This document shows, in pieces, positions 1-64,000 of a stretch of DNA of 64,000 nt. Made by a program: the position numbers and the translations under genes. The notes beneath the pieces are model-generated. The model was not told the origin of the DNA, searched no databases, and was given only the letters and a program-made list of their open reading frames with translations. The DNA is from a virus, in the IMG/VR virus record IMGVR_UViG_3300013104_000004, positions 1 to 64,000 of that record, one strand, 5' to 3'. Each line of letters opens with the position of its first letter. Position 1 is the first letter of the stretch.

Positions 1-3000
1 CGAGCTCGAAGCCCTTCTTCACGAGCAGCCCTGCACCGGCCACGCCGCCGGCGACACCGAGCAGGCCCAGGTTCGTCAGGCCCGTGAAGCCACGCACACG
101 GCCCAGCGCACCCGTCTGCGCCAGACGCGCCTCCTCAGAGAGGCGGAAGGCCCCACCGGGCTGGAACGGCGCATTGAGCGCCCCGCGGGCGCCCCGAGCG
201 CCCGCCACGACGGCCTGGCCCGGGTTGGTGGCGATCGCACCAGCCACCTGGCCGAGTCGCCCCACCGGTCCGGCAGCGTGAGCACCTGCCGTGGTCCACC
301 CGAGCCGCTGCATCAGCAGCGACGCTGCGTAGACCTCGCCAAGCACCAGGGCCACCGAGCGCAGAGGCCGGGGGATCATGTTCAGGATGTCGAGCAGGCC
401 ATTGCCGGCCTGCACCACGCCGCCGACGGCCTTGACGACCAGCGCCAGCCAGTCGACGAAGCCCAGCTCGACGAGCTTCACTCCGAGCTCGCCGACCTCC
501 GCGCCAACCTGGCGCAGCTGGTTGCCGAAGGAGGCCATCGTCTTCTCGAAGGCGTCCTTGCCGAAGCCCTCCGCACCCTGGGCGCTGCCGGCGAGGTTCT
601 GGATCGTCCCGTACTGCTGAGTCAGGATCGTGGCGACCTGCTGGGAGCCGCCCTTGCCGAACAGCGACGCGAAGCGGTTCAGCTGGTCCGTCGACAGGTC
701 GAGCTTCGAGACGGCCGCGAAGATCTCCTGCAGGTCCATCCCCGACAGGTCGAGGCCGGTGATCTGGGATGCCTTCGGGGCGATCTCGGAGGCGTTGCGG
801 GACAGCAGCTGGCGGAACTGGCCGGCCGTCGCGTCGGGGTTCTGGCCCGTCGTCGTACCGACCTGCGCCGTCAGCGCGGCCAGCATCTGCGGCGTGAAGC
901 CCGCCTGGCTACCGAGGGTCGAGATGTTCGCCACGGCGCCGAGCAGCTGCGTCGGGGCCTGGCCCGTCTGCCGCGAGATGTACGAGATCGTGTCTTCGAG
1001 CTCCGGCAGGCGCTCGATACCCCACCCCATCGAGCGCAGCGCGCCGGCGAGCTGAGTCTGCGTCGCCTGCGGGTCAGCCCCCGAGACGCGCGCCATGCGC
1101 GTCGCGACCTCCGCCGACAGCTGCATCGTGCGCTCCTGCGTGGCCCTGTCGGCCGACGCGGCGCCGTACAGCCCGAGCGCACCCGCGCCCAACGCGACGC
1201 CCTGCGACGACTTGAAGCCGGCGTCCGTGGCCGTCGCGCCCAGCATGTTCGCCGCGTCCTCGTTCTCAGACCGCGAGCGGCCCGTCACGACGTTCAGCGA
1301 CGTCAGGGAGTCCTCGTACGCCAGAGTCTCCTGGGTCATCGTGGACAGGGCCTGCGTGACCATCGTGATGCCGCGGTACGCCGCGCCGTAGAACAGCGAG
1401 ACGCGAGCCGTCTGGCCCACCATCTCCGCGAACGGCCGGTCGTTGTCCGGGCTCGTCCCGAAGCCGCGGCTGAAGCCCGCGCCGAACGAGTCGCCCGAGC
1501 GCACCAGCTCCGGCGACTGCTCAGAGACGCGGCGCGTCGGCAGCCGGCCGGCGCGCAGCTGAGCGTTCCACCAGTCGGCGCCGGCGGCCGTCTGCTCCCG
1601 CGGCATGCTGCCATCGCGATTCCGCAGGTCCGAGCGAGAGACTGACGGGTCCAGCCACGCCAGGTTGCGCTGCAGGTACTCCGCACGCGCGCCCGCTGCG
1701 CGCTCGGCCGCCGAAGCCCCGGTGTCCGGGAGCGTGCGGCGCGCGAGCTGGATCAGGGCGCTCTGGTCGGCCGCCGCCTGGGTCTGCGACGGCAGTGTGC
1801 CGTTCTGGCGGTCGAGGCGCTCGTACATCGCCTCGCGCGGCGACAGGGTGCGGCCACGCGCGCCCACCGCACCCGACGAACCGAGCGCGTTCTCGCGGAT
1901 CTGCCGCGCCGTCTCGCGCACAGCCGCGACGAACTCCGACAGCGCGCCATCCGCCGCCCGAACCTGGCTCAGGCCCACCGAGTCGTTCGCCGCCAGGCCG
2001 TAGGCAGTCGACCGCTGCGCCGGGGACCCACCCGCGGCGAACCACTTGCTCTCCGCGCCGAGCAGCGCCCGCAGGATCGGGCTGTCCGTCATCTGCGTGG
2101 CCTTGGAGCTGAAGACCTGGTCCAGCTCCTGCTGGCGCGACATCGGCCGCCCGAGCATCGTGGGCGCGAGCTGGCTCGCGGGGATGCCCATCAGCTGCTG
2201 CGGCGTCAGGCCGCCCGACAGGGGCGCGATGCCGTAGCCGTTGGCGGCCAGCGCCTTCTGCTGCCGGGCGTTCTCCAGGATCCGCATGCGCAGCGCGTCG
2301 GACCGGGTCGCGGCCAGGTCGCGCTCGTCCGTCGCCGACGGGTCCAACCGGAACAGCCGCTCGTACTCCTCGGGGCGCGTGCGGATGTACCGCGACGCCG
2401 CCTGCGAGTGGCGGTTCGAGACGAGCTCCCCGTCCTGGTTTCGGAACGGCAGGTACGCATTCGGCTCGAAGTCGAACGAGGAGCGGCCGGCCCCCGGGCC
2501 CAGACGGTTCTGCGCGTGCTGCGAGATGTTGCTCGACACCGCGGCCTTGATGGCCTGCATCTCGGCCAGGCGCGCCGCCGTGGCCTCCTTGATGCTCGCG
2601 ATCTCCGCCGCGTACGACTCGTCGACCTTCTGGACCTGGTAGCGCGTCACGCCGAACTGCTCGGCCGCCGCGCGCTGCGGGGTGCCGCCGGCGCGCGCCT
2701 GCGCGATCAGCTGCTCGCGCAGGTTCTTGATCTCGGTCGCGAAGTCAACGTCGGTGCGCTGCACCTGGTAGCGCGAGACGCCCAGGTTGCCGGCCACCGT
2801 GCGCTGCCCGACGTTCAGGGCGCGCTGCTCGATGATCTCCTGCTGGACCTTCGAGACCGGCCGCGAGGCGCCAGGCTGCGACGTCGGCGCGACGGCCCTC
2901 GTGACCGCGTCCTTGACCTGCTCCGTCTTCGGGGACGGCGCCGAGTTGTAGACCCGCATCTGCTGGTCCATCGCAGCCACCGAGCGCGACAGCGTGGTGA

Positions 3001-3712
3001 CCGAGCGGTCCAGCTCGTTCTGGACGATCTTGCGGGCCGCGGCCTCCGACGGCGCGCCCGTGGCGGTCGTAGGCGCCTCGGGCAGCCTGAAGCCGGCGCC
3101 GCGGGCGTACAGCTGTGCAGCCTCCGACCAGCCGACGCCCTGCTTGGCCGAGCCCTGCAGCATCGAGAAGGACGGCTCGATCTTGCCGTCCGGCGACGCG
3201 GTGATGTTGCGCGCGCGGTCCAACTGCTGCTGCGCGCGAGTGCGGCGGGCTGCCAGGTCCTCGTAGGCACGTGCTGTGCGCTCCGCCGCAGCCTGCTCCT
3301 GGCGGAGCCCGAGCACCTCGGCCTGCGAGTAGTTCTGCTTCGTGGCCGCCGGCGAGCCCGTGCGCTGCAGCTCATCGCGCATCCGCGTCAGCTCGGACGC
3401 CAGTTCGCGCTGCTGCCGCAGCTGTGCCGGCGTCAGGCCCGCGTTCGCCAGGACCTTCTCGCCGAACGACGAGCCTGCCAGGTCAGAGAACCCCGCCAGG
3501 GCCCCCTGAAGCCCGCGGTACATCTGCTCCGCGATGTCGCGACCCTTGGCCGCCCACAGGTTCGACCCGCCCTGCGAGGCCGACATCTTCGAGAAGAGCT
3601 CTTCGACCTGGCCGGCGACCGGAGAGAGCGCAGTGAGGAACTGCTGGACACCCTGCTGGCCGTCGTACTCGACCCCCAGGATGAGGTTCTGGTTCTGCGT
3701 CTCGCCGGTCAC
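1..3712 (-). CDS. Tape measure protein (runs off the left edge of the window)
   Basis: GTG at 3712 (MTGETQNQNLILGVEYDG...) opens a long Ala/Gln-rich helical frame; I translated the start and the ~300-1400 segment, which resembles a TP901-type tape-measure core. It lies directly downstream of the tail chaperones. It is absent from the ORF track, presumably because its stop is outside the window. Confidence 0.85.
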   Translation of the reverse strand, partial: MTGETQNQNLILGVEYDGQQGVQQFLTALSPVAGQVEELFSKMSASQGGSNLWAAKGRDIAEQMYRGLQGALAGFSDLAGSSFGEKVLANAGLTPAQLRQQRELASELTRMRDELQRTGSPAATKQNYSQAEVLGLRQEQAAAERTARAYEDLAARRTRAQQQLDRARNITASPDGKIEPSFSMLQGSAKQGVGWSEAAQLYARGAGFRLPEAPTTATGAPSEAAARKIVQNELDRSVTTLSRSVAAMDQQMRVYNSAPSPKTEQVKDAVTRAVAPTSQPGASRPVSKVQQEIIEQRALNVGQRTVAGNLGVSRYQVQRTDVDFATEIKNLREQLIAQARAGGTPQRAAAEQFGVTRYQVQKVDESYAAEIASIKEATAARLAEMQAIKAAVSSNISQHAQNRLGPGAGRSSFDFEPNAYLPFRNQDGELVSNRHSQAASRYIRTRPEEYERLFRLDPSATDERDLAATRSDALRMRILENARQQKALAANGYGIAPLSGGLTPQQLMGIPASQLAPTMLGRPMSRQQELDQVFSSKATQMTDSPILRALLGAESKWFAAGGSPAQRSTAYGLAANDSVGLSQVRAADGALSEFVAAVRETARQIRENALGSSGAVGARGRTLSPREAMYERLDRQNGTLPSQTQAAADQSALIQLARRTLPDTGASAAERAAGARAEYLQRNLAWLDPSVSRSDLRNRDGSMPREQTAAGADWWNAQLRAGRLPTRRVSEQSPELVRSGDSFGAGFSRGFGTSPDNDRPFAEMVGQTARVSLFYGAAYRGITMVTQALSTMTQETLAYEDSLTSLNVVTGRSRSENEDAANMLGATATDAGFKSSQGVALGAGALGLYGAASADRATQERTMQLSAEVATRMARVSGADPQATQTQLAGALRSMGWGIERLPELEDTISYISRQTGQAPTQLLGAVANISTLGSQAGFTPQMLAALTAQVGTTTGQNPDATAGQFRQLLSRNASEIAPKASQITGLDLSGMDLQEIFAAVSKLDLSTDQLNRFASLFGKGGSQQVATILTQQYGTIQNLAGSAQGAEGFGKDAFEKTMASFGNQLRQVGAEVGELGVKLVELGFVDWLALVVKAVGGVVQAGNGLLDILNMIPRPLRSVALVLGEVYAASLLMQRLGWTTAGAHAAGPVGRLGQVAGAIATNPGQAVVAGARGARGALNAPFQPGGAFRLSEEARLAQTGALGRVRGFTGLTNLGLLGVAGGVAGAGLLVKKGFEL

Positions 3713-3723
3713 CGGCCACCCAC

Positions 3724-4059
3724 CTATCTCAGATTTGCAACGTCAGGGTCCGAGTAGCCATCAGCCAGTTCCTCACCCGAGTCGATCGACTCCAACCCGG
3801 CCGCCCGGTCCTTAGAGCGCTGCCTGACGGACTTGAACCAGTCGTCGAGGTGCTCCGTCGAGTGCCAGTACTCCTGCGGCGGGACCATGTCCTCGCTCAG
3901 CTCCAAGAACCCCAGCACCGTCAGGGCGGCGTTGACCGCCGCGAGCAGCTCCCAGCTCGCCTGGGTTACATCTCCACCGGGGAAGAAGGAACCGAGGCCT
4001 CCTGCACTGCGCGCTGCCCCGACGGCCCGGAGGAAACCGACGGAGCGCCCGAGTTTCCC
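3724..4059 (-). CDS. Tail assembly chaperone, -1 frameshift extension (gpGT-like C-terminal part)
   Basis: The frame of ORF 3724..3918 stays open upstream to a G GGA AAC slippery site (plus strand gtttccc, 4053-4059) inside the chaperone gene. Confidence 0.75.
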   Translation of the reverse strand, partial: GKLGRSVGFLRAVGAARSAGGLGSFFPGGDVTQASWELLAAVNAALTVLGFLELSEDMVPPQEYWHSTEHLDDWFKSVRQRSKDRAAGLESIDSGEELADGYSDPDVANLR

Positions 4060-4805
4060 GCTTCGTCATCCGACATCTGGCGGTTCAGGACCTCCACGGC
4101 CTCGTTGAGCACCGCGTCCGGCAACGACGTGACATCCGCGCGGGAGTCCAGGAGGCGCACCGAGTGGTCGCAGCCCTTGTGCACCCACCCGTCGCCGTCC
4201 GAGACCGCCGAGCAGTCGCGAAGCGCGAAGAACAGCTCCGTCTGGCGCATGCCCTCACGGAACGCGTGCACGCCCGTCATGTTGCGGAACTGCTCGACGT
4301 AGAGCTTCTCCAGCTCCTCGCGGGTCGAGCCCTGCAGCTCGTCGTTGTACTCGATGGCAAGGCGTGCCCGGATCTTGTGCACCGCGGCGTCGAACTCCCG
4401 CGAGACCTCCTCCAGGGCGGCCGCCTGCGCGTCCGTCGCACCGTCCAGGTCGGCGCGGTCCAGCGCCTCCAGGCGCTCCTGCCAGGCCTTGTCGGTGCGG
4501 ACCTCGTTGCGCGCCAGGCGCAGGTGCTCCATCTCGCGGTCGTACATCAGGACCTGGATGATCTCCGCGTCCGACGTCGACCGCACCACCTCGTCGAGGG
4601 CGATCTTCTGGTCCGGGTCGCGGTCGAACGCGATGACCTGACGAGCACGGTGCGCACGCGCATCGCGCATGGCCTCCTCGTGCTCGAAGGAGTTCAGCTT
4701 GCTGACCCACACCGTGATCGGGCCACCCTTCGGATCCTCGATCTCAATGACCTCGCCGAGGTCGAAGAGCTCCTGGATCCGGCGGAACTTGGTCTTGGCT
4801 CCCAC
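3966..4805 (-). CDS. Tail assembly chaperone (gpG-like)
   Basis: 279 aa, between major tail and tape measure genes, with a slippery heptamer near its 3' end. Confidence 0.8.
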   Translation of the reverse strand: MGAKTKFRRIQELFDLGEVIEIEDPKGGPITVWVSKLNSFEHEEAMRDARAHRARQVIAFDRDPDQKIALDEVVRSTSDAEIIQVLMYDREMEHLRLARNEVRTDKAWQERLEALDRADLDGATDAQAAALEEVSREFDAAVHKIRARLAIEYNDELQGSTREELEKLYVEQFRNMTGVHAFREGMRQTELFFALRDCSAVSDGDGWVHKGCDHSVRLLDSRADVTSLPDAVLNEAVEVLNRQMSDDEAGNSGAPSVSSGPSGQRAVQEASVPSSPVEM

Positions 4806-4910
4806 AACTACTCCCTGGTCTGTTCCGTGCCTCGCGGCTGGGCTCGCGCCCCTGCTCCTGATGACCGACGGGGGGCCGGGTTGCCCCGACCCCCCTCATG
4901 CACGCCTCGG

Positions 4911-6395
4911 TCAGGCGTAGGTGAACTTGCCGGCCGGGGTCGCCGTGGAGACGCCCTTGCCGTTCGTGACCGTCACGTCGACGGTGTCGGCACCTGCGGG
5001 GACGACGGCGGTGATCTGCCGGCCCGAGTCGACGGTGTAGGACGTGGCCGGCACGGCCCCGAACTTGACGGCCGTGACACCGACGAAGTTGGTGCCGAGG
5101 ATCTTGACCGAGTCCCCAGCCGCACCCTCCGAGTCGCTGAGCTCGGCCACCAGGGGCTTCGTCAGGTCGCGGAAGATGAGCAGCTCGCCCGAGTCCGACT
5201 CCCAGTTGAGCGTCACCGTGACGTTCGCGTTGGGGCGGGGGGAGTAGCCGGGCACCGAGAACGTCGCGTCCTTGCAGTGCAGACGCTTCAGCGTGATGCC
5301 GCCGTTGGCGCCGTCCTTCAGGACGACGTCGAGCGCCAGCGGGACCGCCGTCGAGGCACCGATGGACGCGGTCGCCGACGTGATGCCGGTGATCTCCCGC
5401 AGCTTGCGGAAGAGGTCGTCGGTGTTGCGGGGAAGGATGTCGACGGTGCCCGACACGGTCGGGACCTCGAAGTCCTTGGAGACGGCGAAGTAGTTGCCGA
5501 ACTCCTCCTCGGTCTCCAGCGTCACGCGCCAGTCGACCGTCACGGACTGCACGCCGGTCCACTTGTGAACCGCCGAGCCCTCGATGTCCTCGGGGTCGTA
5601 GCCCCCGATGTAGACGTCGATGTCCTTGCCGCGCACGGCCGCCGGCTTCAGCGTCGCCGGGGTGTGCACCGCCTGGGGGTACTCGCGAGCGTCGGGCGAC
5701 GCGTACATCACGCGGATCCGCTCGGTGACCGGCACCGGGTTGGTGAGCGTGATGGTCACCGGCGCAGCGTCGCCGACCAGCACGCCGTCTTCCAGCTGGT
5801 AGTCCGGGCCGAAGCTCAGGCGCTCCACGCCCACGACCACGGCCAGGATCCGGCGCGTGCCGTTGCCGTCCGTGTACGTGTACGCCGGGTGCGTGGTCGC
5901 GATCTCCTGGCCAGCGACGCCCGTGCCGACGAACTCGTCGACGTAGGTCGGACCCTGGTTGTAGAAGATCGAGTCCCCGCGGAACGAGAACGTCTGGCTC
6001 GCGTTGTCGCGCAGCCCGAAGCGGTACGAGGCCGACTCGATCGTGAGGTAGGGGATGCCCACCGACTTCGCGATCGAGAACGCGTTGTCCTGCTTCTGGC
6101 CCGGCTTGATCTGCGTCGCGATGTTCAGCGGGCGCGCCGTGGCGAGGTTGATCCCCGTGTCCGTGCCGGGATCGATGTCGCAGATGAGCGCCTCGGTGTC
6201 CGTGGACACGTCGAGCGACTCCATCGTGAACGTCAGGTCCGGCGTGTCGCGGAGCGTCGCCACGGACTCGTAGTTGCCGAGCTCGTAGATCTTCTCCGTG
6301 GGGATGTTCAGGGTCCCAGGACCCGAGTTCTGCAGGCGCTCGACCAGGACGCGGTCGTGGCCCGTGGTGATGAACGATCCGGCCTTCAGTGCCAA
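4911..6395 (-). CDS. Major tail (tube) protein with C-terminal IPT/TIG Ig-like domain
   Basis: 494 aa, beta-rich and Thr/Val-rich. C-terminus GDSVKILGTNFVGVTAVKFG...ITAVVPAG...VTVTNGKG is typical of IPT/TIG. Synteny supports the call. Confidence 0.85.
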   Translation of the reverse strand: MALKAGSFITTGHDRVLVERLQNSGPGTLNIPTEKIYELGNYESVATLRDTPDLTFTMESLDVSTDTEALICDIDPGTDTGINLATARPLNIATQIKPGQKQDNAFSIAKSVGIPYLTIESASYRFGLRDNASQTFSFRGDSIFYNQGPTYVDEFVGTGVAGQEIATTHPAYTYTDGNGTRRILAVVVGVERLSFGPDYQLEDGVLVGDAAPVTITLTNPVPVTERIRVMYASPDAREYPQAVHTPATLKPAAVRGKDIDVYIGGYDPEDIEGSAVHKWTGVQSVTVDWRVTLETEEEFGNYFAVSKDFEVPTVSGTVDILPRNTDDLFRKLREITGITSATASIGASTAVPLALDVVLKDGANGGITLKRLHCKDATFSVPGYSPRPNANVTVTLNWESDSGELLIFRDLTKPLVAELSDSEGAAGDSVKILGTNFVGVTAVKFGAVPATSYTVDSGRQITAVVPAGADTVDVTVTNGKGVSTATPAGKFTYA

Positions 6396-6551
6396 GGATC
6401 TGCCCTCCTACGTCCGTGGCCCAGCGGGGCCGTAGCTCTTGACGCCCCATGGCATCGACCGCCGAGGCCGCGACCGCGTGCTCTCGCTGTTCAGCACGTG
6501 CCCAGCGCGGCAGGCTGGCGCCCGCGCTCGGCGGCGCGCGAAGATCTCCCC

Positions 6552-7049
6552 ATGACCGTCGACGTGTGGGACCGGATTGCCCGTGTGGGCGAGACGCCCA
6601 CCCCTCAGCAGCCCAAGCGGCTCGCGCGCAGAGACCTGCGCGTCGGTGAGCGGCTGCCTGCGCACATCGTCGAGGTCACCGCCGAGCAGCTGCTCGTGCC
6701 GCGCGGCACCCGTCTGAGCGCCGTCCCGGAGTACCTGCGGTCGGTGCCGGGGACGTTCGAGGGTCGCATCCCGATGCGCTCAGGCGACTCGCCGTACTGG
6801 CTCGCGCTGTGCGCCGCCGCCCCGCGCCGGCTGTTCGAGCGCGGGTTCGCGCCGATCTGGCTCGCCACGCACCTCGCGGTACAGGAGCAGGTCGACATCG
6901 CCGAGGACTACACGCCGAAGCCCGGCCCTGAGACTGTGCCGAACATGCGCATCGAGCGGGCCGCCTCCCTCGACGCCATCGCGCCCTGGCTCGACGCCGC
7001 GCACGACGCACTCGCCGCCTCGCGCAAGGGGCTCAGAGGAAGGCTCTGA
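6552..7049 (+). CDS. Hypothetical protein, lone plus-strand gene within the tail operon
   Basis: C-terminal 165 aa (MTVDVWDRIAR...) of track ORF 4164..7049. Protein-like composition, fills the gap between minus-strand genes, and is preceded by the operator-like motif at 6491. Confidence 0.6.
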   Translation: MTVDVWDRIARVGETPTPQQPKRLARRDLRVGERLPAHIVEVTAEQLLVPRGTRLSAVPEYLRSVPGTFEGRIPMRSGDSPYWLALCAAAPRRLFERGFAPIWLATHLAVQEQVDIAEDYTPKPGPETVPNMRIERAASLDAIAPWLDAAHDALAASRKGLRGRL

Positions 7050-7839
7050 TCCCAGACCGGGAGCGCGGCACGCCGCTGAGCGGCAGCCCGAGCACCTCGG
7101 AGATCGCCTGCCGCATCGCCTGCAGCGCGCGGGTCTGGATCTTCGCGTCGTTCCACGCCCGCTTGAAGTACTGCTGCTCGCGGATCTCGTTGCGGATCAC
7201 GCCCTTGCGGGCCACCGAGCGCAGGTCGCCCATGAACCCGCCCTTGCCGGCGCGGGCCATCGCCATCGCCGAGCTGCGGGTCGCCTTCGAGTACGGCATG
7301 AACTTGCCGTTCCGCCGGCCAGCCTCGTGCCGCTCGAACGGGCCGTTCGGCACCGCGTACACGTTGCCCTTGCGGCTCCTGGCGTACTGCCCGGTGAAGC
7401 CCCAGCCCCACGCGCCCCACAGCACCTGGCCGACGTGGATCATCGTGCCCTGGTCGATCTGGCGCCAGTACTTCGCGTCGGAGCGGTCCAGGAACTTGGG
7501 GTCGCCGACGCCGAAGCGGTAGCGCTCGACGCGGCGGTTGCGAGGATCGGCCAGCGCGCGCGACAGGCGGCCTGTGCTGGCCTCGCGGCGCTCCTTGACG
7601 CGGGTCTCGTCGAAGGCGTCCACCAGCGCCTCCTGCAGCTCCTGGGCGAGCTTCGAGCTGGCGCGCTCCAGGATGGCGCCGACCTGCTCCCAGGCGTGGT
7701 TGTAGCCCGAGCGCTTCGCAGCGAACGCGAGGTAGTCCGGCAGGCCCACCGTGAGGACCAGCCCGTACCGGGTGCGGAACCGCAGTGTCGTGGCGGCGCC
7801 GCGGCCGCCGGCGCGGGCGCCTGACGTGTAGGTCGCCAC
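7033..7839 (-). CDS. Putative neck/tail-completion protein (HK97 gp10-like position)
   Basis: Basic 268 aa protein with STGRLSRAL and GTMIHVG segments, in the neck gene cluster. Confidence 0.5.
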   Translation of the reverse strand: MATYTSGARAGGRGAATTLRFRTRYGLVLTVGLPDYLAFAAKRSGYNHAWEQVGAILERASSKLAQELQEALVDAFDETRVKERREASTGRLSRALADPRNRRVERYRFGVGDPKFLDRSDAKYWRQIDQGTMIHVGQVLWGAWGWGFTGQYARSRKGNVYAVPNGPFERHEAGRRNGKFMPYSKATRSSAMAMARAGKGGFMGDLRSVARKGVIRNEIREQQYFKRAWNDAKIQTRALQAMRQAISEVLGLPLSGVPRSRSGIRAFL

Positions 7840-7842
7840 GGG

Positions 7843-8103
7843 CTAGTCGCTGGCGGTCTGCGCGTTGATCTGGTGCAGGAGGCGCAGAGCCTCCTCGTTC
7901 ACGACCCACCCCTTGTTGCAGGCGCGGATGCAGTCGAGCGTGAAGTCCGAGAACACCCCGACGCTCGTGAGCACCTTCTTGCGCACCTGGGCCTGCTGGA
8001 GCGGTGTGAGGTCCGGGTAGATCTCGCGCTCCATGAAGCCGAGGATCGAGCCGACCAGGCGGCGGCGCTGCTCGCCAACGAGCTCGGTGACGACGTCGCT
8101 CAC
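7843..8103 (-). CDS. Hypothetical virion-region protein
   Basis: 86 aa, overlaps the upstream gene by 4 nt. Confidence 0.6.
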   Translation of the reverse strand: MSDVVTELVGEQRRRLVGSILGFMEREIYPDLTPLQQAQVRKKVLTSVGVFSDFTLDCIRACNKGWVVNEEALRLLHQINAQTASD

Positions 8104-8603
8104 GTCTGGTCACCGCCGAAGTCCAGGACCAGGGTCGCCTTGACCGACTGCCAGGCGCCCAGGTCGGGGTTCGGCTGCTCGCGCACGACGTCGTCGAACT
8201 CGCCGAGGAAGCCCGGCAGCGCCTGGTCTGTCGCGGGGTTGGTGGGCCGCAGGAAGCGGGTGCCGCCGATCAGGCCGGCGAGCCGGTCCTTCAGGTCCGC
8301 CGCGATCGCCAGGGCGATGCCGTCGTTCTCCGCGAGGATGTCCACGAACAGCACGTGCTCAACGCGGAGCAGGCCGCCGCCGAGCTGCATGTCCTCGTAG
8401 TCTGCCTCGTCCCCGTGGGAGATGAACACCACGTTGCCGCTGACCGGCTTCAGCTCGGCCTGCTTCGGCGGCCGCAGCATCACCGTCACCGGCTGCGCAC
8501 CGAACGGCACGTTCGGGCCGCACCAGCCGAACTCGTCGAGGAAGGTCGACACGACCGCCTCCATGGACGCTCGCACATAGCGAGCCGCGTGGCGCACGTA
8601 CAT
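8100..8603 (-). CDS. Putative tail terminator
   Basis: ATG at 8603 (MYVRHAARY...) coupled to the upstream stop. Size and position are typical. Confidence 0.5.
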   Translation of the reverse strand: MYVRHAARYVRASMEAVVSTFLDEFGWCGPNVPFGAQPVTVMLRPPKQAELKPVSGNVVFISHGDEADYEDMQLGGGLLRVEHVLFVDILAENDGIALAIAADLKDRLAGLIGGTRFLRPTNPATDQALPGFLGEFDDVVREQPNPDLGAWQSVKATLVLDFGGDQT

Positions 8604-9064
8604 CAGACCTGGTCCTCCGTGCGGCACTCCAGCTGCCAGACCCCGACCACGTCGAGGTTCGGCTGCGCGAGCACCTTGTTGTAGAAGTAGGGCACCGGTT
8701 CCGCCTGCGCGGCCAGCCAGAGGTTCACGTAGGAGAAGCCCTTGACGAGCGCGTACTCCTCGTCGAGCAAGGTCACGACGATCGAGCCGGGCTGCAGCTG
8801 GCCGAACCGCCCGTCAGTGTTTGCCTCGGCCGCGGTCTCGATGACGCACAGCGGGCGCACCCTCGTGGTCTCGACCGTCGGCGCCACGACGTTCAGGTCC
8901 CAGGGCACCCCGGACGCATCTGCTGTTGCGGGGTCCGCAACAGCAGGAGCCTCGATGACGAACTCCGGCCGGCGCGCCTCCTCGACGGGCATGCCCAGCC
9001 CCATCGCCGTGCGGATGCCAGCGCGGAACGCGGCTGCCGGGAAGCCCGGGAGCGTGGCCGCCAT
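8603..9064 (-). CDS. Putative head-tail stopper/closure protein
   Basis: MAATLPGFPAAAFRAGIR..., coupled to both neighbours; synteny. Confidence 0.5.
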   Translation of the reverse strand: MAATLPGFPAAAFRAGIRTAMGLGMPVEEARRPEFVIEAPAVADPATADASGVPWDLNVVAPTVETTRVRPLCVIETAAEANTDGRFGQLQPGSIVVTLLDEEYALVKGFSYVNLWLAAQAEPVPYFYNKVLAQPNLDVVGVWQLECRTEDQV

Positions 9065-9576
9065 CAGAAGACGTCCCACTTCGGCAGCGCGAGCTCGTAG
9101 GCGAAGAAGCCGCCGTACAGGTTGTGCGCGGAACCGCGCGACACGTACCCCTCCAGGACGAACGTCGACGTGCCGCGGTTGCGCTGGGCGTTGGCCAGCA
9201 GCTCCGCGCGTCGCAGCCGCAGCTGCTTCAGATCCTCCGCGAGCACGGAGGCCGCCACCGACGTCTCCATCTCCACCGGCCCGGCCTTGTACCGGGCCTG
9301 GGACGCGAGGCCACGGATCTGCTGGCGCACCAGGCGCTCGCCGGCGTAGATGACCACCAGGGCGGCCCCGGCCACCGACAGGTCCGGCGTGGTCTCCTGG
9401 CCGTCGACGTCCAGCTCCAGCGAGCCGAAGAAGCCGTCCAGCTGGGCCGCGGCGAACGCGTCGCACAGGGCCCCACGGATCTCCGTGTCCGTCACCGTCG
9501 GGTAGGCGTCCGAGAATGCCCCAGGGACGGCCGCCTCGCGCTTGTACGCGCCGACCAGGTCGCTCATCGCCGTCAT
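9064..9576 (-). CDS. Putative head-tail adaptor
   Basis: MTAMSDLVGAYKREAAVPG...; helical ~170 aa protein downstream of the capsid cluster. The ATG is 9 nt after a late-promoter motif. Confidence 0.55.
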   Translation of the reverse strand: MTAMSDLVGAYKREAAVPGAFSDAYPTVTDTEIRGALCDAFAAAQLDGFFGSLELDVDGQETTPDLSVAGAALVVIYAGERLVRQQIRGLASQARYKAGPVEMETSVAASVLAEDLKQLRLRRAELLANAQRNRGTSTFVLEGYVSRGSAHNLYGGFFAYELALPKWDVF

Positions 9577-9770
9577 GCCCGTGTTCATCGACCCAGGGCG
9601 CACGAGAGCCCCGCGCGGACCGCGTCGCAGTCGGTCCGGGCGGGGCTCAGGTGGTGGAGCAGGTGGGCGCAGGGCGCGCTGATGGCAGGAGGTGGAGACA
9701 CCGGGTGTGACCTCCCCAGCGGCCTTCACGGGTTACTGAAACCGTCCGGCCCCGTGTTGACGCCGCCCGC

Positions 9771-10271
9771 TCAGCTCGGGTCGGACAGCAGCTCCTTGCC
9801 GGTGCTGGTCTGGCCGCCGTGACGGAACTGGTCCGCCACCCACTGCGTCACGAAGTTCAGCTGGGGCACCGTCGCCGTGGTGTCGTCGGCCTCCACGAGC
9901 GCCTTCAGGCGGCGGGCGTTGCGCTCGTCGAGCTTCTTGACCGCCGACTGGAACGCCATGCCGTTCTTCGCGAGCAGCAGCAGGAGGTCCTTGTCCGTGA
10001 GGGCCTGCTCGGCGTCGTACTCCTCCGGCAGCTCCTCCTCGGCGCGCTCGTCGACGCGCTTGGCGCGCCCGTTCAGGAACGGGTCGTTCTTGGGGTCCGC
10101 GTGGTTCGAGCTGTTCAGCTCGCGGTCGTCCGTCGAGATGCGGAACTGCTGGTCGGGCCGGGCGTGGACCGTACGCTCCTTGCCCTTGGCGTCCGTGACG
10201 GTGTACCAGAGACGGCCACCCAGCGTGTTGACCCAGACCTCTTCGCCCTCGCGGGCCTTGACTCCGCTCAC
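9771..10271 (-). CDS. Hypothetical head-region protein
   Basis: GTG at 10271 preceded by AGGAGG; 166 aa. Confidence 0.65.
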   Translation of the reverse strand: MSGVKAREGEEVWVNTLGGRLWYTVTDAKGKERTVHARPDQQFRISTDDRELNSSNHADPKNDPFLNGRAKRVDERAEEELPEEYDAEQALTDKDLLLLLAKNGMAFQSAVKKLDERNARRLKALVEADDTTATVPQLNFVTQWVADQFRHGGQTSTGKELLSDPS

Positions 10272-10507
10272 GGCGGGCCTCCTGTTCCTCGGGTGCCCCC
10301 GGCTGGGGGCCAGCTCCATGCCCAAACCCATCGACGGTGCGGCCTGACCTAGTCGTCCGAGCCCGCCTTGTAAGGCGGACGGCGAGTGACAATCAGCAGC
10401 CAGCACGATTCACCCGTGGCGCATCGTCGATGACTCGCGGCCCCCGGGCCCCGCCGTCCGGCGGGAACTCCCGGGGGCCACTTCCCGGACCTCCGCGAAG
10501 GCCGGGC

Positions 10508-10578
10508 TAGTGGGAGATGCGGGACTCGAACCCGCTCGCGCCCGTGGCGCTTTGACCATGCCCGCGTCCGGGCCTCCC
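10508..10578 (-). ncRNA. tRNA-like element lacking an anticodon loop
   Basis: GGGAGGC...GCGCC-ACG-GGCGC-GA-GCGGG-TTCGAGT-CCCGC-ATCTCCC-A-CTA: perfect T arm, 6-bp acceptor-like stem, and a 5-bp stem with a 3-nt loop in place of the anticodon arm. Confidence 0.6.
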
Positions 10579-10704
10579 GCGACCGACTGAGGACCCCATC
10601 CGCAGCCGGCCTGTCGGGTCGTGCCTCCCGACACCCAGGAACGTACGGAGCGCGCGCGGGGGAGTCCAGCGGAGCACGGGGGTGCCGCCGTCCGCAGGTG
10701 CCCA

Positions 10705-10743
10705 CAGCAGAACGGGCCCCCCTCCCGAAGGAGAGGAGCCCGT
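10705..10743 (-). terminator. Putative intrinsic terminator after the major capsid gene
   Basis: Hairpin ACGGGCTCCTCTCC-TTCG-GGAGGGGGGCCCGT followed by TCTGCTG, about 18 nt after the capsid stop. Confidence 0.6.
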
Positions 10744-10760
10744 GTGCCCGGTCCGGAAGG

Positions 10761-11729
10761 TCAGGAGACCTTGATGCGCCGCAGCGCCTCCGGGTGCCAG
10801 ATGCCACCACCGATGTCGCGACGCGACCGGAAGTGGGTGAAGTCGACCTTGTCCTCGGTCCAGGTCTTGACCTTGGAGCCGCCGTACGAGGCGAACAGGC
10901 CGGCGAAGCCACCGAACACGAAGATCTCGTCGTCGGGCACGAAGCTCGCGCCGTCCTCGTCGGTCCAGTTCGTCAGCTTGACGATGTTCGCGCCGCGGTA
11001 CGTGCCGAGACGGCCCGTCTTGCGGATCTCCTCCTGAGCCTCGGGGGCGTACCCGTCGAAGTCCAGGATCTGGTTGACCGCGGCCGCACGGCCCACGATC
11101 GTGAGCGGACGGGCCAGGACCACGTTGCTCGGGGGCGGGACGTCACCGATCTCGGCCAGGGCCAGGTTCAGGACGTCCTTGGTCAGGCCGCTGGACGAGT
11201 CCTCGTACGAGGCCCCACCGACCGGCGCCGACTCCTGGACCAGCTGGAAGATGCGGCGGTTGACCTCCGCCTCCTCGCGCTGCTTGCCCATCGGGATGAG
11301 GTCCGAGATCGTCTCGCCGTAGTTGGCGCGAACGTCGTCCTCGAACTCCGAGATGTGCCAACCCATGGTGTCGCGCGGGAGCTCCCACACGTCCGTGCGC
11401 ATGGTGCTCTCGTCGATCTCACCAGCGCGGTGGGTGTAGAACACCTTCAGCCCGCGGCGCTCCTTGATGGTGATCTTCTCGAACTCGCCGACGTTCCGAG
11501 TGGGGAAGTACCCACCGAAGACGTTCTCGTTCTTGAAGCCGTAGTCGAGCGCCTCGGCGACCAGGGCGGCCTGCTCACGGTGCCACGCACCGTTGCCCCA
11601 GTTCTCCTTGGCCTCCTCGTTCAGCGCGGCGAGGCCGGCCTTGTACTCCTGCTCCGCGGCAGCGGAGGCGAACTCCCGCTGCAGGCGAGGGCTGGAAGCG
11701 ACGAGATCCTTCAGAATGGACCGTGCCAT
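10761..11729 (-). CDS. Major capsid protein (HK97 fold likely)
   Basis: ATG at 11729 with GGAGG RBS, 322 aa, containing G+LG+YRGANIV-type and GGGIWHP C-terminal motifs. Follows scaffold and decoration genes. Confidence 0.8.
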   Translation of the reverse strand: MARSILKDLVASSPRLQREFASAAAEQEYKAGLAALNEEAKENWGNGAWHREQAALVAEALDYGFKNENVFGGYFPTRNVGEFEKITIKERRGLKVFYTHRAGEIDESTMRTDVWELPRDTMGWHISEFEDDVRANYGETISDLIPMGKQREEAEVNRRIFQLVQESAPVGGASYEDSSSGLTKDVLNLALAEIGDVPPPSNVVLARPLTIVGRAAAVNQILDFDGYAPEAQEEIRKTGRLGTYRGANIVKLTNWTDEDGASFVPDDEIFVFGGFAGLFASYGGSKVKTWTEDKVDFTHFRSRRDIGGGIWHPEALRRIKVS

Positions 11730-11743
11730 GATGCGGCCTCCTC

Positions 11744-12262
11744 TCAGGCCTGGAGGACCGACTCGGCGAAGGCCGAGCCGTCCGTCTGGAGCACGCGGAG
11801 GACGGCCGCGCCCGTGGTCTTCTCGACCCACTTCGCGCCGTCCCACTGCAGGTCGTCGCCCATGGCGACGCCCGTCAGGTCCTGGACGGTGACGGCGGCG
11901 ATCTTGCGGCCGTCGAAGCGGGTCTCGGCGGGCGTGTTGCGGAACCACACCTTGATGCCCTGGCCCGACCAGATGGTCGCGAGGACGCCGTTGCGGGCCT
12001 TGCCCAGGTCGTGGCTGTCGACCTGCGGCGCCTCGAACGTCGAGGCGTCCCAGCCCTGGTGCTGGATCAGCAGCCCGGTGACGCCGGGGACGATCGCCGC
12101 GCCGGCCGGGGCCTTCTTGACGAAGCCCGGGTTGGCGTTGTCGATCGTGACCAGGTCGCCCTGGCGGTAGTCGCCCGTGCCGGGGACGCGGAACCGACCC
12201 TCACGGGTGGCCGAGTCACCGCCCGAGCGGCGGAAGCCGAAGTTGAGTCCGTAGTTCGACAT
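11744..12262 (-). CDS. Putative capsid decoration/cement protein
   Basis: 172 aa Gly-rich beta protein between scaffold and capsid genes. Confidence 0.55.
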   Translation of the reverse strand: MSNYGLNFGFRRSGGDSATREGRFRVPGTGDYRQGDLVTIDNANPGFVKKAPAGAAIVPGVTGLLIQHQGWDASTFEAPQVDSHDLGKARNGVLATIWSGQGIKVWFRNTPAETRFDGRKIAAVTVQDLTGVAMGDDLQWDGAKWVEKTTGAAVLRVLQTDGSAFAESVLQA

Positions 12263-12265
12263 CGG

Positions 12266-12847
12266 TCAGTTCCCACCCTTCGTGTGAGTGCTCCAGAAGG
12301 ACGAGCTGCCCTTCTTGTCGCCACCCGCGGACGCGCCGGCAGCAGCGGTCTCCCGCTTGCCGGCCTTCTCCTGGGTGGACTCCTTGGCGCCGACGAGGCC
12401 GGCAGAGACCTGCGCGAGCTCGGCGACGTAGCCGTCGAACGCGGCCTGCTCCATCGCGGCCCACGTCTGCGCGCGGTCCTCGGTGAACCAGTCGTCGGCC
12501 ATGTGGGCCGCGGCCTCGCGGACCTTCGCGACGCGCTCGTCCGTGCGCGCGGCGATCTCGGCCTTGGCCTCCAGGTCCGCCTTGTAGTTGGCGAACTCCG
12601 TCTCGACCGCGGCCTTGGCCACCTCGGAGGCGTCGAGCTTCGTCTGCAGCTCGGCCTTCTCGGTGGTCAGGGTCTCGACCTGCGCCTCCAGCGCCGCCTT
12701 CTCGGTGGCGATCTCCGCGGTCTCCCGCGTGATGCGGTCGGCGAGGATGGCGGTGTGCTCCTCCTCGGAGAACGTCCGCGCCTCCGCGGTCTCCCGCGGC
12801 AGCTCGGCCGCGATCTCCCGGGGAAGGTGATCCATGGGGTTCGGCAT
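12266..12847 (-). CDS. Capsid scaffolding protein
   Basis: ATG at 12847 with GGAGG RBS; Ala/Glu coiled-coil; upstream of the capsid gene. Confidence 0.7.
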   Translation of the reverse strand: MPNPMDHLPREIAAELPRETAEARTFSEEEHTAILADRITRETAEIATEKAALEAQVETLTTEKAELQTKLDASEVAKAAVETEFANYKADLEAKAEIAARTDERVAKVREAAAHMADDWFTEDRAQTWAAMEQAAFDGYVAELAQVSAGLVGAKESTQEKAGKRETAAAGASAGGDKKGSSSFWSTHTKGGN

Positions 12848-12932
12848 GAGCCCGTACCTCCTTCGTTGCTCTCTCAGGTGGCCGGTACTCGGCCGTTCGC
12901 TGAGATGCATCGACGGGAGGTACGGGCCCCGT

Positions 12933-14129
12933 TCAGACCGCCGTGCGCGCGACGAACTCCTGGCCGCCGATGAGGGCCGTGCCGTCGACGATCTGGTGCT
13001 GCTCCACGCGGAACTCGGTGCCGGCCGTGTGGATGATCGCCAGGCCCTGCTGCCAGTCCTCCCAGTTCACGGCCGGGCGTCCGTCGACGTGCGTCGACCC
13101 GTTGACCGACGGCACGGCGCCGTCCACACGGCACAGGCAGCCGACCGTGATGCCGGCGGACCGGACGGGCCCCTGCCGGTCGTGGATCGTCTTGTAGTGC
13201 GCCTCGATCCGGTGGATGTGTCCCTGGATGGTGGCGACGTTCGGAAGGTCCTTGACGATCGTGTGCGCCGTCGAGCCGCCCGAGCGGATCTTGTTGCCGT
13301 GCACCGCGCGCACGTTCTCGCTGATCCAGTACTCGCCGGCCGGCCACGCGTCGACGTACTCCACGCCGAGTTCGTCCAGGCGCAGCACGTGCGGCAGCGT
13401 CAGGACGGGCCAGGACTCCGGCAGGTTGGCCCGGCGGATCCCGAACGCGGCCAGAGCGTTGTTGGTGATGAAGTTCTGCAGGCGCCGGTCGTGGTTGCCC
13501 TCGACGAGCACGAGCTTCGAGGTCGGCGCGGCGGCGCGAACCTCAGCGAGCCAACTGTGGCCGCGGTCGATCGCCGGCTGCGTCGTCTGGGCGAACGCCG
13601 CCTCCTGCACCCAGCGCGACTGCTGCTGCAGGTCGAGGTAGTCGCCGACGTTCACGACGCTGTCCAGCGCGCCGTCGTTGTGCACGGCGGCAACCACCTG
13701 GACCGCCACGTCCATCGCGGCCTCGTCGTGGAACGGCAGGAGCTCGGCATCGAGCATGCGGAAGCCGATCTGGTTGTCGCCGAAGGCGACGTGGTCACGC
13801 CACCGGCGCACGAGCGGGATCGCCTTGGGCTTGCGCGGCGCCTTGATGACGACGGGCGCGGCCGGCTGGACGACGGGCCACGCCGGACCCTCTGCCCACT
13901 TCGGGGACAGCACGACGTGCGCCTTCTGCAGGTCGTGCAGCTGGGCGACGCCCTCGGCGTCCTTCGTGATGGCCTGGTAGTCGCCGATGACGACCTTGTC
14001 GATGCGCCCGACGTCGTCGACGTCGATGCCCGACCGCTCTAGGAGCTCGGCGACCTTCCCGACGATCGCGGCGCGCGCGGGCGAGCTAGCAGCCCGCTTC
14101 TCCGCGGCGGCGTCAGCTAGCCGCCCCAC
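12933..14129 (-). CDS. Calcineurin-like metallophosphoesterase
   Basis: Motifs GDNQIG, NVGDYLD, EGNHD, VHG and GHIHR in the canonical order. Confidence 0.85.
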   Translation of the reverse strand: MGRLADAAAEKRAASSPARAAIVGKVAELLERSGIDVDDVGRIDKVVIGDYQAITKDAEGVAQLHDLQKAHVVLSPKWAEGPAWPVVQPAAPVVIKAPRKPKAIPLVRRWRDHVAFGDNQIGFRMLDAELLPFHDEAAMDVAVQVVAAVHNDGALDSVVNVGDYLDLQQQSRWVQEAAFAQTTQPAIDRGHSWLAEVRAAAPTSKLVLVEGNHDRRLQNFITNNALAAFGIRRANLPESWPVLTLPHVLRLDELGVEYVDAWPAGEYWISENVRAVHGNKIRSGGSTAHTIVKDLPNVATIQGHIHRIEAHYKTIHDRQGPVRSAGITVGCLCRVDGAVPSVNGSTHVDGRPAVNWEDWQQGLAIIHTAGTEFRVEQHQIVDGTALIGGQEFVARTAV

Positions 14130-14358
14130 AGGAGCACCCCCTGTTGCGGTGACGCCGGATGCCCTGGCCGGAGACCGGGTGGCCCTGCTCGGTGAGCGCG
14201 GCAGACAGGACCTCCGCGCTCCAGTTCGTCGCGTCGTCGAGCATCGCGTTGAAGTCGTCGAGGTCCTCGCCCTGCAGGCGGGCGCGCGTAGTGCGCACGA
14301 CGCACGAGCGCTCGCCGCGCTGCCTCCGCAGATCGCTCGCAGTGTCCTTCAGGCCCAT
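14113..14358 (-). CDS. Small putative Zn-binding protein
   Basis: MGLKDTASD...SCVV...IRRHRNRGCSC; Cys/His ligands; overlaps the phosphoesterase start. Confidence 0.6.
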   Translation of the reverse strand: MGLKDTASDLRRQRGERSCVVRTTRARLQGEDLDDFNAMLDDATNWSAEVLSAALTEQGHPVSGQGIRRHRNRGCSCGAAS

Positions 14359-14383
14359 GGCAGAACCCCTTCGTCGGACCGGC

Positions 14384-15208
14384 TCAGTGCCGGGACCACT
14401 GGATGATCTGGGCGACCATCTGCTGCGCCGCGGCGTCGTCGAGCCCGCGGGTGTCGAGGGACGCGGCCTCCAGGACCGCGCCGGCGGTGCGCTGCGCGCC
14501 GAGGTCCGCCTTGGCCCAGCCGGGCTGGACGGGCGGGAGGATGACGGCGGCACCGCGGAAGACGGGCTCGATGAAGCGCCGGTGCGAGGCGCGCTCCTTG
14601 ACGTGCTGGCAGGCGCTGCCAGAGCGCGTCGCGGCGTCTGCGTACGGCATGAGCGCCCCGCACCCGTTGGGCCCGGTGCACTCGATCTGGCTCGCGATGC
14701 ACTCCATCGAGAGCCAGGCCGTGCCCTCGCCGATGTAGCGACGGATCGTGGCGGCCTCCTCGCGGAAGACGTAGCCCCACACCGTCGCGTCCGTGCGGAT
14801 GTGCGTTCCGACGTCGTCACCGTCGGCGGCCGCCTGCTCGGCGCTGACCAGGGACGGGTCGCGCAGGGCGCCGATGATCTTGCGCTCCTCGTGCAGCCAG
14901 TTCAGCGGGCCGAACGCGACCGACGGGAGGCCGAACTCCAGGTCATCCTGCTTCCAGAACGCCCCGTTGCGGTTGGCCTGCTCAGCCTCGACGAGCCGGC
15001 CGGAGAGCTGCATGACGGCCTCGTCGAGCGACGCGACCTCGTTCATCGGCGTCGAGATGACGACGCGGTTCGAGTCGGGGTTCACCAGGGCGAAGGCCGG
15101 CGCGGGCGCCTGACGCTCTGCGCCAGTGCTCACAGCGGCAGCGGCGCGCGCGACCTGCGGGCGCCCGGCTCGGAGCCGGTTGCGCATCTCGATGACGGAC
15201 TCAGGCAT
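14384..15208 (-). CDS. Putative capsid maturation protease
   Basis: ANRNG, LNWLH...IIG and LSMEC motifs resembling prohead proteases; directly downstream of the portal. Confidence 0.65.
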   Translation of the reverse strand: MPESVIEMRNRLRAGRPQVARAAAAVSTGAERQAPAPAFALVNPDSNRVVISTPMNEVASLDEAVMQLSGRLVEAEQANRNGAFWKQDDLEFGLPSVAFGPLNWLHEERKIIGALRDPSLVSAEQAAADGDDVGTHIRTDATVWGYVFREEAATIRRYIGEGTAWLSMECIASQIECTGPNGCGALMPYADAATRSGSACQHVKERASHRRFIEPVFRGAAVILPPVQPGWAKADLGAQRTAGAVLEAASLDTRGLDDAAAQQMVAQIIQWSRH

Positions 15209-15218
15209 GGTCAGCTCC

Positions 15219-16952
15219 TCAGCTCTTCGACGTGGCGCCGGACGCCGTGCTCGGCTTCACGGACTTCTGCGCGGACTGGGCGGGTCGGCCGCCCCCTGCC
15301 GGCCGACCGCCACGCGCCCCGGCGACCGCACTCGGCTCGCCCGGCTTCTGCCCCGGCTGCCCGGGCTGGCCGTCCTGGCCGGCGGCGCTGAACGGCACCG
15401 CGGTCTGGAAGATCGCGTCGTAGCCGAGCTCCTCCTCGCGCTCGCGCCGCTGCGCCTCGACGTCCTGGTCGAAGCCGAGGAAGCTGAGGTAGGACTCGCG
15501 GGACAGGTCGCGGGCCTGGCGCGCCGAGACGACGGCCTGGATCATCTGGGAGTCGTTGTCGACCTGGATGTTCCGCGGCGTGAAGGCCAGGGACGGCTTC
15601 TCGTCGTCCTTGTACTCGCTCAGGGCCGCCGCGTTCGCGGGGTGGTTCCAGATCGCGTCGCGCAGGTTGCGCTCCACCGTGCGGCGCAGCATGCGCCGGC
15701 GGGCCTCCAGGTTGCGCGCGATCATGCGGGTGCGGACCTGGCCACCGCTCTCGCCCGAGGCGTCGCCGGCGCCGTCCATGGCGCCCAGGGCGCGCGCGGC
15801 GATACGGCGGTCGAGCAGGTCGTAGCGCTCCACCTGCAGGGTGAGATCGATCTTCGGCGTGATGATCTCGATCTCCAGGCGGTGATCGGAGACGATCACC
15901 GGGAGCTTCGCGATCGAGCGGAAGTTCTCCTTCAGGTTGGCGACCTCCTCCTGCACCGCCGGCTGGGCGTCGGTGCCCTTCTTGACCAGGAGGATGTAGT
16001 TCGCGGCGCCGACGAGGTTGACCCGGTCGGCCTCCATGAGCTGCTGCTTCAGGTCGAGCAGGCGGAACGTCGAGCGCAGACGCACGTCGGCGAAGCGGCG
16101 GTACGACGAGCGCGTGGCGGTGTGCCGCCACACGCGGTCCGGCCGCAGCTCCAGCAGGAAGTCCGGGCTGACGCCGAGCTCATTGAGTTCGGCCGCCTCC
16201 TCCTTCGAGGGCGTGTACTTGCCCTGGAACAGCTCGGTCATCGTGGCGTCGACGACGAGCCCCTGCGAGACCCCGGTCTCCCAGAGGTCGCTCTCCTCGG
16301 GCGTGGCGTTCCAGGCGAGCCGGTCGCCGCCGAACAGCGCGCGCCCGACGGGCACGACCTTGCGGGCGTCGAGCGTGATGAGCTCGTCAGGGACGAAGAG
16401 CTGGATCTCCTTGCGGCGAGCGTTGCCGCGCTTCGGCTTGCCGGTGGCCTCGTGCAGGACGGGCTTGCCGTCCTTGTCCTTCTGTGGCGCGCGGGTGCGC
16501 GGGGTGAAGGTCTGCCGGCTCCACCAGCTGGCGGTGACCGAGTGACTGTCGGTGAACTCCTCGCGCGCGACGACGCGCAGGTAGTTGTCCAGGTCCAGCG
16601 CAGCGCTCACCTGGTTGAACACGTCCGCGATGTCCTCGTTCGGGGACTCCCAGCGGCACTCCTGGAGCATGAGCGCGGTGCTGACGTCGGCGGCCGCGGA
16701 GACGATGTCGTCGTCACGCACCGCCTGGCGCGCCGTCAGCATCTCGTCGTAGGGGTTGTCCGACGTCGCGTACTTGTCACGGGTGAACAGGTTCGAGGCG
16801 CCGGTGCGCGCGCGCTGCCCGCGGGTCCAGTCGGTCAGCTTCGACGCGATCTCGCGCAGCTGCGGCATGACCGCGTCGTCGCCGATGGAGGTCGTGTTGA
16901 TGTAGCCGACGTCACCCTCGGCGTCCACCCAGCCCGTGTCCAGCGTGCTCAT
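15219..16952 (-). CDS. Portal protein
   Basis: 577 aa from ATG 16952, between terminase and protease, with a low-complexity GGRP tail typical of portals. Confidence 0.75.
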   Translation of the reverse strand: MSTLDTGWVDAEGDVGYINTTSIGDDAVMPQLREIASKLTDWTRGQRARTGASNLFTRDKYATSDNPYDEMLTARQAVRDDDIVSAAADVSTALMLQECRWESPNEDIADVFNQVSAALDLDNYLRVVAREEFTDSHSVTASWWSRQTFTPRTRAPQKDKDGKPVLHEATGKPKRGNARRKEIQLFVPDELITLDARKVVPVGRALFGGDRLAWNATPEESDLWETGVSQGLVVDATMTELFQGKYTPSKEEAAELNELGVSPDFLLELRPDRVWRHTATRSSYRRFADVRLRSTFRLLDLKQQLMEADRVNLVGAANYILLVKKGTDAQPAVQEEVANLKENFRSIAKLPVIVSDHRLEIEIITPKIDLTLQVERYDLLDRRIAARALGAMDGAGDASGESGGQVRTRMIARNLEARRRMLRRTVERNLRDAIWNHPANAAALSEYKDDEKPSLAFTPRNIQVDNDSQMIQAVVSARQARDLSRESYLSFLGFDQDVEAQRREREEELGYDAIFQTAVPFSAAGQDGQPGQPGQKPGEPSAVAGARGGRPAGGGRPAQSAQKSVKPSTASGATSKS

Positions 16953-17392
16953 CAGACCTGCCCCCCGACCATCTGCAGGTCCTGGCGCGAGACCTCGATC
17001 AGGCGACTCGCGGTCTTCCACTGGCGGTCCAGCTCGGTGATGTACCGCTCCGCCTGCTGGGTGCGGATGCGCACGTACTGGCGGTCGAGGTTCTCGACGC
17101 GGTGCAGGAGCACGCACATCTCGGTGAGGCGCGCGGAGTACGCGCTGCACTCGCGCAGGACCTCGTCGGGCGCCTTCAGGTAGAAGCCGCGCATCGCGGA
17201 GGCGATGTCGTCGATCTCGTCCTGGATCTGCTCGCGGGTGCCGAGCCCAGCGCGGAGGTTCGCCATGTCGTCGCGCACGACGTAGTCCGCCATGGGCGGG
17301 ACGGCCGGCCCCTTCGCCGCGGCCGGCACGTCGGTGCGGACTGGGAAGGCTGGCCGCAGGGGCTGCTCGTCGACGACGCTCGCGGTTGGCAT
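16952..17392 (-). CDS. Hypothetical helical protein
   Basis: 146 aa, coupled to the portal. Its ATG is 8 nt after a late-promoter variant (TTCGATG). Confidence 0.65.
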   Translation of the reverse strand: MPTASVVDEQPLRPAFPVRTDVPAAAKGPAVPPMADYVVRDDMANLRAGLGTREQIQDEIDDIASAMRGFYLKAPDEVLRECSAYSARLTEMCVLLHRVENLDRQYVRIRTQQAERYITELDRQWKTASRLIEVSRQDLQMVGGQV

Positions 17393-17450
17393 GCCTGGTA
17401 CATCGAACTCCGAGGAGCTCGGCGGAACGCCAACGAGCGCGCGGGAGCTC

Positions 17451-19103
17451 TCAGAAGAACATATCGAGCACGGGGGCGCGCTTGGCGGGCTTCTCTAGGA
17501 GCTTCTCGATACCGTCGAGCTGCTTCGCCGCGATATACATGCGCGCGGCATCGAGCGTGTGGTCCGCGCCGCCGACGTAGCGCCGTACCGCGGACTCGCC
17601 AGGGTTGCGCGCCGAGCGCACGGTCTGGATGCCCTGGCCCTGCCATTGGCCCAGCAGCTCCGTGTCGTAGGGCAGCTCCAGCGTGCCGGCGTCGACGGCC
17701 TTGCGGAGCTCGTCGGTGGCGAAGTCGATCACCGAGCGCACGATGACCAGATCCTCGGGCTTCTCGCCCTCACGCAGTTCGCGGTCGTCGAACTCGACGG
17801 GCTTCTTCTCGGAGAAGCCGTAGCCGGCCAGGCGCGGGCCGACGTTCGGCAGGGTCTTCAGGATCTGGAAGAGCGGCAGGCCGTTGCCGGTCTTGTCCAT
17901 GCCGAACCGCCGTAGGCGGGTGCCATAGTGGTCGAAGACGTGGGCGATCGCGTCGACCTGGTGCTCGGCGGAGATGCGCACGAGGCTGATGCGGGTCAGG
18001 AGGCGGTGCAGGTCGGGCTGGCCGCGGCGCTGCACGACGCCGAAGACGAGGATCTCGGACGGGTCCGTGGTGTAGCCGACGTCCATGCCGGCCCAGTACG
18101 AGCTGTACTCGTCCCGGTCGAGGTGCCCCATCGGCAGCTGGATGATGTCGGCGATCGACCCACCCTCGCCCACCATCTTCTTGCGGTACTCGTCGGTGAT
18201 CTTGATCTGGGTGTAGACCTCGTCGTTGTACTCCGTGGCCCAGGCGTCCTGGTTGATCCGGACGCACGCCATGAGCCGCGCGAGCACGAAGACGGGGTTG
18301 TGGATGGATCCCGGCTCGCCGAAGATGTTCCGCACGTAGTCGGGCGCCTCCTCGGACCCGCCGTAGATGGCGATCTTCGAGCGGCGCTCGTTGTCGTTCC
18401 AGGTGGGCCGGTGCGCGGCGATGTAGCGGTGCACGTAGAACGGCAGGTCGGGGTTCTTGCCATGGGTGAGCTCGTAGTGGATGTCGCCGACGCCGTTGGA
18501 CACCCCGTGCGCGCGCCACATCGCGCCGTCGTCGGAGGCCTTGATCGTCTCGATGAGCTCCATGAAGCCCTTGCGCCCGTAGTCCTGCAGCTCGTCCTGC
18601 TCGATCACGATCGGGTGGGTGCCCTTGACCCCCTTGCCGGACAGCTGGGGCAGGCGCGCGAGGAGCTTGGCGCCGTTGACGAACGAGGCCTGGAACTGGG
18701 GCTGCTTCTTGATGCCGTTGTTCCGGGCGTTCTTGGCCGCGCCGGGCAGCATCTCGCGCAACAGCCGGTACTTCAGGAGGTTCTCCTCGACCTTGTCGGT
18801 GACGAGGGAGAGGTGGTTGAGCTCGGGCGCGGTGATGAGCATCTCGCGTCCGGGGTAGTTGAAGACGAAGGCGCAGGAGCGCAGGACGCTCGACACCGAC
18901 TTGCCCAGGCCGCGAGCCAGGGCGTCGACCTGGAACGCCTCCTCGCAGTGGTTGTACTCCCACTGGAAGTCCCAGAGCCGGTAGCGCCGGTCGGGGGAGC
19001 CCTCGTCGACGTACATGAACTCGGCGAGCTCCGACCCCGACGGGTCGGTGAGGATCGAGAGGAGGGCAGCCTCCTCCTCGGTCAGCGCTTCGAGTGCTGC
19101 CAC
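17451..19103 (-). CDS. terL: Terminase large subunit
   Basis: Walker A ARGLGKS, Walker B-like IEQDELQD, nuclease GMDVG and D..GNG, terminal DHTLDA. GTG at 19103 with GGAGG RBS. Confidence 0.9.
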   Translation of the reverse strand: MAALEALTEEEAALLSILTDPSGSELAEFMYVDEGSPDRRYRLWDFQWEYNHCEEAFQVDALARGLGKSVSSVLRSCAFVFNYPGREMLITAPELNHLSLVTDKVEENLLKYRLLREMLPGAAKNARNNGIKKQPQFQASFVNGAKLLARLPQLSGKGVKGTHPIVIEQDELQDYGRKGFMELIETIKASDDGAMWRAHGVSNGVGDIHYELTHGKNPDLPFYVHRYIAAHRPTWNDNERRSKIAIYGGSEEAPDYVRNIFGEPGSIHNPVFVLARLMACVRINQDAWATEYNDEVYTQIKITDEYRKKMVGEGGSIADIIQLPMGHLDRDEYSSYWAGMDVGYTTDPSEILVFGVVQRRGQPDLHRLLTRISLVRISAEHQVDAIAHVFDHYGTRLRRFGMDKTGNGLPLFQILKTLPNVGPRLAGYGFSEKKPVEFDDRELREGEKPEDLVIVRSVIDFATDELRKAVDAGTLELPYDTELLGQWQGQGIQTVRSARNPGESAVRRYVGGADHTLDAARMYIAAKQLDGIEKLLEKPAKRAPVLDMFF

Positions 19104-19149
19104 GTCATGCCTCCAGGTGTTGCGAACTCCGCAACACGGAAGATCGACG

Positions 19150-19626
19150 TCACGGCTTCGCCCGGTTTGCCAGGGCCTTGTAGACGCTGATACCAGCCGC
19201 AGGGTTGGTAGCCAGCGCGCGGGTGACCTCCTCGGCCACGACGAGCTGGCGGTACTCCAGGAAGTGGCCGGGCGCGACCTTGGCGGCCGCGGCGATCCGC
19301 TCCAGCCGGAACCGGTCCAGGGGGAGCTCGCCGGCAATGAGGCGCGTCAACGTGGACGGGGACATCCCGGCCCGATCGGCGAGCGCGCGCATCGAGGGCT
19401 TCAGCAGTGGCTGGATCGCCTCGGCGAACGGCACCGTCGCGAACCGCGGCCACAGCAGGTCGTTGACCTCGTCGATGGTCCGCTCGCGCGCCGGCGCCTT
19501 CACGCGCTTGTCGCGGGGCGCGCTCTCGGCGTCGACGACCGCGAAGATCTCCTGGAGCACCGCGCCCAGGGCGCCGGGGACCTCGGCGAAGCGGCTCTGC
19601 CACTGGGACTGCGTCGGCGTGCTCAC
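19150..19626 (-). CDS. XRE-type HTH DNA-binding protein
   Basis: SMRALADRAGMSPSTLTRLIAG...LERIAAA...FLEY. Confidence 0.75.
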   Translation of the reverse strand: MSTPTQSQWQSRFAEVPGALGAVLQEIFAVVDAESAPRDKRVKAPARERTIDEVNDLLWPRFATVPFAEAIQPLLKPSMRALADRAGMSPSTLTRLIAGELPLDRFRLERIAAAAKVAPGHFLEYRQLVVAEEVTRALATNPAAGISVYKALANRAKP

Positions 19627-20330
19627 ACGGTCTCCCCGGACCAGTACTTCTGCGTGCCAGAGCGCCATGCGTCGTCGATGGCGTCGAACTGGGGGATGGC
19701 CTCCGTGCGGATCCAGTCCACGATGTCAGCCTCTGTCTCGATGCCGACCTTTGTGCGCTCCACGGCGTTCGAGCGGTCGAACGTGCCGACGATGCTCTTC
19801 AGGCGGTTGAAGAGCACCAGGGCCTCGATGACCTGCTTGTTGCGGTGGACCCCGAACTCCTTGGCCCGGATCAGCAGGTTCTTGACGAAGTCCGCGGGGG
19901 AGTCCATCTGGGAGTCGCGCACCGCGCGCGTCATGCCCAGGTCGTTCTTGATCTGCGCGATGACCTTCGCCGCGTCGTTCTTGTTGCGGCGGTACTGCTC
20001 CTCGATGGCCGGCGCGAGGTCGTAGTCGTCGTAGCTCTTGCCCTTGCCCAGCTGGACCGTCCAGCGGTAGTCGAGCAGCTCCTGGAACAGGAGCCGGTCG
20101 AGGTCCGCCAGGTCCGTGGCCGCCGTGAACTTGTTCTCGGCGAGGTACTTCTTCTGCTGGTCCTGGTAGAACTTCCGCTCGTCGGCGGTTGCTACCTCAA
20201 AGCTGCCGCCCGAGGGCTGCTGGACCTTGAACACCTGCGCCCTGCCGCGCGTCGGCGGCGCAATCGGCTTCTCGGCGGCCGGCGCTACTGTCGCCACGGC
20301 CTTCCTGCGCCCACTTCCCGTACCACCCAT
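19623..20330 (-). CDS. Candidate terminase small subunit
   Basis: Starts MGGTGSGR and contains an LGMTRAVR motif like TerS proteins; two genes upstream of terL. Confidence 0.5.
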   Translation of the reverse strand: MGGTGSGRRKAVATVAPAAEKPIAPPTRGRAQVFKVQQPSGGSFEVATADERKFYQDQQKKYLAENKFTAATDLADLDRLLFQELLDYRWTVQLGKGKSYDDYDLAPAIEEQYRRNKNDAAKVIAQIKNDLGMTRAVRDSQMDSPADFVKNLLIRAKEFGVHRNKQVIEALVLFNRLKSIVGTFDRSNAVERTKVGIETEADIVDWIRTEAIPQFDAIDDAWRSGTQKYWSGETV

Positions 20331-20370
20331 CTCGCGGACGGTAGCGGCTTCTCGGAAGTTGTCCAGCGGC

Positions 20371-21183
20371 TCACCCGAAGTAGTCGGAGAACTCCTTGCG
20401 ACCCCTGTTCAGCGCGCCCGTGGCGATGTTCACCCAGCTCGCGAGGTAGCGCGGGTCCTTGGCCTGGCTCAGCAGCCTGGTCACATGCCGGGCCTCCATG
20501 TCGACTGTCGGGACCGGCCACGCCTTCGTTCCGGCCGGCACGAGGTCGCGCGCGAACGCGATGCCGTCCGCGAGGGAGCGCAGCGAGTCCGCCCACAGGC
20601 CGAGCATCTGCTGGCGCGCGGCCTCCTCCATCTCGACGCCGAGCCCCCGGCGCCCATCGAAGAGGTTCGCCATGGCGATCGTGAAGAACGACACCATCCC
20701 CGGGGATGCCGGCGTGCACAGCGGCACGACGACGCCGCTCAGGCCCTTGGCGCGCATCACGACGGCGAGGACATCCCCCGCGCGCCCGTCGAACCCAGCC
20801 AGCGTCCCCGGCGAGAGCCACGGAAGCCCCTCGTGGCCCGACGGGGTCTCGCCCGCAGTTGGGACGTACAGCGCGCCGTCAGGCAGCGGCATGTCGAACT
20901 CTCCGCCCCTGCTCGGCGTCACGACGAAGCGCAGATCGTGCCTGGCGAACTCCGACAGGTCCCGCGTCGCGAGTCGGCCGGCCTCGGCCGCGGTCTTCAC
21001 CGAGAGCACCTGGCGCGCAGCGGCCACCGGTGCCGCCCGCCTCGGCACCACGGTCGGCGGCGTCCAGGCCTGCGGCCCATTGATCGCCTGGTTCAGGAAT
21101 GACCGGATGTTGTGCCGCGTCTCGGCCGCCGGCGGCACGACGCGGTTACGAGGGGGATGGACCATGTCGCACAGCATCGCCAC
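20371..21183 (-). CDS. Hypothetical protein
   Basis: 270 aa ORF with protein-like composition; start uncertain. Confidence 0.55.
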   Translation of the reverse strand: MAMLCDMVHPPRNRVVPPAAETRHNIRSFLNQAINGPQAWTPPTVVPRRAAPVAAARQVLSVKTAAEAGRLATRDLSEFARHDLRFVVTPSRGGEFDMPLPDGALYVPTAGETPSGHEGLPWLSPGTLAGFDGRAGDVLAVVMRAKGLSGVVVPLCTPASPGMVSFFTIAMANLFDGRRGLGVEMEEAARQQMLGLWADSLRSLADGIAFARDLVPAGTKAWPVPTVDMEARHVTRLLSQAKDPRYLASWVNIATGALNRGRKEFSDYFG

Positions 21184-21234
21184 CCGCGGGCCTGGACTCC
21201 AAGCCCTGGCCGAGATGCCGCCGTCAGCACGTGC

Positions 21235-21903
21235 TTACGGCGCGCGAGCCGGCACCCGGGACTCGGCGAGCAGCTGGAGGAACGGCGCAACCAGCGCGCG
21301 CCACGCCAGGGGTGCCGCGGCCTCATCCCGCTCCACAGGCTCCACGGCGCGGCCCAGAGCCTCGCGCAGCGCCTTCAGCACCACCGGGGACGCCTGGACC
21401 AGGCCACGACGCTTCCTGGCCGAGTACAGGCGCATGCGCTGCACATGGTTCCGCAGCCGCCGCGCGCCCCACTCCTCCTTGCAGGCCGCGCCGGCCTCGG
21501 CGCCGCACCGCGGGCACCCCACCGACCAGAACACCCGCCGGCGCAGCTCCGTCACGCGCGAGAGCACACGCACCGGCAGCACGCGGGTCTTCGGCGACTT
21601 CGGCGGCACGTACTCCGCGATGCACTGCCAGTGGCCGTACGTGTTCAGGCCCACCGGGCGGATCTGCTCGCCGCGCTCGATCTTCTCGTCGCACAGCGCA
21701 CACCAGCTCTGGCGGCGCGCCACGAACGCACGCCCCGGGCGACTGGGCGAGAAGCCCTCAAATCGCCCATCCGAGATGGTCTGCACCACTGTCCTAACCG
21801 GGGAGCCACCTCTACCATGGAGATGGCTTCGTCCCACACCTGATCCGAAGTCCACAGCCCCGGTCGTTGGCGCGACGCGGGGCTTCTTCTTGCCCTGCTG
21901 CAC
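21235..21903 (-). CDS. Basic zinc-finger protein
   Basis: CALC...HWQC and CPRCGA...C...H motifs; start uncertain. Confidence 0.5.
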   Translation of the reverse strand: MQQGKKKPRVAPTTGAVDFGSGVGRSHLHGRGGSPVRTVVQTISDGRFEGFSPSRPGRAFVARRQSWCALCDEKIERGEQIRPVGLNTYGHWQCIAEYVPPKSPKTRVLPVRVLSRVTELRRRVFWSVGCPRCGAEAGAACKEEWGARRLRNHVQRMRLYSARKRRGLVQASPVVLKALREALGRAVEPVERDEAAAPLAWRALVAPFLQLLAESRVPARAP

Positions 21904-22088
21904 TCACCCCGCGCGCTCGCGCACGCGCTATGAGTAGTAGTTCATCTACGGGGGAGTCAGTCTTGACTCGCTTTCAGCCTGTTCTAGCAAGAACATTCGA
22001 GGACCCCGTGTGTCGGAGGATTGCACGCGTTCAGACGCTTCGCCAGCGCCGCACCGAAACTCGTCCGAGATTCGCCAGAACAGCGCCC

Positions 22089-22137
22089 TGAGCACCCGCC
22101 CACAGCGGCACAACCGCTCAGCACCTGCCACACGCGG
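22089..22137 (+). promoter_or_regulatory. Tandem copies of the operator-like motif T(G/C)AGCAC(C/G)TGCnCACAGCGG
   Basis: tgagcacccgcccacagcgg (22089) and tcagcacctgccacacgcgg (22118), upstream of the plus-strand island. Related copies at 6491, 33858, 35445, 40348 and 45319. Confidence 0.6.
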
Positions 22138-22231
22138 CAAGGGCCCTCCTGGCTGGATTCGAGGCCACCGGGAGAGCCAGCATCTTCACCGGAGGCGCCC
22201 CACCACGGCGCCATTGACCGTGAGGAGCAGC

Positions 22232-24514
22232 ATGAGCATCGAGCAGCACGTCCACATCAACCTGGACCTCGGCGACGCCGTCGTCGCAGGCGGCCAAGCC
22301 CTGTACGAGGCCCAGGTCCGCCCCTACGTCGAGGACAGCCCCACCTGGGACGAGATCCCGACCGACCACAAGCACACCTACTGCGAGCGGGCGCTCCCCA
22401 TCATCGAGGCCGCAGGCAGCCAGCTCATCGGTGGCATCATCCGCGGGCTCGCCGGCTGGCTGACCGAGCTCGGCGACATGACCGCGGCGGAGGCGGCCCA
22501 GCTCCTGCGACTGGAGGAGGTGGCCTGATGGCGATCCAGCTCATCACGAAGGTGAAGGTCCGCCGCTACACCTGCGACGCGTGCGGGAAGGTCGAGAACG
22601 TCCTCGTCGAGCCTGGCGTCACGGAGGAGGAGAACAGTGGCTTCAGCGGCCACACGAAGCAGACCGGCCTGGGGGTGGCCGGCGCCGTTGCCAGCGACTG
22701 GTGGGCGTGCTCCGCGAAGTGCATCGGCAAGGCCGTCGAGAACGCGCTGGTGGCTTCGTGACCACTGGAACCGGCGTCGGGACCGCGACGCGCCACGACG
22801 TGAAGGCCGCGAGTGTCGTCGGCGAGGTGCTCTTCACGCTCCGCAACGAGGCTGGCCGGCTGGCGGAGGCCCTGCGCCCTCACGTCGAGGCGGCCCAGCA
22901 GTACCTCGACCATCTGGAAGAGCTCGCGGCAGTCGCGGAAGGCGCCGCCGAGCTCTTCGACGCATCCGCCTACAGCGACCGAGAGTTCGGGCAGGCGTTC
23001 GTCCCAGCGGAGTCAGGGCTGATCCGGCCGGACAGGCCGAACGGTGGCCGCAGACCCGAGGCGGAAGTCGTTGACGAGGTCGAGCGCGCGCGCGAGGCCG
23101 GCCGGCGTGCGATCAAGGTGCATGAGGCGATCCCGTACAACCACAAGCTGACGGACAACGAGATCCGCGAGCACGTCGGCCGCGCTGCACTGGGGATCGA
23201 GGCCACCGATGCCTGACGTCGACGAGACCCACGCCACGGTCACGCGCTACATGCAACCCTGGCGCGAGTGGCGCTCGGAGTGCCCCTGCGGGTGGACCGG
23301 CTCGTACGTGGCCACCGAGTCCGCCGCGCGCGCAGAGGCGGTCGAGCACGTCCGCACAGAGGCCGGCGCCTGATGGGCAGCTCGCGGCACTACACGCTGA
23401 AGAAGATGCTCCTGACCGACGGCCAGGCCCGCGTCCTCGTTGAAGCCCTGAAGCAGTTCGAGGAGCGCGAGATGGACCACGGCAGCCCCGAAGAGGGCGA
23501 CGTCGCGCTCACGCTGCGGCGCAAGATCAAGCAGCACCTCGCCACGTTCCAGTGGGTGGAGGCGTGAGCGTCCGCGCCGGTCGCCAGCTGCGCGAGGCGA
23601 TCCGAGTCGAGCGAGAGCTCGCGGCGGATGACGACGGGACGGGCCTCGGCCTCTGCCCCTACCTCCGCGGCGTCGGCGAGAAGACCTGCCAGTCGGGCTG
23701 CTGGGAAGAGCCGCGGTGCCAGACCGACATGCCCGTCCTCGGGTGGCCCAAGCCGTGGGTCATCGGGGACAAGCGGCGCCGGACACACCGGCGCCGGCAC
23801 ACGAACGGAGGGTGGAGATGGTGACCGAGCTTTCGACGGAGGCGCCGAGCACGCTTGATGCGGCGCTCGCGTACGCCCGGCGCTACTGGCAGTTCGGGCA
23901 GGAGCCCGAGACCCAGGCGGCGCTGACGGTGCTGCTCCAGCACATCGAGCGCGAGCAGAGTGCCGCGGACGAGTGGGGCGTCATGTGGCAGACGTGGGCC
24001 ACCGCCGACGGCAGCCCCCATGACATTTGCCGCTCGCGCGAGATCGCCGAGCATGTAGCAGCGGCCGATCGGCACGCCACGGGCATCCCGGGCGTCGTCA
24101 TGCACCGCACGGTCACCCGCTGGCGCCCCGCGGCGAAGGAGGGGCGATGAGCAAGACCGCGAACATCAAGGTGCGCCTCACCGCCCACCAGTACGGCGTC
24201 CTGCTCGCCTCGCTCGGAGAGCAGGAGCACGCGGACTCGCCGCAGATCGCCGCGACCGCACGCGCGCTCGTCGACAAGATCGTGGCGGGCACGAAGTGGG
24301 CGCCAATGAGGAAGACCGACTGATGGCCAAGAAGCCCGAGCTCCCACCCGCCGACGAGGCCGCATACCTGCGCTGGCTCGCCGACGACCTCCAGGACAAC
24401 GGCACCGGGAACCTCACCTGGCGGCTCGTCACCGCGTCGGTGCTCACCGCACGTGCCGACAAGCTCGCGCCGGCCAATCGTGCGCGCCCGAAGGGGAACG
24501 CACGTGAGGGGTAA
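22232..24514 (+). other. Cluster of nine small coupled hypothetical genes (22232-22528, 22528-22761, 22758-23216, 23209-23373, 23373-23567, 23564-23824, 23818-24150, 24147-24323, 24323-24514)
   Basis: Start/stop overlaps (mostly ATGA/GTGA/TGATG) and GGAG-type RBSs; several carry CxxC motifs. Confidence 0.65.
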
Positions 24515-25313
24515 GGCCGGCTCCGTCGCGCCGCACGGGACCAACGCGCGGGCGAAGCGAGGCTGCCTATGCGCCCCGTGCGTAGCCGCGCGCTTGCGGT
24601 ACGAGAAGACAGTCCGGCTGGAGCGCGCTCAGGGGCGGTCCCGCAAGGTGCCCGCCGCCGATGCCCGGCGGGCAATGTGTGAGGCGATGGAGGCCAACCA
24701 CCTGCGTCTGGTGGACATCGCGCGGGCGTCCGGTGTCAGCACCATGGCGCTGCGGGCGCTCGATAAGGGCGACGTGCAGTGGGTCCAGCGCGACACCTAC
24801 GAGCGGCTCCGGAAGCTCCCGAAGCTCACCGTCGACGACAGCCGGCACGTGCCGATGGCCGCGACGGCCATCCGGGTGCACGCGCTCCAGGCCGAGGGCT
24901 GGGGGCTGCGCGACCTTGCGCGCGAAGGGATGTACGCGAACATCCTCCAGGGCAACCCGCCCGAGATCCGCCTGGGCCGCGCGCGCACCGTCATCGAGCT
25001 CGTGCAGCGCCTGGGCGCCGGCCCGAGCGTGAAGGGGGCTACGGCGGCGCGCACCAAGGGCTGGCCGCCACGGGAGGCCTACGACCGTGATCTCCTGCTC
25101 GACCCGCTCTGGGATGGCGTCGGCGGGCTGCTGGACGAGCAGGACGAGGCCACCGGCGACGAGATCGAGCACGAGTTCCTCCACCTCGTGCGAACGGGCA
25201 CCGGCCCCTATGAGGCCGGCGCCCGTGTCGGACGATCGAAGGAGTGGGTGCGGAGCAAGGTCACGAAGCGCCACCCGTGGGTCAAGGAGCTCCTGCCCGG
25301 CCGCTGGGACTAG
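24504..25313 (+). CDS. Multi-HTH DNA-binding protein with N-terminal HGT...GCxCxxC motif
   Basis: PHGTNARAKRGCLCAPC, LVDIARASGVSTMAL HTH, plus further HTH-like segments. Confidence 0.7.
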   Translation: MRGKAGSVAPHGTNARAKRGCLCAPCVAARLRYEKTVRLERAQGRSRKVPAADARRAMCEAMEANHLRLVDIARASGVSTMALRALDKGDVQWVQRDTYERLRKLPKLTVDDSRHVPMAATAIRVHALQAEGWGLRDLAREGMYANILQGNPPEIRLGRARTVIELVQRLGAGPSVKGATAARTKGWPPREAYDRDLLLDPLWDGVGGLLDEQDEATGDEIEHEFLHLVRTGTGPYEAGARVGRSKEWVRSKVTKRHPWVKELLPGRWD

Positions 25314-25318
25314 GCCGC

Positions 25319-26722
25319 TCAGGGTGCGAGGCGAACCCAGATCGGCGAGTACGCGACCTCGAAGTACGGCACCTGGCGCACGGCGTTCGCCGCCGCGACG
25401 AAGCGCATCTGGCGGTGCTCCTCGGTGGTGTTGACGTCCGCAGGGAACGGGTACATCGAGACCGCCAGGCCGATCTCCGAGCCGAGGTCGCCCCGGGCTA
25501 CGGCATGCGGGGGGTATGCGCCGGCCAGCGAGACCGGGAAGTGCCCATAGGTGTTCCCCACAGTCGCAGCGCGCATCGAACTCTCGGGCACAGCGACCAC
25601 CCCGGCCGGCTTCGTGGCCCAGGTGACCGTCGCCGGGTCCCAGCCGGCGGGGTCCAGGCCGTAGATCCGCAGGCTCGTGCTGCCGTCGCTGTACTGGTCC
25701 TCGTTTCGGTACAAGCGCAGCGTCAGGGCGGACGGGTACAGCTGGCTCACCGCAGGGATCGCAGCGCGCAGCAGCAGGATGCTCATCGCGAGATAGCCGG
25801 CCTCCCCCTTCGCCGTCGGCGGCACCCGCACGAACCACGTCGGATCCGCCGAAGTGTTCGACGCGGGCGCGTCGGGATCAATGACCGAGCCGGCCGCCAA
25901 CACCTTCGACGCGACACCGCCCGCGGAGGCCGTCGTCGGATTTGGAATGGGCCCCGGCGCCCACGACGCCGCAGCTGGCGCGTCGACCGTCGCGGCGTAC
26001 AGGACGCCCTGGTACGAGACGAGCGACCCCTTGGAATAGGGGGCGCCAGGCGCCCACGGCCCCTCGAAGTGCAGCCCGGACTCTCCAGGGGGCCCCTGGG
26101 GACCGGCCGCTCCGCGCGGCCCATCTGCGCCATCGGCCCCCCGCGGGCCCGCCGCCAGCGCCCCCATGCTCACCCAGCCGGAGGTCGACATCACCCACAT
26201 CTCGGCGCCGACGACATACGCGTCGTTGGTCGGCGCTCCTGCCGGCAGGTCGGCCTGCGAGCTCAGCTGGCCGCGGAACGCGAACGAGGTCCCGTTCACG
26301 CCATCCGCGCCGGCCGGGCCTCGGGGGCCATCCGCGCCGGCCGGGCCTTCTGGACCCTCAGGGCCCGGGTCGCCCTGCGGCCCCTGAGGGCCGTCCGCGC
26401 CCTGCAGCGGCGGGAGCGCGAGCCAGCCGCTGTCCAGGGTCCACACCATCGCGCCCGTGTCGCGCAGGTACGCGTCCCCAGGCGTGGCGTCCGTAGGTAG
26501 CGCCGCCGGCGAGTCAATGCGCCCGCGCAGCGTCACGCCACCGACGCCAGCCGGCCCCGGCTCGCCCCGTGCGCCCTCCGGCCCGCGAGGCCCTTCGGGG
26601 CCGACGCCGTACCGCGCCTCGTACTCACCCTCGCTGCCGGGGGTCCACAAGGCGTTCTGGTAGATGACGGGACCCGACGCTTCGGCGGGCAGCTCGGCAA
26701 CTACAGGCAGGTGTCTCGGCAT
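25319..26722 (-). CDS. Collagen-like tail fibre / minor tail protein with putative C-terminal carbohydrate-binding domain
   Basis: Several G-X-Y tracts. C-terminal LTLRLY...WDPATVTWATKP resembles DNRLRE/CBM96-type domains. Confidence 0.75.
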   Translation of the reverse strand: MPRHLPVVAELPAEASGPVIYQNALWTPGSEGEYEARYGVGPEGPRGPEGARGEPGPAGVGGVTLRGRIDSPAALPTDATPGDAYLRDTGAMVWTLDSGWLALPPLQGADGPQGPQGDPGPEGPEGPAGADGPRGPAGADGVNGTSFAFRGQLSSQADLPAGAPTNDAYVVGAEMWVMSTSGWVSMGALAAGPRGADGADGPRGAAGPQGPPGESGLHFEGPWAPGAPYSKGSLVSYQGVLYAATVDAPAAASWAPGPIPNPTTASAGGVASKVLAAGSVIDPDAPASNTSADPTWFVRVPPTAKGEAGYLAMSILLLRAAIPAVSQLYPSALTLRLYRNEDQYSDGSTSLRIYGLDPAGWDPATVTWATKPAGVVAVPESSMRAATVGNTYGHFPVSLAGAYPPHAVARGDLGSEIGLAVSMYPFPADVNTTEEHRQMRFVAAANAVRQVPYFEVAYSPIWVRLAP

Positions 26723-26745
26723 GCCCAGAGCATCGACTGGGCGTG

Positions 26746-26931
26746 CTACCGAGGCCAGAGCTGACCGGAGGTCGGTGCGTCGTCAACGACGATCCCGGCC
26801 TTCGTCAGCCACCACATGAGGGACCCGCCGGCGCCAGCTGCCACGGCAGAACCGACACGGGAGCCGATGTTCTCGGGGTCGTCATCGGCGTTGCGGACAT
26901 CCGCCCAGATGCGCCACTCGGTCACGGCCAT
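26746..26931 (-). CDS. Small tail-fibre-associated protein
   Basis: 61 aa ending GQLWPR, directly after the upstream gene. Confidence 0.5.
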   Translation of the reverse strand: MAVTEWRIWADVRNADDDPENIGSRVGSAVAAGAGGSLMWWLTKAGIVVDDAPTSGQLWPR

Positions 26932-26932
26932 G

Positions 26933-27910
26933 TCACTCCCACCTGATCGCAAGGCCCGTGTTCGAGTTCGTGCTCATGGACGTGCTCGTCGCGTTGGACG
27001 CGAGACCGTAGCCTGCATGGCCCTCCGCGATCGGAATCGCACGGTACTTGCGCGAGGAGCCCAGGGCGTAGGCCGTGAACACACCAGACGGGGCGTCTCC
27101 ACCGGAGAAGGTGAGCCCGGTCAGGCACTGAAACGGGGTGATGCCGGGGACGAAGATGATCCACGGCCACACGGGGCCGATGGTCCCCGCCGCGACGGAC
27201 GTCGATGTGGACAGGGCGACCCCATTGACGAGTGCGGGGACAAGGACGGGGATTGCGCCCGCTGCGGACTTCGACGGGTCGGCGTAGTTCACAGCCTCGT
27301 AGGCAGCACTGTTGGGCTGTGACCCCGGCAGGGAGTTGTAGATGCCTGTGGTGACAAGCACGAGGGCGTCGACGGTCGCGATGCCGGTATCGTCCCGCGA
27401 CCGTTCGAGGATGAAGCCAGGCTGCTGGCGTCCCGTGAAGCCTTCCGCGAAGGGCATCAGGGCGAGGCAACACCCATCACCGCTAGATGCGTAGCCGGTG
27501 CCAGTGCCCGACGGGTTCATGGTCGCGGAGTTGCCAGACAAGCCAGTCCTCCGGGAGAACAGAACGTTCGTGATGTTCCCCGCCCCGTCGGAACCCTTGC
27601 CGACGGTGATCCAAAGCCCCGGCACGGTATTGCCACCGGAGGTGGTGCCAGATCCATACTCCAGCTTGAAGAACACGGGCGCGACGCCCTGTAGAGCATC
27701 GTCAAACCGCCAGATCTCGTATCCGGCAGTCACCCCGGCTCCAGATGGGGCGAGCATGGTAGAGATCGTGACCTGCCCCGTGTCCGAGGTCTGCACCATC
27801 CCCACCGCAGTCAGCGCGTCATGGACCTTCTGAACCCACGCCCGGATCGGCCCGCCCGTGCCGGCAGCACCGTTGTCCGCAACGAGCAAGGACATAGTGG
27901 CGGTGGTCAT
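26933..27910 (-). CDS. Minor tail / receptor-binding protein
   Basis: 325 aa, Gly/Thr-rich, in the fibre module; more A/T-ending codons than the flanks. Confidence 0.65.
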   Translation of the reverse strand: MTTATMSLLVADNGAAGTGGPIRAWVQKVHDALTAVGMVQTSDTGQVTISTMLAPSGAGVTAGYEIWRFDDALQGVAPVFFKLEYGSGTTSGGNTVPGLWITVGKGSDGAGNITNVLFSRRTGLSGNSATMNPSGTGTGYASSGDGCCLALMPFAEGFTGRQQPGFILERSRDDTGIATVDALVLVTTGIYNSLPGSQPNSAAYEAVNYADPSKSAAGAIPVLVPALVNGVALSTSTSVAAGTIGPVWPWIIFVPGITPFQCLTGLTFSGGDAPSGVFTAYALGSSRKYRAIPIAEGHAGYGLASNATSTSMSTNSNTGLAIRWE

Positions 27911-29031
27911 GTGTTCTCCCAGGTGATCGTCACGTCAGCCGCACCATCGGTGTACGTGTAGAAGGCCGCCCCGTCGCGGGCGATGCCCGGCACCGGGTTG
28001 AGCCACAGCGTCCCGGCGGTCGTGAACAGGACATCGACCAGGACTGCGTCCCCGACTGGCTTCGTGAGGGCGTTGCGGGCGACATCTGCGGCACGCTGCG
28101 CGGTTGACCGGTAGAGCCGGAACCGCACCGCGGCAGACGCCGTGATCGCCACGACGCGAGCAGCTGGGCCGAGGGCCGCCGACCCGTTCCCGGTTGCGCC
28201 CGCCAGGGTGGTGTCGGTGCGCGTGACCGTCGCGCCATCCGTCCATTCGATGTCGTAGTCGTCCGCCGAACGCTTCCGCGGCATCTGGTGCGTGGCGCCA
28301 CCAGGCGGCAGGCCGGGGCCAGCGGGGCCAGTCTCACCCCGCGCGCCAGGCGAGCCCGTGTCGCCCTTGACCCCCGGAGGGCCCTGCGGTCCCTCGGCAC
28401 CCCTCTCGCCGGCATCGCCCTTCGCGCCAGGCAGGCCCTGCGGGCCGGCGGGACCCTCCTGGGCGAGCACCGCCCAGTACTCGCTCGATGCACCCTCGGC
28501 GGGCTCCTGGCCCACGGAAGGGGCGATGGCGAAGAACGAGGACACGATCCCGTTGACGCCGCCATAGGACACCGCGTCGTCGACCTCATAGGCGGCGTCT
28601 GCCGCCCACGTGCCGCGCCACGTCAGGCCGGCGGGGCCCACGGGGCCCGGGTCGCCCTTCGCGCCATCCTGGCCCGCGACACCGGGATCTCCCTTCGCGC
28701 CATCGGCTCCACGGGGTCCCCGCTCGCCCGCCACGCCTGGCGCGCCAGTGGCGCCACGCTCACCCTGGATGCCCTGGGGGCCACGCTCGCCCTGCGGCCC
28801 CTCGGGCCCCTCGGGGCCGATGTCACCCTGGATGCCCTGGGGGCCATCGGGTCCTTCGGGACCCTCCGGCCCACGCTCCCCGGTGGGCCCCTCGGGACCC
28901 GGGCGGCCGGCCGGGCCCTCCACGGTGACCACGACGGTCTCATCGATGTCGGCCTCGACCACGAAGACATCGTCGGCACCTGCCGACAGCGCCCCGTCAT
29001 CGACGACCGTGAAGTCCAGCGTCTCGCTCAT
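27907..29031 (-). CDS. Collagen-like tail fibre protein
   Basis: Long G-X-Y repeats flanking a WRGTW...Y...DAVSY...W module. Confidence 0.8.
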   Translation of the reverse strand: MSETLDFTVVDDGALSAGADDVFVVEADIDETVVVTVEGPAGRPGPEGPTGERGPEGPEGPDGPQGIQGDIGPEGPEGPQGERGPQGIQGERGATGAPGVAGERGPRGADGAKGDPGVAGQDGAKGDPGPVGPAGLTWRGTWAADAAYEVDDAVSYGGVNGIVSSFFAIAPSVGQEPAEGASSEYWAVLAQEGPAGPQGLPGAKGDAGERGAEGPQGPPGVKGDTGSPGARGETGPAGPGLPPGGATHQMPRKRSADDYDIEWTDGATVTRTDTTLAGATGNGSAALGPAARVVAITASAAVRFRLYRSTAQRAADVARNALTKPVGDAVLVDVLFTTAGTLWLNPVPGIARDGAAFYTYTDGAADVTITWENT

Positions 29032-29435
29032 GCCGCGTCCCGCGTGATGTTCGGGGAGAGGGTGATGTCGCCCTCGATGACGCGGGTCACGTCACCCGAC
29101 GGCCATACCAGCTCCAAGTCGTACTTCGCGGAGCGGCGCGGCTTCAGGGGATCGTCCGTCACGCCGAGCGCATCGGTCTGCTCCGCCGAGGCGATGATCT
29201 GGATCCGGCCATCGGCGCCACCGACGACGAGCCCGCCGTTCTCCGTGGTGAGCTCCAAGAGCACGTCCGTGCCGTACTTCGCGCGGAGCTGCATCCTGGC
29301 CGTGCAGCCGGTGATGTCGCGGGGGAGGGGCGGCAGGGGAGCCGCCTCCGTGGATTCCGGGTTCGAGCGCGCCCAGACGAACGCGCACCGGTACGTCTGG
29401 CCCTGGAGCCACAGCATGCTGACCGTCTTCGCCAT
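29028..29435 (-). CDS. Fibre-attachment/baseplate-upper-like protein
   Basis: QGQT...DITGCTARMQLR...KYDLEL...VIEG.ITLSP pattern typical of phage fibre adaptors. Confidence 0.65.
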   Translation of the reverse strand: MAKTVSMLWLQGQTYRCAFVWARSNPESTEAAPLPPLPRDITGCTARMQLRAKYGTDVLLELTTENGGLVVGGADGRIQIIASAEQTDALGVTDDPLKPRRSAKYDLELVWPSGDVTRVIEGDITLSPNITRDAA

Positions 29436-29520
29436 GCCCAGACAGATCGACCCCGGCCCTCAGGAGAGAGAGCCGGGGTCGCTGTTGCGGACTCCGCAAC
29501 AGCGGAGTCCCATGATCGCG

Positions 29521-29898
29521 CTAGTCGAAGCTCTTCTCGCCCTCGCGGACCACGGTCGCACCCGAGGCTCGCAGCTCCGCGACGAGCGCCGTGAGCTCCT
29601 GGATCTGCGCAGCAGCCTCAGTCGGCGACGTGACCTTGTCGCGGCCCTCCAGGAGGTTCTGCAGCTTGCTGACGACGCCGACGAGCGCGGCCCCCGTGGC
29701 CCCGATCGCCGCGACGAGGCCCGGCGTGACCGTCACGGCCGGGTTCACCTGGTGGAGCACGGCGTTCACGGCGTCCGCCACCGGCGGGATGGCCACCGCG
29801 ACCGCGCCGGCGCCCGCCGCGTAGAGCCCCTGCAGCACCGTGCGCAGCGCGCGGCGCGTCGACTCCTTCGCGGCGTTCAGGTTGAGGTGCTTGGCCAT
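29521..29898 (-). CDS. Holin
   Basis: Two hydrophobic helices with RRALRTVLQG and SKLQN motifs; adjacent to the endolysin. Confidence 0.75.
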   Translation of the reverse strand: MAKHLNLNAAKESTRRALRTVLQGLYAAGAGAVAVAIPPVADAVNAVLHQVNPAVTVTPGLVAAIGATGAALVGVVSKLQNLLEGRDKVTSPTEAAAQIQELTALVAELRASGATVVREGEKSFD

Positions 29899-29901
29899 GT
29901 G

Positions 29902-30747
29902 TCAGCCCTCCTTGTGCGCCGCGCGAGCGGCCTTGTATGCGGCGTCCGTCTCGGCGCCCCAGATGCCGTCGACCTCGACACCCAGAGCCTTCTGGATCGC
30001 CTCGACCGTCTTGTCGTGCGCGGCCGACGACTTCCGACCCCACACGCCGTCCGCCTTCGTGCCGACGACCTTCTGCGCGTAGGTGACACCGTGAGGGAAC
30101 TCGCCGCCGTGGAAGTCAGCCGCGGCCTTGACGGTCTCCAGCCGCTTGTCCGTGTCGCGACCCCAGATGCCGTCGACCGTCGCCCCCACGGCCTTCTGGA
30201 GCGCGCGTACGGGGGTGGCACCGCCCGACGGCTTCGAGGAGGGCGTGGGCTTCGGCTTCGGCTTGGCGGCGGCCTTGCCGTACAGGCCGCTCATGTCCAC
30301 GTAGCCCTGAATGATCGAGCCGCGGCGGACCTTACGAGCGCAGACGTTGCCGTTGTACTGGCTGCCTCCCACGATGGCCGAGGTGTTGCCCTCGATCGTC
30401 GTGATGGACCCGTCCTTGTTCACGGCCTCGACGATGCCCACGTGGCAGACCGGGGGAGTGCCGCGGCCGCCGGAGCTGACGGTCGCCCACATGAAGAGCA
30501 CCAGGTCGCCACGCTTCGGGTTCGACGTCTTCCATCGGTCGTTCTTCTTGGCCCACGTGACGATGTTCGGCGTCCAGCCAGTCGCGAGCACGTGGATCCC
30601 GGCCTCGGCCAGCACCCAGCAGACGAAGTAGGCGCACCAGGCCGCGTTGGCCGGCGCCTTGAAGAGGGCCTTGAACTTCGAGCCCCCGACGTTGCCGAGC
30701 TCAGCGCGCGCGAGCTTCAGCGCGGCAGCCGCGGTCGCCGCGGCCAT
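29902..30747 (-). CDS. Endolysin (CHAP domain plus peptidoglycan-binding repeats)
   Basis: WCAYFVCW...GDLV...HVGIV...IEGNT CHAP motifs; three DG(I/V)WG repeats. Confidence 0.9.
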   Translation of the reverse strand: MAAATAAAALKLARAELGNVGGSKFKALFKAPANAAWCAYFVCWVLAEAGIHVLATGWTPNIVTWAKKNDRWKTSNPKRGDLVLFMWATVSSGGRGTPPVCHVGIVEAVNKDGSITTIEGNTSAIVGGSQYNGNVCARKVRRGSIIQGYVDMSGLYGKAAAKPKPKPTPSSKPSGGATPVRALQKAVGATVDGIWGRDTDKRLETVKAAADFHGGEFPHGVTYAQKVVGTKADGVWGRKSSAAHDKTVEAIQKALGVEVDGIWGAETDAAYKAARAAHKEG

Positions 30748-30869
30748 CAGAGCTCACCACCCGAGAAGTCCTCGGGGACGAAGTTCGGGTCCTGGGACAC
30801 CGTCTCGTCGATCGCATCCGGGTCGGCCGCCGAGGTGTCCTCGGGCATCGGCTCGTCGAGCACTGTCAT
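30747..30869 (-). CDS. 40-aa acidic peptide coupled to the endolysin
   Basis: AGGAGG RBS, ATG at 30869; its TGA overlaps the endolysin ATG. Confidence 0.55.
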   Translation of the reverse strand: MTVLDEPMPEDTSAADPDAIDETVSQDPNFVPEDFSGGEL

Positions 30870-30922
30870 CGTTCCTCCTGGGGTGAGTACCTGTTCCTCA
30901 CCCCGAGGAATCGACCGAGCGG

Positions 30923-31252
30923 CTAGTGCCGGCCCCAGATCGCGTACGCCACGCCTGCCGCTGCAACGAACGGGGAGGCCACCTGGACCGACTTGGTGAA
31001 CATGCTCGCGGCGCGCTCTTCGAGGCGCGTCACCCGGAGCGCCAGGACGCTGTGCTGAGTCTGGGCCTCCGAGATCTTCGCGGCTTGCGTGGCCTGGACG
31101 TCCTCGGTGTTCTTGATGCGGCGGGCGTGGTCACCGAGGGCCTGGCCGAGCATCCCCTTGATCTCGCCGACCTCGATCCGCGTCGCCGTGACGTCCGACC
31201 GCAGGCCGGCCACGTCGCTCCCAGAGTTGTTCGTCACGGCCACGTCAGTCAT
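30923..31252 (-). CDS. Coiled-coil membrane protein of the lysis module
   Basis: MTDVAVTNN...; coiled coil with a C-terminal TM helix. Confidence 0.6.
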   Translation of the reverse strand: MTDVAVTNNSGSDVAGLRSDVTATRIEVGEIKGMLGQALGDHARRIKNTEDVQATQAAKISEAQTQHSVLALRVTRLEERAASMFTKSVQVASPFVAAAGVAYAIWGRH

Positions 31253-31356
31253 CGAGTCCCCCAGGGTCGGTCGGTCACCTCCTGGCATCGACCCCAGAGA
31301 CGACGCAGGCCCCGGCCGAAGCCGGGGCCCAAGTCGAGATGCGATCACCTCCCAGG

Positions 31357-31737
31357 TCAGGCCTGCGGAGCCTCCGTGTCCTCCGCGGCGGCGGCGGTGG
31401 CGGCGGCCTCGTCGCGCTCGGCCTGGAGCGCCGCCTCGGCCTGCTCTGCCGCGAGCCGCTCGGCCTCCTCTGCCGCAGCGCCCTCCGCTGCGATGCGCTC
31501 TGCCTCCGCGAGGCGCTCAGCCTCGGCAGCGCGCTCGGCCTCCGCGGCCGCCTCGGCCTCCTTCGCGGCCTTGCGCTCGGCGGCTCGCGCCGCCTTCTCG
31601 GCCTTCGCCACCTCGGCCGGCGTGAGCACCGGCTGGTGGTGGAACGGGTCGAGCACGGCGACCGGGGCTTCCGTCGTGCGCACGCTGCTCGGCGTGATCG
31701 CCGGGTCGTCCGCATGGACGCGGGGGTAGTTCGTCAT
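31357..31737 (-). CDS. Ala/Glu-rich hypothetical protein
   Basis: 126 aa, coupled to the upstream gene. Confidence 0.55.
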   Translation of the reverse strand: MTNYPRVHADDPAITPSSVRTTEAPVAVLDPFHHQPVLTPAEVAKAEKAARAAERKAAKEAEAAAEAERAAEAERLAEAERIAAEGAAAEEAERLAAEQAEAALQAERDEAAATAAAAEDTEAPQA

Positions 31738-31934
31738 CGAGTGCCCACCTCCCGGGCGATCTCCGGCGCCGCGCCGAAGTACGCGAGGGAACCGTCGGCG
31801 CGGACCTCGAACTTCGGGACGGCGGCGTCAGCCGCGACCGTCGTGGCGACCTCGCGCACCGGCTCCGGCGCCTGCGCGGTCTCGGTGGTCAGTTCCTCCA
31901 GCTCGATCGAGCTGGTCTGCACGGGCTTGCCCAT
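31734..31934 (-). CDS. Hypothetical protein
   Basis: GGAGGAGG RBS; 66 aa; preceded by a late-promoter motif at 31975-31981. Confidence 0.6.
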   Translation of the reverse strand: MGKPVQTSSIELEELTTETAQAPEPVREVATTVAADAAVPKFEVRADGSLAYFGAAPEIAREVGTR

Positions 31935-31983
31935 GAGCTCCTCCTCCAGGTGGGATGTGACGTACGCCTGGGGAAATCGACCT

Positions 31984-32730
31984 TCAGCCCGCCTGGAACG
32001 CCACGCGCAGCATGTTCAGCGCCTCGGCGCGCGTCTTGCGGATGCGCGACGGCGCCACGCCGAACTCGCGTGCTACCTCGCCCAGGCCGCGGTTGTGGAA
32101 GTACAGCTGGGCCATCACGGCCTGGTGCTCGTCAGGCAGGTCCACGATGCGCGAGGCGACCCGCTCGGCTACCGCGTAGGCGTCGGCCGCCTCGTCCGTG
32201 CGGTCCCCACCGTCGAGGGCCTCCAGGCCGTGGTCCTGCTCGTCACCCGCCTGCCCGGTCGAGCCGATGGGGATCTGCTGGCGCAGGTGCACGAGCTCGT
32301 CGACGTCGACACCGAGCTTCGCGGCCACCTCGGAGCGCGTGGGGGCCCGGCCAAGGTCCTGGGCGAGCTCATCCTCGACAGCGTGCTGCTCCTTCAGCCG
32401 GCGCCACGTCAGGCGGCTGGCCCAGGAGGTGGCCGGGGACTTCAGGCCGTCGAGGATGGCGCCACGGATGCGCATGCTGGCGTACGACATGAAGTGCTTG
32501 TGCAGGGCGCCGTCGGACTGCTCGATATCGAACCGGCCGACAGCCTCCAGCAGGCCCTGCGCGGCCCACGAAATGAGGTCGTCGCGCTCAACATGGTCAG
32601 GCACCCGCTTGTCGTACGCGATCTTCTTCGCAAGCCAGAAGTAGCCCGCTACGAGTTCGTCGCGCGCGCGCAGATCACCGTCGTTGCTGCGGCGCCACAG
32701 GGCGTCGAGGTTCTCCAGGTCCAGGGTCAC
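31984..32730 (-). CDS. RNA polymerase sigma factor, FliA/WhiG (sigma-28) family
   Basis: ARDELV...VERDDLIS...GLLEAVGRFD...F.SYASMRIRGAILDGLK (region 2), LGRAPTRSEVAAKLG (region 3), LPDEHQAVMAQLYF...LGEVAREFGVAPSRI (region 4). Confidence 0.9.
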   Translation of the reverse strand: MTLDLENLDALWRRSNDGDLRARDELVAGYFWLAKKIAYDKRVPDHVERDDLISWAAQGLLEAVGRFDIEQSDGALHKHFMSYASMRIRGAILDGLKSPATSWASRLTWRRLKEQHAVEDELAQDLGRAPTRSEVAAKLGVDVDELVHLRQQIPIGSTGQAGDEQDHGLEALDGGDRTDEAADAYAVAERVASRIVDLPDEHQAVMAQLYFHNRGLGEVAREFGVAPSRIRKTRAEALNMLRVAFQAG

Positions 32731-32990
32731 AGCTGGTCGTCCTCCCAGACGTCGTTGGTGCCGAACCAGGCCTCGTGCTCGGGGCGCCACAGCTCCGCGA
32801 CCTTGCGGCCGGGCAGCCGGCACACCCGGAAGGTGAACTCGGTGACCTCCAGGTCGAGCACGAAGATCAGCCACGGCGTCAGCCGGGTCACCGCGGGGGA
32901 GAGCTCGCGGGTATACAGCGAGAGCTCTAGGCGCGTGTGCGCGCCGAGCTGCTTGGGCAGGTGCGGAGCAAATCGGTCAATCCAAGCCAC
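32727..32990 (-). CDS. Hypothetical protein coupled to the sigma gene
   Basis: GGAGG RBS, GTG at 32990, 4-nt overlap with the sigma start. Confidence 0.6.
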   Translation of the reverse strand: MAWIDRFAPHLPKQLGAHTRLELSLYTRELSPAVTRLTPWLIFVLDLEVTEFTFRVCRLPGRKVAELWRPEHEAWFGTNDVWEDDQL

Positions 32991-33587
32991 GGGGCCTCCT
33001 TCCGGCGCCCTAAGGGAACCTCGATGAGCGCCGGGAAGCCAGCGGCACGGCCCCAATACCACCGTGGGCACGTGCCGAGCGCGGCGGAACACGGACGAGC
33101 GAAGGTGAGCATGCTCACGCCGCAGATGGTCGCGATCATCGGAACCCCTCGGGTATCACGCGCGCGGGCGCCACCCAGGCGGCGCACAGCCGCTCCACTG
33201 AATCGCGTCAAGAGTTGGGCAGGGCTTGTCAGCCGAACGGCCTAATCGGGGGCCGCCGTCCGAGGCAACTGACTTGTGTGTAACCTCGCCCTCGAACCGC
33301 TTCGAGACAGTCTTCGAGGCGTCGAGCTCGCGACGGAAGGGCACCCTGCCCGACCGCATGCGCTACCCGAATGGAGTCCAGCAATGCAGCTTGGCCACGA
33401 TCGTCAGACCCCCGTTCGGGATCAGCGCTCCCGTCGCCGCCAGACCGCTACCGCGGCCTGAGCCTCGGCCTAGCCGGCCCACCCCCAAAGCCACCGCCCC
33501 GGCGCTTCGACGCGCCGTAAGCGGCATCGAGCGCGCGCCCTCATCGGCTGCGCGCTCACCCCCGCGCGCCCTCTGCTGGGCCGGGAG

Positions 33588-33606
33588 CACCTTGAGAACT
33601 CAACAG
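33588..33606 (+). promoter_or_regulatory. rrn-leader-type boxA antitermination signal
   Basis: CACCTTGAGAACTCAACAG matches, from memory, the actinobacterial rRNA leader boxA region (TTGAGAACTCAA(C/T)AG); GC hairpins lie upstream (33503-33570). Confidence 0.65.
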
Positions 33607-33632
33607 TGACGACGGAATCGACTGATCCCCCG

Positions 33633-33779
33633 GCCGTGCGACGACTCTTCGGACGAGCGAGGCTGATGCCCCGGTGGGGCCGCTTGGAGACAGCGATGAC
33701 GGGCGCGGCTTCCTCGGAATCCGACTGGACATCTGAACACCGTGGAAGCCGCGCCGCCCCTAACCACTCGTTGCACGGC
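33633..33779 (+). ncRNA. Candidate structured RNA (multibranch, about 150 nt)
   Basis: Closing stem GCCGTGCGACGA/TCGTTGCACGGC, internal 12-bp GGCGCGGCTTCC/GGAAGCCGCGCC and small hairpins; no credible ORF. Confidence 0.45.
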
Positions 33780-33919
33780 ATTTGCACGCCGTGACGCGAG
33801 CGAACACCCCAACGTACCGCCCCCGAGGCATAACACCTATGTCTAGTCAGGAAACTCTCAGCACGTGCTCACAGCGGCACACTGAGCAACACCGGCGCCA
33901 AGGTGTCAGGGTGGAATGC

Positions 33920-34159
33920 ATGACTAGCGTGAGACAGGCAGCCGAGTTCATCGTCCCGGCAGCGCCCCGCCGCTACCGGCGGGCACCGCGCGCGCAGCGC
34001 ACCACCGCGACTGGCATCCGGCGACGACAGATCCCGGCGGCCGCAGTCTCGACCGCCCTCCAGCTCGCTGGCGGCGACGCGTCCCGGTTGCTATTCGATG
34101 GCGACGGCTCGGTCTACGTCCTCAACTCCCCGCGCCGTCAGGCCGATGGGACGGCATGA
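33920..34159 (+). CDS. Small basic hypothetical protein
   Basis: MTSVRQAAEF...ALQLAGGDASRL...DGSVYVLN; coupled to the next gene. Confidence 0.6.
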   Translation: MTSVRQAAEFIVPAAPRRYRRAPRAQRTTATGIRRRQIPAAAVSTALQLAGGDASRLLFDGDGSVYVLNSPRRQADGTA

Positions 34160-34485
34160 GGACTCGACTAGCGATCACCCTTCCCCTGCTCACCCTGGCC
34201 CTCGCGGCCTGTTCGGGCGGCACGCCCGCCGCCGCGCCGACGGCCGCCGCCGACGCGAATGAGGCCGCGTACCTCGCCGCCGCCAGCGCGTACCCAGACC
34301 TGGCCGACCTCAGCGACGACGAGATCCTGAAGCCCGCCTACCTGATCTGCCGGGAGCTCGCCGCCGGCCGTATCGCGAGCGAGGGCACGCTCACCTGGGC
34401 GGCCGGCAATCTCGACGTCACGCCGGTGAACACCGTCGCCGGGCTGAAGGCCACGACGCTCTGCCCCGACTGGTACAAGGGCTGA
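34156..34485 (+). CDS. Lipoprotein (DUF732-like)
   Basis: Lipobox LAAC; AYL...IC..L..G...LCP pattern. Confidence 0.7.
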   Translation: MRTRLAITLPLLTLALAACSGGTPAAAPTAAADANEAAYLAAASAYPDLADLSDDEILKPAYLICRELAAGRIASEGTLTWAAGNLDVTPVNTVAGLKATTLCPDWYKG

Positions 34486-34491
34486 GACGAA

Positions 34492-34527
34492 CGAAGGCCC
34501 CGCCCGGATGATCGGGCGGGGCCTTCG
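34492..34527. terminator. Bidirectional terminator between convergent genes
   Basis: 15-bp inverted repeat CGAAGGCCCCGCCCG/CGGGCGGGGCCTTCG. Confidence 0.75.
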
Positions 34528-34535
34528 GCTGGACC

Positions 34536-34658
34536 CTAGCGCGGGCCGTCGGCGCCGCAGGTGGCGCAGGCGTACGCGCTGCCACCAGGGCCCCACGCAG
34601 GGATGACCCCGCGCCGCGGCGCCCAGCGGTGTCCGAAGATCCGGCAGAGCCAGCTCAT
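34536..34658 (-). CDS. Small LCxxFGH zinc-ribbon phage protein
   Basis: MSWLCRIFGHRW...CATCG. Confidence 0.6.
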   Translation of the reverse strand: MSWLCRIFGHRWAPRRGVIPAWGPGGSAYACATCGADGPR

Positions 34659-35407
34659 GCGCGCGGCGGCCAGGCCCACGAGCGCGGGTCGCCCTTGCAC
34701 GAGAACGGCACCGCGTACTCGCGGTAGTCGCCGCCGAGCCCGTGCACGAGCAGGTCGACCGTGGTGTCGTCCGGCAACTCCGCGACGAGGCTGGCCGGGC
34801 GCGAGGAGCCCGAGACCGAGCCGGCGTGGTGCTTCGGGTTCGCGCACCGGCACTGCGCCTTCACCGTCGGCAGCGCCTTCGCCCCGATGGGCGCCAGCAG
34901 GTCCAGCATCGCCTGGCCCTGGCCGGCGACGTCGACGTACAGCCCCAGCCCGCGCAGCGCCGGGTCACCGCCGCCGACAATGAGCTGGACGATCGAGTCT
35001 GCCGCGTCGACGAGCTTCAGCTCGTATGACGCCACCGCCCGGCGCTGGCGCTGCTCGCCCTTGCGGACGTGGACGAGGTGCACGACGCCGATCCAGGTCT
35101 CGACGACGAGGTACTGGCTCGGGAGCTCGGAGCCCCAGCGCTCGATCACCCCGGGGACCGTCGACTGGCGAGTGCGCAGCACCACCGCCGGCGAGATCAC
35201 GCCATCGCCCATCTTCGAGACGTAGTGCACGATCCGGCCCACCGTCGGCGGCAGCGGCGCGCAGTTCTCGAACGGGCACGACGGGCAGTAGCGGTGCGTG
35301 TCGTGGTACTCGGGCGTCGGGCATGCCTGCACGGCCGCCCTTTCCTTCTGCTCACAGCAGCTCATGGCCTGCTCCAGTTCCTGGTCCTTCGCGAGAACCA
35401 CTCTCAC
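34655..35407 (-). CDS. Hypothetical phage protein (PTVGRIVHY...WAWPP type)
   Basis: Conserved-looking terminal motifs. Start uncertain; GTG at 35407 lies just downstream of the late-promoter motif at 35420-35426. Confidence 0.55.
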   Translation of the reverse strand: MRVVLAKDQELEQAMSCCEQKERAAVQACPTPEYHDTHRYCPSCPFENCAPLPPTVGRIVHYVSKMGDGVISPAVVLRTRQSTVPGVIERWGSELPSQYLVVETWIGVVHLVHVRKGEQRQRRAVASYELKLVDAADSIVQLIVGGGDPALRGLGLYVDVAGQGQAMLDLLAPIGAKALPTVKAQCRCANPKHHAGSVSGSSRPASLVAELPDDTTVDLLVHGLGGDYREYAVPFSCKGDPRSWAWPPRA

Positions 35408-35524
35408 GATGCCCCCGGGCATCGACACATCCCGTCGTCACTGCTGAGCACCTGCGCACAGCGGATTATCGAAAAACGCCGAGAGTTCCATCGCGGAAGC
35501 GGACCTGCCGTGGTGCCTGGCGCG

Positions 35525-35557
35525 AAAATCCCCCCCGGTCGGTTAACCGGGGGGGAT
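35525..35557 (-). terminator. Intrinsic terminator (or possible genome-end signal)
   Basis: ATCCCCCCCGGT/ACCGGGGGGGAT inverted repeat ending in a T4 run on the minus strand, just after the 35577 stop. Confidence 0.65.
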
Positions 35558-35576
35558 CGTTCGCTGTGCGGGATCG

Positions 35577-36713
35577 TCAGCGCGCCATGCGTGCCCGGAG
35601 TGCGGCCAGCGTGTCGCGCGCGGCGTCCGCCTTGACGCGCTCCGGCGCCTTGCGGGTGGCGGCGCGACGGGCGCCGGTGCCGTTGCTCGCAGCCAGCACG
35701 TAGGACCCGCCGACAGCGGGACCCGCCAGGCGCTCCGGGCTGACAGTGTGCCCGTGCGAGAGAGACACGCGCCGGAGTGCGTCCCGCTGTCCGTCGGCGC
35801 CGATGCCCTGCCCGGAGCCGAGGCCGCGCGTCATGGCGGTAGCGACAGCGGACCGGTACAGCCCTGAGGTGAGGTGCGGGACCGGGCGCGCGGCAGGCGG
35901 GCAGGGGACCGGACCCGCCAGCACGTGCACGGGCTGATATCCGAGCGCGTACGGGTACCCGTTGCTGTCAGTGAGCTCGGGGGACCGGCGCCCGATGGCA
36001 CGCACCCCCGGGCGCTGTCCGTCCCGCACGGACTGGCGCCACGTGCGGACCATGGCGCGCGCCGGGCGCTCCGCCAGTCCGTCGCGGTCCCGCTGTCCGC
36101 CAGCGCTGACGACGACAGCGCCGCGCCGGATGACGCGGCCTGCGTAGGTGTGCGCCACGGTCCGCACGTCGGCGGGCGCGTCGTCAGCGGCCAGCACGTC
36201 CGCCACGGGCGCGCCGACAGCGGCCAGCGCGACGGCCAGCGCGTCCCGCACGTCCGCCACGGTCCGCGTGTCGTCGGCGCCAGTGAGCGCCCGTGCGAGG
36301 CGCGTCGCGACGACGCGGCCGGACGCGCTCACCACGTCAACGATCGGCGCATGCGTGCCACGGGCAGGTACGTCGTCGCACGTGCGGCCGTCGCTGTCGC
36401 GCGACCCCAGAACGGCCGACAGCACGAGTGCCGTGGTGATATCCGGGCACGCGGCACGGGCGGCGCGGATACCGTCGGCGACAGCGTCCGCCAGCGTGTG
36501 CGGCGCCGCCACGGGCGCGGCGCCCGCCATGGCGTGCAACGTCTCCAACGGGACCGCGATCTCACGCGTACCCGTCGCGTCCCGCATGGCGCCGGTCACG
36601 GCTCCGTGTGCGTCGGGCTCCGCCCGGATGCCAGTCACGGCCGTCAGCGCGGATTCAAGCGCGGCGCCCGTCAGCGTCGCGATGTGGTCCCAATCAATCG
36701 TCAGCGTGTGCAT
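35577..36713 (-). CDS. 378-aa Ala/Arg/Val-rich hypothetical protein with atypical oligonucleotide usage
   Basis: GGGAG RBS, ATG at 36713, own terminator. No Phe and no TCGA site. Confidence 0.65.
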   Translation of the reverse strand: MHTLTIDWDHIATLTGAALESALTAVTGIRAEPDAHGAVTGAMRDATGTREIAVPLETLHAMAGAAPVAAPHTLADAVADGIRAARAACPDITTALVLSAVLGSRDSDGRTCDDVPARGTHAPIVDVVSASGRVVATRLARALTGADDTRTVADVRDALAVALAAVGAPVADVLAADDAPADVRTVAHTYAGRVIRRGAVVVSAGGQRDRDGLAERPARAMVRTWRQSVRDGQRPGVRAIGRRSPELTDSNGYPYALGYQPVHVLAGPVPCPPAARPVPHLTSGLYRSAVATAMTRGLGSGQGIGADGQRDALRRVSLSHGHTVSPERLAGPAVGGSYVLAASNGTGARRAATRKAPERVKADAARDTLAALRARMAR

Positions 36714-36973
36714 TGTGTCTCCCTAGTCTGGGCGCCCGTGTGGCGCCGCACTCATTCTGTCGGAATGTGCGCGGCGTTGCTTAACAGTGAGCGGCGCGAT
36801 TGTTTGCGCCGCTCGAAAGGCACGCAACGAACCGTGCCACCGACTTGCCTACGAGCTCGAAGCACAAACGAGCGCCCGCCGGCCTGCCTGCACGCCGGCG
36901 CACGCACACACGCTTCAGGGGCTCCAGTGGTGAGTTTTTCGGCCCTGCCAGTAGTGCGCCCGACTTCGGGCGC

Positions 36974-37064
36974 CGAAACGGTGCGCCGATTGCTTAGAGA
37001 TGAGGCACGGTGCACGGCGACGACGACAACGTCGAAACGGTGCGCGAGTTGCTTAGAGATGAGG
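36974..37064 (+). repeat. 32-bp direct repeat CGAAACGGTGCGCnnnTTGCTTAGAGATGAGG (two copies; degenerate copies at 36761 and 37510)
   Basis: 36974-37005 and 37033-37064 share 29 of 32 nt. Confidence 0.8.
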
Positions 37065-37101
37065 GCGCCGCACGGTGCGGCGCACGACGAGCGGAGACGA
37101 C

Positions 37102-37382
37102 ATGGACTTCGAGACCTACGAGCGGCGCCTGCGTGCGCTGCACGTCCAGGTGGGACGCGGCTTTCTGACGCCGGATGAGGCGTTCATGGAGGCACACGAG
37201 ATCGCCGCCGAGTTCTGGATCCAGGCGATGACGCCGGTGGAGGTGCCCGCATGACGTGGCACCCGCTTGACCTGCCAGCTCACCTCCAGCTCCCCGCCGA
37301 GGCGCCTCCCGCGCCGCCGGTGACGTTCCACGACGACCCGTGGCAGCACGACCCCGACCGCGCAACGCGGCGCGGGTTCTGA
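37102..37382 (+). other. Two small coupled ORFs (37102-37254, 37251-37382)
   Basis: GGAG RBS before MDFETYERRL...; ATGA overlap to MTWHPLDLP... Confidence 0.55.
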
Positions 37383-37473
37383 GGCCGCTGCTGACTAGAC
37401 GCTCTGCATGCACACCGACCAGCTCGGGGCGCGTGTTGTCCGCCTAGTCGGACTGAATGACGCCTGCTAGAGC

Positions 37474-37939
37474 TCCCGCTCACAGCTTCCGGCGCCTTTC
37501 TCACCGGAAGTTGCTTGTAGGTGAGAGGTGGCGCCGCGAAACGTGGGGAAGCGATCCGCGGCGCCATCTTCCAGTCTTCCCGAAAGAGTCATTCTTCCGG
37601 GCGCAATCCGTGAAAATCGACCCCACCGAAAGGAGGTAGGAAATGCCCTTCTTCCAGCACGCCGCCATATTACCGTGGCCGCTGCACACCTGATCGACAG
37701 ATCCCGCAGCCCCGCGGGGGTGAGTGACAGGAATGTGCCCAGCCGGCCAAAACCAGGCACGACCGAGAAAGCGGCATCCGACTCAGCCGCACGGACTCGC
37801 CGGAGTTCCGGCCCATTGGGGAAGGGCGAATCGAACCGGCAACAGTTGACCAGCGCTGTAGACCACCCGTGCATCCCGGCACGGGCCCAAGGCTGGCACC
37901 GGGTAAGCCCCCTGCCGGTCAAGCACCTACAGAGCGGGA
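37474..37939 (+). ncRNA. Candidate large multi-domain structured RNA (about 465 nt)
   Basis: 5' TCCCGCTC and TGTAGGTG pair with the contiguous 3' CACCTACA-GAGCGGGA; many internal helices; A-rich linkers; no credible ORF. Confidence 0.6.
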
Positions 37940-38133
37940 CGACGTGAGGCCTGCGAGCACCAGTAGCGCTGCTGGTGCTGAGCCTGGCTGACCTCCTCGT
38001 CCGACGCAGAGACCTAGCGAACCAGCACGGCGCTGACGTTCTGCATCCACCCCGACCTTCCGAGCTCGGGGTGGGTGTTGTTCGGCAGCCCCTGTCCGAA
38101 CCACCCGAACGACACCTAGAGAGTGAGCACCCC

Positions 38134-40332
38134 ATGCGTGACGACAAGCGCAAGGCCAAGCAGGAGCAGACCCGCCGGAACTTCGAGCGGACGATGAAGA
38201 CGAAGCCCTACGTGGGCGCCGCCTCCACCGTCGAGATCTGACCATGGTCACCCTCGACAAGTCGCCCGCCATCCTCCAGGTCCGGGTCGACGTGCCCTTC
38301 ACCTACACGCTCACCGCCGGTCACTCGATCGTCGAGGCGTTCCTGGACCTGGACGAGTCCGACCAGCGTGCGGTCCTGCGCGGCGCGGCCATCGCCGTGC
38401 TCACCGGGCCGGAGGTTGACCTTCCGGGCCTGCTGGCGAAGATCAACGAGCAGGCCACGTGGGCCCGACTCGGGATCGGCGTGCCGCGGTGAGCGTCAGC
38501 CTGGCCAAGCGCCCGGTCATCCAGGGCCTGCTCTGGGTGTGCGACGACTGCCTCTTCGCCCGTGAGGGTGACGGGACCGAGGACCCGCACTGCGAGCCCT
38601 GGAACCGTGAGCCCGACACGGACGTGACGCTCGGCGTCGCCTACGGCCATGACGGCTGTGAGCACTCGCCCTACGCGGACGACTACGACGAGCACTCCGA
38701 GTCCTGCGAGATGCACACCTTCTCGTCCCGGTCCTGCGACGGCTGCGGCTGCCACCTGGCCGGCACGCGTCACGCCTACACCTGGTGGGCGTGATGACCG
38801 GGAAGCACGTAGACACGGACCGGCCGCTGATCGTCGTGGACGTCGCCTACCGGGGGTACGTCCTGGAGTGGGCCTGGGGGACGCGCAAGCGCCCCCCCCA
38901 CTGGGCGCGGTGTGCCTGTGGCTGACTTCGAGCGCCTGGCTGCCGGTCTGTCGGACTACGACCGCACCACCTTGGAGTACCTGTTCTTCTCCGGCATCCG
39001 CGGTCCTGTTCTGGAACGCGTCGCCGCATCCCTTCGACCTTCGAGAAACGGAACCCCAGCATGAGTCACGCCTACCCGGACGGCTTCATCTACACCGGCA
39101 CGGTGAGCCACGGAACCCTGCGCTCCGAGGACCTGATCGCCACCTTCCTGCCGATCCTGTGCAACCTCGACCGGAACACGGCCAATCAGGTCGGTGACGG
39201 CGAGCACGACGAGGCGATCATCGAGACCGTGCCGTACCCGCTGCCGGACGAGCTGCTGGAGCCTGCCTCCGAACTGGCCCTGTGGCTCATCGAGAAGCTG
39301 GACGCTGCGGCGCCTGAGGGCTTCTACTTCGGCGCCCACGAGGGCGACGGCTCCGACTTCGGCTTCTGGCCCATCGAGGACGACTGATGGGCGCCCGCGT
39401 CGTCACGAACCACCACATCCGGCGCCTGCGCTCCTGGCAGGACCTTCCGGCCGACGCCCGCCCGGACTTCGACTACGTCGAGGAGGACGAGCGCTGGTCC
39501 GACCGCTTCGTCGAGTACCGCGGCGCCTGGCACGACGTCATGGACGCCCAGGTGCTCGGTGACGGCCGACCTTTCGGATGGCCGATCGCTCCCGACTCGC
39601 CCCTCCAGGGATGGAACGCCGCTGCCAGCGACTCCGCCTGGACCGCGACCATCTTCCGCTGGCCCACCGAGGTGGAGATCTTCCGCCACGACCTGTACTC
39701 CGACCGCGACGGCTACATCATCGTCGGTCGCTACATCTCCGACTGAGAGAGGCACGCATGATGCTCACCTTGCGCATCCCGCCCGGCGCGACGCACGCCT
39801 GCTACGGCAAGCTCGTCGACGCCGCCGGCCGCCCGCACGATCTGGACAAGGTCATGGAGTGGGGCACCGCGATCCGCGTGCGGATCGAGGGGGACCAGAC
39901 CTTCGTGGACACCGGCGTCCGGGACCGGACCGTGCCCGACCTGCTGGCCTTCTCGTACCCCGACGGCTCGCATCTTCCAGGGACCGACACCGACCTCCAG
40001 GACCAGGCCCAGGCCTACGGGTGGGACGGTCTACTGACCGGCTTCACCGGGCAGTACGGCTACGGGGGGCCGTGCATGCACGCTTCGGAGTTCGTCGGCG
40101 GTGGGCTGGCCGACCACATCCTGACCACACCCGGCCTGTATGCCGTGACCGAGATCAGCGAGGACGACGGCGAGCCGGAGTCCTGGGCGATCGCCTACAA
40201 GGCCGCCGAGTGACCCGCCGCTACCTCGCCATCCGCGCCTGCGTGCGCTTCCTGGTGGGCTTGACCTTCGCGGTCGCCTTCCTGTTCGTGACCGGCCTGC
40301 CGGTCTTCCTGCTCGGAGCCAACCCCTCCTGA
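38134..40332 (+). other. Early cluster of small, mostly acidic genes (38134-38241, 38244-38492, 38489-38794, 39061-39387, 39387-39746, 39758-40213, 40210-40332 and smaller ORFs)
   Basis: Coupled ORFs with phage codon usage; several are Asp/Glu/aromatic-rich (e.g. YFGAHEGDGSDFGFW). Confidence 0.65.
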
Positions 40333-40457
40333 GCGATTCCGCCACCGTGAGCACCTGCCCACAGATCCACTGCACCCCGGTCCGCCCTTCGGCGCCGGGG
40401 TTGCTTGTTGATGAGGGCCGCGTTCGCGGCACACGACGTCCCTTGAAAGGGGAGCAC

Positions 40458-41054
40458 GTGAGCACCACGACGACTGACACGACGCCTCGCGTCTGGATCG
40501 GATCCCTGGCCGCCTACAACGCTGGCGACCTGCTGGGCGACTGGTTCGAGGCGATCGACTGCCCGACCGACGCTACCGAGTGGGTCACGCAGATGATCGC
40601 CCGCGGGCAGATCCCCGCCGGCGACGACTGGTACCTGACCGCCCTCATTCAGCGCCACGAGGAGATCTGGGTCTTCGACCACGACAACTTCCTCGGCCTG
40701 CTGAAGGGCGAGTGCTCGCCTTCCGAGGCCCAGCGCCTGGCCCAGCTGCTCGACGACGTGCAGGACGACCAGCGCGCCGCCTTCGGCGCCTGGGTCGGTG
40801 AGGGCAACGAGCCCGACACCTTCGAGGACCACTTCCATGGCGTCCACGAGTCCTTCCGGGACTACCTCAACGACTTCGTGCCCGACGTGCCGGACGAGCG
40901 TCCGCCGTCGTGGGACCACGAGGCCTGCGCCCGCCACGACGCCGCCGAGTTCTTCCGGCGGTACTTCGACTGGGCGGCCTACGTGCGCGAGATGGAGCAC
41001 GAGTACACCGTCATCCGCCTGGGAACCGACCAGTACGCGGTGTTCTCCGCATGA
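40458..41054 (+). CDS. ardA: Antirestriction protein ArdA (DNA mimic)
   Basis: RVWIGSLAAYNAGDLLGDW, EEIWVFDHD and YFDWAAYVRE motifs; highly acidic. Confidence 0.85.
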   Translation: MSTTTTDTTPRVWIGSLAAYNAGDLLGDWFEAIDCPTDATEWVTQMIARGQIPAGDDWYLTALIQRHEEIWVFDHDNFLGLLKGECSPSEAQRLAQLLDDVQDDQRAAFGAWVGEGNEPDTFEDHFHGVHESFRDYLNDFVPDVPDERPPSWDHEACARHDAAEFFRRYFDWAAYVREMEHEYTVIRLGTDQYAVFSA

Positions 41055-41611
41055 GCGCCGACGCCTGGGTGACCCCGATCAAGGATCTCGGCATCGCGCC
41101 GGGCGACTCCTGGTTCGACCGGGGCGACGGGGAGGTCTTCAGCGACGTCGAGGTGGTCCACTCTGACGACGGGACCTTCCGGATGGAGGGCCGCCTGACC
41201 TGCGTGAACTTCCTGCAGGGCTTCGCCGAGATGCACGACGCCTCCCGGCGCTGCCGCCTCTATCTCATGCCCGGCATGCGCTGCTGCGCCGACTCCGGGC
41301 ACGACGGGTCATGCCGGAACTTCGAGGACTTCGCGAGCGACTGGCTCAACGAGCGCCTCGACAAGATCGAGGCCTTCTTCGGGACCCGCTACGCCGGCCT
41401 GGAGTGGGACGGCGGGTGCGATCAGTGGTCGGACCAGCACTTCATCTTCAGCGTGCCCGTCTCGCCGGACCAGACGCCCGAGGACGCCTTCGACGCCCTC
41501 TGGAACGCCACCGGCGCGGTCCCGCTCTACAACGAGCTCGACGCCGGCACGTACGGCTGCGAGTACGTCTGGCGCGTCCTGCGCGACCACCTTCAGCGAA
41601 CGGAGTCCTGA
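41051..41611 (+). CDS. Acidic hypothetical protein
   Basis: 186 aa, coupled to ardA. Confidence 0.7.
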   Translation: MSADAWVTPIKDLGIAPGDSWFDRGDGEVFSDVEVVHSDDGTFRMEGRLTCVNFLQGFAEMHDASRRCRLYLMPGMRCCADSGHDGSCRNFEDFASDWLNERLDKIEAFFGTRYAGLEWDGGCDQWSDQHFIFSVPVSPDQTPEDAFDALWNATGAVPLYNELDAGTYGCEYVWRVLRDHLQRTES

Positions 41612-41613
41612 CC

Positions 41614-42519
41614 ATGCGCGCTCACGCCTTCCGGGAGACGCACTTCACCGGCAACATCATCTGCGACCGCTGCGGCCTGCTGCCCCTCGACAGCGAGGAC
41701 AGCGACAGCGCCTGCCCTCGCACCCTCGCTGAGTTGAGGGACGAGATCCTGGCCAACCTCGACGAGACGTACGACCTGGTCTTCGTCGCGTACGACGACA
41801 AGTTGACCGACGAGCAGACCGCCGCCCTGGTGCGCGGCGACTTCGAGGCGATCTGGGACTCCACCGACGAGTGGACCTGCGACTCCAGCCACGAGGGCGC
41901 CAAGTACCACATCGCGGAGCACCTTGCCGACGCGATCCGCACCTTCGAGGCGGCGGACGATGACGACTACACCGACCTCTCGGACTCCTTCGAGTTCTCC
42001 GCGGAGTACGACGAGGTGCGCGAGCTGATCATGGACCGCGACGCCGGCCAGTGGTTCGACGAGTTGATCGGCAACACGCCCGATCCGCTCCTTCGGGTGC
42101 CGCTCGTCGACGAGGACCACGCGCTCGAACCGAGCATCGCCACGCCGGCCGACGTGCTCACCGCCTGCGGCTTGCCGCACACGCCGGGCAACGTCCAACT
42201 CGCGAACGACCTGCTGGCCAACGTGCCCTCCAGCGTCGGGATGATCTACGCCCTCGCGACGGTGGACCTGGCCGTCGTGAACATGATCCCGTCCGACGCC
42301 TTCGCGACGATCACCGGTCCGCACCTGCTGATGGGCAACCCGTTCGCGGGGGCCTACCACGCGGAGGGTCCCTTCGAGGGCTCGGTGAGCGTGGAGCGGG
42401 ATGACCTTCGCACGGACCGCGACGCCTTCGGGTGCTCCTGGGACGAGTGCGCCGGGCTCGCCTCGGTCAGCTACTACGCGGCCGAGATTGCGGCGGCGCA
42501 GATCGAGGTGGCCGCGTGA
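41614..42519 (+). CDS. Highly acidic hypothetical protein
   Basis: 301 aa, very Asp/Glu-rich, N-terminal CDRC. Confidence 0.7.
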   Translation: MRAHAFRETHFTGNIICDRCGLLPLDSEDSDSACPRTLAELRDEILANLDETYDLVFVAYDDKLTDEQTAALVRGDFEAIWDSTDEWTCDSSHEGAKYHIAEHLADAIRTFEAADDDDYTDLSDSFEFSAEYDEVRELIMDRDAGQWFDELIGNTPDPLLRVPLVDEDHALEPSIATPADVLTACGLPHTPGNVQLANDLLANVPSSVGMIYALATVDLAVVNMIPSDAFATITGPHLLMGNPFAGAYHAEGPFEGSVSVERDDLRTDRDAFGCSWDECAGLASVSYYAAEIAAAQIEVAA

Positions 42520-42908
42520 GGACCTTCGAGCCGAAGAAGACCTTCATCACGGGGGAGTGGCTCCACGACCTCGACCCCCGACCCGCCTTCGAGGGCTACC
42601 TCTACGGCTACTGGAACGGGTGGGCCAGATGGACCACCACGCGCGCCGTCATCGAGCGCTTCCTCGTGGTCCACCACGAGACCACCGACGCGGAACTCCC
42701 GATCTGGACCTTCGACGGCGACGTGCTCGTCGTGCACCCGCTCGACGAGGACGACGACGAGATCCGCATCGAGCCCGAGGGCGACCTCTACGACGTCAGC
42801 CTCGGCTACGTCTGGGAAGAGGTCCGCTACTTCCCGGGCACCAACATCCAGCCCTACGACCTCACGGGGACGGCGCTCGCCGTCGTCACCGTGCCGGAGA
42901 CACCGTGA
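42516..42908 (+). CDS. Acidic hypothetical protein
   Basis: 130 aa with WNGW motif; coupled on both sides. Confidence 0.65.
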   Translation: MRTFEPKKTFITGEWLHDLDPRPAFEGYLYGYWNGWARWTTTRAVIERFLVVHHETTDAELPIWTFDGDVLVVHPLDEDDDEIRIEPEGDLYDVSLGYVWEEVRYFPGTNIQPYDLTGTALAVVTVPETP

Positions 42909-43909
42909 ACGCACCCCTGTCCTACGCCTCGACGTTCACCGGTATCGGTGGCTTCGAGGTCGGCTTCGACTCGATGGGCTGGGAGAACCGGCTCATGGTC
43001 GAGGTCAACGACCACTGCCGGACGATCCTCGCCCGGCACTTCCCGAACACACCCCTGATGGGAGACATCCGTGACGTTCCCGGATCCGCGCTCGACCGCC
43101 CCGACGTCCTCGTCGGCGGCTTCCCTTGCCAGGACACCAGCGTCGCCGCACCCCACCGTGCTGGGCTCGCTGGCGCTCGCTCCGGTCTCTTCTGGGAGTT
43201 CCACCGACTCCTCGACGAGCACCTCCGACTCGTCGACGAAGCGCGACCCCGGTGGGTCGTCATCGAGAACCCCGAAGGGCTTCTCCGAAGTAACGAGGGA
43301 CGGGACGCAGCCGCCGTCTTCGGTGGTCTGGAAGACCTCGGGTATGGGTGGTCCTACCGGGTGGTGGACGGGGGACACCTCGGCACAGCCCAGCGACGCC
43401 GTCGAGTTCTCGTGGTCGGCCATCGTGGAGGAGACCCCCGACCCGCATGGGCCGTTCTGGGTGACCCCGACGGTGGCGGCGAAGCTCCTGGCGCGCGTCG
43501 CCTCGGCCGGGCCCAAGGCGGACCCCGCTCTGCTCCAGGCCCTGTCGGACCTGCTGGAGCCGTGATCTGGCGCAAGTCCGCCCGAGCCCGCAAGTCGATC
43601 GCCGCTGGCGGTTACGAGACGTGGGTGCCTGCGGACTTCGCCAACACCCTCACCGGCTTCGACGGCGGTGGCCCGGACCGCCAGACGCACCTGGTCGCGC
43701 AGCACGGCGGCCTTCGCGCCTTCACCCCGACGGAGTGGGAGCGCCTGCAGGGCTTCGCCGACGGCTGGACCGACGGCATGCCCGCATCCGCGCGGTGGAC
43801 CGCCCTCGGCAACGCCGTGCACACCGGCACGTCGGCCTGGCTGGCGCGCCGCCTCGACGCGGTGCACCACCGCATCCCGCAGATCAACCCGGCGCTCGCC
43901 AGCGCCTGA
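42905..43909 (+). CDS. DNA cytosine-5 methyltransferase (alpha polypeptide)
   Basis: Motifs I FTGIGG, IV GGFPCQD, VI ENP, VIII QRRRR, R..TPTEWERLQGF and X LGNAV. Confidence 0.9.
   Translation: MNAPLSYASTFTGIGGFEVGFDSMGWENRLMVEVNDHCRTILARHFPNTPLMGDIRDVPGSALDRPDVLVGGFPCQDTSVAAPHRAGLAGARSGLFWEFHRLLDEHLRLVDEARPRWVVIENPEGLLRSNEGRDAAAVFGGLEDLGYGWSYRVVDGGHLGTAQRRRRVLVVGHRGGDPRPAWAVLGDPDGGGEAPGARRLGRAQGGPRSAPGPVGPAGAVIWRKSARARKSIAAGGYETWVPADFANTLTGFDGGGPDRQTHLVAQHGGLRAFTPTEWERLQGFADGWTDGMPASARWTALGNAVHTGTSAWLARRLDAVHHRIPQINPALASA
43071..43565 (+). CDS. Nested out-of-frame ORF, probable beta subunit of the methyltransferase
   Basis: +1-frame ORF with WKTSGMGGPTGWWT...SWSAIVE...FWVTPTVAAKLLAR...LLQAL, the pattern of M.EcoHK31I-type beta polypeptides; true start uncertain. 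Confidence 0.6.
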   Translation: MTFPDPRSTAPTSSSAASLARTPASPHPTVLGSLALAPVSSGSSTDSSTSTSDSSTKRDPGGSSSRTPKGFSEVTRDGTQPPSSVVWKTSGMGGPTGWWTGDTSAQPSDAVEFSWSAIVEETPDPHGPFWVTPTVAAKLLARVASAGPKADPALLQALSDLLEP

Positions 43910-43919
43910 GAGGACCAAC

Positions 43920-46032
43920 ATGATCGCCCCACACGAGGCGGCAGCGACCTTCAATGCCGCGACCGCCGCCGTCCGTGCGACGGCGTGGAGTCTCGAACAG
44001 GAGGCCGCGCTCGCCGCCGTGCGACTCCTCGCCGCACACGCCCTCGACGCGGTGCCCGACGCAACGCACCTGCTCATCGAGTCCTCCGACCAGGGCAACT
44101 ACATGATGTGCACGGCCGGCTCGGTCGAGCGCGACGGCGTGACCGTCGCCAGTGGGACCGACTGGGACGACAGGTGCGAGCTACACGACCTCGACGCCGC
44201 CGCTTCCTGGCTCACATGGGGTGCCGCGGCCTGGGAGCAGTACGCCGACCCTTTCCACCCGTACACGAACATGCGCGGCGGCTACGTCGCGCTCGACCTG
44301 CGGCGCATTGCCGCTGACCAGGAGGCCTGATGCACACCGACGAGGACAGCATTCTGGCGATCGTCGACCAGCAGGGCTGGAACGACGCGACCCTCCTGGC
44401 CCTCATGGGCGAGTTCATCTACCGCCACCCGCGGCGCACGCGCCGCTTCCTGGAGTACGTCCGCCGAGTCCAGCGCGAGGAGAACGCCTGATGCCCACCC
44501 TGAACGACCTGACCGTCACCTTCGACGAACGTGACGACCTGACCGTCGGCACCTTCGTCGGCTACAACGGCCGCTGCGAGGTCCGCGTCGTCACGTCCAG
44601 CGCGACCGTCTACTTCACCGAGGACCACTTCCTGGCCCTCTTCAACGAGCTCGGCAAGCACCTGTTCCGCTCCTTCGAGATCGAGGCCTTCGACGACGCC
44701 CACGGGCACAACGTCAGCCTGAGGACGACGCCGCTTCTCGACGAGGACGTGCACGTCACGCTCAACGGCGAGGTGCTCTTCAAGGGCGAGGTGACCCGGT
44801 GACGATCCAGTCCGACCGCGTCATCAGCGCCGCCGTCGACCTGCTGGGCCTGCCCGGTGACCGACCGTTCCAGAGCCCGGAGTACCAGCGGGCCATCGTC
44901 GAGATGACCACGAGCCTGGTCTCGGACGCACCCTTCCACGACGTCGTCGAAGACGGCGACGAGCGCAAGGCGATCGTCGCCACGCTCCTCGGCGTGCCGC
45001 CCGAGCCCGACCTTCGCAGCCCGCTCGACGGGTTGCTGTAGCGCCCCCCGACCAGACAACCTCCCCCTTCCCCAGGAGCCAGGAATGCCCAGCACGAACG
45101 AGAACCGCGACAAGGCGCCGAGCGACGACGCCGTCCGCCTTGTCGGTGCGGTCGCCGCGAGCGACGCCATCGCACACATGACCGCCATCTCGACCTTCAA
45201 CCTGGCCACCGCGGTCAGAGCGTTGCAGTCGGGCATGGGCGGCACGCTCACGTTCCACCTGCCCAGCCAGCGCGGCAAGGCCGCGCAGGTCGTCTACGAG
45301 GGCTTGGCGCCGACGCGCTGAGCACCTGCCCAGAAAGGAGTGCGAGATGGTCTGCCCCGTCTGCGGTGGCGCGCCCGTCGAGTCGGTGGTCTACGACTAC
45401 CTGACGTGCACGAAGTGTCGGGAGCTCCTGAGTCCCGGCGAGCTGGTCCGGCGCAAGACGCGCCGGACCCGCGTCCGCTACGCCCGGGCCAACGGGCACA
45501 CCAAGCACTACGGCACGAAGAAGGAGACGTCGTGATCGAGATCCTCATCGAGCGTGACCCCGACAGCTTGACCGACGTCACGCTCTTCATCGACGGCGAG
45601 GAGGTCCCCGCCCGGGAGATCGACTACCGGCACATCGACCCCGGCGTCGGCTACCTGTTGTCGGAGTGGCGGGAGGACCGCGCCGACATCAAGGCGGCTG
45701 GCCACAGTCGCGCGTTCACCGCGGCGGCACTCGCAGCGCACGACGCGGCCGAGCGGTCCCCGTACATCGAGGATGACCTGGCCGAGCCGCTGTACGAGAA
45801 GTGCGCCGAGTGCCACCTCTTCGTCGAGCCGAACAGCTCGCACGACAGCGCGGACCCCGAGTACGCAGCCACGCTCGCCGAGTACGTGCACCTGCATCGC
45901 GGCGACAAGGCGGACGACGAGCTCGACGCGAGCCACGAGGCCCGCCCTTCCGGCGAGATCGCCAACCTCACCCAGTGGCGCATGTACGGCCCCGAGGCCA
46001 TGCGCGCCCGCTTCAACCCACGAGAGGAGTGA
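43920..46032 (+). other. Cluster of small hypothetical genes (43920-44330, 44330-44491, 44491-44802, 44799-45041, 45085-45321, 45347-45535, 45532-46032)
   Basis: Coupled ORFs with RBSs; 45347-45535 is a CxxC...CxxC zinc ribbon. Confidence 0.65.
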
Positions 46033-46036
46033 CCGC

Positions 46037-46861
46037 ATGGCCAACGTCGCATCTGGCGTCGCGCTGAGCTTCGGGCTCATCACCGCGTCCGTGTCCATCC
46101 AGGCAGCCCTGGAGGCCAAGGCCAAGACGGGCAACGTCATGGTCTGCGACACCGGACACCCGCCGCACCAGATCCGCGCACCCCGCGTGTGTGACGAGTG
46201 CAACGGCGAGGTGCCCTACCAGCAGCTGAAGAAGGCACGGCCCGTCGACGGCGGGCTCGTGGTCCTGGAACGGGAGGAGATCGAGCAGGCGTCCGTCGAC
46301 GCCACGAAGTTCAAGAAGAAGGCCGGTGTCACCGCGCACCCGGTCGAGCAGGTCCAGGTCCACACCGCGACCGGCGAGAAGATGTACTACCTCACGCCCG
46401 ACAAGGGCCACGAGGACGGGTACACGACGCTCCTGGCCCTGGTGCTGAACCACCCGGAGCTCGCGTTCGTCACGCAGTGGACGCCGCGCACCGCGCTGGG
46501 CCAGTTCCAGCTGATCGTCCACGACGGCGTGCTCGCCTTCCAGGAGCGCACCGAGTCAGCCGGTTCCGTCCGGCCGGCGCCCGTGCTCGACCTCACGGTG
46601 AACGACGCCCTGGTCGGGCTCGCTGAGCAGGTGCTGGCGATGCCCGCGTCTGTCAGCGACTACGACCCGGCGACGTACCGGGACGGCTACGAGGACCGCC
46701 TGGCCGCGATCATCGCGGGCAAGGAGGTCGTGGCTGCCACGACGACGAGCGCCACACCCATCGCGCCCGCGTCCGACCTGATGGAGAAGCTCCGCGCCCA
46801 GGTCGCCGCGGCGGCCCCGGCGCCGAAGCGGCGGGCCACGAGGAAGAAGGTGGCCGCATGA
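46037..46861 (+). CDS. ku: Ku DNA end-binding protein
   Basis: LSFGLITASVSI N-terminus, C...GEVPYQQLKKA, YYLTP, YDPATYRDGYEDRL, DLMEKLRA. Confidence 0.85.
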   Translation: MANVASGVALSFGLITASVSIQAALEAKAKTGNVMVCDTGHPPHQIRAPRVCDECNGEVPYQQLKKARPVDGGLVVLEREEIEQASVDATKFKKKAGVTAHPVEQVQVHTATGEKMYYLTPDKGHEDGYTTLLALVLNHPELAFVTQWTPRTALGQFQLIVHDGVLAFQERTESAGSVRPAPVLDLTVNDALVGLAEQVLAMPASVSDYDPATYRDGYEDRLAAIIAGKEVVAATTTSATPIAPASDLMEKLRAQVAAAAPAPKRRATRKKVAA

Positions 46862-47121
46862 GCATGACGACCGACGCGTACGCCTGCCGGTACGTGGTCG
46901 ACGGCACCGACACCGACGGCACGGTGTGGAACCGATGCCTCGTCCATGACGAGCTGGCGCCCTCGAACGAGGCGCCATGCTCCGACGCCGGCGCCGACGA
47001 TGCGGTGCGCAGGTGCCCTGAGTGCGACGCCGACATGCACCTCGTGCCCTACAACTTCAACGGCTTCGAGCACACCGACTGGGGCCTCGCCTGCACCGAC
47101 TGCGACTACCACGACCTCTAG
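46858..47121 (+). CDS. Small Cys-rich protein
   Basis: CPEC...CTDC; lies between ku and the ligase. Confidence 0.6.
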   Translation: MSMTTDAYACRYVVDGTDTDGTVWNRCLVHDELAPSNEAPCSDAGADDAVRRCPECDADMHLVPYNFNGFEHTDWGLACTDCDYHDL

Positions 47122-47191
47122 GAGGACCCGATCTACCGTCTGATCCCGCGCGAGATCCGTGCGGACCTGCACGCCTACGAACAGGAGAGAC

Positions 47192-48091
47192 GTGATCCCC
47201 ATCCAACCGATGCTCGCCTCGCCCAGCAGCGGAGCGAGCAACCGAAGACCGCTCGACCTCGGCCACCTCGCCACCGCCGGTGGCTGGGTCGCAGAGGAGA
47301 AGCTGGACGGCATCCGAGCCATCGTCGAGTCCGACGGTGGCTCGACTCGTATCTGGAACCGGAGCGGCGTCGACATCAGCGACCGCTTCCCTGAGATCGC
47401 CCGGCAGCGGCTGCTCCCCGTCGTGCTCGACGGGGAGATCGTCGCGACGGACGGCCTCTTCCAGACCGTCGCCACGCGCGACAAGCAGACGAGCGGGTAC
47501 GGGGCGGCCGCGCGCCGCAACCCGTGCCGCTTCGTCGCGTTCGACCTGCTCGCCTCGCACGACGAGCCCCTGACGCACCTGCCCTACAAGATGCGCCGCC
47601 AGCTGCTGCGCGGCGTGTGCGGCAACCGGCGCACGGTGCGCCCGGTGCGGCAGTCGGGGAACATCCTCGCCCTCTGGGACGAGGTGCTGACTGCCGGCGG
47701 CGAGGGCGTCATCTGCAAGCAGCTGAACTCGGTCTACCTGCCCGGCGCCCGCGCCAGCTCGTGGGTCAAGTTCAAGGCCGTGCAGCGCCTGACGGCAGTC
47801 GCCGTCGGGTACGAGCACGGGCTCAACCGCGACTTCGGAGCGATCCGGCTCGCGCTCATCGGCAACGACGGTCCGATCCCCATCGGGAAGGTCGGCACCG
47901 GCTGGAAGGAGAAGCACGGCAAGCAGATGCAGGCGCGCCTCGACGCCCAGGAGATCTTCCTGGTGGAGATCGAGGCCCTGAACCGCACTGCCGACAACGC
48001 GCTGCGCTTCCCGGTCTTCCGGGGCGAGCGCACAGACCTGGACCTGACCGCGGCCAGCGCCGACCAGCTCGCGCTGCTGCCCATCTACTGA
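47192..48091 (+). CDS. ATP-dependent DNA ligase (minimal LigD/LigC-like)
   Basis: PMLA, EEKLDGIR, LDGEIV, AFDLL, EGVICK, WVKFK, GKVGTG, LRFPVF. Confidence 0.9.
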   Translation: MIPIQPMLASPSSGASNRRPLDLGHLATAGGWVAEEKLDGIRAIVESDGGSTRIWNRSGVDISDRFPEIARQRLLPVVLDGEIVATDGLFQTVATRDKQTSGYGAAARRNPCRFVAFDLLASHDEPLTHLPYKMRRQLLRGVCGNRRTVRPVRQSGNILALWDEVLTAGGEGVICKQLNSVYLPGARASSWVKFKAVQRLTAVAVGYEHGLNRDFGAIRLALIGNDGPIPIGKVGTGWKEKHGKQMQARLDAQEIFLVEIEALNRTADNALRFPVFRGERTDLDLTAASADQLALLPIY

Positions 48092-48101
48092 GGAGGAAGC
48101 G

Positions 48102-48860
48102 ATGGCGACGTACGGCGTCGAGATCGGCCACGACGTCCGGCGCTGGACCACCTACAGCGTTACCGACCCGACCGACGAGGAGCTGGCCACGCTGCGCGAG
48201 GGCGCCGACGAGGCGGTGGACCTCCTGCAGAGGATGGAGGCCGCCGGTCGGGCTGAGGGCGCCGGCTGGACGGACGAGGAGAACCCTGACCCGTTCGACT
48301 GGGACCTGGACCCCGCCGTCGTGAGCGTCGAGGGCTGATGCCGCGCCCCCCGAAGCAGTACGGCGTGCTGCTGTCCTGCGCGCCGATGGACCGCGACGAC
48401 ATCGACCGGCAGGTCGACGGACCGTTCGCCACCCGCGCCGAGGCGACCAGCTACGGCATCTCGGCCACGCGCTCCGGCATCGAGTACGAGGTCATGTCCC
48501 GCGTCCGCAACAACGACCCCTGGCGCTCCCTGCGCCACGAAAGCATCGCCGACGTCATCCGCCGGCGCTGGCAGTAACCCTTCACAGAGAGGCATCCCCA
48601 TGGCGACTGACGCCAACGAGGTCGAGATCGAGACGACCAAGCTCTACGGCACCGGCATGAACCCCGAGGTGGAGAAGTTCCCCGTCGTCATCGACGCGAT
48701 CGACGGGTCCAGTTCACGGACCTTCCACCTCACCGTCTCCGCAGCCGAAGAGCTGCGCAACGCCATCGACGACGCGCTCCACCAGGTGGAGTACCGCACC
48801 TTCGACGAGCCCGACCCCGACGTCGCGCACGACCGAGCACGAGAGGACGCCTGCTGGTGA
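48102..48860 (+). other. Three small hypothetical genes (48102-48338, 48338-48577, 48600-48860)
   Basis: Consecutive ORFs with RBS-like sequences and phage codon usage. Confidence 0.6.
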
Positions 48861-48951
48861 ACGCGAGCAAGCCGGCCTTCGAGAGCGCCAACGAGCGCTT
48901 CGTCGCCAAGAACATCAACCCCCAGCCCAAGCGGAAGGACCCCAAGAACCC

Positions 48952-50106
48952 ATGAGCACCCTGCACACCGACTTCGCCGCCGTCCAGGCGGAGCTGAACG
49001 CCGAGTTCCCCGAGCGTCGCGACGCGGTCGAGGTCCTGACCCTCGCGCTCCTGACGGGGCAGCACTCGTTCCTGCTGGGCCCTCCCGGCACCGGCAAGTC
49101 CAAGCTCGCCCGCCGCTTCGTCGAGCACTTCCCGGGCGCGCGCTACTTCGAGACGCTGCTCTCGAAGAACCGCCCCGACGCCGCGGTGCTCGGCCCGTAC
49201 GACATGGCCAAGCTGCGCGAGGAGAGCGCGTTCGTCCGCAAGGACGAGGGCTACCTCACGTCGGTGGACGTCTCGTTCATCGACGAGATCGGCAAGATGT
49301 CCCCGACGTCGGGCCACGACATCCTGGCCGCGCTGAACGAGCGCATCAAGCACGAGGTCAGCAACGGTCGCTCCGCGCACCGGATCCCGCTGCACTCGGT
49401 CATCACGGCGAGCAACGAGCTGCCGGCGGCCGAGTCCGAGGACGCCGCCGCGATGTGGGACCGGCTGCTGTTCCGCACCACGGTCGACTACATCGTCGGC
49501 AACACCGACTTCCAGACGATGCTGTCGGCCGTCGACGGCCCCATCGGCACGACGATCCCCTGGCCGCAGGTGCTGTACGTGGCCGAGGAGGTCCGGGACG
49601 TGAAGCTCACGACCGAGACGCTCGACGCCGTGGTCGCGCTGCGCGACACCTTCCGGCAGGAGGGCCTGTCCGTCAGCGACCGCCGCTGGCGGGACTCGAT
49701 GGCCGCGGTCCGCGCCACCGCGTGGCTGCGCGGGTCGGACTCCACCGAGCCCGACGACCTCTACGCCCTGCGCTTCACGCACTGGGACAACGTCGAGACC
49801 ATCGGCAAGGTCGCCCGCATCATCCTCGGGCTGATCTCCCCGGAGAACGAGGAGATCGCGACGCTGGCTGACGACGCCGCGGCGCTGGAGGCCGAGCTGG
49901 AGTCTCGCAAGGGCGAGGCGCGCGAGAAGATCAGGGCGTTCCTGGTCGAGGCCGGCGGGAAGAAGACGCAGGCGCAGGAGCACATCGTGGCGCTGCGCAC
50001 GAAGGTCACCGCGCCCCGCCAGCTGGCCGAGCTCGACCGGCTCAACGAGCGCCTCGACGCCTTCCTGGCGCGCGGCAAGAGGCTCGCGGGCCTGGACAAG
50101 CTCTGA
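48952..50106 (+). CDS. MoxR-family AAA+ ATPase (RavA-like)
   Basis: GPPGTGKS, FIDEIGK, LNER, ASNELP, WDRLLFR, SDRRW. Confidence 0.9.
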   Translation: MSTLHTDFAAVQAELNAEFPERRDAVEVLTLALLTGQHSFLLGPPGTGKSKLARRFVEHFPGARYFETLLSKNRPDAAVLGPYDMAKLREESAFVRKDEGYLTSVDVSFIDEIGKMSPTSGHDILAALNERIKHEVSNGRSAHRIPLHSVITASNELPAAESEDAAAMWDRLLFRTTVDYIVGNTDFQTMLSAVDGPIGTTIPWPQVLYVAEEVRDVKLTTETLDAVVALRDTFRQEGLSVSDRRWRDSMAAVRATAWLRGSDSTEPDDLYALRFTHWDNVETIGKVARIILGLISPENEEIATLADDAAALEAELESRKGEAREKIRAFLVEAGGKKTQAQEHIVALRTKVTAPRQLAELDRLNERLDAFLARGKRLAGLDKL

Positions 50107-50345
50107 TGGCCGGGCGTTCGTTCATCCCCTTCGAGGCCATGACCGACGCACAGCAGGTCGAGCACCTTGTCGTGGCGCACGCCCTCGACGCGGAGTATTT
50201 CGACGACGGCCGCGACCCGCGCGCGTACTTCGCCGGGCTCACGGCCAGGGAGCGCGTCGCGTACTGGCACGACGCCGACCACGTCGAGGACCCCGAGGTG
50301 CTCGGCGACAGGCTCCGTCACGACCACGACAAGGAGGTGCGTTGA
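50106..50345 (+). CDS. Small acidic protein between the AAA and VWA genes
   Basis: 79 aa, coupled on both sides. Confidence 0.6.
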   Translation: MAGRSFIPFEAMTDAQQVEHLVVAHALDAEYFDDGRDPRAYFAGLTARERVAYWHDADHVEDPEVLGDRLRHDHDKEVR

Positions 50346-51808
50346 TGTTCGGCTGGAGCGATGAGGAGGAGCACGACGACGCCGTCCCGCACGACCGCTT
50401 CGACCAGATGTCGTGGAACGGCATGCGCATGGAGTCCATCTCGATCGACGAGATGGTCAACGAGCTGTCCGTGAAGTACGACCACGTCGAGGACTTCGCG
50501 CAGGACGTCTACTCGCTCCTGGCCAAGGGCGACCCGCGCGTGCGGGAGCCCGAGGAGATGAGCCTGTCGCACGTCCCGCTGCGCCAGGTCACCGACGAAC
50601 TGCAGGACCTCACTGAGCTGAAGCGGCTCCGCACCTGGACCGTCGGCGACCCGTTCAACGCGGCCCTCGCCCTCGGATCCATGAAGGAGGCGCTGCAGGG
50701 CTCGCTCGAACGGGCAGCCCAGCTGAAGGGGCAGGCCGAGGCAGCGCAGGCCGCCAGAGACGCCGCACGACAGGCCGCGCAGGAGGCGGCTGACAACCCC
50801 GGAGATCCCGGGGCCGGCGAGGCCGCAGAGCAGGCGTCGGCAGCCGCCCAGGCCGCCGCTGACCACCTGCAGGCAGGTGCCGAGCAGCAGGCAGCCGAGG
50901 GCGCCCAGGCCATGCGCAAGGCCGTGAAGGACGCGCGCGAGGAGGTCGAGGAGGTCAACGAGTCGGCCGCCTCGTACGGCCTGGAGCCGGGGGAGTTCCA
51001 GCGCATGCCGGCCAAGGAGCGGTTCGCTCTGGCGCGCCGGCTGCAGTCCGAGAAGCTGCGGAAGTTCGCAGCGCTCATCGGGCAGTTCCGCCAGCTGGCG
51101 GCCGCCGAGTGGCGCCGCCGGTACAACGACGGCTCCGACGAACAGGTCGGTATCAAGCTCGGTGACGACCTCACCAGGCTCACCGGCCAGGAGCTCATCA
51201 ACATGGCCACACCCGAGCTGGAGGACGACTTCTGGCGCCGGTTCGTGGACAAGGAGCTGTGGGTCAAGGAGCTGCGGGGACGCGAGCGGGTCGGCAAGGG
51301 CCCGATCATCGTGGTCGCTGACGAGTCCGGCTCGATGGCCGACGAGGGCGAGCTCTGGGCCAAGGGCCTGGCGCTCGCGCTGCTCGACCAGGCGGGCCGC
51401 GGCAAGCGGGACTTCCACTACATCGGGTTCGCATCGGGCCCGCTGCGGGAGTTCTCGTTCCCCGGCGGGAAGGCCGACGTCGACAAGGTCATCGAGATGG
51501 CCGAGGGCTTCCTCAACGGCGGCACGGACTTCGCGCGGCCGTTGCGGCGGGCGCTCGACCTGGCCATCGCCGCCGGCAAGGAACGCCCCGACATCGTCTT
51601 CATCACCGACGGCGTCGCGGGCTCGCTCCCGTTCCTCGAAGAGTGGCGCCAGGTGCGCCACGAGCTCTCCATCCGCTGCTACGGGATCTTCGTCGCGACC
51701 GGCGGGTACGGCCTCCCTAGCGAGGTGCTCGAAGAGATCGCCGACGACGTCCGCACCATCGCGGACGTCACCAACACGTCGCAGGTCGCGGACATCCTCC
51801 GCGGCTGA
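50345..51808 (+). CDS. VWA (MIDAS) domain protein, ViaA-like
   Basis: GPIIVVADESGSM, GGTDF, DIVFITDG. Confidence 0.9.
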   Translation: MFGWSDEEEHDDAVPHDRFDQMSWNGMRMESISIDEMVNELSVKYDHVEDFAQDVYSLLAKGDPRVREPEEMSLSHVPLRQVTDELQDLTELKRLRTWTVGDPFNAALALGSMKEALQGSLERAAQLKGQAEAAQAARDAARQAAQEAADNPGDPGAGEAAEQASAAAQAAADHLQAGAEQQAAEGAQAMRKAVKDAREEVEEVNESAASYGLEPGEFQRMPAKERFALARRLQSEKLRKFAALIGQFRQLAAAEWRRRYNDGSDEQVGIKLGDDLTRLTGQELINMATPELEDDFWRRFVDKELWVKELRGRERVGKGPIIVVADESGSMADEGELWAKGLALALLDQAGRGKRDFHYIGFASGPLREFSFPGGKADVDKVIEMAEGFLNGGTDFARPLRRALDLAIAAGKERPDIVFITDGVAGSLPFLEEWRQVRHELSIRCYGIFVATGGYGLPSEVLEEIADDVRTIADVTNTSQVADILRG

Positions 51809-51818
51809 CACCACGCCC

Positions 51819-51855
51819 ACGAAGGGGGCTGCCCATACCGGGTGGCCCCCTTCGT
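51819..51855 (+). terminator. Hairpin (terminator or processing site)
   Basis: ACGAAGGGGGCTGCCC/GGGTGGCCCCCTTCGT. Confidence 0.6.
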
Positions 51856-51876
51856 CATACCCCCGAAAGGAACCTC

Positions 51877-52854
51877 GTGACCACGCTCTCCGACTACGTC
51901 GACGGCGCAGGCGACCTGCCCCTGCTCGGCACGATCTGCATCAACACGACCTACGACGGCAGCTACGAGGTCGAGCTCGTCCAGGAGGTCTTCCAGGCCG
52001 AGGGGCTCGACACGAGCTTCATCCCGTCGCCGTCCGGCGCGAAGGACGCGTTCTCGAAGGCGATCACCAACCACAAGGAGACCAGCTACGTCCTGAGCAA
52101 CGGGCACAAGGTCTCGATCATGCTCCGCGAGATGGACTCGTCGAACCCCACCGAGTACGCGGTGCGCGCGCTGGTGCGCGAGGAGCGCTCGACCAACGGC
52201 GAGTCGCTCTTCTACGACAACATCGGGGAGATCAAGCACTACCACGGCGTGCGCCGCGGAGCCGGCCGCCAGGTCGACGACACCGCCGCCCGCCTCTACT
52301 GGGGGCTGGCCGCGAACAGCGACACCCTGGCCCTGTCCGACGAGGAGCGCGCGAAGATCCGCAACGTCGCCATCCGCGTCCACAACGACTACCAGCGCTA
52401 CCGCAGTTCGCTCGACGGCAAGAAGGTCCGGGCCATGGTCACGAGCTACCTGCGCCACCTCGACGCCATCAAGCTGAAGGACTCGGTCTACTTCGTCCCC
52501 GTCGCACACAGCGAGTCCGTCCGCGCGCTGCGCGTCGCCGTCTCCCACTTCGGCGAGTGCACGCTCGACGGCATCCCGCTCGTCGACTTCCAGGACCAGC
52601 GAGACCTCATCATCCGCACGTTCCAGGCCGATACCGACGACGCCATGAGCACGCTCGCTGGCCAGCTGCAGCAGGCGCGCGCCAACCCGTCCGCCGCCAC
52701 ATACGAGAGACTGCGCAAGCAGTACGACGAGCTCACCACCCGCACCCGCACCTACACCAGCACGCTCGGCGATTCCGTCGCCAAGACGACTGGCTCTCAC
52801 GAGATCGTGAAGGCCGCGCTCGTCGCCCTCCAGACGGAACTGCTGGGCGGATGA
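51877..52854 (+). CDS. Hypothetical protein (possibly DUF6744-like), AAA/VWA-associated
   Basis: 325 aa with P...DAF and VYFVP motifs and a C-terminal helical bundle; the family name is from memory only. Confidence 0.6.
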   Translation: MTTLSDYVDGAGDLPLLGTICINTTYDGSYEVELVQEVFQAEGLDTSFIPSPSGAKDAFSKAITNHKETSYVLSNGHKVSIMLREMDSSNPTEYAVRALVREERSTNGESLFYDNIGEIKHYHGVRRGAGRQVDDTAARLYWGLAANSDTLALSDEERAKIRNVAIRVHNDYQRYRSSLDGKKVRAMVTSYLRHLDAIKLKDSVYFVPVAHSESVRALRVAVSHFGECTLDGIPLVDFQDQRDLIIRTFQADTDDAMSTLAGQLQQARANPSAATYERLRKQYDELTTRTRTYTSTLGDSVAKTTGSHEIVKAALVALQTELLGG

Positions 52855-52868
52855 GAAGGGGATCCGAC

Positions 52869-53366
52869 ATGACCAACCACCGCGCCTCCGCCGCCGTCCA
52901 GGACGTCCTGGATGCGGCCGCCATGCTCGGCCTCGCGTTCTCCAACGTGAAGCCCGGCACCCGCCTCGCCGCCCTGCGAGACAGCCTCAGCGGGCTGCAG
53001 CAGAAGCTCTCCCGCGTCGAGGCGATCCTCGCGATGGACGAGGACATCCGGCTGACCTTCGACGAGGGCACCGAGTTCACCAGCGACGAGCTGCGCGAGC
53101 TGTCCGAGCTGGAGAAGGCGGTCGCGTTCTCGCTGCCCGACAAGCTCCCCGGGCAGATCGACGCGCGCGTGCTCGACGGCCGCGTCATCGCCGGCCAGCT
53201 GCAGCAGGCGCTCGACGGGCGTCGCATCGACATCGTCTGGGACTCCACGGCGCGTGTCGGGCACGTCAACATCGGCCCGCTGCTGGCCGACCTCGTCGAG
53301 CAGATCGACCCCCACGGTGAGGACGTCCCCGGCTTCTGGGCCGACGACGAGGAGGACGAGGCGTGA
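52869..53366 (+). CDS. Hypothetical protein
   Basis: MTNHRASAAV..., RBS present. Confidence 0.65.
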   Translation: MTNHRASAAVQDVLDAAAMLGLAFSNVKPGTRLAALRDSLSGLQQKLSRVEAILAMDEDIRLTFDEGTEFTSDELRELSELEKAVAFSLPDKLPGQIDARVLDGRVIAGQLQQALDGRRIDIVWDSTARVGHVNIGPLLADLVEQIDPHGEDVPGFWADDEEDEA

Positions 53367-53550
53367 CGCTCGAAGATGCCGTCGAGGCCCTCCGGGAGCG
53401 AGGCTTCGGCTACGACCGGCTTGACCAGCTCGCCTGGGACTTCCTCGCGGAGGAGTGCGACGGCCCGACCCGTACCGCCTTCATCGACTTCCTGCTGCGC
53501 GCCGACGCCTGACGTCGCGCGCCCCCCCTACTGAACGGAGACCACACCGC

Positions 53551-54579
53551 ATGAACACCCGAGCCGTGATCGAGAAGCGACTGCAGTCCATGCCTGGCCC
53601 GAAGAGCGGCGAGAAGCTCTTCGAGGGCACCACCTACCCCCGCGAGTGGGACGAGTACGTCGGTCAGGACGAGGCCAAGCGCTACCTGCGCGCGTCGTGC
53701 GTCTCCGCCAAGATGCGCCAGGAGCGCCTGGAGCACGTGCTCATCGCGACCGGCCACGCCGGCATCGGCAAGACCGCGATCGCGAAGCTCACGGCCGCCG
53801 AGATGGGCGTCGGGATGGTCGAGGTCCAGGGCTCGATCTCCGAGGCCGAGGCGCTGCGGATCTTCGCCAGCATGAGCGACGGCGACATCCTCTTCTGGGA
53901 CGAGATCCACCAGGCCGTCGCCGGCGGCAAGGCCAAGGCCGAGTGGCTACTGCCCGTGCTGCAGGACGGCGTGATGATCTCCAGCCGCGGCGTCACCCCG
54001 ATCCCCGACATCACCATCGTCGGGGCCACCACCGACATCCAGAAGCTGCCCGAGACGATCATCGATCGGTTCGTCGTCAAGCCCGCCATGGAGGAGTACA
54101 CGGACGAGCAGGCGCTGACCATCGCGCAGGTCACCTCGAAGAAGATCTTCCGCGGCCTGCAGCTCCCGTTGCCCGACGAGCACACGTGCGCCGTCGTGGC
54201 CCGCGCGGCCAACAACAACCCCCGCTCGATCACCGCGCTGATGCGCACGCTGCGCGACTCCGCCCTGTCGGAGAACGCCATCGTCACCCCCGCGGGCCTC
54301 TACTCCACGGACGCGATGTTCCGCTGGACCGGCATCACGCCGGACGGCCTGGACAAGCTCGCGCAGGACTACCTGGAGGTGCTGCACGTCCAGTTCTCTG
54401 GCAAGGGCGGCGAGAAGTCCATCGCGGCCGCGCTGGGCGAGCCGACGCCCCCGCGCCACACCGAGAAGCTCCTCATCCGCAAGGGCTTCATGCGCATCAT
54501 GCCTGGCGGCCGCGAGCTGACCGCCGAGGGCATGGACCGCGCCCACCAGGTCCTCGTCGACCGCGGCTACGACATCTGA
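53551..54579 (+). CDS. ruvB: RuvB-like Holliday junction branch-migration ATPase
   Basis: P..WDEYVGQ, GHAGIGKT, GDILFWDEIH, TIVGATT, DRF, PR, GLDKL...YL, GRELT. Confidence 0.85.
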   Translation: MNTRAVIEKRLQSMPGPKSGEKLFEGTTYPREWDEYVGQDEAKRYLRASCVSAKMRQERLEHVLIATGHAGIGKTAIAKLTAAEMGVGMVEVQGSISEAEALRIFASMSDGDILFWDEIHQAVAGGKAKAEWLLPVLQDGVMISSRGVTPIPDITIVGATTDIQKLPETIIDRFVVKPAMEEYTDEQALTIAQVTSKKIFRGLQLPLPDEHTCAVVARAANNNPRSITALMRTLRDSALSENAIVTPAGLYSTDAMFRWTGITPDGLDKLAQDYLEVLHVQFSGKGGEKSIAAALGEPTPPRHTEKLLIRKGFMRIMPGGRELTAEGMDRAHQVLVDRGYDI

Positions 54580-54593
54580 GAGGAGGCCACACC

Positions 54594-54830
54594 GTGGCCC
54601 AGAACGTCCAGTCGTTCGCGTTCATCCGTCGCACCCAGAACCCCGACATCAAGGAGGAGCCGATCCCGCTCATGCCGCGCAGCACGAAGAACTACGTGCG
54701 CCGGCCGAAGGCCAAACCCACCGCGCGCGAGCAGCTCATCGCCCGCCTGCGCGTCCAGTACCCAGGCGTCGACGCCGAGGGCATCGCGGACCTCGCGATC
54801 GCCACGCTGGGCACTAGCCCACGCACCTGA
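54594..54830 (+). CDS. Small basic hypothetical protein
   Basis: GGAGG RBS, GTG start. Confidence 0.55.
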   Translation: MAQNVQSFAFIRRTQNPDIKEEPIPLMPRSTKNYVRRPKAKPTAREQLIARLRVQYPGVDAEGIADLAIATLGTSPRT

Positions 54831-54910
54831 TCTGTCTGCCTTTCTGTCTGTCTGAAATCCAGGCGGTCACCACCCGGTGGCCGCCTTCTTCGTGCCCCAA
54901 GGAGGACCCC

Positions 54911-55336
54911 ATGACGTACCCCCAGACCCCCGCCCCCGTCCCGCCGGTCGCCAAGAAGCGCCGCTGGCCCTGGGTCGTCGGCGGCCTCGCCGTGCTCTTC
55001 GTCGGCGTCGCGATCGGCAGCTCGGGCAGCGACGACAAGGCCGCGCCCGAGCCGGCGGCGACCACCACGCCCGTCACCGCGCCGGCGCCCGAGCCGGTCG
55101 TCGAGCCCGCCGAGGACCCGACGACGGAGTCCGCGGTGCCCGGCCTCGACCAGGTCGAGCTCCAGACCCTCGCCCTGAAGATGACGCTGCGGCAGTCGGA
55201 CAACCTGGAGCAGCTCTGCACCGCCTACGACACGCTTGGGCTGGACGCGACCGCGGCCCTCGTGAACGGCGAACTCGACCCCGCCGACCAGTTCTCCACG
55301 GCCGCGATCGAGGCGTCGTTCGAGGCGATGTGCTGA
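54911..55336 (+). CDS. Membrane-anchored protein
   Basis: KKRRWPWV followed by a TM helix and a Pro/Thr linker. Confidence 0.7.
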   Translation: MTYPQTPAPVPPVAKKRRWPWVVGGLAVLFVGVAIGSSGSDDKAAPEPAATTTPVTAPAPEPVVEPAEDPTTESAVPGLDQVELQTLALKMTLRQSDNLEQLCTAYDTLGLDATAALVNGELDPADQFSTAAIEASFEAMC

Positions 55337-56458
55337 TGGGGGAGGATGCGGGCATGGCTCGCCACCCGGACCCCACCACCCAGGACGTCGACGAGGTCCT
55401 CGACATCCTCGCTGGGCCGCGCGAGACGCAGCCCGGTGAGCGGGCCTGGACGCACCCGCGCAAGGGCACTCTGCACGGTGTCATCGTGCGCGAGGATGGC
55501 GGCTGGACGACCATCCGACTGACCCGCCACCACCGCGAGGCTGACGCCGGCGAAGAGCTCACCGTGCGAACCGCCTGGCTCACCCCGAAGGAGGCCTCGA
55601 TGCCCCAGTCTTGGACGGCCGACGACATCGTCGACACCCTGCCCGCCGGCTACCGCTGGGCGACCGCGAACGAGGCCGAGCGATGGAACGAGCACGCTGG
55701 CCGCATGGTCCAGGTGCGGCGGGGTGACGGCGACGAGACCGATCTCGCGATCAGGTCGACCCACACGAAGAAGGAGGAGGACGCGTGAACGACGTCACCA
55801 AGCTGCCCCGCTGGGCGCAGCAGCGCATCGAGGTCCTGGAGCGGAACCTCGCAGCCGCGCAGGCCAAGCTTGACGCCGGCCCAGGCGCATCGAACACCTA
55901 CCTGCACGCCTGGACGGACACGGGGGAGAGCGTCGGCACGCCGCTCGGGACGGACGTCTCGATTCGCTTCGAGCTGGGAAACCACACGCACATGTTGGCC
56001 GGGCTCACGCCCGACGGGACGCTCCAGATCCAGCTGTCCGGGCGCGACGCCTCCAGCGCGTTGCAGGTGATTCCGCGCTCGTCCAATCGGGTCGAGATCC
56101 AGCCCGAGATCAACCACCATCGCGGACTGTTCGCAGCCCGCAAGGTGGCCGGGTACGAGATCGGCGACGAGTCCTGGGGCGACACTCTCGTCGAGGCCTA
56201 CATGGACCCCGACAGGGCCATCGCCAAGCTGCCGGACGCTTGATGGCGGCCGACCTGCGCAGCCCGATGGTCGTGGTCGCGACCGACCGCCTCGACGAGC
56301 ACCGTCGGCGCGTGCCCACCGCGCCGACCATCCGCCTCCGGCTGTTCACGGAGGCGGGCGCGGAGCGCGGCTGCAACCTCTCCGAGGACGAGGCGCTGGC
56401 CCTCGCGGAGCAGTTGCTCGTGTCCGTCAGACGGGCCAAGGGCAAGGACCTGCGGTGA
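55336..56458 (+). other. Three hypothetical genes (55336-55788, 55785-56243, 56243-56458)
   Basis: Coupled ORFs; the second starts with a KLPRWAQQRIE motif. Confidence 0.6.
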
Positions 56459-56564
56459 TCGCCCAGTGGTGGCGCCGTCGCCGTCTCCTGCGACGGCTAC
56501 GAGCGCTCGGGATCGAGCCCCAGGACTGGCAGCTCGAATACCTCGACCACGCGCTCCGCAAGCG

Positions 56565-56894
56565 CTAGAGGGAGCCCTTCATCAGGCCCCGAATATCGAC
56601 GCCCTGGCGCCGCAGCCACGCGAGTGCTGTGGTGCCAGGGCGCTCCACAATCGCCTGCAGCGCGGGCGTGAAAGTGGCCGCGTGCGCGTGCACCATCTGG
56701 TGACAGATGTGCCCGTAGCCGCCGCCCAGTGTGACCAGGTTCGCCGGCCCATGGTTGTTCCGGTCCTGGCTCCTGAACACGATGTGGTGCAGTGCCGCCG
56801 GGTCCGCCCAGCGGCCGCACACGCGGCACAGGCCGCGGTCTCGCTCATGCACGGCGCGGCGAGACTTCTCCGGGATGTCCGTCGACTTGGGCAT
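56565..56894 (-). CDS. HNH endonuclease
   Basis: RDRGLCRVCG...HHI...NL...CHQMVH. Confidence 0.85.
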   Translation of the reverse strand: MPKSTDIPEKSRRAVHERDRGLCRVCGRWADPAALHHIVFRSQDRNNHGPANLVTLGGGYGHICHQMVHAHAATFTPALQAIVERPGTTALAWLRRQGVDIRGLMKGSL

Positions 56895-56994
56895 CAGGGC
56901 ACGAGCTCGCCGGGCATGTCCGCATCGTCGATCACGACGCCCGTCTCGGGGTGCACCCAGCGGGCCCGCGGCGCGTCGTACCAGAAGTCAGCCA

Positions 56995-57261
56995 TCAGAC
57001 GGCCTCGTACGTCTCCGCGAAGATGTCCGGCTTGCAGGGGTAGAACTCACCCTGGACGCCCCGGATGATCCAGTCGCCGGGCGACGCCGTCATTACGCCC
57101 TCCAGCGTCGCGATCTGGAGGTTACGGATGTCCTGGGTCGAGACGGTCGGCGCGCGGTAGTCCTCGCCATCGACCCAGTGCATGATCGCACCCGCCGACG
57201 TCGATGAGCCCGTGAACTGGTGTGCCTCGATCTCGACGGGCACCTTGCGGAACATCGGCAT
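56995..57261 (-). CDS. Conserved phage protein (RKVPVEIEA...GDWII...FYPCKPDIF family)
   Basis: Recognisable widespread phage motif set. Confidence 0.75.
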   Translation of the reverse strand: MPMFRKVPVEIEAHQFTGSSTSAGAIMHWVDGEDYRAPTVSTQDIRNLQIATLEGVMTASPGDWIIRGVQGEFYPCKPDIFAETYEAV

Positions 57262-57426
57262 GTCTCAGTCCTCTCGTCCGCGGCGCACAGCCGCCTTCGC
57301 CTGGTGCCGCGCGCGCCGCCGCGCCGGCCTCTTCCACCCGTTGCACTCCCAGTGCTGGCAGCCGTCATCGCACGGACTCGCCGTACGACCGCCCGAGGAT
57401 CCACCGGCGCCGCTCAGTGCGCGCCA

Positions 57427-57531
57427 TCAGTCGTCCTCCTCGACCAGCCAGAAGGCCGCGCGCGTGATGCCCACGGCCAGCAGCGAGTAGGTCACCAGGC
57501 CGACTGCGGCCACCGTTAGCGCGCGCTTCAT
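57427..57531 (-). CDS. Small membrane peptide, probably leaderless
   Basis: MKRALTVAAVGLV...; ATG 9 nt after GTCGATG. Confidence 0.5.
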   Translation of the reverse strand: MKRALTVAAVGLVTYSLLAVGITRAAFWLVEEDD

Positions 57532-57627
57532 GCCCCCGACCATCGACCCCTGTCGCGAGGGGTCGCACGATGACACTGCAGGCACGTGCCGACAGGCGAC
57601 GAGGCGGGGCCCGTCCGCCGCGATCCC

Positions 57628-57849
57628 GTGCACCCATGGGTGCACCGAACGCTCTCAGGTGTACTCAGATGCACAGACCTGCATCGAAAGATCCGCATGA
57701 TTACGCGGATCTCGGTAAAGGCGCAGGTCAGCGATCACTCTTACGGGGGATTCAAGTCCCCCTCCGGACACTTTAGATTGGGCCCCTGACCTCGTGATAT
57801 GCGAGGCAGGGGCCCTTCGTTTTACCCTGTGGGTGCACCGTGGGTGCAC
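57628..57849 (+). mobile_element. attP: core = tRNA-Leu 3' end (57751-57771) with TGGGTGCAC arm-type repeats
   Basis: TTCAAGTCCCCCTCCGGACAC is a T-loop plus acceptor 3' strand with no 5' tRNA half. A hairpin follows (57780-57815). GTGCACCCA/TGGGTGCAC repeats at 57628-57645 and 57830-57849. Confidence 0.8.
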
Positions 57850-57894
57850 GGTCAGGGGCGCGGAGGGCTCTCCGGACGTACGAGGGGAGCCGAA

Positions 57895-59181
57895 GTGGCA
57901 CGCATCGAGGAACGCAAGCGGGCTGACGGCGGCATCAGCTACCGCGTGTGGTGGCGGCTCGGAGGGACCCGAGATGGCGCACCCCAGACCGAGACCTTCA
58001 CCACCCCCGAGCGCGCCGCGTCGTTCAAGCTCGACGTCGAAGACGCCGGCCAGCGATGGCCGCAGGGCTGGGTCAAGGGCTACGGCTACCGCCAAGTCGA
58101 CCCCAGCACACCGACCCTGAGCGACGTCGCCAACTCCTACTTCGACCGCCAGGAGCAGCGCGTCAAACTCAACAAGCTCACCGCCTACACGCTCCAGCGC
58201 TACCGCCGGAACTGGGAGCTCCACCTGGAGCCCGTGCTCGGCGACATCCTCTTCGCCGAACTCACCGACGACGACGTCGCCAACCTCGTCGACGAGCTCG
58301 CGAGCGACTACTCCGCGAAGAGCATCCGCAACTGGCACGGGACGCTCTTCTCCATCGCCCAGCACGGCGCCGTCAAGAAGAAGCTCCGGCCCGACAACCC
58401 GTGCGTCGGCACCGACCTTCCGGACCCCGTCGACCTGAAGCAGGTGCGCTTCTTCCAGCACGGCGAGTGGGCCCTCTTCCGGGCCAACCTGAAGGCCGAC
58501 GTGCACCTGCTCGTCGACCTCATGCTGTCGACCGGGATGCGCTGGGGTGAGGCGTCCGCGCTGCGCTGGAGCGACCTCGCCGAGGGCCAGGACGGCACCG
58601 TTGTCGTGCACATCGAGCGCGCCTGGCAGGCCCGCGGCGAGAAGGACGACGCGCCCATCAAGGACGGCGTCGGCGAGACCAAGAAGTGGAAGCTCGGACC
58701 GCCCAAGGGCCGCAAGGAGCGGTGGGTCGTCGCACCTGCCGACGTGGCCGCGCGCCTCGCCGCGAGCGCCGAGGGGAAGCGTCCCAGCGACTACGTCTTC
58801 ACCACGCGCTATGGCAACCCCTGGCGGCACACGGACTTCCACTCCGACCGCTGGCTGCCGGCGGCCAAGGCGGTCCAGAAGACCGGCCTCGCGAAGCGCT
58901 TCACGCCGCACATGCTGCGCCACACCGCCGTCGTGTGGGCACTGGCCGAGGGCGTCAAGATCGAGGTCGTCTCCGAGATGCTCGGGCACGCCAGCATCCA
59001 GATCACCTACGACGTCTACGGCGGGCTCGTCGACAAGAAGACCCCCGAGATGGCCCAGGCCGTGGCGCGCGGCATGCTCCTCGCGCAGCAGTCCATCGTG
59101 CCGCTACCCAGCCCCGAAGAGGTCGAAGCGCGCGTCATCCGTCCCGGCCTCCGCGGCGAGTCCCGGCGCCGCGCCAGCTGA
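57895..59181 (+). CDS. int: Tyrosine integrase
   Basis: TGMRWGE (R), PKG (K), HMLRH (HxxR), LGHASIQITYDVY (H, Y); adjacent to attP. Confidence 0.95.
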   Translation: MARIEERKRADGGISYRVWWRLGGTRDGAPQTETFTTPERAASFKLDVEDAGQRWPQGWVKGYGYRQVDPSTPTLSDVANSYFDRQEQRVKLNKLTAYTLQRYRRNWELHLEPVLGDILFAELTDDDVANLVDELASDYSAKSIRNWHGTLFSIAQHGAVKKKLRPDNPCVGTDLPDPVDLKQVRFFQHGEWALFRANLKADVHLLVDLMLSTGMRWGEASALRWSDLAEGQDGTVVVHIERAWQARGEKDDAPIKDGVGETKKWKLGPPKGRKERWVVAPADVAARLAASAEGKRPSDYVFTTRYGNPWRHTDFHSDRWLPAAKAVQKTGLAKRFTPHMLRHTAVVWALAEGVKIEVVSEMLGHASIQITYDVYGGLVDKKTPEMAQAVARGMLLAQQSIVPLPSPEEVEARVIRPGLRGESRRRAS

Positions 59182-59195
59182 CCCCAGGCACACAG

Positions 59196-59231
59196 GAAGG
59201 GCCCCCTCGGATCTCTCCGTGGGGGCCCTTC
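59196..59231. terminator. Bidirectional terminator between int and xis
   Basis: GAAGGGCCCCCTCGGA/TCCGTGGGGGCCCTTC. Confidence 0.7.
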
Positions 59232-59289
59232 GTCCGCTGTCTCAACGGCCTGTCTCGACGCGCCCAGCGCGCCGAAGTCGAGAAGCAGT

Positions 59290-59550
59290 CTACAGCCGGG
59301 AGCGTGCCGTGCTGCGCTCGCGCTCCGCCACCTTCGGCTGCTGCTCGCCGGCCGCGATGATCGCGTCGATGTGCGCCTGCGTGAAGCGCACCTGCTTGCC
59401 GATCTTCGTGAACGGCACCGCGCGCGCCGCCACCTTCTTCCGCAGCCACGACTCCGAGATCGTCAGCACCGCGGCCGCCTCCTCCATCGTCAGCAGGCGC
59501 GGACGGGGGAGCGCGTCGTTACCCTTCGCGTTGGCCGGATTCAGGTTCAT
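59290..59550 (-). CDS. xis: Excisionase-family HTH protein
   Basis: LLTMEEAAAVLTISESWLRK...VPFTKIGKQVRF; convergent with int. Confidence 0.8.
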   Translation of the reverse strand: MNLNPANAKGNDALPRPRLLTMEEAAAVLTISESWLRKKVAARAVPFTKIGKQVRFTQAHIDAIIAAGEQQPKVAERERSTARSRL

Positions 59551-60407
59551 ACGTCCGCCCCTCGGTGCTTCAGTAGCGCGGTCAGCGCCGCCACCCGGCG
59601 AGCCGCGGTGGACTGCTGCTCCCCGGCCTTCTTTAAGCGCAGCTGCAGCTCGTCCGTGCGCAGATCCGCGTAGCCGCGGATCTCCCCGCGCAGGCGCCGC
59701 TCACGGGCGTAGGTCGCCTCAGTGCTGTCGGCGTACCGCTCGGTGTACGTGGGCATCAGCCGACCTCCTTCCAGTCCGTTGTCGTGCGCAGAATCCGCAC
59801 CGTGGCGCCGGGGTGCTGGGCCAGCACCGCACGCTTGCGCTCCATCGCGTGGTCGAGCGACGTGAACTTCCCGCCGCCCTTCTCGCGGTAGCGGAGGCCG
59901 TCCCCGGGGGCCGTGTGGACCTCGACGTAGAGCAGCTCCTTCGGGGCGGTCACGGCTCCACCGCGCGCACGTCTGTCACCTGGATATCGACGCACTCGCT
60001 GACGAGCGCCTGGTCCAGCGTGAGGTCCCAGAGGTGGTCCTCGATGCTCTTCCTGTCGGCGAGCAGGTAGGCGCGCATCATGGCGTCAGAGTCCTTCTCC
60101 CGGCCGAGCCAGGTGAAGTACTCCGCGAGGTCCAGCTCGACCTCCACGTTCCACTGCTCGGCCGTCTCGAACGTGACCTTGACGGTTCGCTTTCCGGGGG
60201 CGGTCATCGGTCGACCGACAGGGACAGGGTCAGGGTCGACGTCCCGGGGTCGAGCTGGTGGCCGCCGTGGTCGACACGCAGCGCCACCCGGGCATCCACC
60301 GAGACTCCGGCCTTCTCGCCAGCGTCAACGAGCGCCACCAGATCGCCGAACGCGAAGGCGCTCGTCGTCCCGGTGACCGTCACCGTCTGCGTGATCTTGG
60401 CGGCCAT
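59547..60407 (-). other. Four small hypothetical genes (59547-59756, 59756-59953, 59950-60207, 60204-60407)
   Basis: Coupled ORFs. Confidence 0.6.
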
Positions 60408-60745
60408 CAGCGGTTGTCCCCGCTGCCCTGCAGGACGTTCCGGTTCTTGCGGTCGTACAGCTTCGCGAGGTTCGCCTCGGCGATGTTCTCCAGCGGGTAC
60501 TGGAGCTCCTCCGCCGTGCGCGCGACGTACCAGAGCAGGTCGCCCAGCTCGGCCGCGATCGCCTCGCGCTTCTCGGCGGAGACGAAGCCCGCGTCGTCGC
60601 GGAGGATCTTCTTGATCTTGCCCTGGACCTCGCCGGCCTCACCCAGCCCGAGGCCAACGTAGGCCAGTGCCATGGCGGAGCCGGTGCCCGCCTCGGGGTA
60701 GATGGCGGTCGCGTGGATCGCCGTCTGGTAGTCGTTGAAACGCAT
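60407..60745 (-). CDS. mazG: MazG-like nucleotide pyrophosphohydrolase
   Basis: GLGEAGEV..KIKK, ELGDLLWY, N..KL..R. Confidence 0.9.
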   Translation of the reverse strand: MRFNDYQTAIHATAIYPEAGTGSAMALAYVGLGLGEAGEVQGKIKKILRDDAGFVSAEKREAIAAELGDLLWYVARTAEELQYPLENIAEANLAKLYDRKNRNVLQGSGDNR

Positions 60746-60758
60746 CGTGCTCGTCCTC

Positions 60759-62195
60759 TCAGAACGGGTTCTCGCTGACGGCCTCGATGGCCGCCACGCG
60801 CTCGTCGGTGTCTTCCTTGCGGACCCACGGGAGCCGCACCGCGGTGAACTTCCTCGCGAGCGACGCGCTCACGTAGCCGTCCTCCAGCAGCCCCGCGTTG
60901 CCCATCGCCTGGAGCACCGCGGCGTACTGCTCCCAGGTCATCTCGTGGTCCACGTAGAGGTGGAAGTGGCCCGGTGTCGACGACGGCACGAGGCGCGCCG
61001 GCAGGTCCAGGTCGATCACGACCTTGTGCGCCTCCCACGACGCGCTGAGACCCCGCGCGGTCATGCTCTGGCCCTTGTCGACGCGGGACGTGGTGACGTG
61101 CGCCTTGGCGGCCTCGGTCGTGTCGAACCGGCCCGCCGCGGCGTCGTAGCTGTCGAACACGTCGACCGTCTGCAGCACCTGCCCACGCAACGGCAGGAGC
61201 CCACGCTTCTCGTACGGCTTCGGGCTGCGCAGGGCGCGCTTCGCGTACTCCCGCAGCGCCGCGTCGAGCAGATCATGCGCCAGGTCGAGCGACGCGGAAG
61301 AGTCGGCCGTCAGGCGGCCGTCGTTGTTCTCGATCCGTCCACCCATCTCGATGATCCGGGAGTACAGCTCGTCGTCCGTCAGTAGCGCGGCACCGTGCTC
61401 GTAGCCCATCAGACCCGCCTCCCTGCCAGGCCGTCCAGCCACTCGGCGATGTCGGCCGCGACGTGCGGGTACTCCCCGCCGACGAGGTCCTGGTACGTCT
61501 CCAGCGCCCCGCGGGCGTGGATGTCGTGCTCGGGGTCGAGCACAAAGAAGCGGCAGTCGGCGTGCCGGCCGGACGGGTCGTTGCGGCGCTTCACGTCATA
61601 CTTCGCGTAGATGCCGCGGTCGCTGTCCGGGCGCGGGTCCTTGGCCTCGATGTCGACCAGGTCGACGAGGTTGCCCGTGCCGATCGTCTCGGCGAGGAAG
61701 GTCGCCGCCTTGTAGACGGTCCGCCCGTACCGACGCACTCCGTTCGCCGGCAGAGCCCAACGCTCCCGGTCCTTCTCGTACTGCTCCAGATCGTCGTACT
61801 CGATCTCGATGATGCGCATCACGCGCACGCGGTCGGTCGCCATCAGCGGTGCCCCTTCATCTGGTTGAGCACCTCGGCGCCGATGAAGAAGGTCCAGAAC
61901 GCCACCACGTAGATCAGGCACGCGAACGCGCGCCGCAGCTCCTTGCCCATCAATCCTCCTCCTGCCCCTCGCGGGGCTGCCGCTTGTAGTTCCGCTCGAT
62001 CTCCCAGGCGAAGTCCTGGAGCCTGTCCACGAGCTCGCGGGCGTCCGGCCCGAACTCCTCGTGCTCGAACGAGATGAGGAAGGACCGGGCCATGGACAGG
62101 TCCTTCCGGTCGTCGCTGGCGAACGTCGCCATCAACTCGATGCCGCCCTCGGCGATCTGCAGGCTCAGCACCTGCGCAGGCTGGTTCTCGTCCAT
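60759..62195 (-). other. Four hypothetical genes (60759-61409, 61409-61843, 61843-61950, 61950-62195)
   Basis: Coupled ORFs; the first has IDLD...SSTPGHFHLY, reminiscent of a primase-polymerase-like fold (weak). Confidence 0.6.
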
Positions 62196-62512
62196 CACGC
62201 ACTCACTTTCTGGCCGGTCCTGAACTGGAGCCGGAGCCCGTTGATGTAGCCCTGCCGCTGCTTCGCCGGGAGCCGCGCGCGGTCTCCCTCCGTCATGCCG
62301 CCCCAGACCCCCTGGGCCTCCTCGTGGTTCACGAGGGACTCCAGGAGGCAGGACTGGACGAAGGGGCAGCGCGCGCGGCACACGGCCGCCGCCTGTGCCT
62401 GTCGCGCGGCGTTCGGGTCGTGCCACAGCTCCGGGTCGTTCTGGCAGACCTGCGAGCCGTCGGTCTGCGCGATCCACTCCCAGTCGTGGTCGCGCCTCAC
62501 GCCGTAGGCCAC
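62195..62512 (-). CDS. whiB: WhiB-family Fe-S transcription factor
   Basis: C..DPELW...AVC..CP...C...GVWGG. Confidence 0.9.
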   Translation of the reverse strand: MAYGVRRDHDWEWIAQTDGSQVCQNDPELWHDPNAARQAQAAAVCRARCPFVQSCLLESLVNHEEAQGVWGGMTEGDRARLPAKQRQGYINGLRLQFRTGQKVSA

Positions 62513-63078
62513 GTGACGCCCCCCATCGCCTGGAGGTTCACCTGGGGGAGCGAAGCCTCCAGCGGGACGTCGTACTGCCGAGCGCCCATGGCCGCGATGA
62601 CGAGCGCGTCCGCGACGTCGTTGCCCGTCACGTCGGCGTCGATGTAGCGGCGGATCACCGCGGCCAGGACCTCGTCCTTCTGCGAGTTGCCCTTGCCGGT
62701 CGCGTACTTCATGCGGCCACCAGGGGTGACGACGTAGAACGGCACGCCCCACTGCCACAGCTGGTGCGTGATGATGCCCCAGAGGCCGAAGATCTGGACG
62801 ACCGACGAGCCCTTCGCGCCCATGGCCGTGCCCTCGATGCCGACGATCAGGTCGGCCGGCGCGCCCTCGTCCGCGCATGCCGAGGACGTCGGCTCGTAGC
62901 CCATCTCGTGGCCGCGGCGACCGCCCCAGATCGCCCGCTCGATCTCGTCGAGGATGTTCTGGACGCGCTGCGCGCCCACCTGCTTCGAGCGCACCCGCTT
63001 CGTCTCCACGACCCGCCCCCCCTCCACCAGCACGAGGCCGGTGGAGGTGAGGCTCGGGTCGATCCCGAGGACGCGCAT
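62497..63078 (-). CDS. ruvC: RuvC-like Holliday junction resolvase
   Basis: MRVLGIDPSLTSTG, IEG, K..TGKGNSQKDEV, DVADAL. Confidence 0.9.
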   Translation of the reverse strand: MRVLGIDPSLTSTGLVLVEGGRVVETKRVRSKQVGAQRVQNILDEIERAIWGGRRGHEMGYEPTSSACADEGAPADLIVGIEGTAMGAKGSSVVQIFGLWGIITHQLWQWGVPFYVVTPGGRMKYATGKGNSQKDEVLAAVIRRYIDADVTGNDVADALVIAAMGARQYDVPLEASLPQVNLQAMGGVTWPTA

Positions 63079-63977
63079 CAGAACTGCACCTCCGCGACTG
63101 CGGTCGGGACGAACGCCGTGTCGGCGAGCTGGATCTGCACGCGCACGGCGTGCTGGTTCGGCCCGATCGTCTCGGGCCGGGTCTTGCGCATCGCAACGAT
63201 GTGCATCTCGGTCATGCGGCGCGAATCGCGCCAGTGACGGCGCCGGCCCTCGACGACCGCCCACATCTCCGCCTGGAGCATCCCGTCGTCGTCAGGCACG
63301 GATGATCCCGATGTCGTTGGGGTCCGTCGGGTCGAACGGCACGAAGCCGGCCGAGATCGCCTTGACCGTCTGCTCGCGCTGCAGCTGGCCGTTCTTGTCG
63401 ACGTAGTGCTTCACCGAGGTGACGCGCGCCTCGACCACGATCCGCACCCGGTCGTCGGTGCCGAGCACCAGGCCGTTGACGTCGTCGATCGACGCCAGAC
63501 CGGTGAACTTCACCTCGGTGCCGGCGACCTCCTTGCCCTCGAACTTCGGGATCTCGGGCGCCGGGTCGGGCTCGCCGTAGGGCTCGTCGACCTCGTCCTC
63601 CAGCTCGAAGGGAGGGACCTCGTCGGTGGGGTTGATGCTCATGGTGTTCCTTCCTGGGGGTCAAACGGATGGGTTCGGTGGCAGCGGGGGCAGACCCACC
63701 AGGGGTCCGTCCCGCCGAGTCGGTAGAACGCCAGCTGGTCCGGTCGGGCCGGCGCCGCGAAGTCGCGACAGCAGCTGCTCGGCAGCCGCGTAGTTCGCCA
63801 CAGGGCCCACTCGGTCCCGTGGCGGCACGAGCCGCAGGTGCCGTTCTCCAGCGGGCTGCTGCAGCCGTCCTCGTAGCGGTGGCCGCACTTCAGGCACCGG
63901 TGCGCGTGCCAGCCCTTCAGCGTCGGCAGGGCGGCGTGCGTAGAGCTCGCAGCCTTCGGCTTCCACTTGTGGCTCAC
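63078..63977 (-). other. Three hypothetical genes (63078-63299, 63292-63642, 63639-63977; the last Cys-rich)
   Basis: Coupled ORFs. Confidence 0.6.
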
Positions 63978-64000
63978 GGATCTCCTCGCCGTACATTCGG

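What the first reader, a model, noticed from the sequence alone, without database searches (positions are those of the whole stretch)
6443..57547. Phage sigma-28-type regulon: GTCGAT late promoter, often making leaderless mRNAs
Seen: nearly every late transcription unit on the minus strand is preceded by GTCGAT(G/C/T), usually followed by 8-9 nt ending in GGC. Plus-strand coordinates of the core are 6453, 9586, 10329, 12908, 17401 (TTCGATG), 19142, 26731, 29445, 30909, 31286, 31975, 35420 and 57541. In six cases an ATG follows directly: GTCGATG-aacacgggc-ATG, -ggtttgggc-ATG, TTCGATG-taccaggc-ATG, -ctctgggc-ATG, GTCGATC-tgtctgggc-ATG and -gtcgggggc-ATG. I see no conserved -35. Known: FliA/WhiG sigmas read a GCCGAT(AA) -10 element, and this phage encodes such a sigma (31984-32730). 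Inference: a repurposed flagellar/sporulation sigma with shifted specificity drives late genes from -10-only promoters. Caveat: TCGA is very common here, so the evidence is the fixed spacing and the GGC element.
Basis: partly seen in the sequence, partly recalled or inferred. Interest (0 to 1): 0.8.

Follow-up and report, generated by a model that had tools for sequence, protein, structure and literature searches.

The report
Phage sigma-28-type late promoters, often leaderless
An uncultured soil phage of high-GC bacteria carries its own flagellar/sporulation-type sigma factor and puts a short matching promoter box in front of its virion and lysis genes, often so close that the message would begin at the start codon; this is a new variant of a known phage strategy.

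Summary
All 13 listed sites exist. GTCGAT is the most enriched 6-mer in gene-oriented upstream DNA (12 seen, 1.23 expected). The extension, 8-9 nt ending GG-pyrimidine then a purine, marks 10 of 12 upstream copies against 6 of 62 copies inside genes. The box lies only before minus-strand virion, packaging and lysis genes.

In four syntenic relatives GTCGA[T/G] precedes 14 of 21 orthologues of box-led genes, against 40 of 327 other genes.

The sigma (31984-32730) is nearest FliA/WhiG but below the curated cut-off. The CGA core and the 11-12 nt from its A to the predicted start fit sigma-28 geometry (PMC12784957). No -35 element was found, and region 4.2 is the least conserved part of the sigma clade.

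Five of the six ATG-abutting sites look truly leaderless. At 10329 the start is probably a Shine-Dalgarno-led GTG.

That this sigma reads the box is inferred. No RNA data exist.

The scan had already noted similar phage sigma-28 systems on other genomes. My five literature searches listed no paper on a FliA/WhiG-type phage sigma. Verdict: new variant of a known kind.

The parts
6443..6459 (-). Box GTCGATG + ccatggggc | G. Predicted start is 48 nt before the TTG start (6395) of a 494-aa Ig/TIG-domain protein, probably the major tail protein.
   Evidence: Pfam TIG. GTCGA[T/G] lies 54-72 nt before the orthologue in 4 of 4 relatives.
9576..9592 (-). Box GTCGATG + aacacgggc | ATG. Leaderless start of a 170-aa virion-block gene (9064-9578).
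   Evidence: The G001 orthologue has GTCGAGT-gatggggcc-ATG with a matching N-terminus. G002 has the box with a 27-nt leader.
10319..10335 (-). Box GTCGATG + ggtttgggc | ATG. The ATG is probably only the transcript start; translation more likely begins at GTG 10271, which follows AGGAGG.
   Evidence: The orthologues in G001 and G002 are Shine-Dalgarno-led.
12898..12914 (-). Box GTCGATG + catctcagc | G (no GG). It precedes the gene run 12266-12847, 11744-12262 and the major capsid protein 10761-11729.
   Evidence: PHROG major head protein. Box present before the orthologue in G001, G002 and G003 but not G004.
17392..17407 (-). Variant box TTCGATG + taccaggc | ATG. Leaderless start of a 146-aa gene (16952-17392), followed by a 577-aa gene that is probably the portal.
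   Evidence: The G001 orthologue has TTCGATT-gacgagtac-GTG with the same N-terminus, MPTA.
19132..19148 (-). Box GTCGATC + ttccgtgtt | G, before the large terminase gene (17451-19103). The palindrome GTTGCGGAGTTCGCAAC starts at the predicted transcript start.
   Evidence: PHROG terminase. G001 has GTCGAGG-gctctcgggc-ATG before its terminase gene.
26722..26737 (-). Box GTCGATG + ctctgggc | ATG. Leaderless start of a 467-aa collagen/CBM tail-fibre gene (25319-26722).
29435..29451 (-). Box GTCGATC + tgtctgggc | ATG. Leaderless start of a 135-aa gene (29028-29435), followed by tail-fibre genes. Two strong hairpins lie upstream.
   Evidence: Hairpin z -4.9. The G001 orthologue has GTCGATG-gatgagggc-ATG.
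30899..30915 (-). Box GTCGATT + cctcggggt | G, before a 40-aa ORF, the CHAP/PG-binding endolysin (29902-30747) and a 125-aa gene.
31276..31292 (-). Box GTCGATG + ccaggaggt | G, before a 109-aa gene (30923-31252). A terminator-like hairpin lies just upstream.
   Evidence: Hairpin z -2.7.
31965..31981 (-). Box GTCGATT + tccccaggc | G, 3 nt after the stop codon of the sigma gene, before 66-aa and 126-aa genes.
35410..35426 (-). Box GTCGATG + cccgggggc | ATC-GTG, at the start of a 255-aa gene (34655-35422 or 35407). The transcript would have a leader of 0-3 nt.
57531..57547 (-). Box GTCGATG + gtcgggggc | ATG. Leaderless start of a small ORF heading a four-gene unit that ends in an HNH endonuclease (56565-56894).
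   Evidence: In G001 the HNH orthologue itself follows GTCGATA-ggcaggtc-ATG.
31984..32730 (-). Phage sigma factor, 248 aa, with regions 2, 3 and 4. Nearest to FliA/WhiG. The clade has a 5-aa insertion in the specificity loop and a fast-evolving region 4.2.
32727..32990 (-). 87-aa gene overlapping the sigma start by 4 nt. Conserved upstream of the sigma in G001, G002 and L124 (motif RLPG..ELW..W). Possible sigma partner; function unknown.

Best explanation
The GTCGA[T/G] boxes are the late promoters of this temperate actinophage.

Proposed sequence of events:
1. Host RNA polymerase with a host sigma first transcribes the operon 32990-31984 (an 87-aa protein plus the sigma). This step is inferred.
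2. The phage sigma, a diverged member of the sigma-28 (FliA/WhiG) lineage, then joins host core polymerase and reads a single promoter element, (G)GTCGAT-B.
3. The CGA core plays the part it plays in GCCGATAA: the A is the base that is flipped out at about -11/-12.
4. Transcription starts at the purine that follows GG-pyrimidine, 11-12 nt after that A.
5. No -35 element is used.

At five sites, possibly six, that purine is the A of the ATG, so the mRNA has no leader and is translated as is common in Actinomycetota (recalled knowledge). At the others a leader of 34-62 nt with a GGAGG-type ribosome site follows.

Thirteen such promoters, several of them just after terminator-like hairpins, cut the virion, packaging and lysis genes into short units.

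Shown here: the motif, its enrichment, its placement, its conservation at orthologous junctions, the family affinity of the sigma, and the absence of a -35.
Inferred: that it is a promoter, that this sigma reads it, and the exact start sites.
For: 1. Unbiased enrichment: GTCGAT is the top 6-mer in gene-oriented upstream DNA, 12 seen against 1.23 expected. 15 of the 16 non-coding copies are on the minus strand.

2. Extended motif: GG-Y|R at 8-9 nt marks 10/12 upstream copies against 6/62 coding copies. A pyrimidine-purine step is present in 12/12 against 32/62.

3. Placement:
- 13 of the 20 gaps before minus-strand genes in the virion/lysis blocks hold the box, TTCGAT included.
- 0 of 5 gaps in the replication block do.
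- 0 of 16 gaps before plus-strand genes do.
- The downstream genes are terminase, capsid, tail, fibres, endolysin and HNH.

4. Footprinting in syntenic relatives that share 30-60% protein identity: GTCGA[T/G] lies within 110 nt before 14 of 21 orthologues against 40 of 327 other genes, P 5e-8. It precedes the major-tail-like gene in all 5 genomes. The same leaderless layout is seen in G000 and G001 at three junctions. GTCGAT is also enriched in G002, 8 seen against 1.3 expected.

5. Sigma family: the best NCBIfam model is FliA_WhiG at 107.9 bits, against 67 bits for SigB/F/G. The clade profile's best solved relatives are WhiG 6pfv (E 1e-33), then FliA 6pmi, 1rp3 and 9wsm. The RIRGAxLD motif of region 2.4 is kept.

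6. Geometry: the P. aeruginosa fliC promoter is (-15)GCCGATAA(-8) with the A at -11 flipped out (PMC12784957). Here that A lies 11 nt (2 sites) or 12 nt (11 sites) before the predicted start. The WhiG consensus keeps CGA fixed and lets the first two bases vary (PMC13595943).

7. No -35:
- A WhiG-type T[C/A]A at a 15-17 nt spacer occurs at 1 of 39 sites in four genomes, and a motif search found nothing positional.
- Region 4.2 identity within the phage clade is 0.32 against 0.66 for region 2. In 17 cellular FliA-like proteins the figures are 0.46 and 0.50.
- 2 of the 13 clade members lack 13 residues of the region 4.2 helix-turn-helix.

8. No housekeeping TANNNT -10 lies within -30 to +26 of any of the 13 sites.
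Against: - There is no transcript data. The one run that holds the phage is DNA, so no start site, timing or sigma dependence is shown.
- The sigma scores below NCBIfam's curated cut-offs.
- Region 4 of this phage's sigma is predicted as a well-folded domain (pLDDT 93-96), so a degenerate or indirect upstream contact cannot be excluded.
- 7 of the 20 late-block gaps lack the box.
- Three non-coding minus-strand copies lie far from any gene.
- Copies inside genes, 6 of them with the full extension, would have to be silent or irrelevant.
- The GG-Y part is not significant in G001 or G002.
- G003 and G004 show no 6-mer enrichment.
- G001 mostly uses GTCGAG, so the sixth base is not fixed.
- Gene starts come from my own simple caller.
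Confidence: 0.66

Rival explanations
1. The boxes are promoters, but a host sigma reads them: the host's own WhiG/FliA-type sigma or another alternative sigma. The phage sigma would then serve another purpose, for example reprogramming host genes.
For: GTCGA lies within the range allowed for WhiG -10 elements: CGA fixed, first two bases variable (PMC13595943). Earlier notes of this scan describe phages without any sigma gene that carry sigma-28-type promoters (e1-5926661 and e1-6023659, unchecked).
Against: The WhiG-type -35 is absent, found at 1 of 39 sites, whereas the published search for WhiG regulons required it (PMC13595943). The A-rich tail of GCCGATAA is absent: the seventh base is never A in 13 of 13 sites. 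The box travels with the phage sigma clade in four related phages. The host is unknown, so it cannot be said that it has such a sigma at all.
Confidence: 0.12
2. The box is not a -10 element. It is either the binding site of a phage DNA-binding protein (activator, repressor or antiterminator loader, such as the HTH protein 19150-19626 or the zinc-finger protein 21235-21786), or an RNA-level signal such as a processing site that trims long late transcripts to leaderless mRNAs.
For: The phage encodes such DNA-binding proteins at the head of the structural block. A fixed distance to the ATG would also suit a cleavage site. Start sites are unmeasured.
Against: The box is asymmetric and single-copy per site, unlike typical operator repeats. 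No housekeeping -10 lies nearby for an activator to help. Its distance to the start codon ranges from 9 to 62 nt, yet the pyrimidine-purine step is always at 8-9 nt. It resembles the sigma-28 -10 core, and a sigma-28-like gene is present.
Confidence: 0.13
3. Chance or composition: GTCGAT is simply common in 70% G+C DNA, and the pattern was picked by eye.
For: There are 62 copies inside genes. A relaxed pattern is not enriched genome-wide, 30 hits against 20.7 +/- 4.1.
Against: It is the top-ranked of all 6-mers in upstream DNA, P 8e-9. The strand bias is 15 to 1. The extension separates upstream copies from coding copies, P 6e-7. It is conserved at orthologous junctions, P 5e-8.
Confidence: 0.02

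Closest known systems
Sigma-28 (FliA / SigD / WhiG) and its promoters: -35 TAAA-type, spacer 15-16 nt, -10 GCCGATAA; in Actinomycetota -35 xT(C/A)Ax, N16, GCCGA
   Same: The sigma has regions 2, 3 and 4 and nothing before region 2 (its match to the FliA/WhiG model starts at residue 27 of 248), and it keeps RIRGAxLD in region 2.4. Its best sequence matches are WhiG and FliA. The promoter core is xxCGA, with the A at the position of the flipped -11 base and the start 11-12 nt later (PMC12784957; PMC13595943).
   Different: It is phage-encoded and placed before virion and lysis genes. There is no -35. T is fixed at the second base, and there is no A-rich tail. A G-rich stretch precedes the start. 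The specificity loop carries a 5-aa insertion, and there is a 2-aa insertion before the WxPR motif. The sigma scores below the curated family cut-off.
phiEco32 gp36 sigma and its single-element middle/late promoters (tAATGTAtA, start 6-8 bp downstream)
   Same: A phage sigma uses host core polymerase on one-piece promoters before middle and late genes, and the promoters keep their genome positions in related phages (PMC8948821, passages read).
   Different: gp36 has no homology to region 4, whereas this sigma keeps a confidently folded region 4. The sigma lineage, the motif and the host phylum all differ. Leaderless mRNAs did not come up in the passages I read for phiEco32.
T4 gp55 and SPO1 gp33/34 late promoters (recalled from memory, not read here)
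   Same: Late promoters that consist of a -10-like element only and are read by a phage-encoded sigma-like protein.
   Different: Those proteins are far more diverged or truncated sigmas and need co-factors (sliding clamp and gp33 in T4). No such requirement is known here.
Other uncultured soil phages noted earlier in this scan with FliA/WhiG-type sigmas and CCGAT-type boxes against start codons (e1-5785205, e1-5785242, e1-5862519, e1-6097056, e1-5821751)
   Same: The same idea: a phage sigma-28-type sigma, a one-piece box, and frequent leaderless starts (AI notes that I did not check).
   Different: Different genomes (77-186 kb) and different boxes (CCGATTA, CCGATWA, TGAA-N16-GCCGAT). A word look-up with this sigma, which finds mainly proteins of about 60-70% identity or more, found no look-alike among the scan's windows.

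Membership tests
Sigma-28 (FliA/WhiG/SigD) sigma factors | Scores above the curated family model cut-off | tested here: not met
   TIGR02479 FliA_WhiG is the best model, but at 107.9 bits against a cut-off of 189.6. WhiG equivalog NF004935 scores 91.9 against 343.
Sigma-28 (FliA/WhiG/SigD) sigma factors | Closer to sigma-28 than to other group-3 or group-1 sigmas | tested here: met
   NCBIfam bits: FliA_WhiG 107.9, SigB/F/G 67.0, RpoD C-terminal 42.5. PDB profile search: WhiG 6pfv 119.9 bits, FliA 6pmi 110.6, SigF 1l0o 71.8. No tree was built.
Sigma-28 (FliA/WhiG/SigD) sigma factors | Regions 2, 3 and 4 present, region 1 absent; region 2.4 motif RIRGAxLD(E/G)L | tested here: met
   Pfam regions 2, 3 and 4 in a 248-aa protein. 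The motif is invariant in the clade and shared with cellular FliA. The clade adds 5 residues in the specificity loop.
Sigma-28-type promoters | -10 element GCCGA(TAA) with invariant CGA | tested here: met
   The CGA core is present in 13 of 13 sites. The first two bases are GT (12 sites) or TT (1 site), within the stated tolerance of one mismatch. The TAA tail is absent (PMC13595943).
Sigma-28-type promoters | -35 element (TAAA / xT(C/A)Ax) 15-17 nt upstream | tested here: not met
   Found at 1 of 39 sites, against 0-6 at control offsets. The motif search gave no positional element.
Sigma-28-type promoters | Transcription starts about 11 nt after the flipped A and depends on the sigma | not testable with these tools
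   The geometry fits: a pyrimidine-purine step at 11-12 nt in 13 of 13 sites. No RNA data exist.
Single-element promoters of phage sigmas (phiEco32 gp36 type) | One conserved element 6-9 bp upstream of the start, no -35, before middle/late genes, conserved in place among related phages | tested here: met
   Start sites are predicted only. This describes how it works, not common descent: gp36 lacks region 4 and this sigma has it.
Leaderless mRNAs | Transcript 5' end at the first base of the start codon, no Shine-Dalgarno site | tested here: inconclusive
   At 17392, 26722 and 29435 the gene caller picks that ATG with no ribosome-site score; at 9576 and 57531 it picks the in-frame ATG inside the box, 12 nt upstream. 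Orthologue N-termini agree at 9576, 17392 and 29435. At 10319 the start is probably not the ATG. The 5' ends are not measured.

The most novel reading that the evidence does not exclude
This phage clade has turned a sigma-28-type sigma into a true one-element reader.
- The 5-residue insertion in the specificity loop (FD-x3-SDGxLHKHF), together with the G-rich stretch before the start, would supply the binding energy that the -35 contact normally gives.
- Region 4 would be kept only to hold the beta-flap.
- The conserved 75-94-aa protein translationally coupled to the sigma (RLPG..ELW..W) would act as a co-factor that masks or remodels region 4, as AsiA does for sigma-70 (recalled from memory) or gp79 does for gp36.

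That would be a new, minimal route to promoter recognition within group-3 sigmas, tied to wholesale leaderless expression of virion genes.
Probability: 0.15. Interest if true: 0.75.

Novelty: new variant of a known kind. Interest (0 to 1): 0.55.

Why it matters
Phage sigmas that redirect host polymerase to late genes are textbook. The worked examples I know come from Escherichia, Salmonella and Bacillus phages (partly recalled).

This case gives a clean, comparatively supported one from an uncultured lineage of high-G+C, WhiB-carrying phages. The sigma comes from the flagellar/sporulation (sigma-28) branch, its promoter has lost the -35, and many late messages would start at the start codon.

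Uses:
- A compact, orthogonal sigma-promoter pair of about 17 bp that could be tested in Streptomyces or Mycobacterium.
- A natural experiment on how much of a group-3 sigma's promoter can be dispensed with.
- A simple rule for annotating late operons and true start codons in these phages.

My five literature searches listed no paper on phage FliA/WhiG-type sigmas, and a term search of the main text of PMC9429907 found no mention of WhiG, flagella or Actinobacteria. Supplements were not looked at.

Tried and rejected
- **Close relatives among GenBank phages.** Megablast of 20 kb gave no match. tblastn with the sigma gave only 24-31% identity hits.
- **Single-sequence locus search in viral contigs.** Nothing found. 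The alignment-based search worked.
- **Genome-contig scan.** It returned only cellular FliA/WhiG genes at 28-37% identity. No prophage of this clade turned up, so no host could be named.
- **Metagenome scan.** It added one short clade member, L124.
- **RNA evidence.** No RNA holder is listed. The single run is DNA and may be the source sample.
- **Search for a -35.** WhiG-type test and motif search, both negative.
- **Sigma-70-type consensus scan of 21.7-38.3 kb.** 0 promoter-like sites. 4 terminator-like sites against 3.7 expected, so uninformative in this G+C-rich DNA.
- **Foldseek of the sigma model against the PDB.** Only generic sigma-70-family hits with low TM-scores, because the domains sit differently. 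It does not discriminate subfamilies.
- **Complex prediction of the sigma with the upstream 87-aa protein.** No verdict.
- **Rfam and tRNA scans of the window.** Nothing found.
- **Earlier findings by place and by sequence.** Nothing found.
- **First gene calls for the relatives.** They were poor in high-G+C DNA and were replaced.
- **Considered and dropped.** A restriction or packaging site: the box is asymmetric, strand-specific and sits before genes. An ECF-type promoter: no GGAAC-like -35 and no ECF sigma gene.

Full report
**What the DNA is**

The window is the first 64 kb of an 83,483-bp virus record. Its two ends repeat 123 bp exactly, so it is an assembled circle. The long tape-measure-like ORF runs across the junction.

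G+C is 70%. The record encodes a WhiB protein, Ku with an ATP-dependent ligase, ArdA, a tyrosine integrase, a primase-helicase and a Sak4-like protein. It is therefore a temperate phage of a high-G+C Gram-positive host; the host is not identified.

GenBank phages hold no close relative.

Gene layout, from my own codon-bias gene calls and family scans:
- Virion, packaging and lysis genes lie on the minus strand at 21.8 kb down to 1, continuing round to about 74 kb, and at 36.7-25.3 kb.
- Replication genes lie on the minus strand at 73.9-59.3 kb.
- Forty mostly small genes lie on the plus strand at 38.1-56.5 kb.

**The observation**

All 13 listed sites are there: 12 GTCGAT and one TTCGAT. The next base is G, C or T in all 13, and the six quoted strings that end in ATG are exact.

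Its distribution is nevertheless far from random.
- 16 of 78 copies fall in the 8.8% of the record that I call non-coding, and 15 of those 16 are on the minus strand.
- Among all 6-mers, GTCGAT is the most enriched in gene-oriented upstream DNA: 12 seen, 1.23 expected, P 8e-9, over 44 stretches and 4,563 nt. TCGATG is second.
- The downstream part also discriminates. A pyrimidine-purine step 8-9 nt after the seventh base occurs in 12 of 12 upstream copies against 32 of 62 coding copies. GG-pyrimidine|purine occurs in 10 of 12 against 6 of 62 (P 6e-7). An ATG right there occurs in 5 of 12 against 0 of 62. The TTCGAT site was not counted and also fits.

The motif is therefore (G)GTCGAT-B-N5-6-GG-Y|R.

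**Placement**

Of the 20 gaps of 20 nt or more that precede minus-strand genes in the virion and lysis blocks (3.9-36.7 kb), 13 hold the box. One of these (33617) is 626 nt from the gene. One further copy heads the four-gene unit at 57.5 kb that ends in an HNH endonuclease. None of the 5 gaps in the replication block holds it, and none of the 16 gaps before plus-strand genes holds it in their orientation.

The genes that follow are:
- terminase;
- a 146-aa gene followed by a probable portal gene;
- the capsid operon;
- head-tail genes;
- an Ig-domain major-tail-like protein;
- two fibre units;
- the endolysin unit;
- small genes just after the sigma gene.

Four of the 13 sites have a hairpin in the 70 nt upstream that is more stable than shuffles by z of -2 or better. 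'Nearly every late unit' is thus too strong, but 'most' is right.

Not explained: three non-coding minus-strand copies far from genes (33617, 37616, 37693) and one on the plus strand (10426).

**Related phages**

The sigma has 12 relatives at 43-60% identity in the protein collection. With their alignment I found loci in viral contigs and fetched four whole records:
- G001: 86.6 kb, classed as a provirus.
- G002: a 43-kb fragment.
- G003: 92.8 kb.
- G004: a 41.7-kb fragment.

They are syntenic with this phage over the structural and, for G001, the early modules, at 30-60% protein identity. Intergenic DNA has diverged freely, yet the box is kept at the same junctions:
- It precedes the major-tail-like gene in all five genomes, 54-72 nt from the start.
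- It precedes the 9064 gene in G000, G001 and G002, and is leaderless in the first two.
- It precedes the 12266 gene in four of five genomes.
- It precedes the 16952 gene as TTCGAT in both G000 and G001. Both are leaderless, with the N-terminus MPTA in each.
- It precedes the 29028 gene in G000 and G001, both leaderless.

Counted blind, GTCGA[T/G] lies within 110 nt before 14 of 21 orthologues of box-led genes, against 40 of 327 other genes of the four relatives (P 5e-8).

Other points from the relatives:
- G002 shows the 6-mer enrichment too: 8 seen, 1.3 expected.
- G001 often has GTCGAG(T) instead, so the firm core is GTCGA.
- G003 and G004 show no 6-mer enrichment.
- The GG-Y part is significant only in G000.
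- A short metagenome contig of the clade, L124, carries GTCGATC-gtctcgggc-ATG.

**The sigma**

The 248-aa protein has Pfam regions 2, 3 and 4.

Family affinity:
- NCBIfam ranks FliA_WhiG first (107.9 bits, cut-off 189.6), then FliA and WhiG equivalogs, with SigB/F/G at 67 bits.
- A profile of the clade finds S. venezuelae WhiG (6pfv, E 1e-33) and the FliA structures 6pmi, 1rp3 and 9wsm ahead of SigF.
- The region 2.4 motif RIRGAxLD is invariant and shared with cellular FliA.

Clade-specific features:
- A 5-residue insertion lies between the FD and F-x-YA motifs, in the stretch that the P. aeruginosa structure paper calls the specificity loop, which holds the flipped -11 base (PMC12784957, passages read).
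- A 2-residue insertion lies before W-x-P-R.
- Region 4.2 is the least conserved part of the clade: mean pairwise identity 0.32 against 0.66 for region 2. In 17 cellular FliA-like proteins the two figures are 0.46 and 0.50.
- 2 of 13 members lack 13 residues of the region 4.2 helix-turn-helix.
- In this phage region 4 is still predicted as a confident three-helix domain (pLDDT 93-96).
- Foldseek only says 'sigma-70 family'.

**How it most likely works**

In the P. aeruginosa fliC promoter the -10 element is (-15)GCCGATAA(-8), and the A of CGA is the flipped -11 base (PMC12784957). For WhiG the published consensus is -35 xT(C/A)Ax, a 16-nt spacer and -10 GCCGA, with CGA required and the first two bases variable (PMC13595943).

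Here the A of GTCGA lies 11 nt (2 sites) or 12 nt (11 sites) before the purine that follows a pyrimidine. That is where a sigma-28 holoenzyme would be expected to start.

At 9576, 17392, 26722, 29435 and 57531 that purine is the A of an ATG. At 17392, 26722 and 29435 my caller takes that ATG as the gene start, with no ribosome-site score; at 9576 and 57531 it takes the in-frame ATG inside the box, 12 nt upstream. Orthologue N-termini support 9576, 17392 and 29435.

At 10319 the ATG is in frame, but the orthologues are Shine-Dalgarno-led and a GTG preceded by AGGAGG lies 48 nt further on. I read that site as a promoter with a leader. At 35410 the start would leave 0-3 nt before a GTG.

There is no housekeeping TANNNT within -30 to +26 of any site. 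There is no -35 either: the WhiG-type triplet is in place at 1 of 39 sites in four genomes, and a motif search gives scattered positions with a score barely above shuffles.

My reading is a one-element late promoter read by the phage's own sigma-28-type sigma on host core polymerase. I put it at 0.66.

The steps that are inferred rather than shown are:
- promoter function;
- the start sites;
- the early expression of the sigma operon from the 1.17-kb region upstream of it.

**Rivals**

- A host WhiG- or FliA-type sigma could read the boxes (0.12). The missing -35 and A-rich tail, and the way the box travels with the phage sigma clade, argue against it.
- A binding site for another phage protein, or an RNA processing site (0.13), cannot be excluded without 5'-end chemistry. 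However, the box is asymmetric, single and -10-like, and nothing else promoter-like is nearby.
- Chance (0.02) is at odds.

**What is known, and novelty**

Phage sigmas with one-piece late promoters are established. phiEco32 gp36 reads tAATGTAtA and starts 6-8 bp downstream; its lack of a -35 is ascribed to its lack of region 4 (PMC8948821, abstract and passages). T4 gp55 and SPO1 gp34 are recalled, not read.

Literature checked:
- Five full-text searches listed no paper on a FliA/WhiG-type phage sigma or its promoters.
- A term search of the main text of the survey 'Phage-encoded sigma factors alter bacterial dormancy' (PMC9429907) found no mention of WhiG, flagella or Actinobacteria.
- I did not look at supplements.

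The scan itself has noted the same idea on other uncultured soil phages with other boxes (unchecked AI notes). A word look-up with this sigma found no look-alike in the scan's windows.

I therefore class it as a new variant of a known kind: the same strategy, a new sigma lineage and motif, no -35 despite a folded region 4, and systematic leaderless starts.

**Membership**

As a protein it is sigma-28-like but fails the curated cut-off. As a promoter it has the CGA core and the geometry but fails the -35 criterion. It works like a phiEco32-type single-element system without being related to it.

Noticed in passing
window 32727-32990 (-); L028:6219-6446; L038:12981-13265; L124 about 1450-1620: A small protein of 75-94 aa lies directly upstream of the sigma gene, overlapping its start in G000. 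It is conserved in G001, G002 and L124 with the motif RLPG..ELW..W. It has no Pfam, NCBIfam or PHROG hit. It may be a partner or regulator of the sigma.
   Followed up: partly
window 19119-19135, 29484-29500, 8925-8941: A perfect 8+8 palindrome, GTTGCGGAGT(T/C)CGCAAC, occurs twice in late intergenic DNA: once starting at the predicted transcript start of the terminase promoter and once about 35 nt upstream of the 29446 box. A near copy lies inside a gene at 8925. It could be an operator or a stabilising 5' hairpin or terminator.
   Followed up: partly
window 36714-37101: The divergent region between the 35577-36713 gene and the plus-strand genes holds two direct repeats containing CTCATCTCTAAGCAA (minus-strand reading, 37063 and 37004) and a third TAAGCAA (36783). 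These are probably control sites of the early or lysogeny switch.
   Followed up: no
window 6494, 21227, 33068, 33861, 57582: The palindrome GCACGTGC occurs 19 times in the record, 5 of them in intergenic DNA. Two copies lie in the long region upstream of the sigma operon, and two lie about 35 nt upstream of boxes (6454, 57542). The enrichment is mild and was not tested further.
   Followed up: partly
window 32991-34155: A 1,165-nt stretch upstream of the sigma operon has no confident ORF and no Rfam match. It holds one isolated GTCGAT (33617, minus strand, with a pyrimidine-purine step at 8 nt), which could mean autoregulation of the sigma or an unannotated small gene or RNA.
   Followed up: no
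window 37616-37621 and 37693-37698 (-): Two further non-coding minus-strand GTCGAT copies lie 900-980 nt from the next minus-strand gene, and 37616 lacks the GG-Y|R extension. They are unexplained.
   Followed up: no
window 1-3712 with record 80788-83483: The record ends in an exact 123-bp repeat, so it is an assembled circle. One ORF of roughly 2,100 aa, the probable tape measure, crosses the junction; its orthologues in G001-G003 are single genes of 5.1-5.9 kb.
   Followed up: partly
window 6552-7049 (+); G001 51479-52099 (-): A gene on the opposite strand sits inside the late block, just upstream of the major-tail-like gene. G001 also has an opposite-strand gene at the same place.
   Followed up: no
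G001 (L027-L031), for example 38400-38470, 48170-48200 and 72790-72820 of the record: The relative G001 carries a repeated inverted-repeat word of the type TTCCTGC-N-GCAGGAA in many intergenic regions (TTCCTG: 11 seen, 1.55 expected). It is probably the operator of a phage regulator and is absent from this window.
   Followed up: no
window 46037-48091, 48952-51808, 40458-41054: The early plus-strand block encodes a Ku plus ATP-dependent DNA ligase pair, a MoxR AAA ATPase with a VWA protein, and ArdA.
   Followed up: no

Follow-up and report, generated by a model that had tools for sequence, protein, structure and literature searches.

The window, that is, the whole 64,000-nucleotide stretch of DNA that was analysed, from an uncultured soil phage (rhizosphere; ~69% G+C), contains a gene-free gap of 751 nt on the plus strand. 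The gap extends from position 37383, directly after the stop of the 43-codon ORF43 (37382), to 38133, the base ahead of the ATG of ORF35 (38134–38241; GC3 0.94). It lies early in a rightward operon that continues to ardA, the order downstream being ORF35, a zinc-finger gene and ardA. The first-pass annotation of this DNA, whose sequence and coordinates match, placed the element at the head of the early operon. An early position is correct, but two small coding-like ORFs (37075–37382) come first, and in a sister phage, described below, the gap is preceded by at least six small genes. A search for relatives of the 378-aa gene upstream found none. The G+C content of the gap, 59–63%, is below that of its flanks.

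The gap is non-coding, as follows. In the GC3 frame plot, 37400–37860 is free of coding frames. Open reading frames internal to the gap have GC3 values of 0.54–0.69 (0.65 for a 230-aa frame on the minus strand and for a 139-aa frame on the plus strand, and 0.54 and 0.69 for minus-strand frames of 127 and 95 aa), in contrast to 0.86–0.94 for the flanking genes. None of the six gap ORFs tested matches a Pfam family, the single one compared with PHROGs has no match there, and the gap has no protein-level likeness to the sister gap outside a shared nucleotide block. The earlier statement that some 750 nt here lack a credible ORF is thus borne out. In that shared, conserved block, an in-frame reading R-D-D-V-R-P-X12-stop is visible on inspection in both phages; it was rejected because GC3 in this frame is low, the window lacks a start codon for it, and the 12 residues are unrelated. 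By eye, ORF59 resembles the small ORF that comes first at the sister locus, but BLASTP gives no alignment.

Searches for relatives of the gap

In Rfam 15, none of 4227 families reaches its gathering score anywhere in the 64 kb window. At E ≤ 10, the segment 37000–38500 yields five matches of 15–20 bits, where the gathering scores are 36–75; these are to eukaryotic miRNA, snoRNA or lncRNA families, plus CcsR1. The gap of the sister phage has no Rfam match at E ≤ 1, and ARAGORN finds no tRNA or tmRNA. The Rfam scan had been named as a check by the first-pass annotation, and with ARAGORN it agrees with that annotation's failure to match the element to group I or II introns, RNase P or tmRNA. The ribozyme option raised at the same time finds no support, neither the window nor the sister phage having an Rfam match.

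The sole known syntenic relative is the sister phage, G001, whose gap is at the locus designated L010; more than 60 GC3-called ORFs match this phage by tblastn, with 30–77% identity. A distant blastn search with 37300–38250 against 50,697 phage records found no match. The zinc-finger neighbour has 13 proteins in a large protein database, and an alignment of zinc-finger proteins led to 7 metagenome and 14 viral loci, among which L010 alone resembles the gap. An exact 15-mer occurs at 41 viral loci, with true similarity confined to the sister contig, which is also the only return from a pattern search with the 3′ half and from a search anchored on ORF119. When 185,579 species genomes were searched with a 20-base pattern, eight matches came up; all were rejected as homologues, the downstream block being missing and the sequence, by its flanks, coding-like. 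No cultured relative is found by tblastn with the zinc-finger protein, and the best terminase match, at 37%, is in a mangrove-soil phage.

A model of the conserved 3′ module described below, R1, was trained on the window and sister sequences. On 30 sequence sources, R1 returns its two training sequences and nothing else. Of 80 related viral loci that a terminase alignment brought up, 41 were examined with R1 (35 contigs longer than ~25 kb and 6 of 14.8–25 kb). The module was not found in these 41 related phage records, the best match having 18.8 bits and an E value of 0.05. The zinc-finger profile is present in one of five near-complete relatives (G006), whose gaps fold well but without an R1 match.

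Predicted folding and the supposed closed architecture

Folding of the whole region gives a z score of −5.76, which 0 of 20 shuffles equal. In a second run (14 shuffles), the z score of −3.86 is the lowest among 15 segments of 726 nt, the other 14 ranging from +0.30 to −3.14. The gap therefore beats shuffled controls, a further comparison that the first-pass annotation had called for. The whole-gap scores are better than those of the halves (37383–37677, −3.73; 37678–38085, −2.55), and the minus strand of the gap folds well too (−4.73). At a scale of 200 nt, z scores are −1.6 to −3.0 over 37300–37799, +0.25 at 37700–37899 and −0.8 to −1.8 over 37800–38199; coding segments of this length elsewhere go down to −3.8 and −4.5, so the local segments of the gap are unexceptional. 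Overall, the folding results support the view that the gap is richer in predicted structure than the remaining genome.

In the predicted fold, the unpaired plus-strand bases are 37% A and 17% G, as against a genome-wide A content of 15%, and the AT skew is +0.35 to +0.39 across 37600–37899. The A-rich linkers described earlier as atypical for this genome are thus real. The accompanying claim that G-U pairs favour the plus strand is contradicted by the counts, 13 of 179 pairs on the plus strand and 23 of 198 on the minus strand. Several of the individual helices first listed are recovered with high mean pair probability, namely a 10-bp hairpin at 37483–37513 (37483–92/37504–13; 0.99), a 14-bp hairpin at 37525–37570 (37525–38/37557–70; 0.97), GCGGC/GCCGC (0.98) and CCCGTGC/GCACGGG (0.99), and GCCGG/CCGGC is present as a local hairpin (0.74). 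The pairings TTGACC/GGTCAA, GTGCC/GGCAC and GCTGC/GCAGC are absent from the minimum free energy (MFE) fold, which uses alternatives.

None of the sequencing runs listed is recorded as RNA, and contigs from three DNA runs were compared. One run may be the source, and a second has short identical pieces. A near-identical strain from a different soil metagenome has 5 differences over the 304 nt covered, at a depth of only 2. All five lie at MFE-unpaired positions, which make up 39% of the covered positions (chance ~0.009, at this depth of 2).

The first-pass annotation envisaged one large closed RNA. That is, a single multi-domain molecule of ~465 nt in the style of GOLLD or ROOL, or a ribozyme, would have its ends clamped by two long-range helices. 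Both closing helices are indeed in the MFE fold, 37474–81/37932–39 with a mean pair probability of 0.84 and 37516–23/37924–31 with 0.97, and the advantage of the entire gap over its halves in z score fits such a clamp. However, the closure is no better than that of dinucleotide-shuffled sequence, which likewise produces closing helices. In the real gap, 25 MFE pairs span more than 300 nt and the longest stack is 8, whereas 70 shuffles average 33.8 such pairs and a stack of 7.8; the observed pair count and stack are reached by 70% and 50% of these shuffles. At L010, the corresponding values are reached by 57% and 22% of 60 shuffles. Long-range closing helices in the MFE fold are expected by chance in 65–70% G+C DNA and are therefore not evidence for a large closed RNA.

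Comparison with the sister phage bears on the same point. L010 has a long-range helix of its own (3663–83/4263–86; 21 bp with a 3-nt bulge and 3 G-U pairs, probability 0.92–0.98), and the GGTGAG with which its 5′ strand begins again belongs to a copy of the early-region motif discussed below. An AGGTG/CACCT pairing is possible in both phages, with three flanking pairs that, on inspection, vary and remain paired. Against closure, the 430-nt core has 44% identity between the two phages, which is the random level (shuffled controls, 39–47%), and the partners of the closing helices are at non-homologous places. The TCCCGCTC/GAGCGGGA helix has no counterpart in the sister phage, where the conserved GGGACGAC is paired locally with GTCGTCC and not with a 5′ strand. 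Pairing of the 3′ strand with the upstream region is energetically no more favourable than pairing with shuffled targets, 29% and 67% of which equal it. A long-range architecture conserved with covariation was thus not found between the window and the sister phage. Considering also that no large RNA or ribozyme of Rfam matches, we hold a single closed RNA to be distinctly unlikely.

The conserved 3′ module and the hairpins T1 and T2

The L010 gap is 890 nt long; its z score is −7.84 for the sense strand and −2.47 for the antisense strand, so that structure in the sister phage is biased towards the sense strand. Its unpaired sense-strand bases are 28% A and 13% G. The sister gap lies across the zinc-finger gene from the position of the gap in the window. 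Only ~90–150 nt, on the 3′ side, can be aligned between the two gaps. The alignable block, 37896–38045, matches L010 3950–4092 at 59% identity, versus 39–47% for shuffled sequence. Its conserved core at 37920–38006 includes CAAGCACC, GCGGGACGACGTGAG, GCCTGGC and TCGTCC-R-ACGC. The conserved module is made up of a GGACGA/TCGTCC stem, loop bases that are likewise conserved and an apical hairpin that co-varies, and a homologous terminator-like hairpin comes next.

The 3′ module plus hairpin is partly conserved and co-varying. The window keeps 36 of the 48 pairs of the L010 structure, 8 of them with both sides changed; in slid controls, 25–43% are paired and 0–2 pairs are changed on both sides. 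The apical hairpin (37956–37979; probability 0.97) has a sequence unlike that of the sister phage and a stem that is kept: of its 10 pairs, 6 have changed in sequence and still pair, 3 are the same in both phages and 1 is lost. In each phage, only 6 of 1000 shuffles are as stable as this hairpin. Over the module as a whole, pairing persists at 12 of the 23 variable pairs, only marginally more than chance; the covariation is thin because the family has two members only. Of the covariation among homologues that the first-pass annotation had looked to, compensatory changes are seen in the 3′ module. A 17-bp outer stem of L010 was also proposed for the window, where RNAalifold gives 5 compensatory pairs. 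It was rejected because the shuffled-arm control is negative (−19.7 kcal/mol for the arms; the shuffles average −20.1, and 51% of them equal the real value) and the constrained fold is 6.9 kcal/mol worse than the MFE.

The hairpin that follows, T2 (38043–38078), has 13 bp and is followed by TGTTGTTCGG, ~55 nt ahead of the next gene. Its predicted energy is −29.9 kcal/mol (z −4.40; 0 of 200 shuffles equal it), and it is homologous by position and loop (CCGAGCTCG) to a hairpin at L010 4102–4156 (z −3.05). T2 is terminator-like, with 5 T among the first 7 bases of the tail, 5 T in all 10 and no uninterrupted U run; a consensus terminator scan does not call it. Actinobacterial terminators can be U-poor. 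Shortly after ORF43 lies T1 (37404–37445), which repeats the T2 hairpin in degenerate form (direct repeat D5; 22 nt at 86%) and aligns with both T2 and the L010 hairpin. With a z score of −0.07, equalled by 81 of 200 shuffles, T1 is not a stable hairpin.

T1 and T2 are thus direct repeats that bracket ~640 nt of the gap, an arrangement that could also mark a mobile-cassette scar. According to this alternative, the gap would be a DNA-level or decaying element, be it such a scar, a replication origin or a dead gene. In keeping with it, the gap has shifted with respect to the zinc-finger gene from one phage to the other, the L010 gap carries a 34-nt tandem duplication, and the G+C content is lower than that of the flanks. 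However, there are no iterons in the window, and protein-level likeness between the two gaps is gone. Moreover, conserved islands are kept within a block of 59% identity, while neighbouring genes have 60–71% nucleotide identity between the phages, which argues for function rather than decay. The G-U pairs and strand asymmetry of L010 favour RNA, and we regard a decaying or DNA-level element as very improbable.

The early-region motif and the proposed leader RNA

A degenerate copy of an early-region motif, TTGCTT-N5-TGAG, is found at 37509–37527 (repeat family D1; it matches the reference copy at 37047 with 82% identity) and doubles as the 5′ strand of the closing helix TGTAGGTG. Complete copies are at 36989 and 37048 (3 matches versus 0.08 expected), and a further copy, TAGAGAGTGAGC, is at 38117–38128, 5 nt ahead of the ORF35 ATG. 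The motif stands 5 to ~80 nt ahead of start codons, and the family is concentrated on the plus strand in the first 2.5 kb of the early regions, with 3 of 6 matches in the window phage and 6 of 8 in the sister phage. The 14-bp hairpin at 37525–37570, right behind the motif copy, resembles on inspection the hairpins behind the copies at 37064 and 40417.

In the middle of the gap, at 37629–37693, AAAGGAGGT precedes a 16-codon ORF (37643–37693) with adjacent ATA and TTA codons. The GC3 of this mini-ORF is 0.82, and reading the codons shows that all but ATA, TTA and the stop end in G or C. Among 21,552 codons, ATA is used twice and TTA once, and ATATTA at 37667 is the sole run of at least six A/T in the 83,483-bp genome. 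The same stretch can be read as a candidate promoter, ATGCCC-N17-CATATT (37643–37671). The sister gap has ATGCCT-N17-CATAAT, and its two CATAAT are the only plus-strand hexamers with a 5/6 match to TATAAT.

These observations allow two further readings. In the first, the gap would be a regulatory DNA hub of promoters, operators and terminators for early transcription switching, and its hairpins would be terminators or stabilisers of mRNA ends. The plus-strand clustering of the motif at the start of both early regions and the presence of a copy within each gap (L010 3647, located by eye) favour such a hub, as do the single A/T hexamer of the genome, the near-consensus −10 hexamers of the sister gap, one with ATGCC 17 nt upstream, and the bracketing repeats T1 and T2. 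However, 750–890 nt is long for a promoter and terminator hub, and the sigma-70 scan found no promoter-like site. The ATGCC at the −35 place has a chance of only roughly 0.02–0.05, with about one such match expected within ±60 nt. In addition, the conserved loop bases, the co-varying apical hairpin, the G-U pairs and the sense-strand asymmetry of L010 point to selection at the RNA level. A DNA hub is possible, though unlikely, and overlaps the leader RNA that we prefer, since an internal promoter would make the 3′ part a separate sRNA.

In the second, the mini-ORF would encode a leader peptide that senses rare tRNAs, such that ribosomes load at AAAGGAGGT, pause at ATA-TTA, refold the RNA and set read-through at T2. 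In Streptomyces, the reader of TTA is bldA. The perfect Shine-Dalgarno sequence 5 nt ahead of the ATG, the GC3 of the mini-ORF and the singular ATATTA suit this scheme. But conservation is lacking: a comparable pair of Shine-Dalgarno sequence and ORF is missing from the sister gap, where the ATG at the ATGCC word, as the letters read, has no Shine-Dalgarno sequence and opens a different frame of 67 codons. Further, identical letters fit the promoter reading, T2 is ~350 nt past the stop, a long way for classical attenuation, and the Shine-Dalgarno sequence is partly paired in the MFE fold (GGAGG/CTTCC, probability 0.74). We give a sensing leader peptide a very slim chance.

We propose, with a probability of about one half, that the gap encodes a modular structured untranslated early leader or ncRNA, transcribed rightward and ending at a terminator-like hairpin. 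A leader or cis element for the early operon is the best-fitting of the options first offered. We infer transcription, transcript ends, partial termination and any function, as follows. The gap would be transcribed rightward with the early operon, and possibly also from an internal promoter of its own. The resulting structured, untranslated RNA would be a chain of modules rather than one closed fold: the weak hairpin T1; two hairpins, each behind a copy of the early-region motif; a lineage-specific middle part; the conserved 3′ module, with its basal stem GGACGA/TCGTCC, conserved internal-loop bases and variable apical hairpin; and the strong terminator-like hairpin T2. Partial termination at T2, modelled on the ~500-nt Pleft RNA of phage L5, would let a stable structured early RNA accumulate, and some polymerases would pass T2 into ORF35, the zinc-finger gene and ardA. 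Selection would act on the conserved 3′ module, which probably binds a protein or decides the fate of the transcript at T2. Several observations count against the leader RNA: the position of the gap relative to the zinc-finger gene differs between the two phages, the U-tract of T2 is poor, T1 is unstable, the outer stem is unmatched and the minus strand folds well.

It is tempting to go further and to see in the 3′ module (37920–38006) and T2 a new cis-acting RNA switch that gates entry into the anti-defence early genes (ORF35, the zinc-finger gene and ardA). Its input could be a host factor on the internal loop or ribosome pausing at the ATATTA of the mini-ORF. We consider such a switch quite improbable; if true, it would link early expression of the phage to the host supply of rare tRNAs.

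The closest parallel is in the mycobacteriophages. L5, D29 and StarStuff make a highly abundant and stable RNA of ~500 nt from Pleft, which has no ORF longer than ~30 codons and a function that is unknown, ~90% of transcripts terminating at its end (PMC5712189). The L5 stretch folds with a z score of −4.06, comparable to −3.9 to −5.8 for the window. Both belong to actinobacterial phages, lie at or near the start of an early lytic unit and have ~0.5 kb without a credible ORF. Most Pleft transcripts stop before the first early genes, and the RNA proposed here would end at T2, a predicted terminator-like hairpin. Unlike the Pleft RNA, the gap has two small ORFs ahead of it, and its promoters are motif-based candidates. 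No homology to the L5 RNA is found with R1 on L5 50500–52297 (filters off; best match 7.8 bits, E 0.18).

Lambdoid early operons start with cis-acting RNAs, namely the leader of the λ N gene (nutL and an RNase III hairpin) and the put RNAs of HK022, which are ~70 nt long with two stem-loops directly behind the promoter. By analogy, the gap may supply a structured RNA near the start of a terminator-bearing early operon, and read-through action in cis is possible. The long, 17-bp stem of L010 is of the type that RNase III cuts. Unlike the λ leader, the gap has no boxA or boxB that could be found; the sole exact rrn-type boxA-like word of the window is at 33592, 3.8 kb away. Unlike put, the element is ten times longer, and it is non-homologous.

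The large, 'ornate' RNAs of bacteria and phages (GOLLD, ROOL, OLE, HEARO and raiA), which we take to be members of the Rfam library scanned, are similar in being several hundred nucleotides long, non-coding, phage-borne and multi-hairpin, with A-rich unpaired bases. In contrast to these families, which have hundreds to thousands of members, the present one has two; it has no Rfam match, its body is unconserved even in the sister phage, and its closure is at chance level.

If the leader RNA reading holds, an uncultured lineage of high-GC soil phages has a counterpart of its own to the abundant, unexplained early RNA of L5 and D29. The conserved module, short at ~90 nt, lends itself to direct tests of protein binding or terminator control. 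The gap adds a case to the gene-free folded stretches near the starts of phage early operons.

Genomic setting and coding potential

The phage record is complete (83,483 bp with direct terminal repeats, the window being its first 64 kb), comes from a rhizosphere metagenome and has a G+C content of about 70%. Genes were called by third-position G+C (GC3), with no gene finder. Leftward genes extend to 35577–36713 and are followed by a divergent region and then a rightward operon, as follows. ORF59 (37075–37254) is first, followed by ORF43 (37251–37382), the gene-free stretch studied here (the gap, 37383–38133), ORF35 (38134–38241), ORF82, a CxxC zinc-finger gene (38489–38794), further small genes, and the gene for ArdA (Pfam 1.5e-17). 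Ku, ATP-dependent ligase, MoxR/VWA, RuvB-like and integrase proteins are also encoded. The Ku-like and ATP-dependent DNA ligase genes adjoin at 45773–48091 (Pfam Ku 1.9e-9; DNA_ligase_A_M 1.7e-30), a pairing also present in some mycobacteriophages. Sequence searches found no cultured relatives of the phage.

The first-pass annotation had seen no credible ORF in the gap, and all tests applied agree that it does not code for protein. The frame plot has no high-GC3 frame, and internal ORFs have GC3 values of 0.54–0.69 versus 0.86–0.94 for the neighboring genes; there were no Pfam or PHROG matches. The element has no match in Rfam, nor has the corresponding gap of a sister phage (see below), and it is neither a tRNA nor a tmRNA. 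Protein-level comparison of the two gaps found no similarity beyond the signal of a conserved nucleotide block, which appears on both strands.

Folding strength and long-range closure

The sequences and helices reported earlier are present, and the predicted fold of the gap is more stable than those of its dinucleotide shuffles (z −5.76; 0 of 20 shuffles as good). A second run with 14 shuffles gave z −3.86, the lowest among 15 windows of 726 nt across the 64 kb, the remaining 14 ranging from +0.30 to −3.14. Windows of 200 nt inside the gap give −1.6 to −3.0 at best; values of −3.8 and −4.5 occur in coding windows elsewhere. The minus strand folds well too (z −4.73). The folding signal is moderate, not outstanding. 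The linkers are A-rich, as had been noted, with A making up 37% of unpaired plus-strand bases; G-U counts do not bear out a plus-strand preference.

The earlier model was of one large closed RNA, and its closing helices, 37474–81/37932–39 and 37516–23/37924–31, are indeed predicted with pair probabilities of 0.84 and 0.97, as is an additional outer helix, 37384–93/38023–31 (0.85). The closure itself does not rise above chance. In the minimum free energy (MFE) fold, the gap has 25 pairs spanning >300 nt, with a longest such stack of 8, and means for 70 dinucleotide shuffles are 33.8 and 7.8; 70% and 50% of shuffles, respectively, do at least as well. For the sister gap the counts are 43 such pairs and a longest stack of 11, where shuffles average 47.6 and 8.8. 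In DNA this rich in G+C, chance alone is expected to produce long-range closure in an MFE fold, which cannot serve as evidence that the RNA is closed.

The sister phage and the conserved 3′ module

One true relative was reached via the zinc-finger neighbor: L010, a piece of IMG/VR record G001 (80,879 bp, 97% complete), which is syntenic across most of the genome. Its gene-free gap (L010 3521–4410, 890 nt) lies downstream of the zinc-finger gene and a further two genes, whereas the window's gap precedes the zinc-finger gene; it folds with z −7.84 in the sense and only −2.47 in the antisense orientation. No further family member was found with an exact 15-mer (41 loci examined), a second sequence pattern, a search of 185,579 species genomes (8 matches, all chance), a covariance model run against 41 terminase-related phage records, or an ORF119 anchor. 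In a more distant 84-kb relative (L177, G006:C1:9000-27000; reverse strand, about 4050–4480), several gaps without called genes lie close to the zinc-finger gene and fold well; one of these contains, by eye, an apparent Lsr2-type leftward gene that the GC3 filter missed.

Only window 37885–38045 and L010 3935–4092 can be aligned. Identity in this block is 59%, versus 39–47% in shuffled controls, and neighboring genes are 60–71% identical in nucleotide sequence. The 5′ 410 nt of the core proposed in the first-pass annotation, at 44% identity, is no better than random. Invariant islands in the block are CAAGCACC, GCGGGACGACGTGAG, GCCTGGC, and TCGTCC-R-ACGC. In L010, the block folds as a closed domain with a perfect 17-bp outer stem (probability 1.00), GGACGAC/GTCGTCC, and an apical hairpin. 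When this structure is mapped onto the window, 36 of 48 pairs stay standard pairs, 8 with changes on both sides; slid alignments gave 25–43% paired cells and 0–2 pairs changed on both sides. The ten pairs of the apical hairpin comprise three that are invariant, six kept through change, and one broken; in each phage, only 6 of 1000 shuffles are as stable as the hairpin. Conservation of this predicted hairpin is well supported. The basal stem is invariant and so says nothing about covariation.

The outer stem was rejected for the window: 5 of its 10 variable pairs are broken, its arms (−19.7 kcal/mol) do no better than shuffled arms (−20.1; 51% of shuffles as good), and forcing it costs 6.9 kcal/mol. 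This leaves about 90 nt (37920–38006) as the securely conserved unit.

In both phages, a terminator-like hairpin with the common loop CCGAGCTCG lies 3′ of the module (T2, 38043–78, z −4.40; L010 4102–56, z −3.05). T1 (37404–45), which repeats T2 directly in degenerate form, is no more stable than shuffles (z −0.07). Two contigs of a nearly identical strain, from a different soil metagenome, cover 304 nt and carry 5 differences. Every one of these falls at an MFE-unpaired position, against an unpaired share of 39% in the covered part (chance about 0.009); at a depth of only 2, this is a hint only.

Early-region signals and a proposed early RNA

A motif family, C-TAGA-NN-GTGAGG-GCAC in G001 and TTGCTT-AGAGA-TGAGGG in our phage, clusters within the initial 2.5 kb of the early region in both phages. 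Members, all on the plus strand, lie at window 36989–37064, 38117–38128, and 40401–40440 and at L010 118–2522, and in many cases a G+C-rich hairpin and CACGACG come next. Since copies lie 5 to about 80 nt upstream of start codons, they fit promoters better than ribosome sites, and we suggest that the family is a candidate early promoter or operator common to both phages. Degenerate copies, read from sequence in the sister, occur in each gap (37509–27; L010 3647–66), each as the 5′ strand of a predicted long-range helix. The unit seen at the operon head recurs at 40366–40458, where a hairpin, TTGCTTGTTGATGAGGG, another hairpin, and CACGACG immediately precede the probable true start of ardA (GTG 40459, preceded by AAAGGGGA).

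Within the gap, AAAGGAGGT, a perfect Shine-Dalgarno, precedes a 16-codon ORF with in-frame ATA-TTA, codons used 2 and 1 times in 21,552. ATATTA (37667–37672) is the sole run of at least six A/T in the 83,483-bp genome. The same stretch alternatively reads ATGCCC-N17-CATATT, with a −10-like CATATT. In G001, CATAAT at L010 3867 and 3901 (the latter 3901–3906) are the only plus-strand hexamers matching TATAAT at 5/6 in 80.9 kb; both lie in its gap, within a 34-nt tandem duplication. ATGCCT stands 17 nt before the first of them (together L010 3844–3872), which gives the bipartite word of the window again. This suggests, with statistical support that is itself only suggestive, an internal promoter conserved in both gaps.

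An exact rrn-type boxA-like word, CTTGAGAACTCAACAGTG, lies on the plus strand at 33590–33607, between leftward genes and with a structured stretch 3′ of it; at 3.8 kb from the gap, it gives no reason to invoke Nus-type antitermination there.

The first-pass observation is, as a whole, partly confirmed and its interpretation partly supported. The data fit a modular, untranslated, structured early RNA that would end in part at T2, the 3′ module being the part presumably under selection. In the literature searched on phage early structured non-coding RNAs, only the Pleft RNA of L5, D29, and StarStuff proved relevant; it is an abundant and stable RNA of about 500 nt that has no ORF and is toxic when cloned, and some 90% of transcripts stop at its end (PMC5712189). 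It is the closest described case to the RNA predicted here. The two have no homology, and sequence searches found no cultured-phage counterpart. Structured non-coding RNAs or leaders close to where a phage early operon begins are a known kind; the gap element and its sister counterpart form a new two-member family within it. If the internal promoter is real, the 3′ 400 nt (280 nt in G001) would be a separate small RNA carrying the conserved module.
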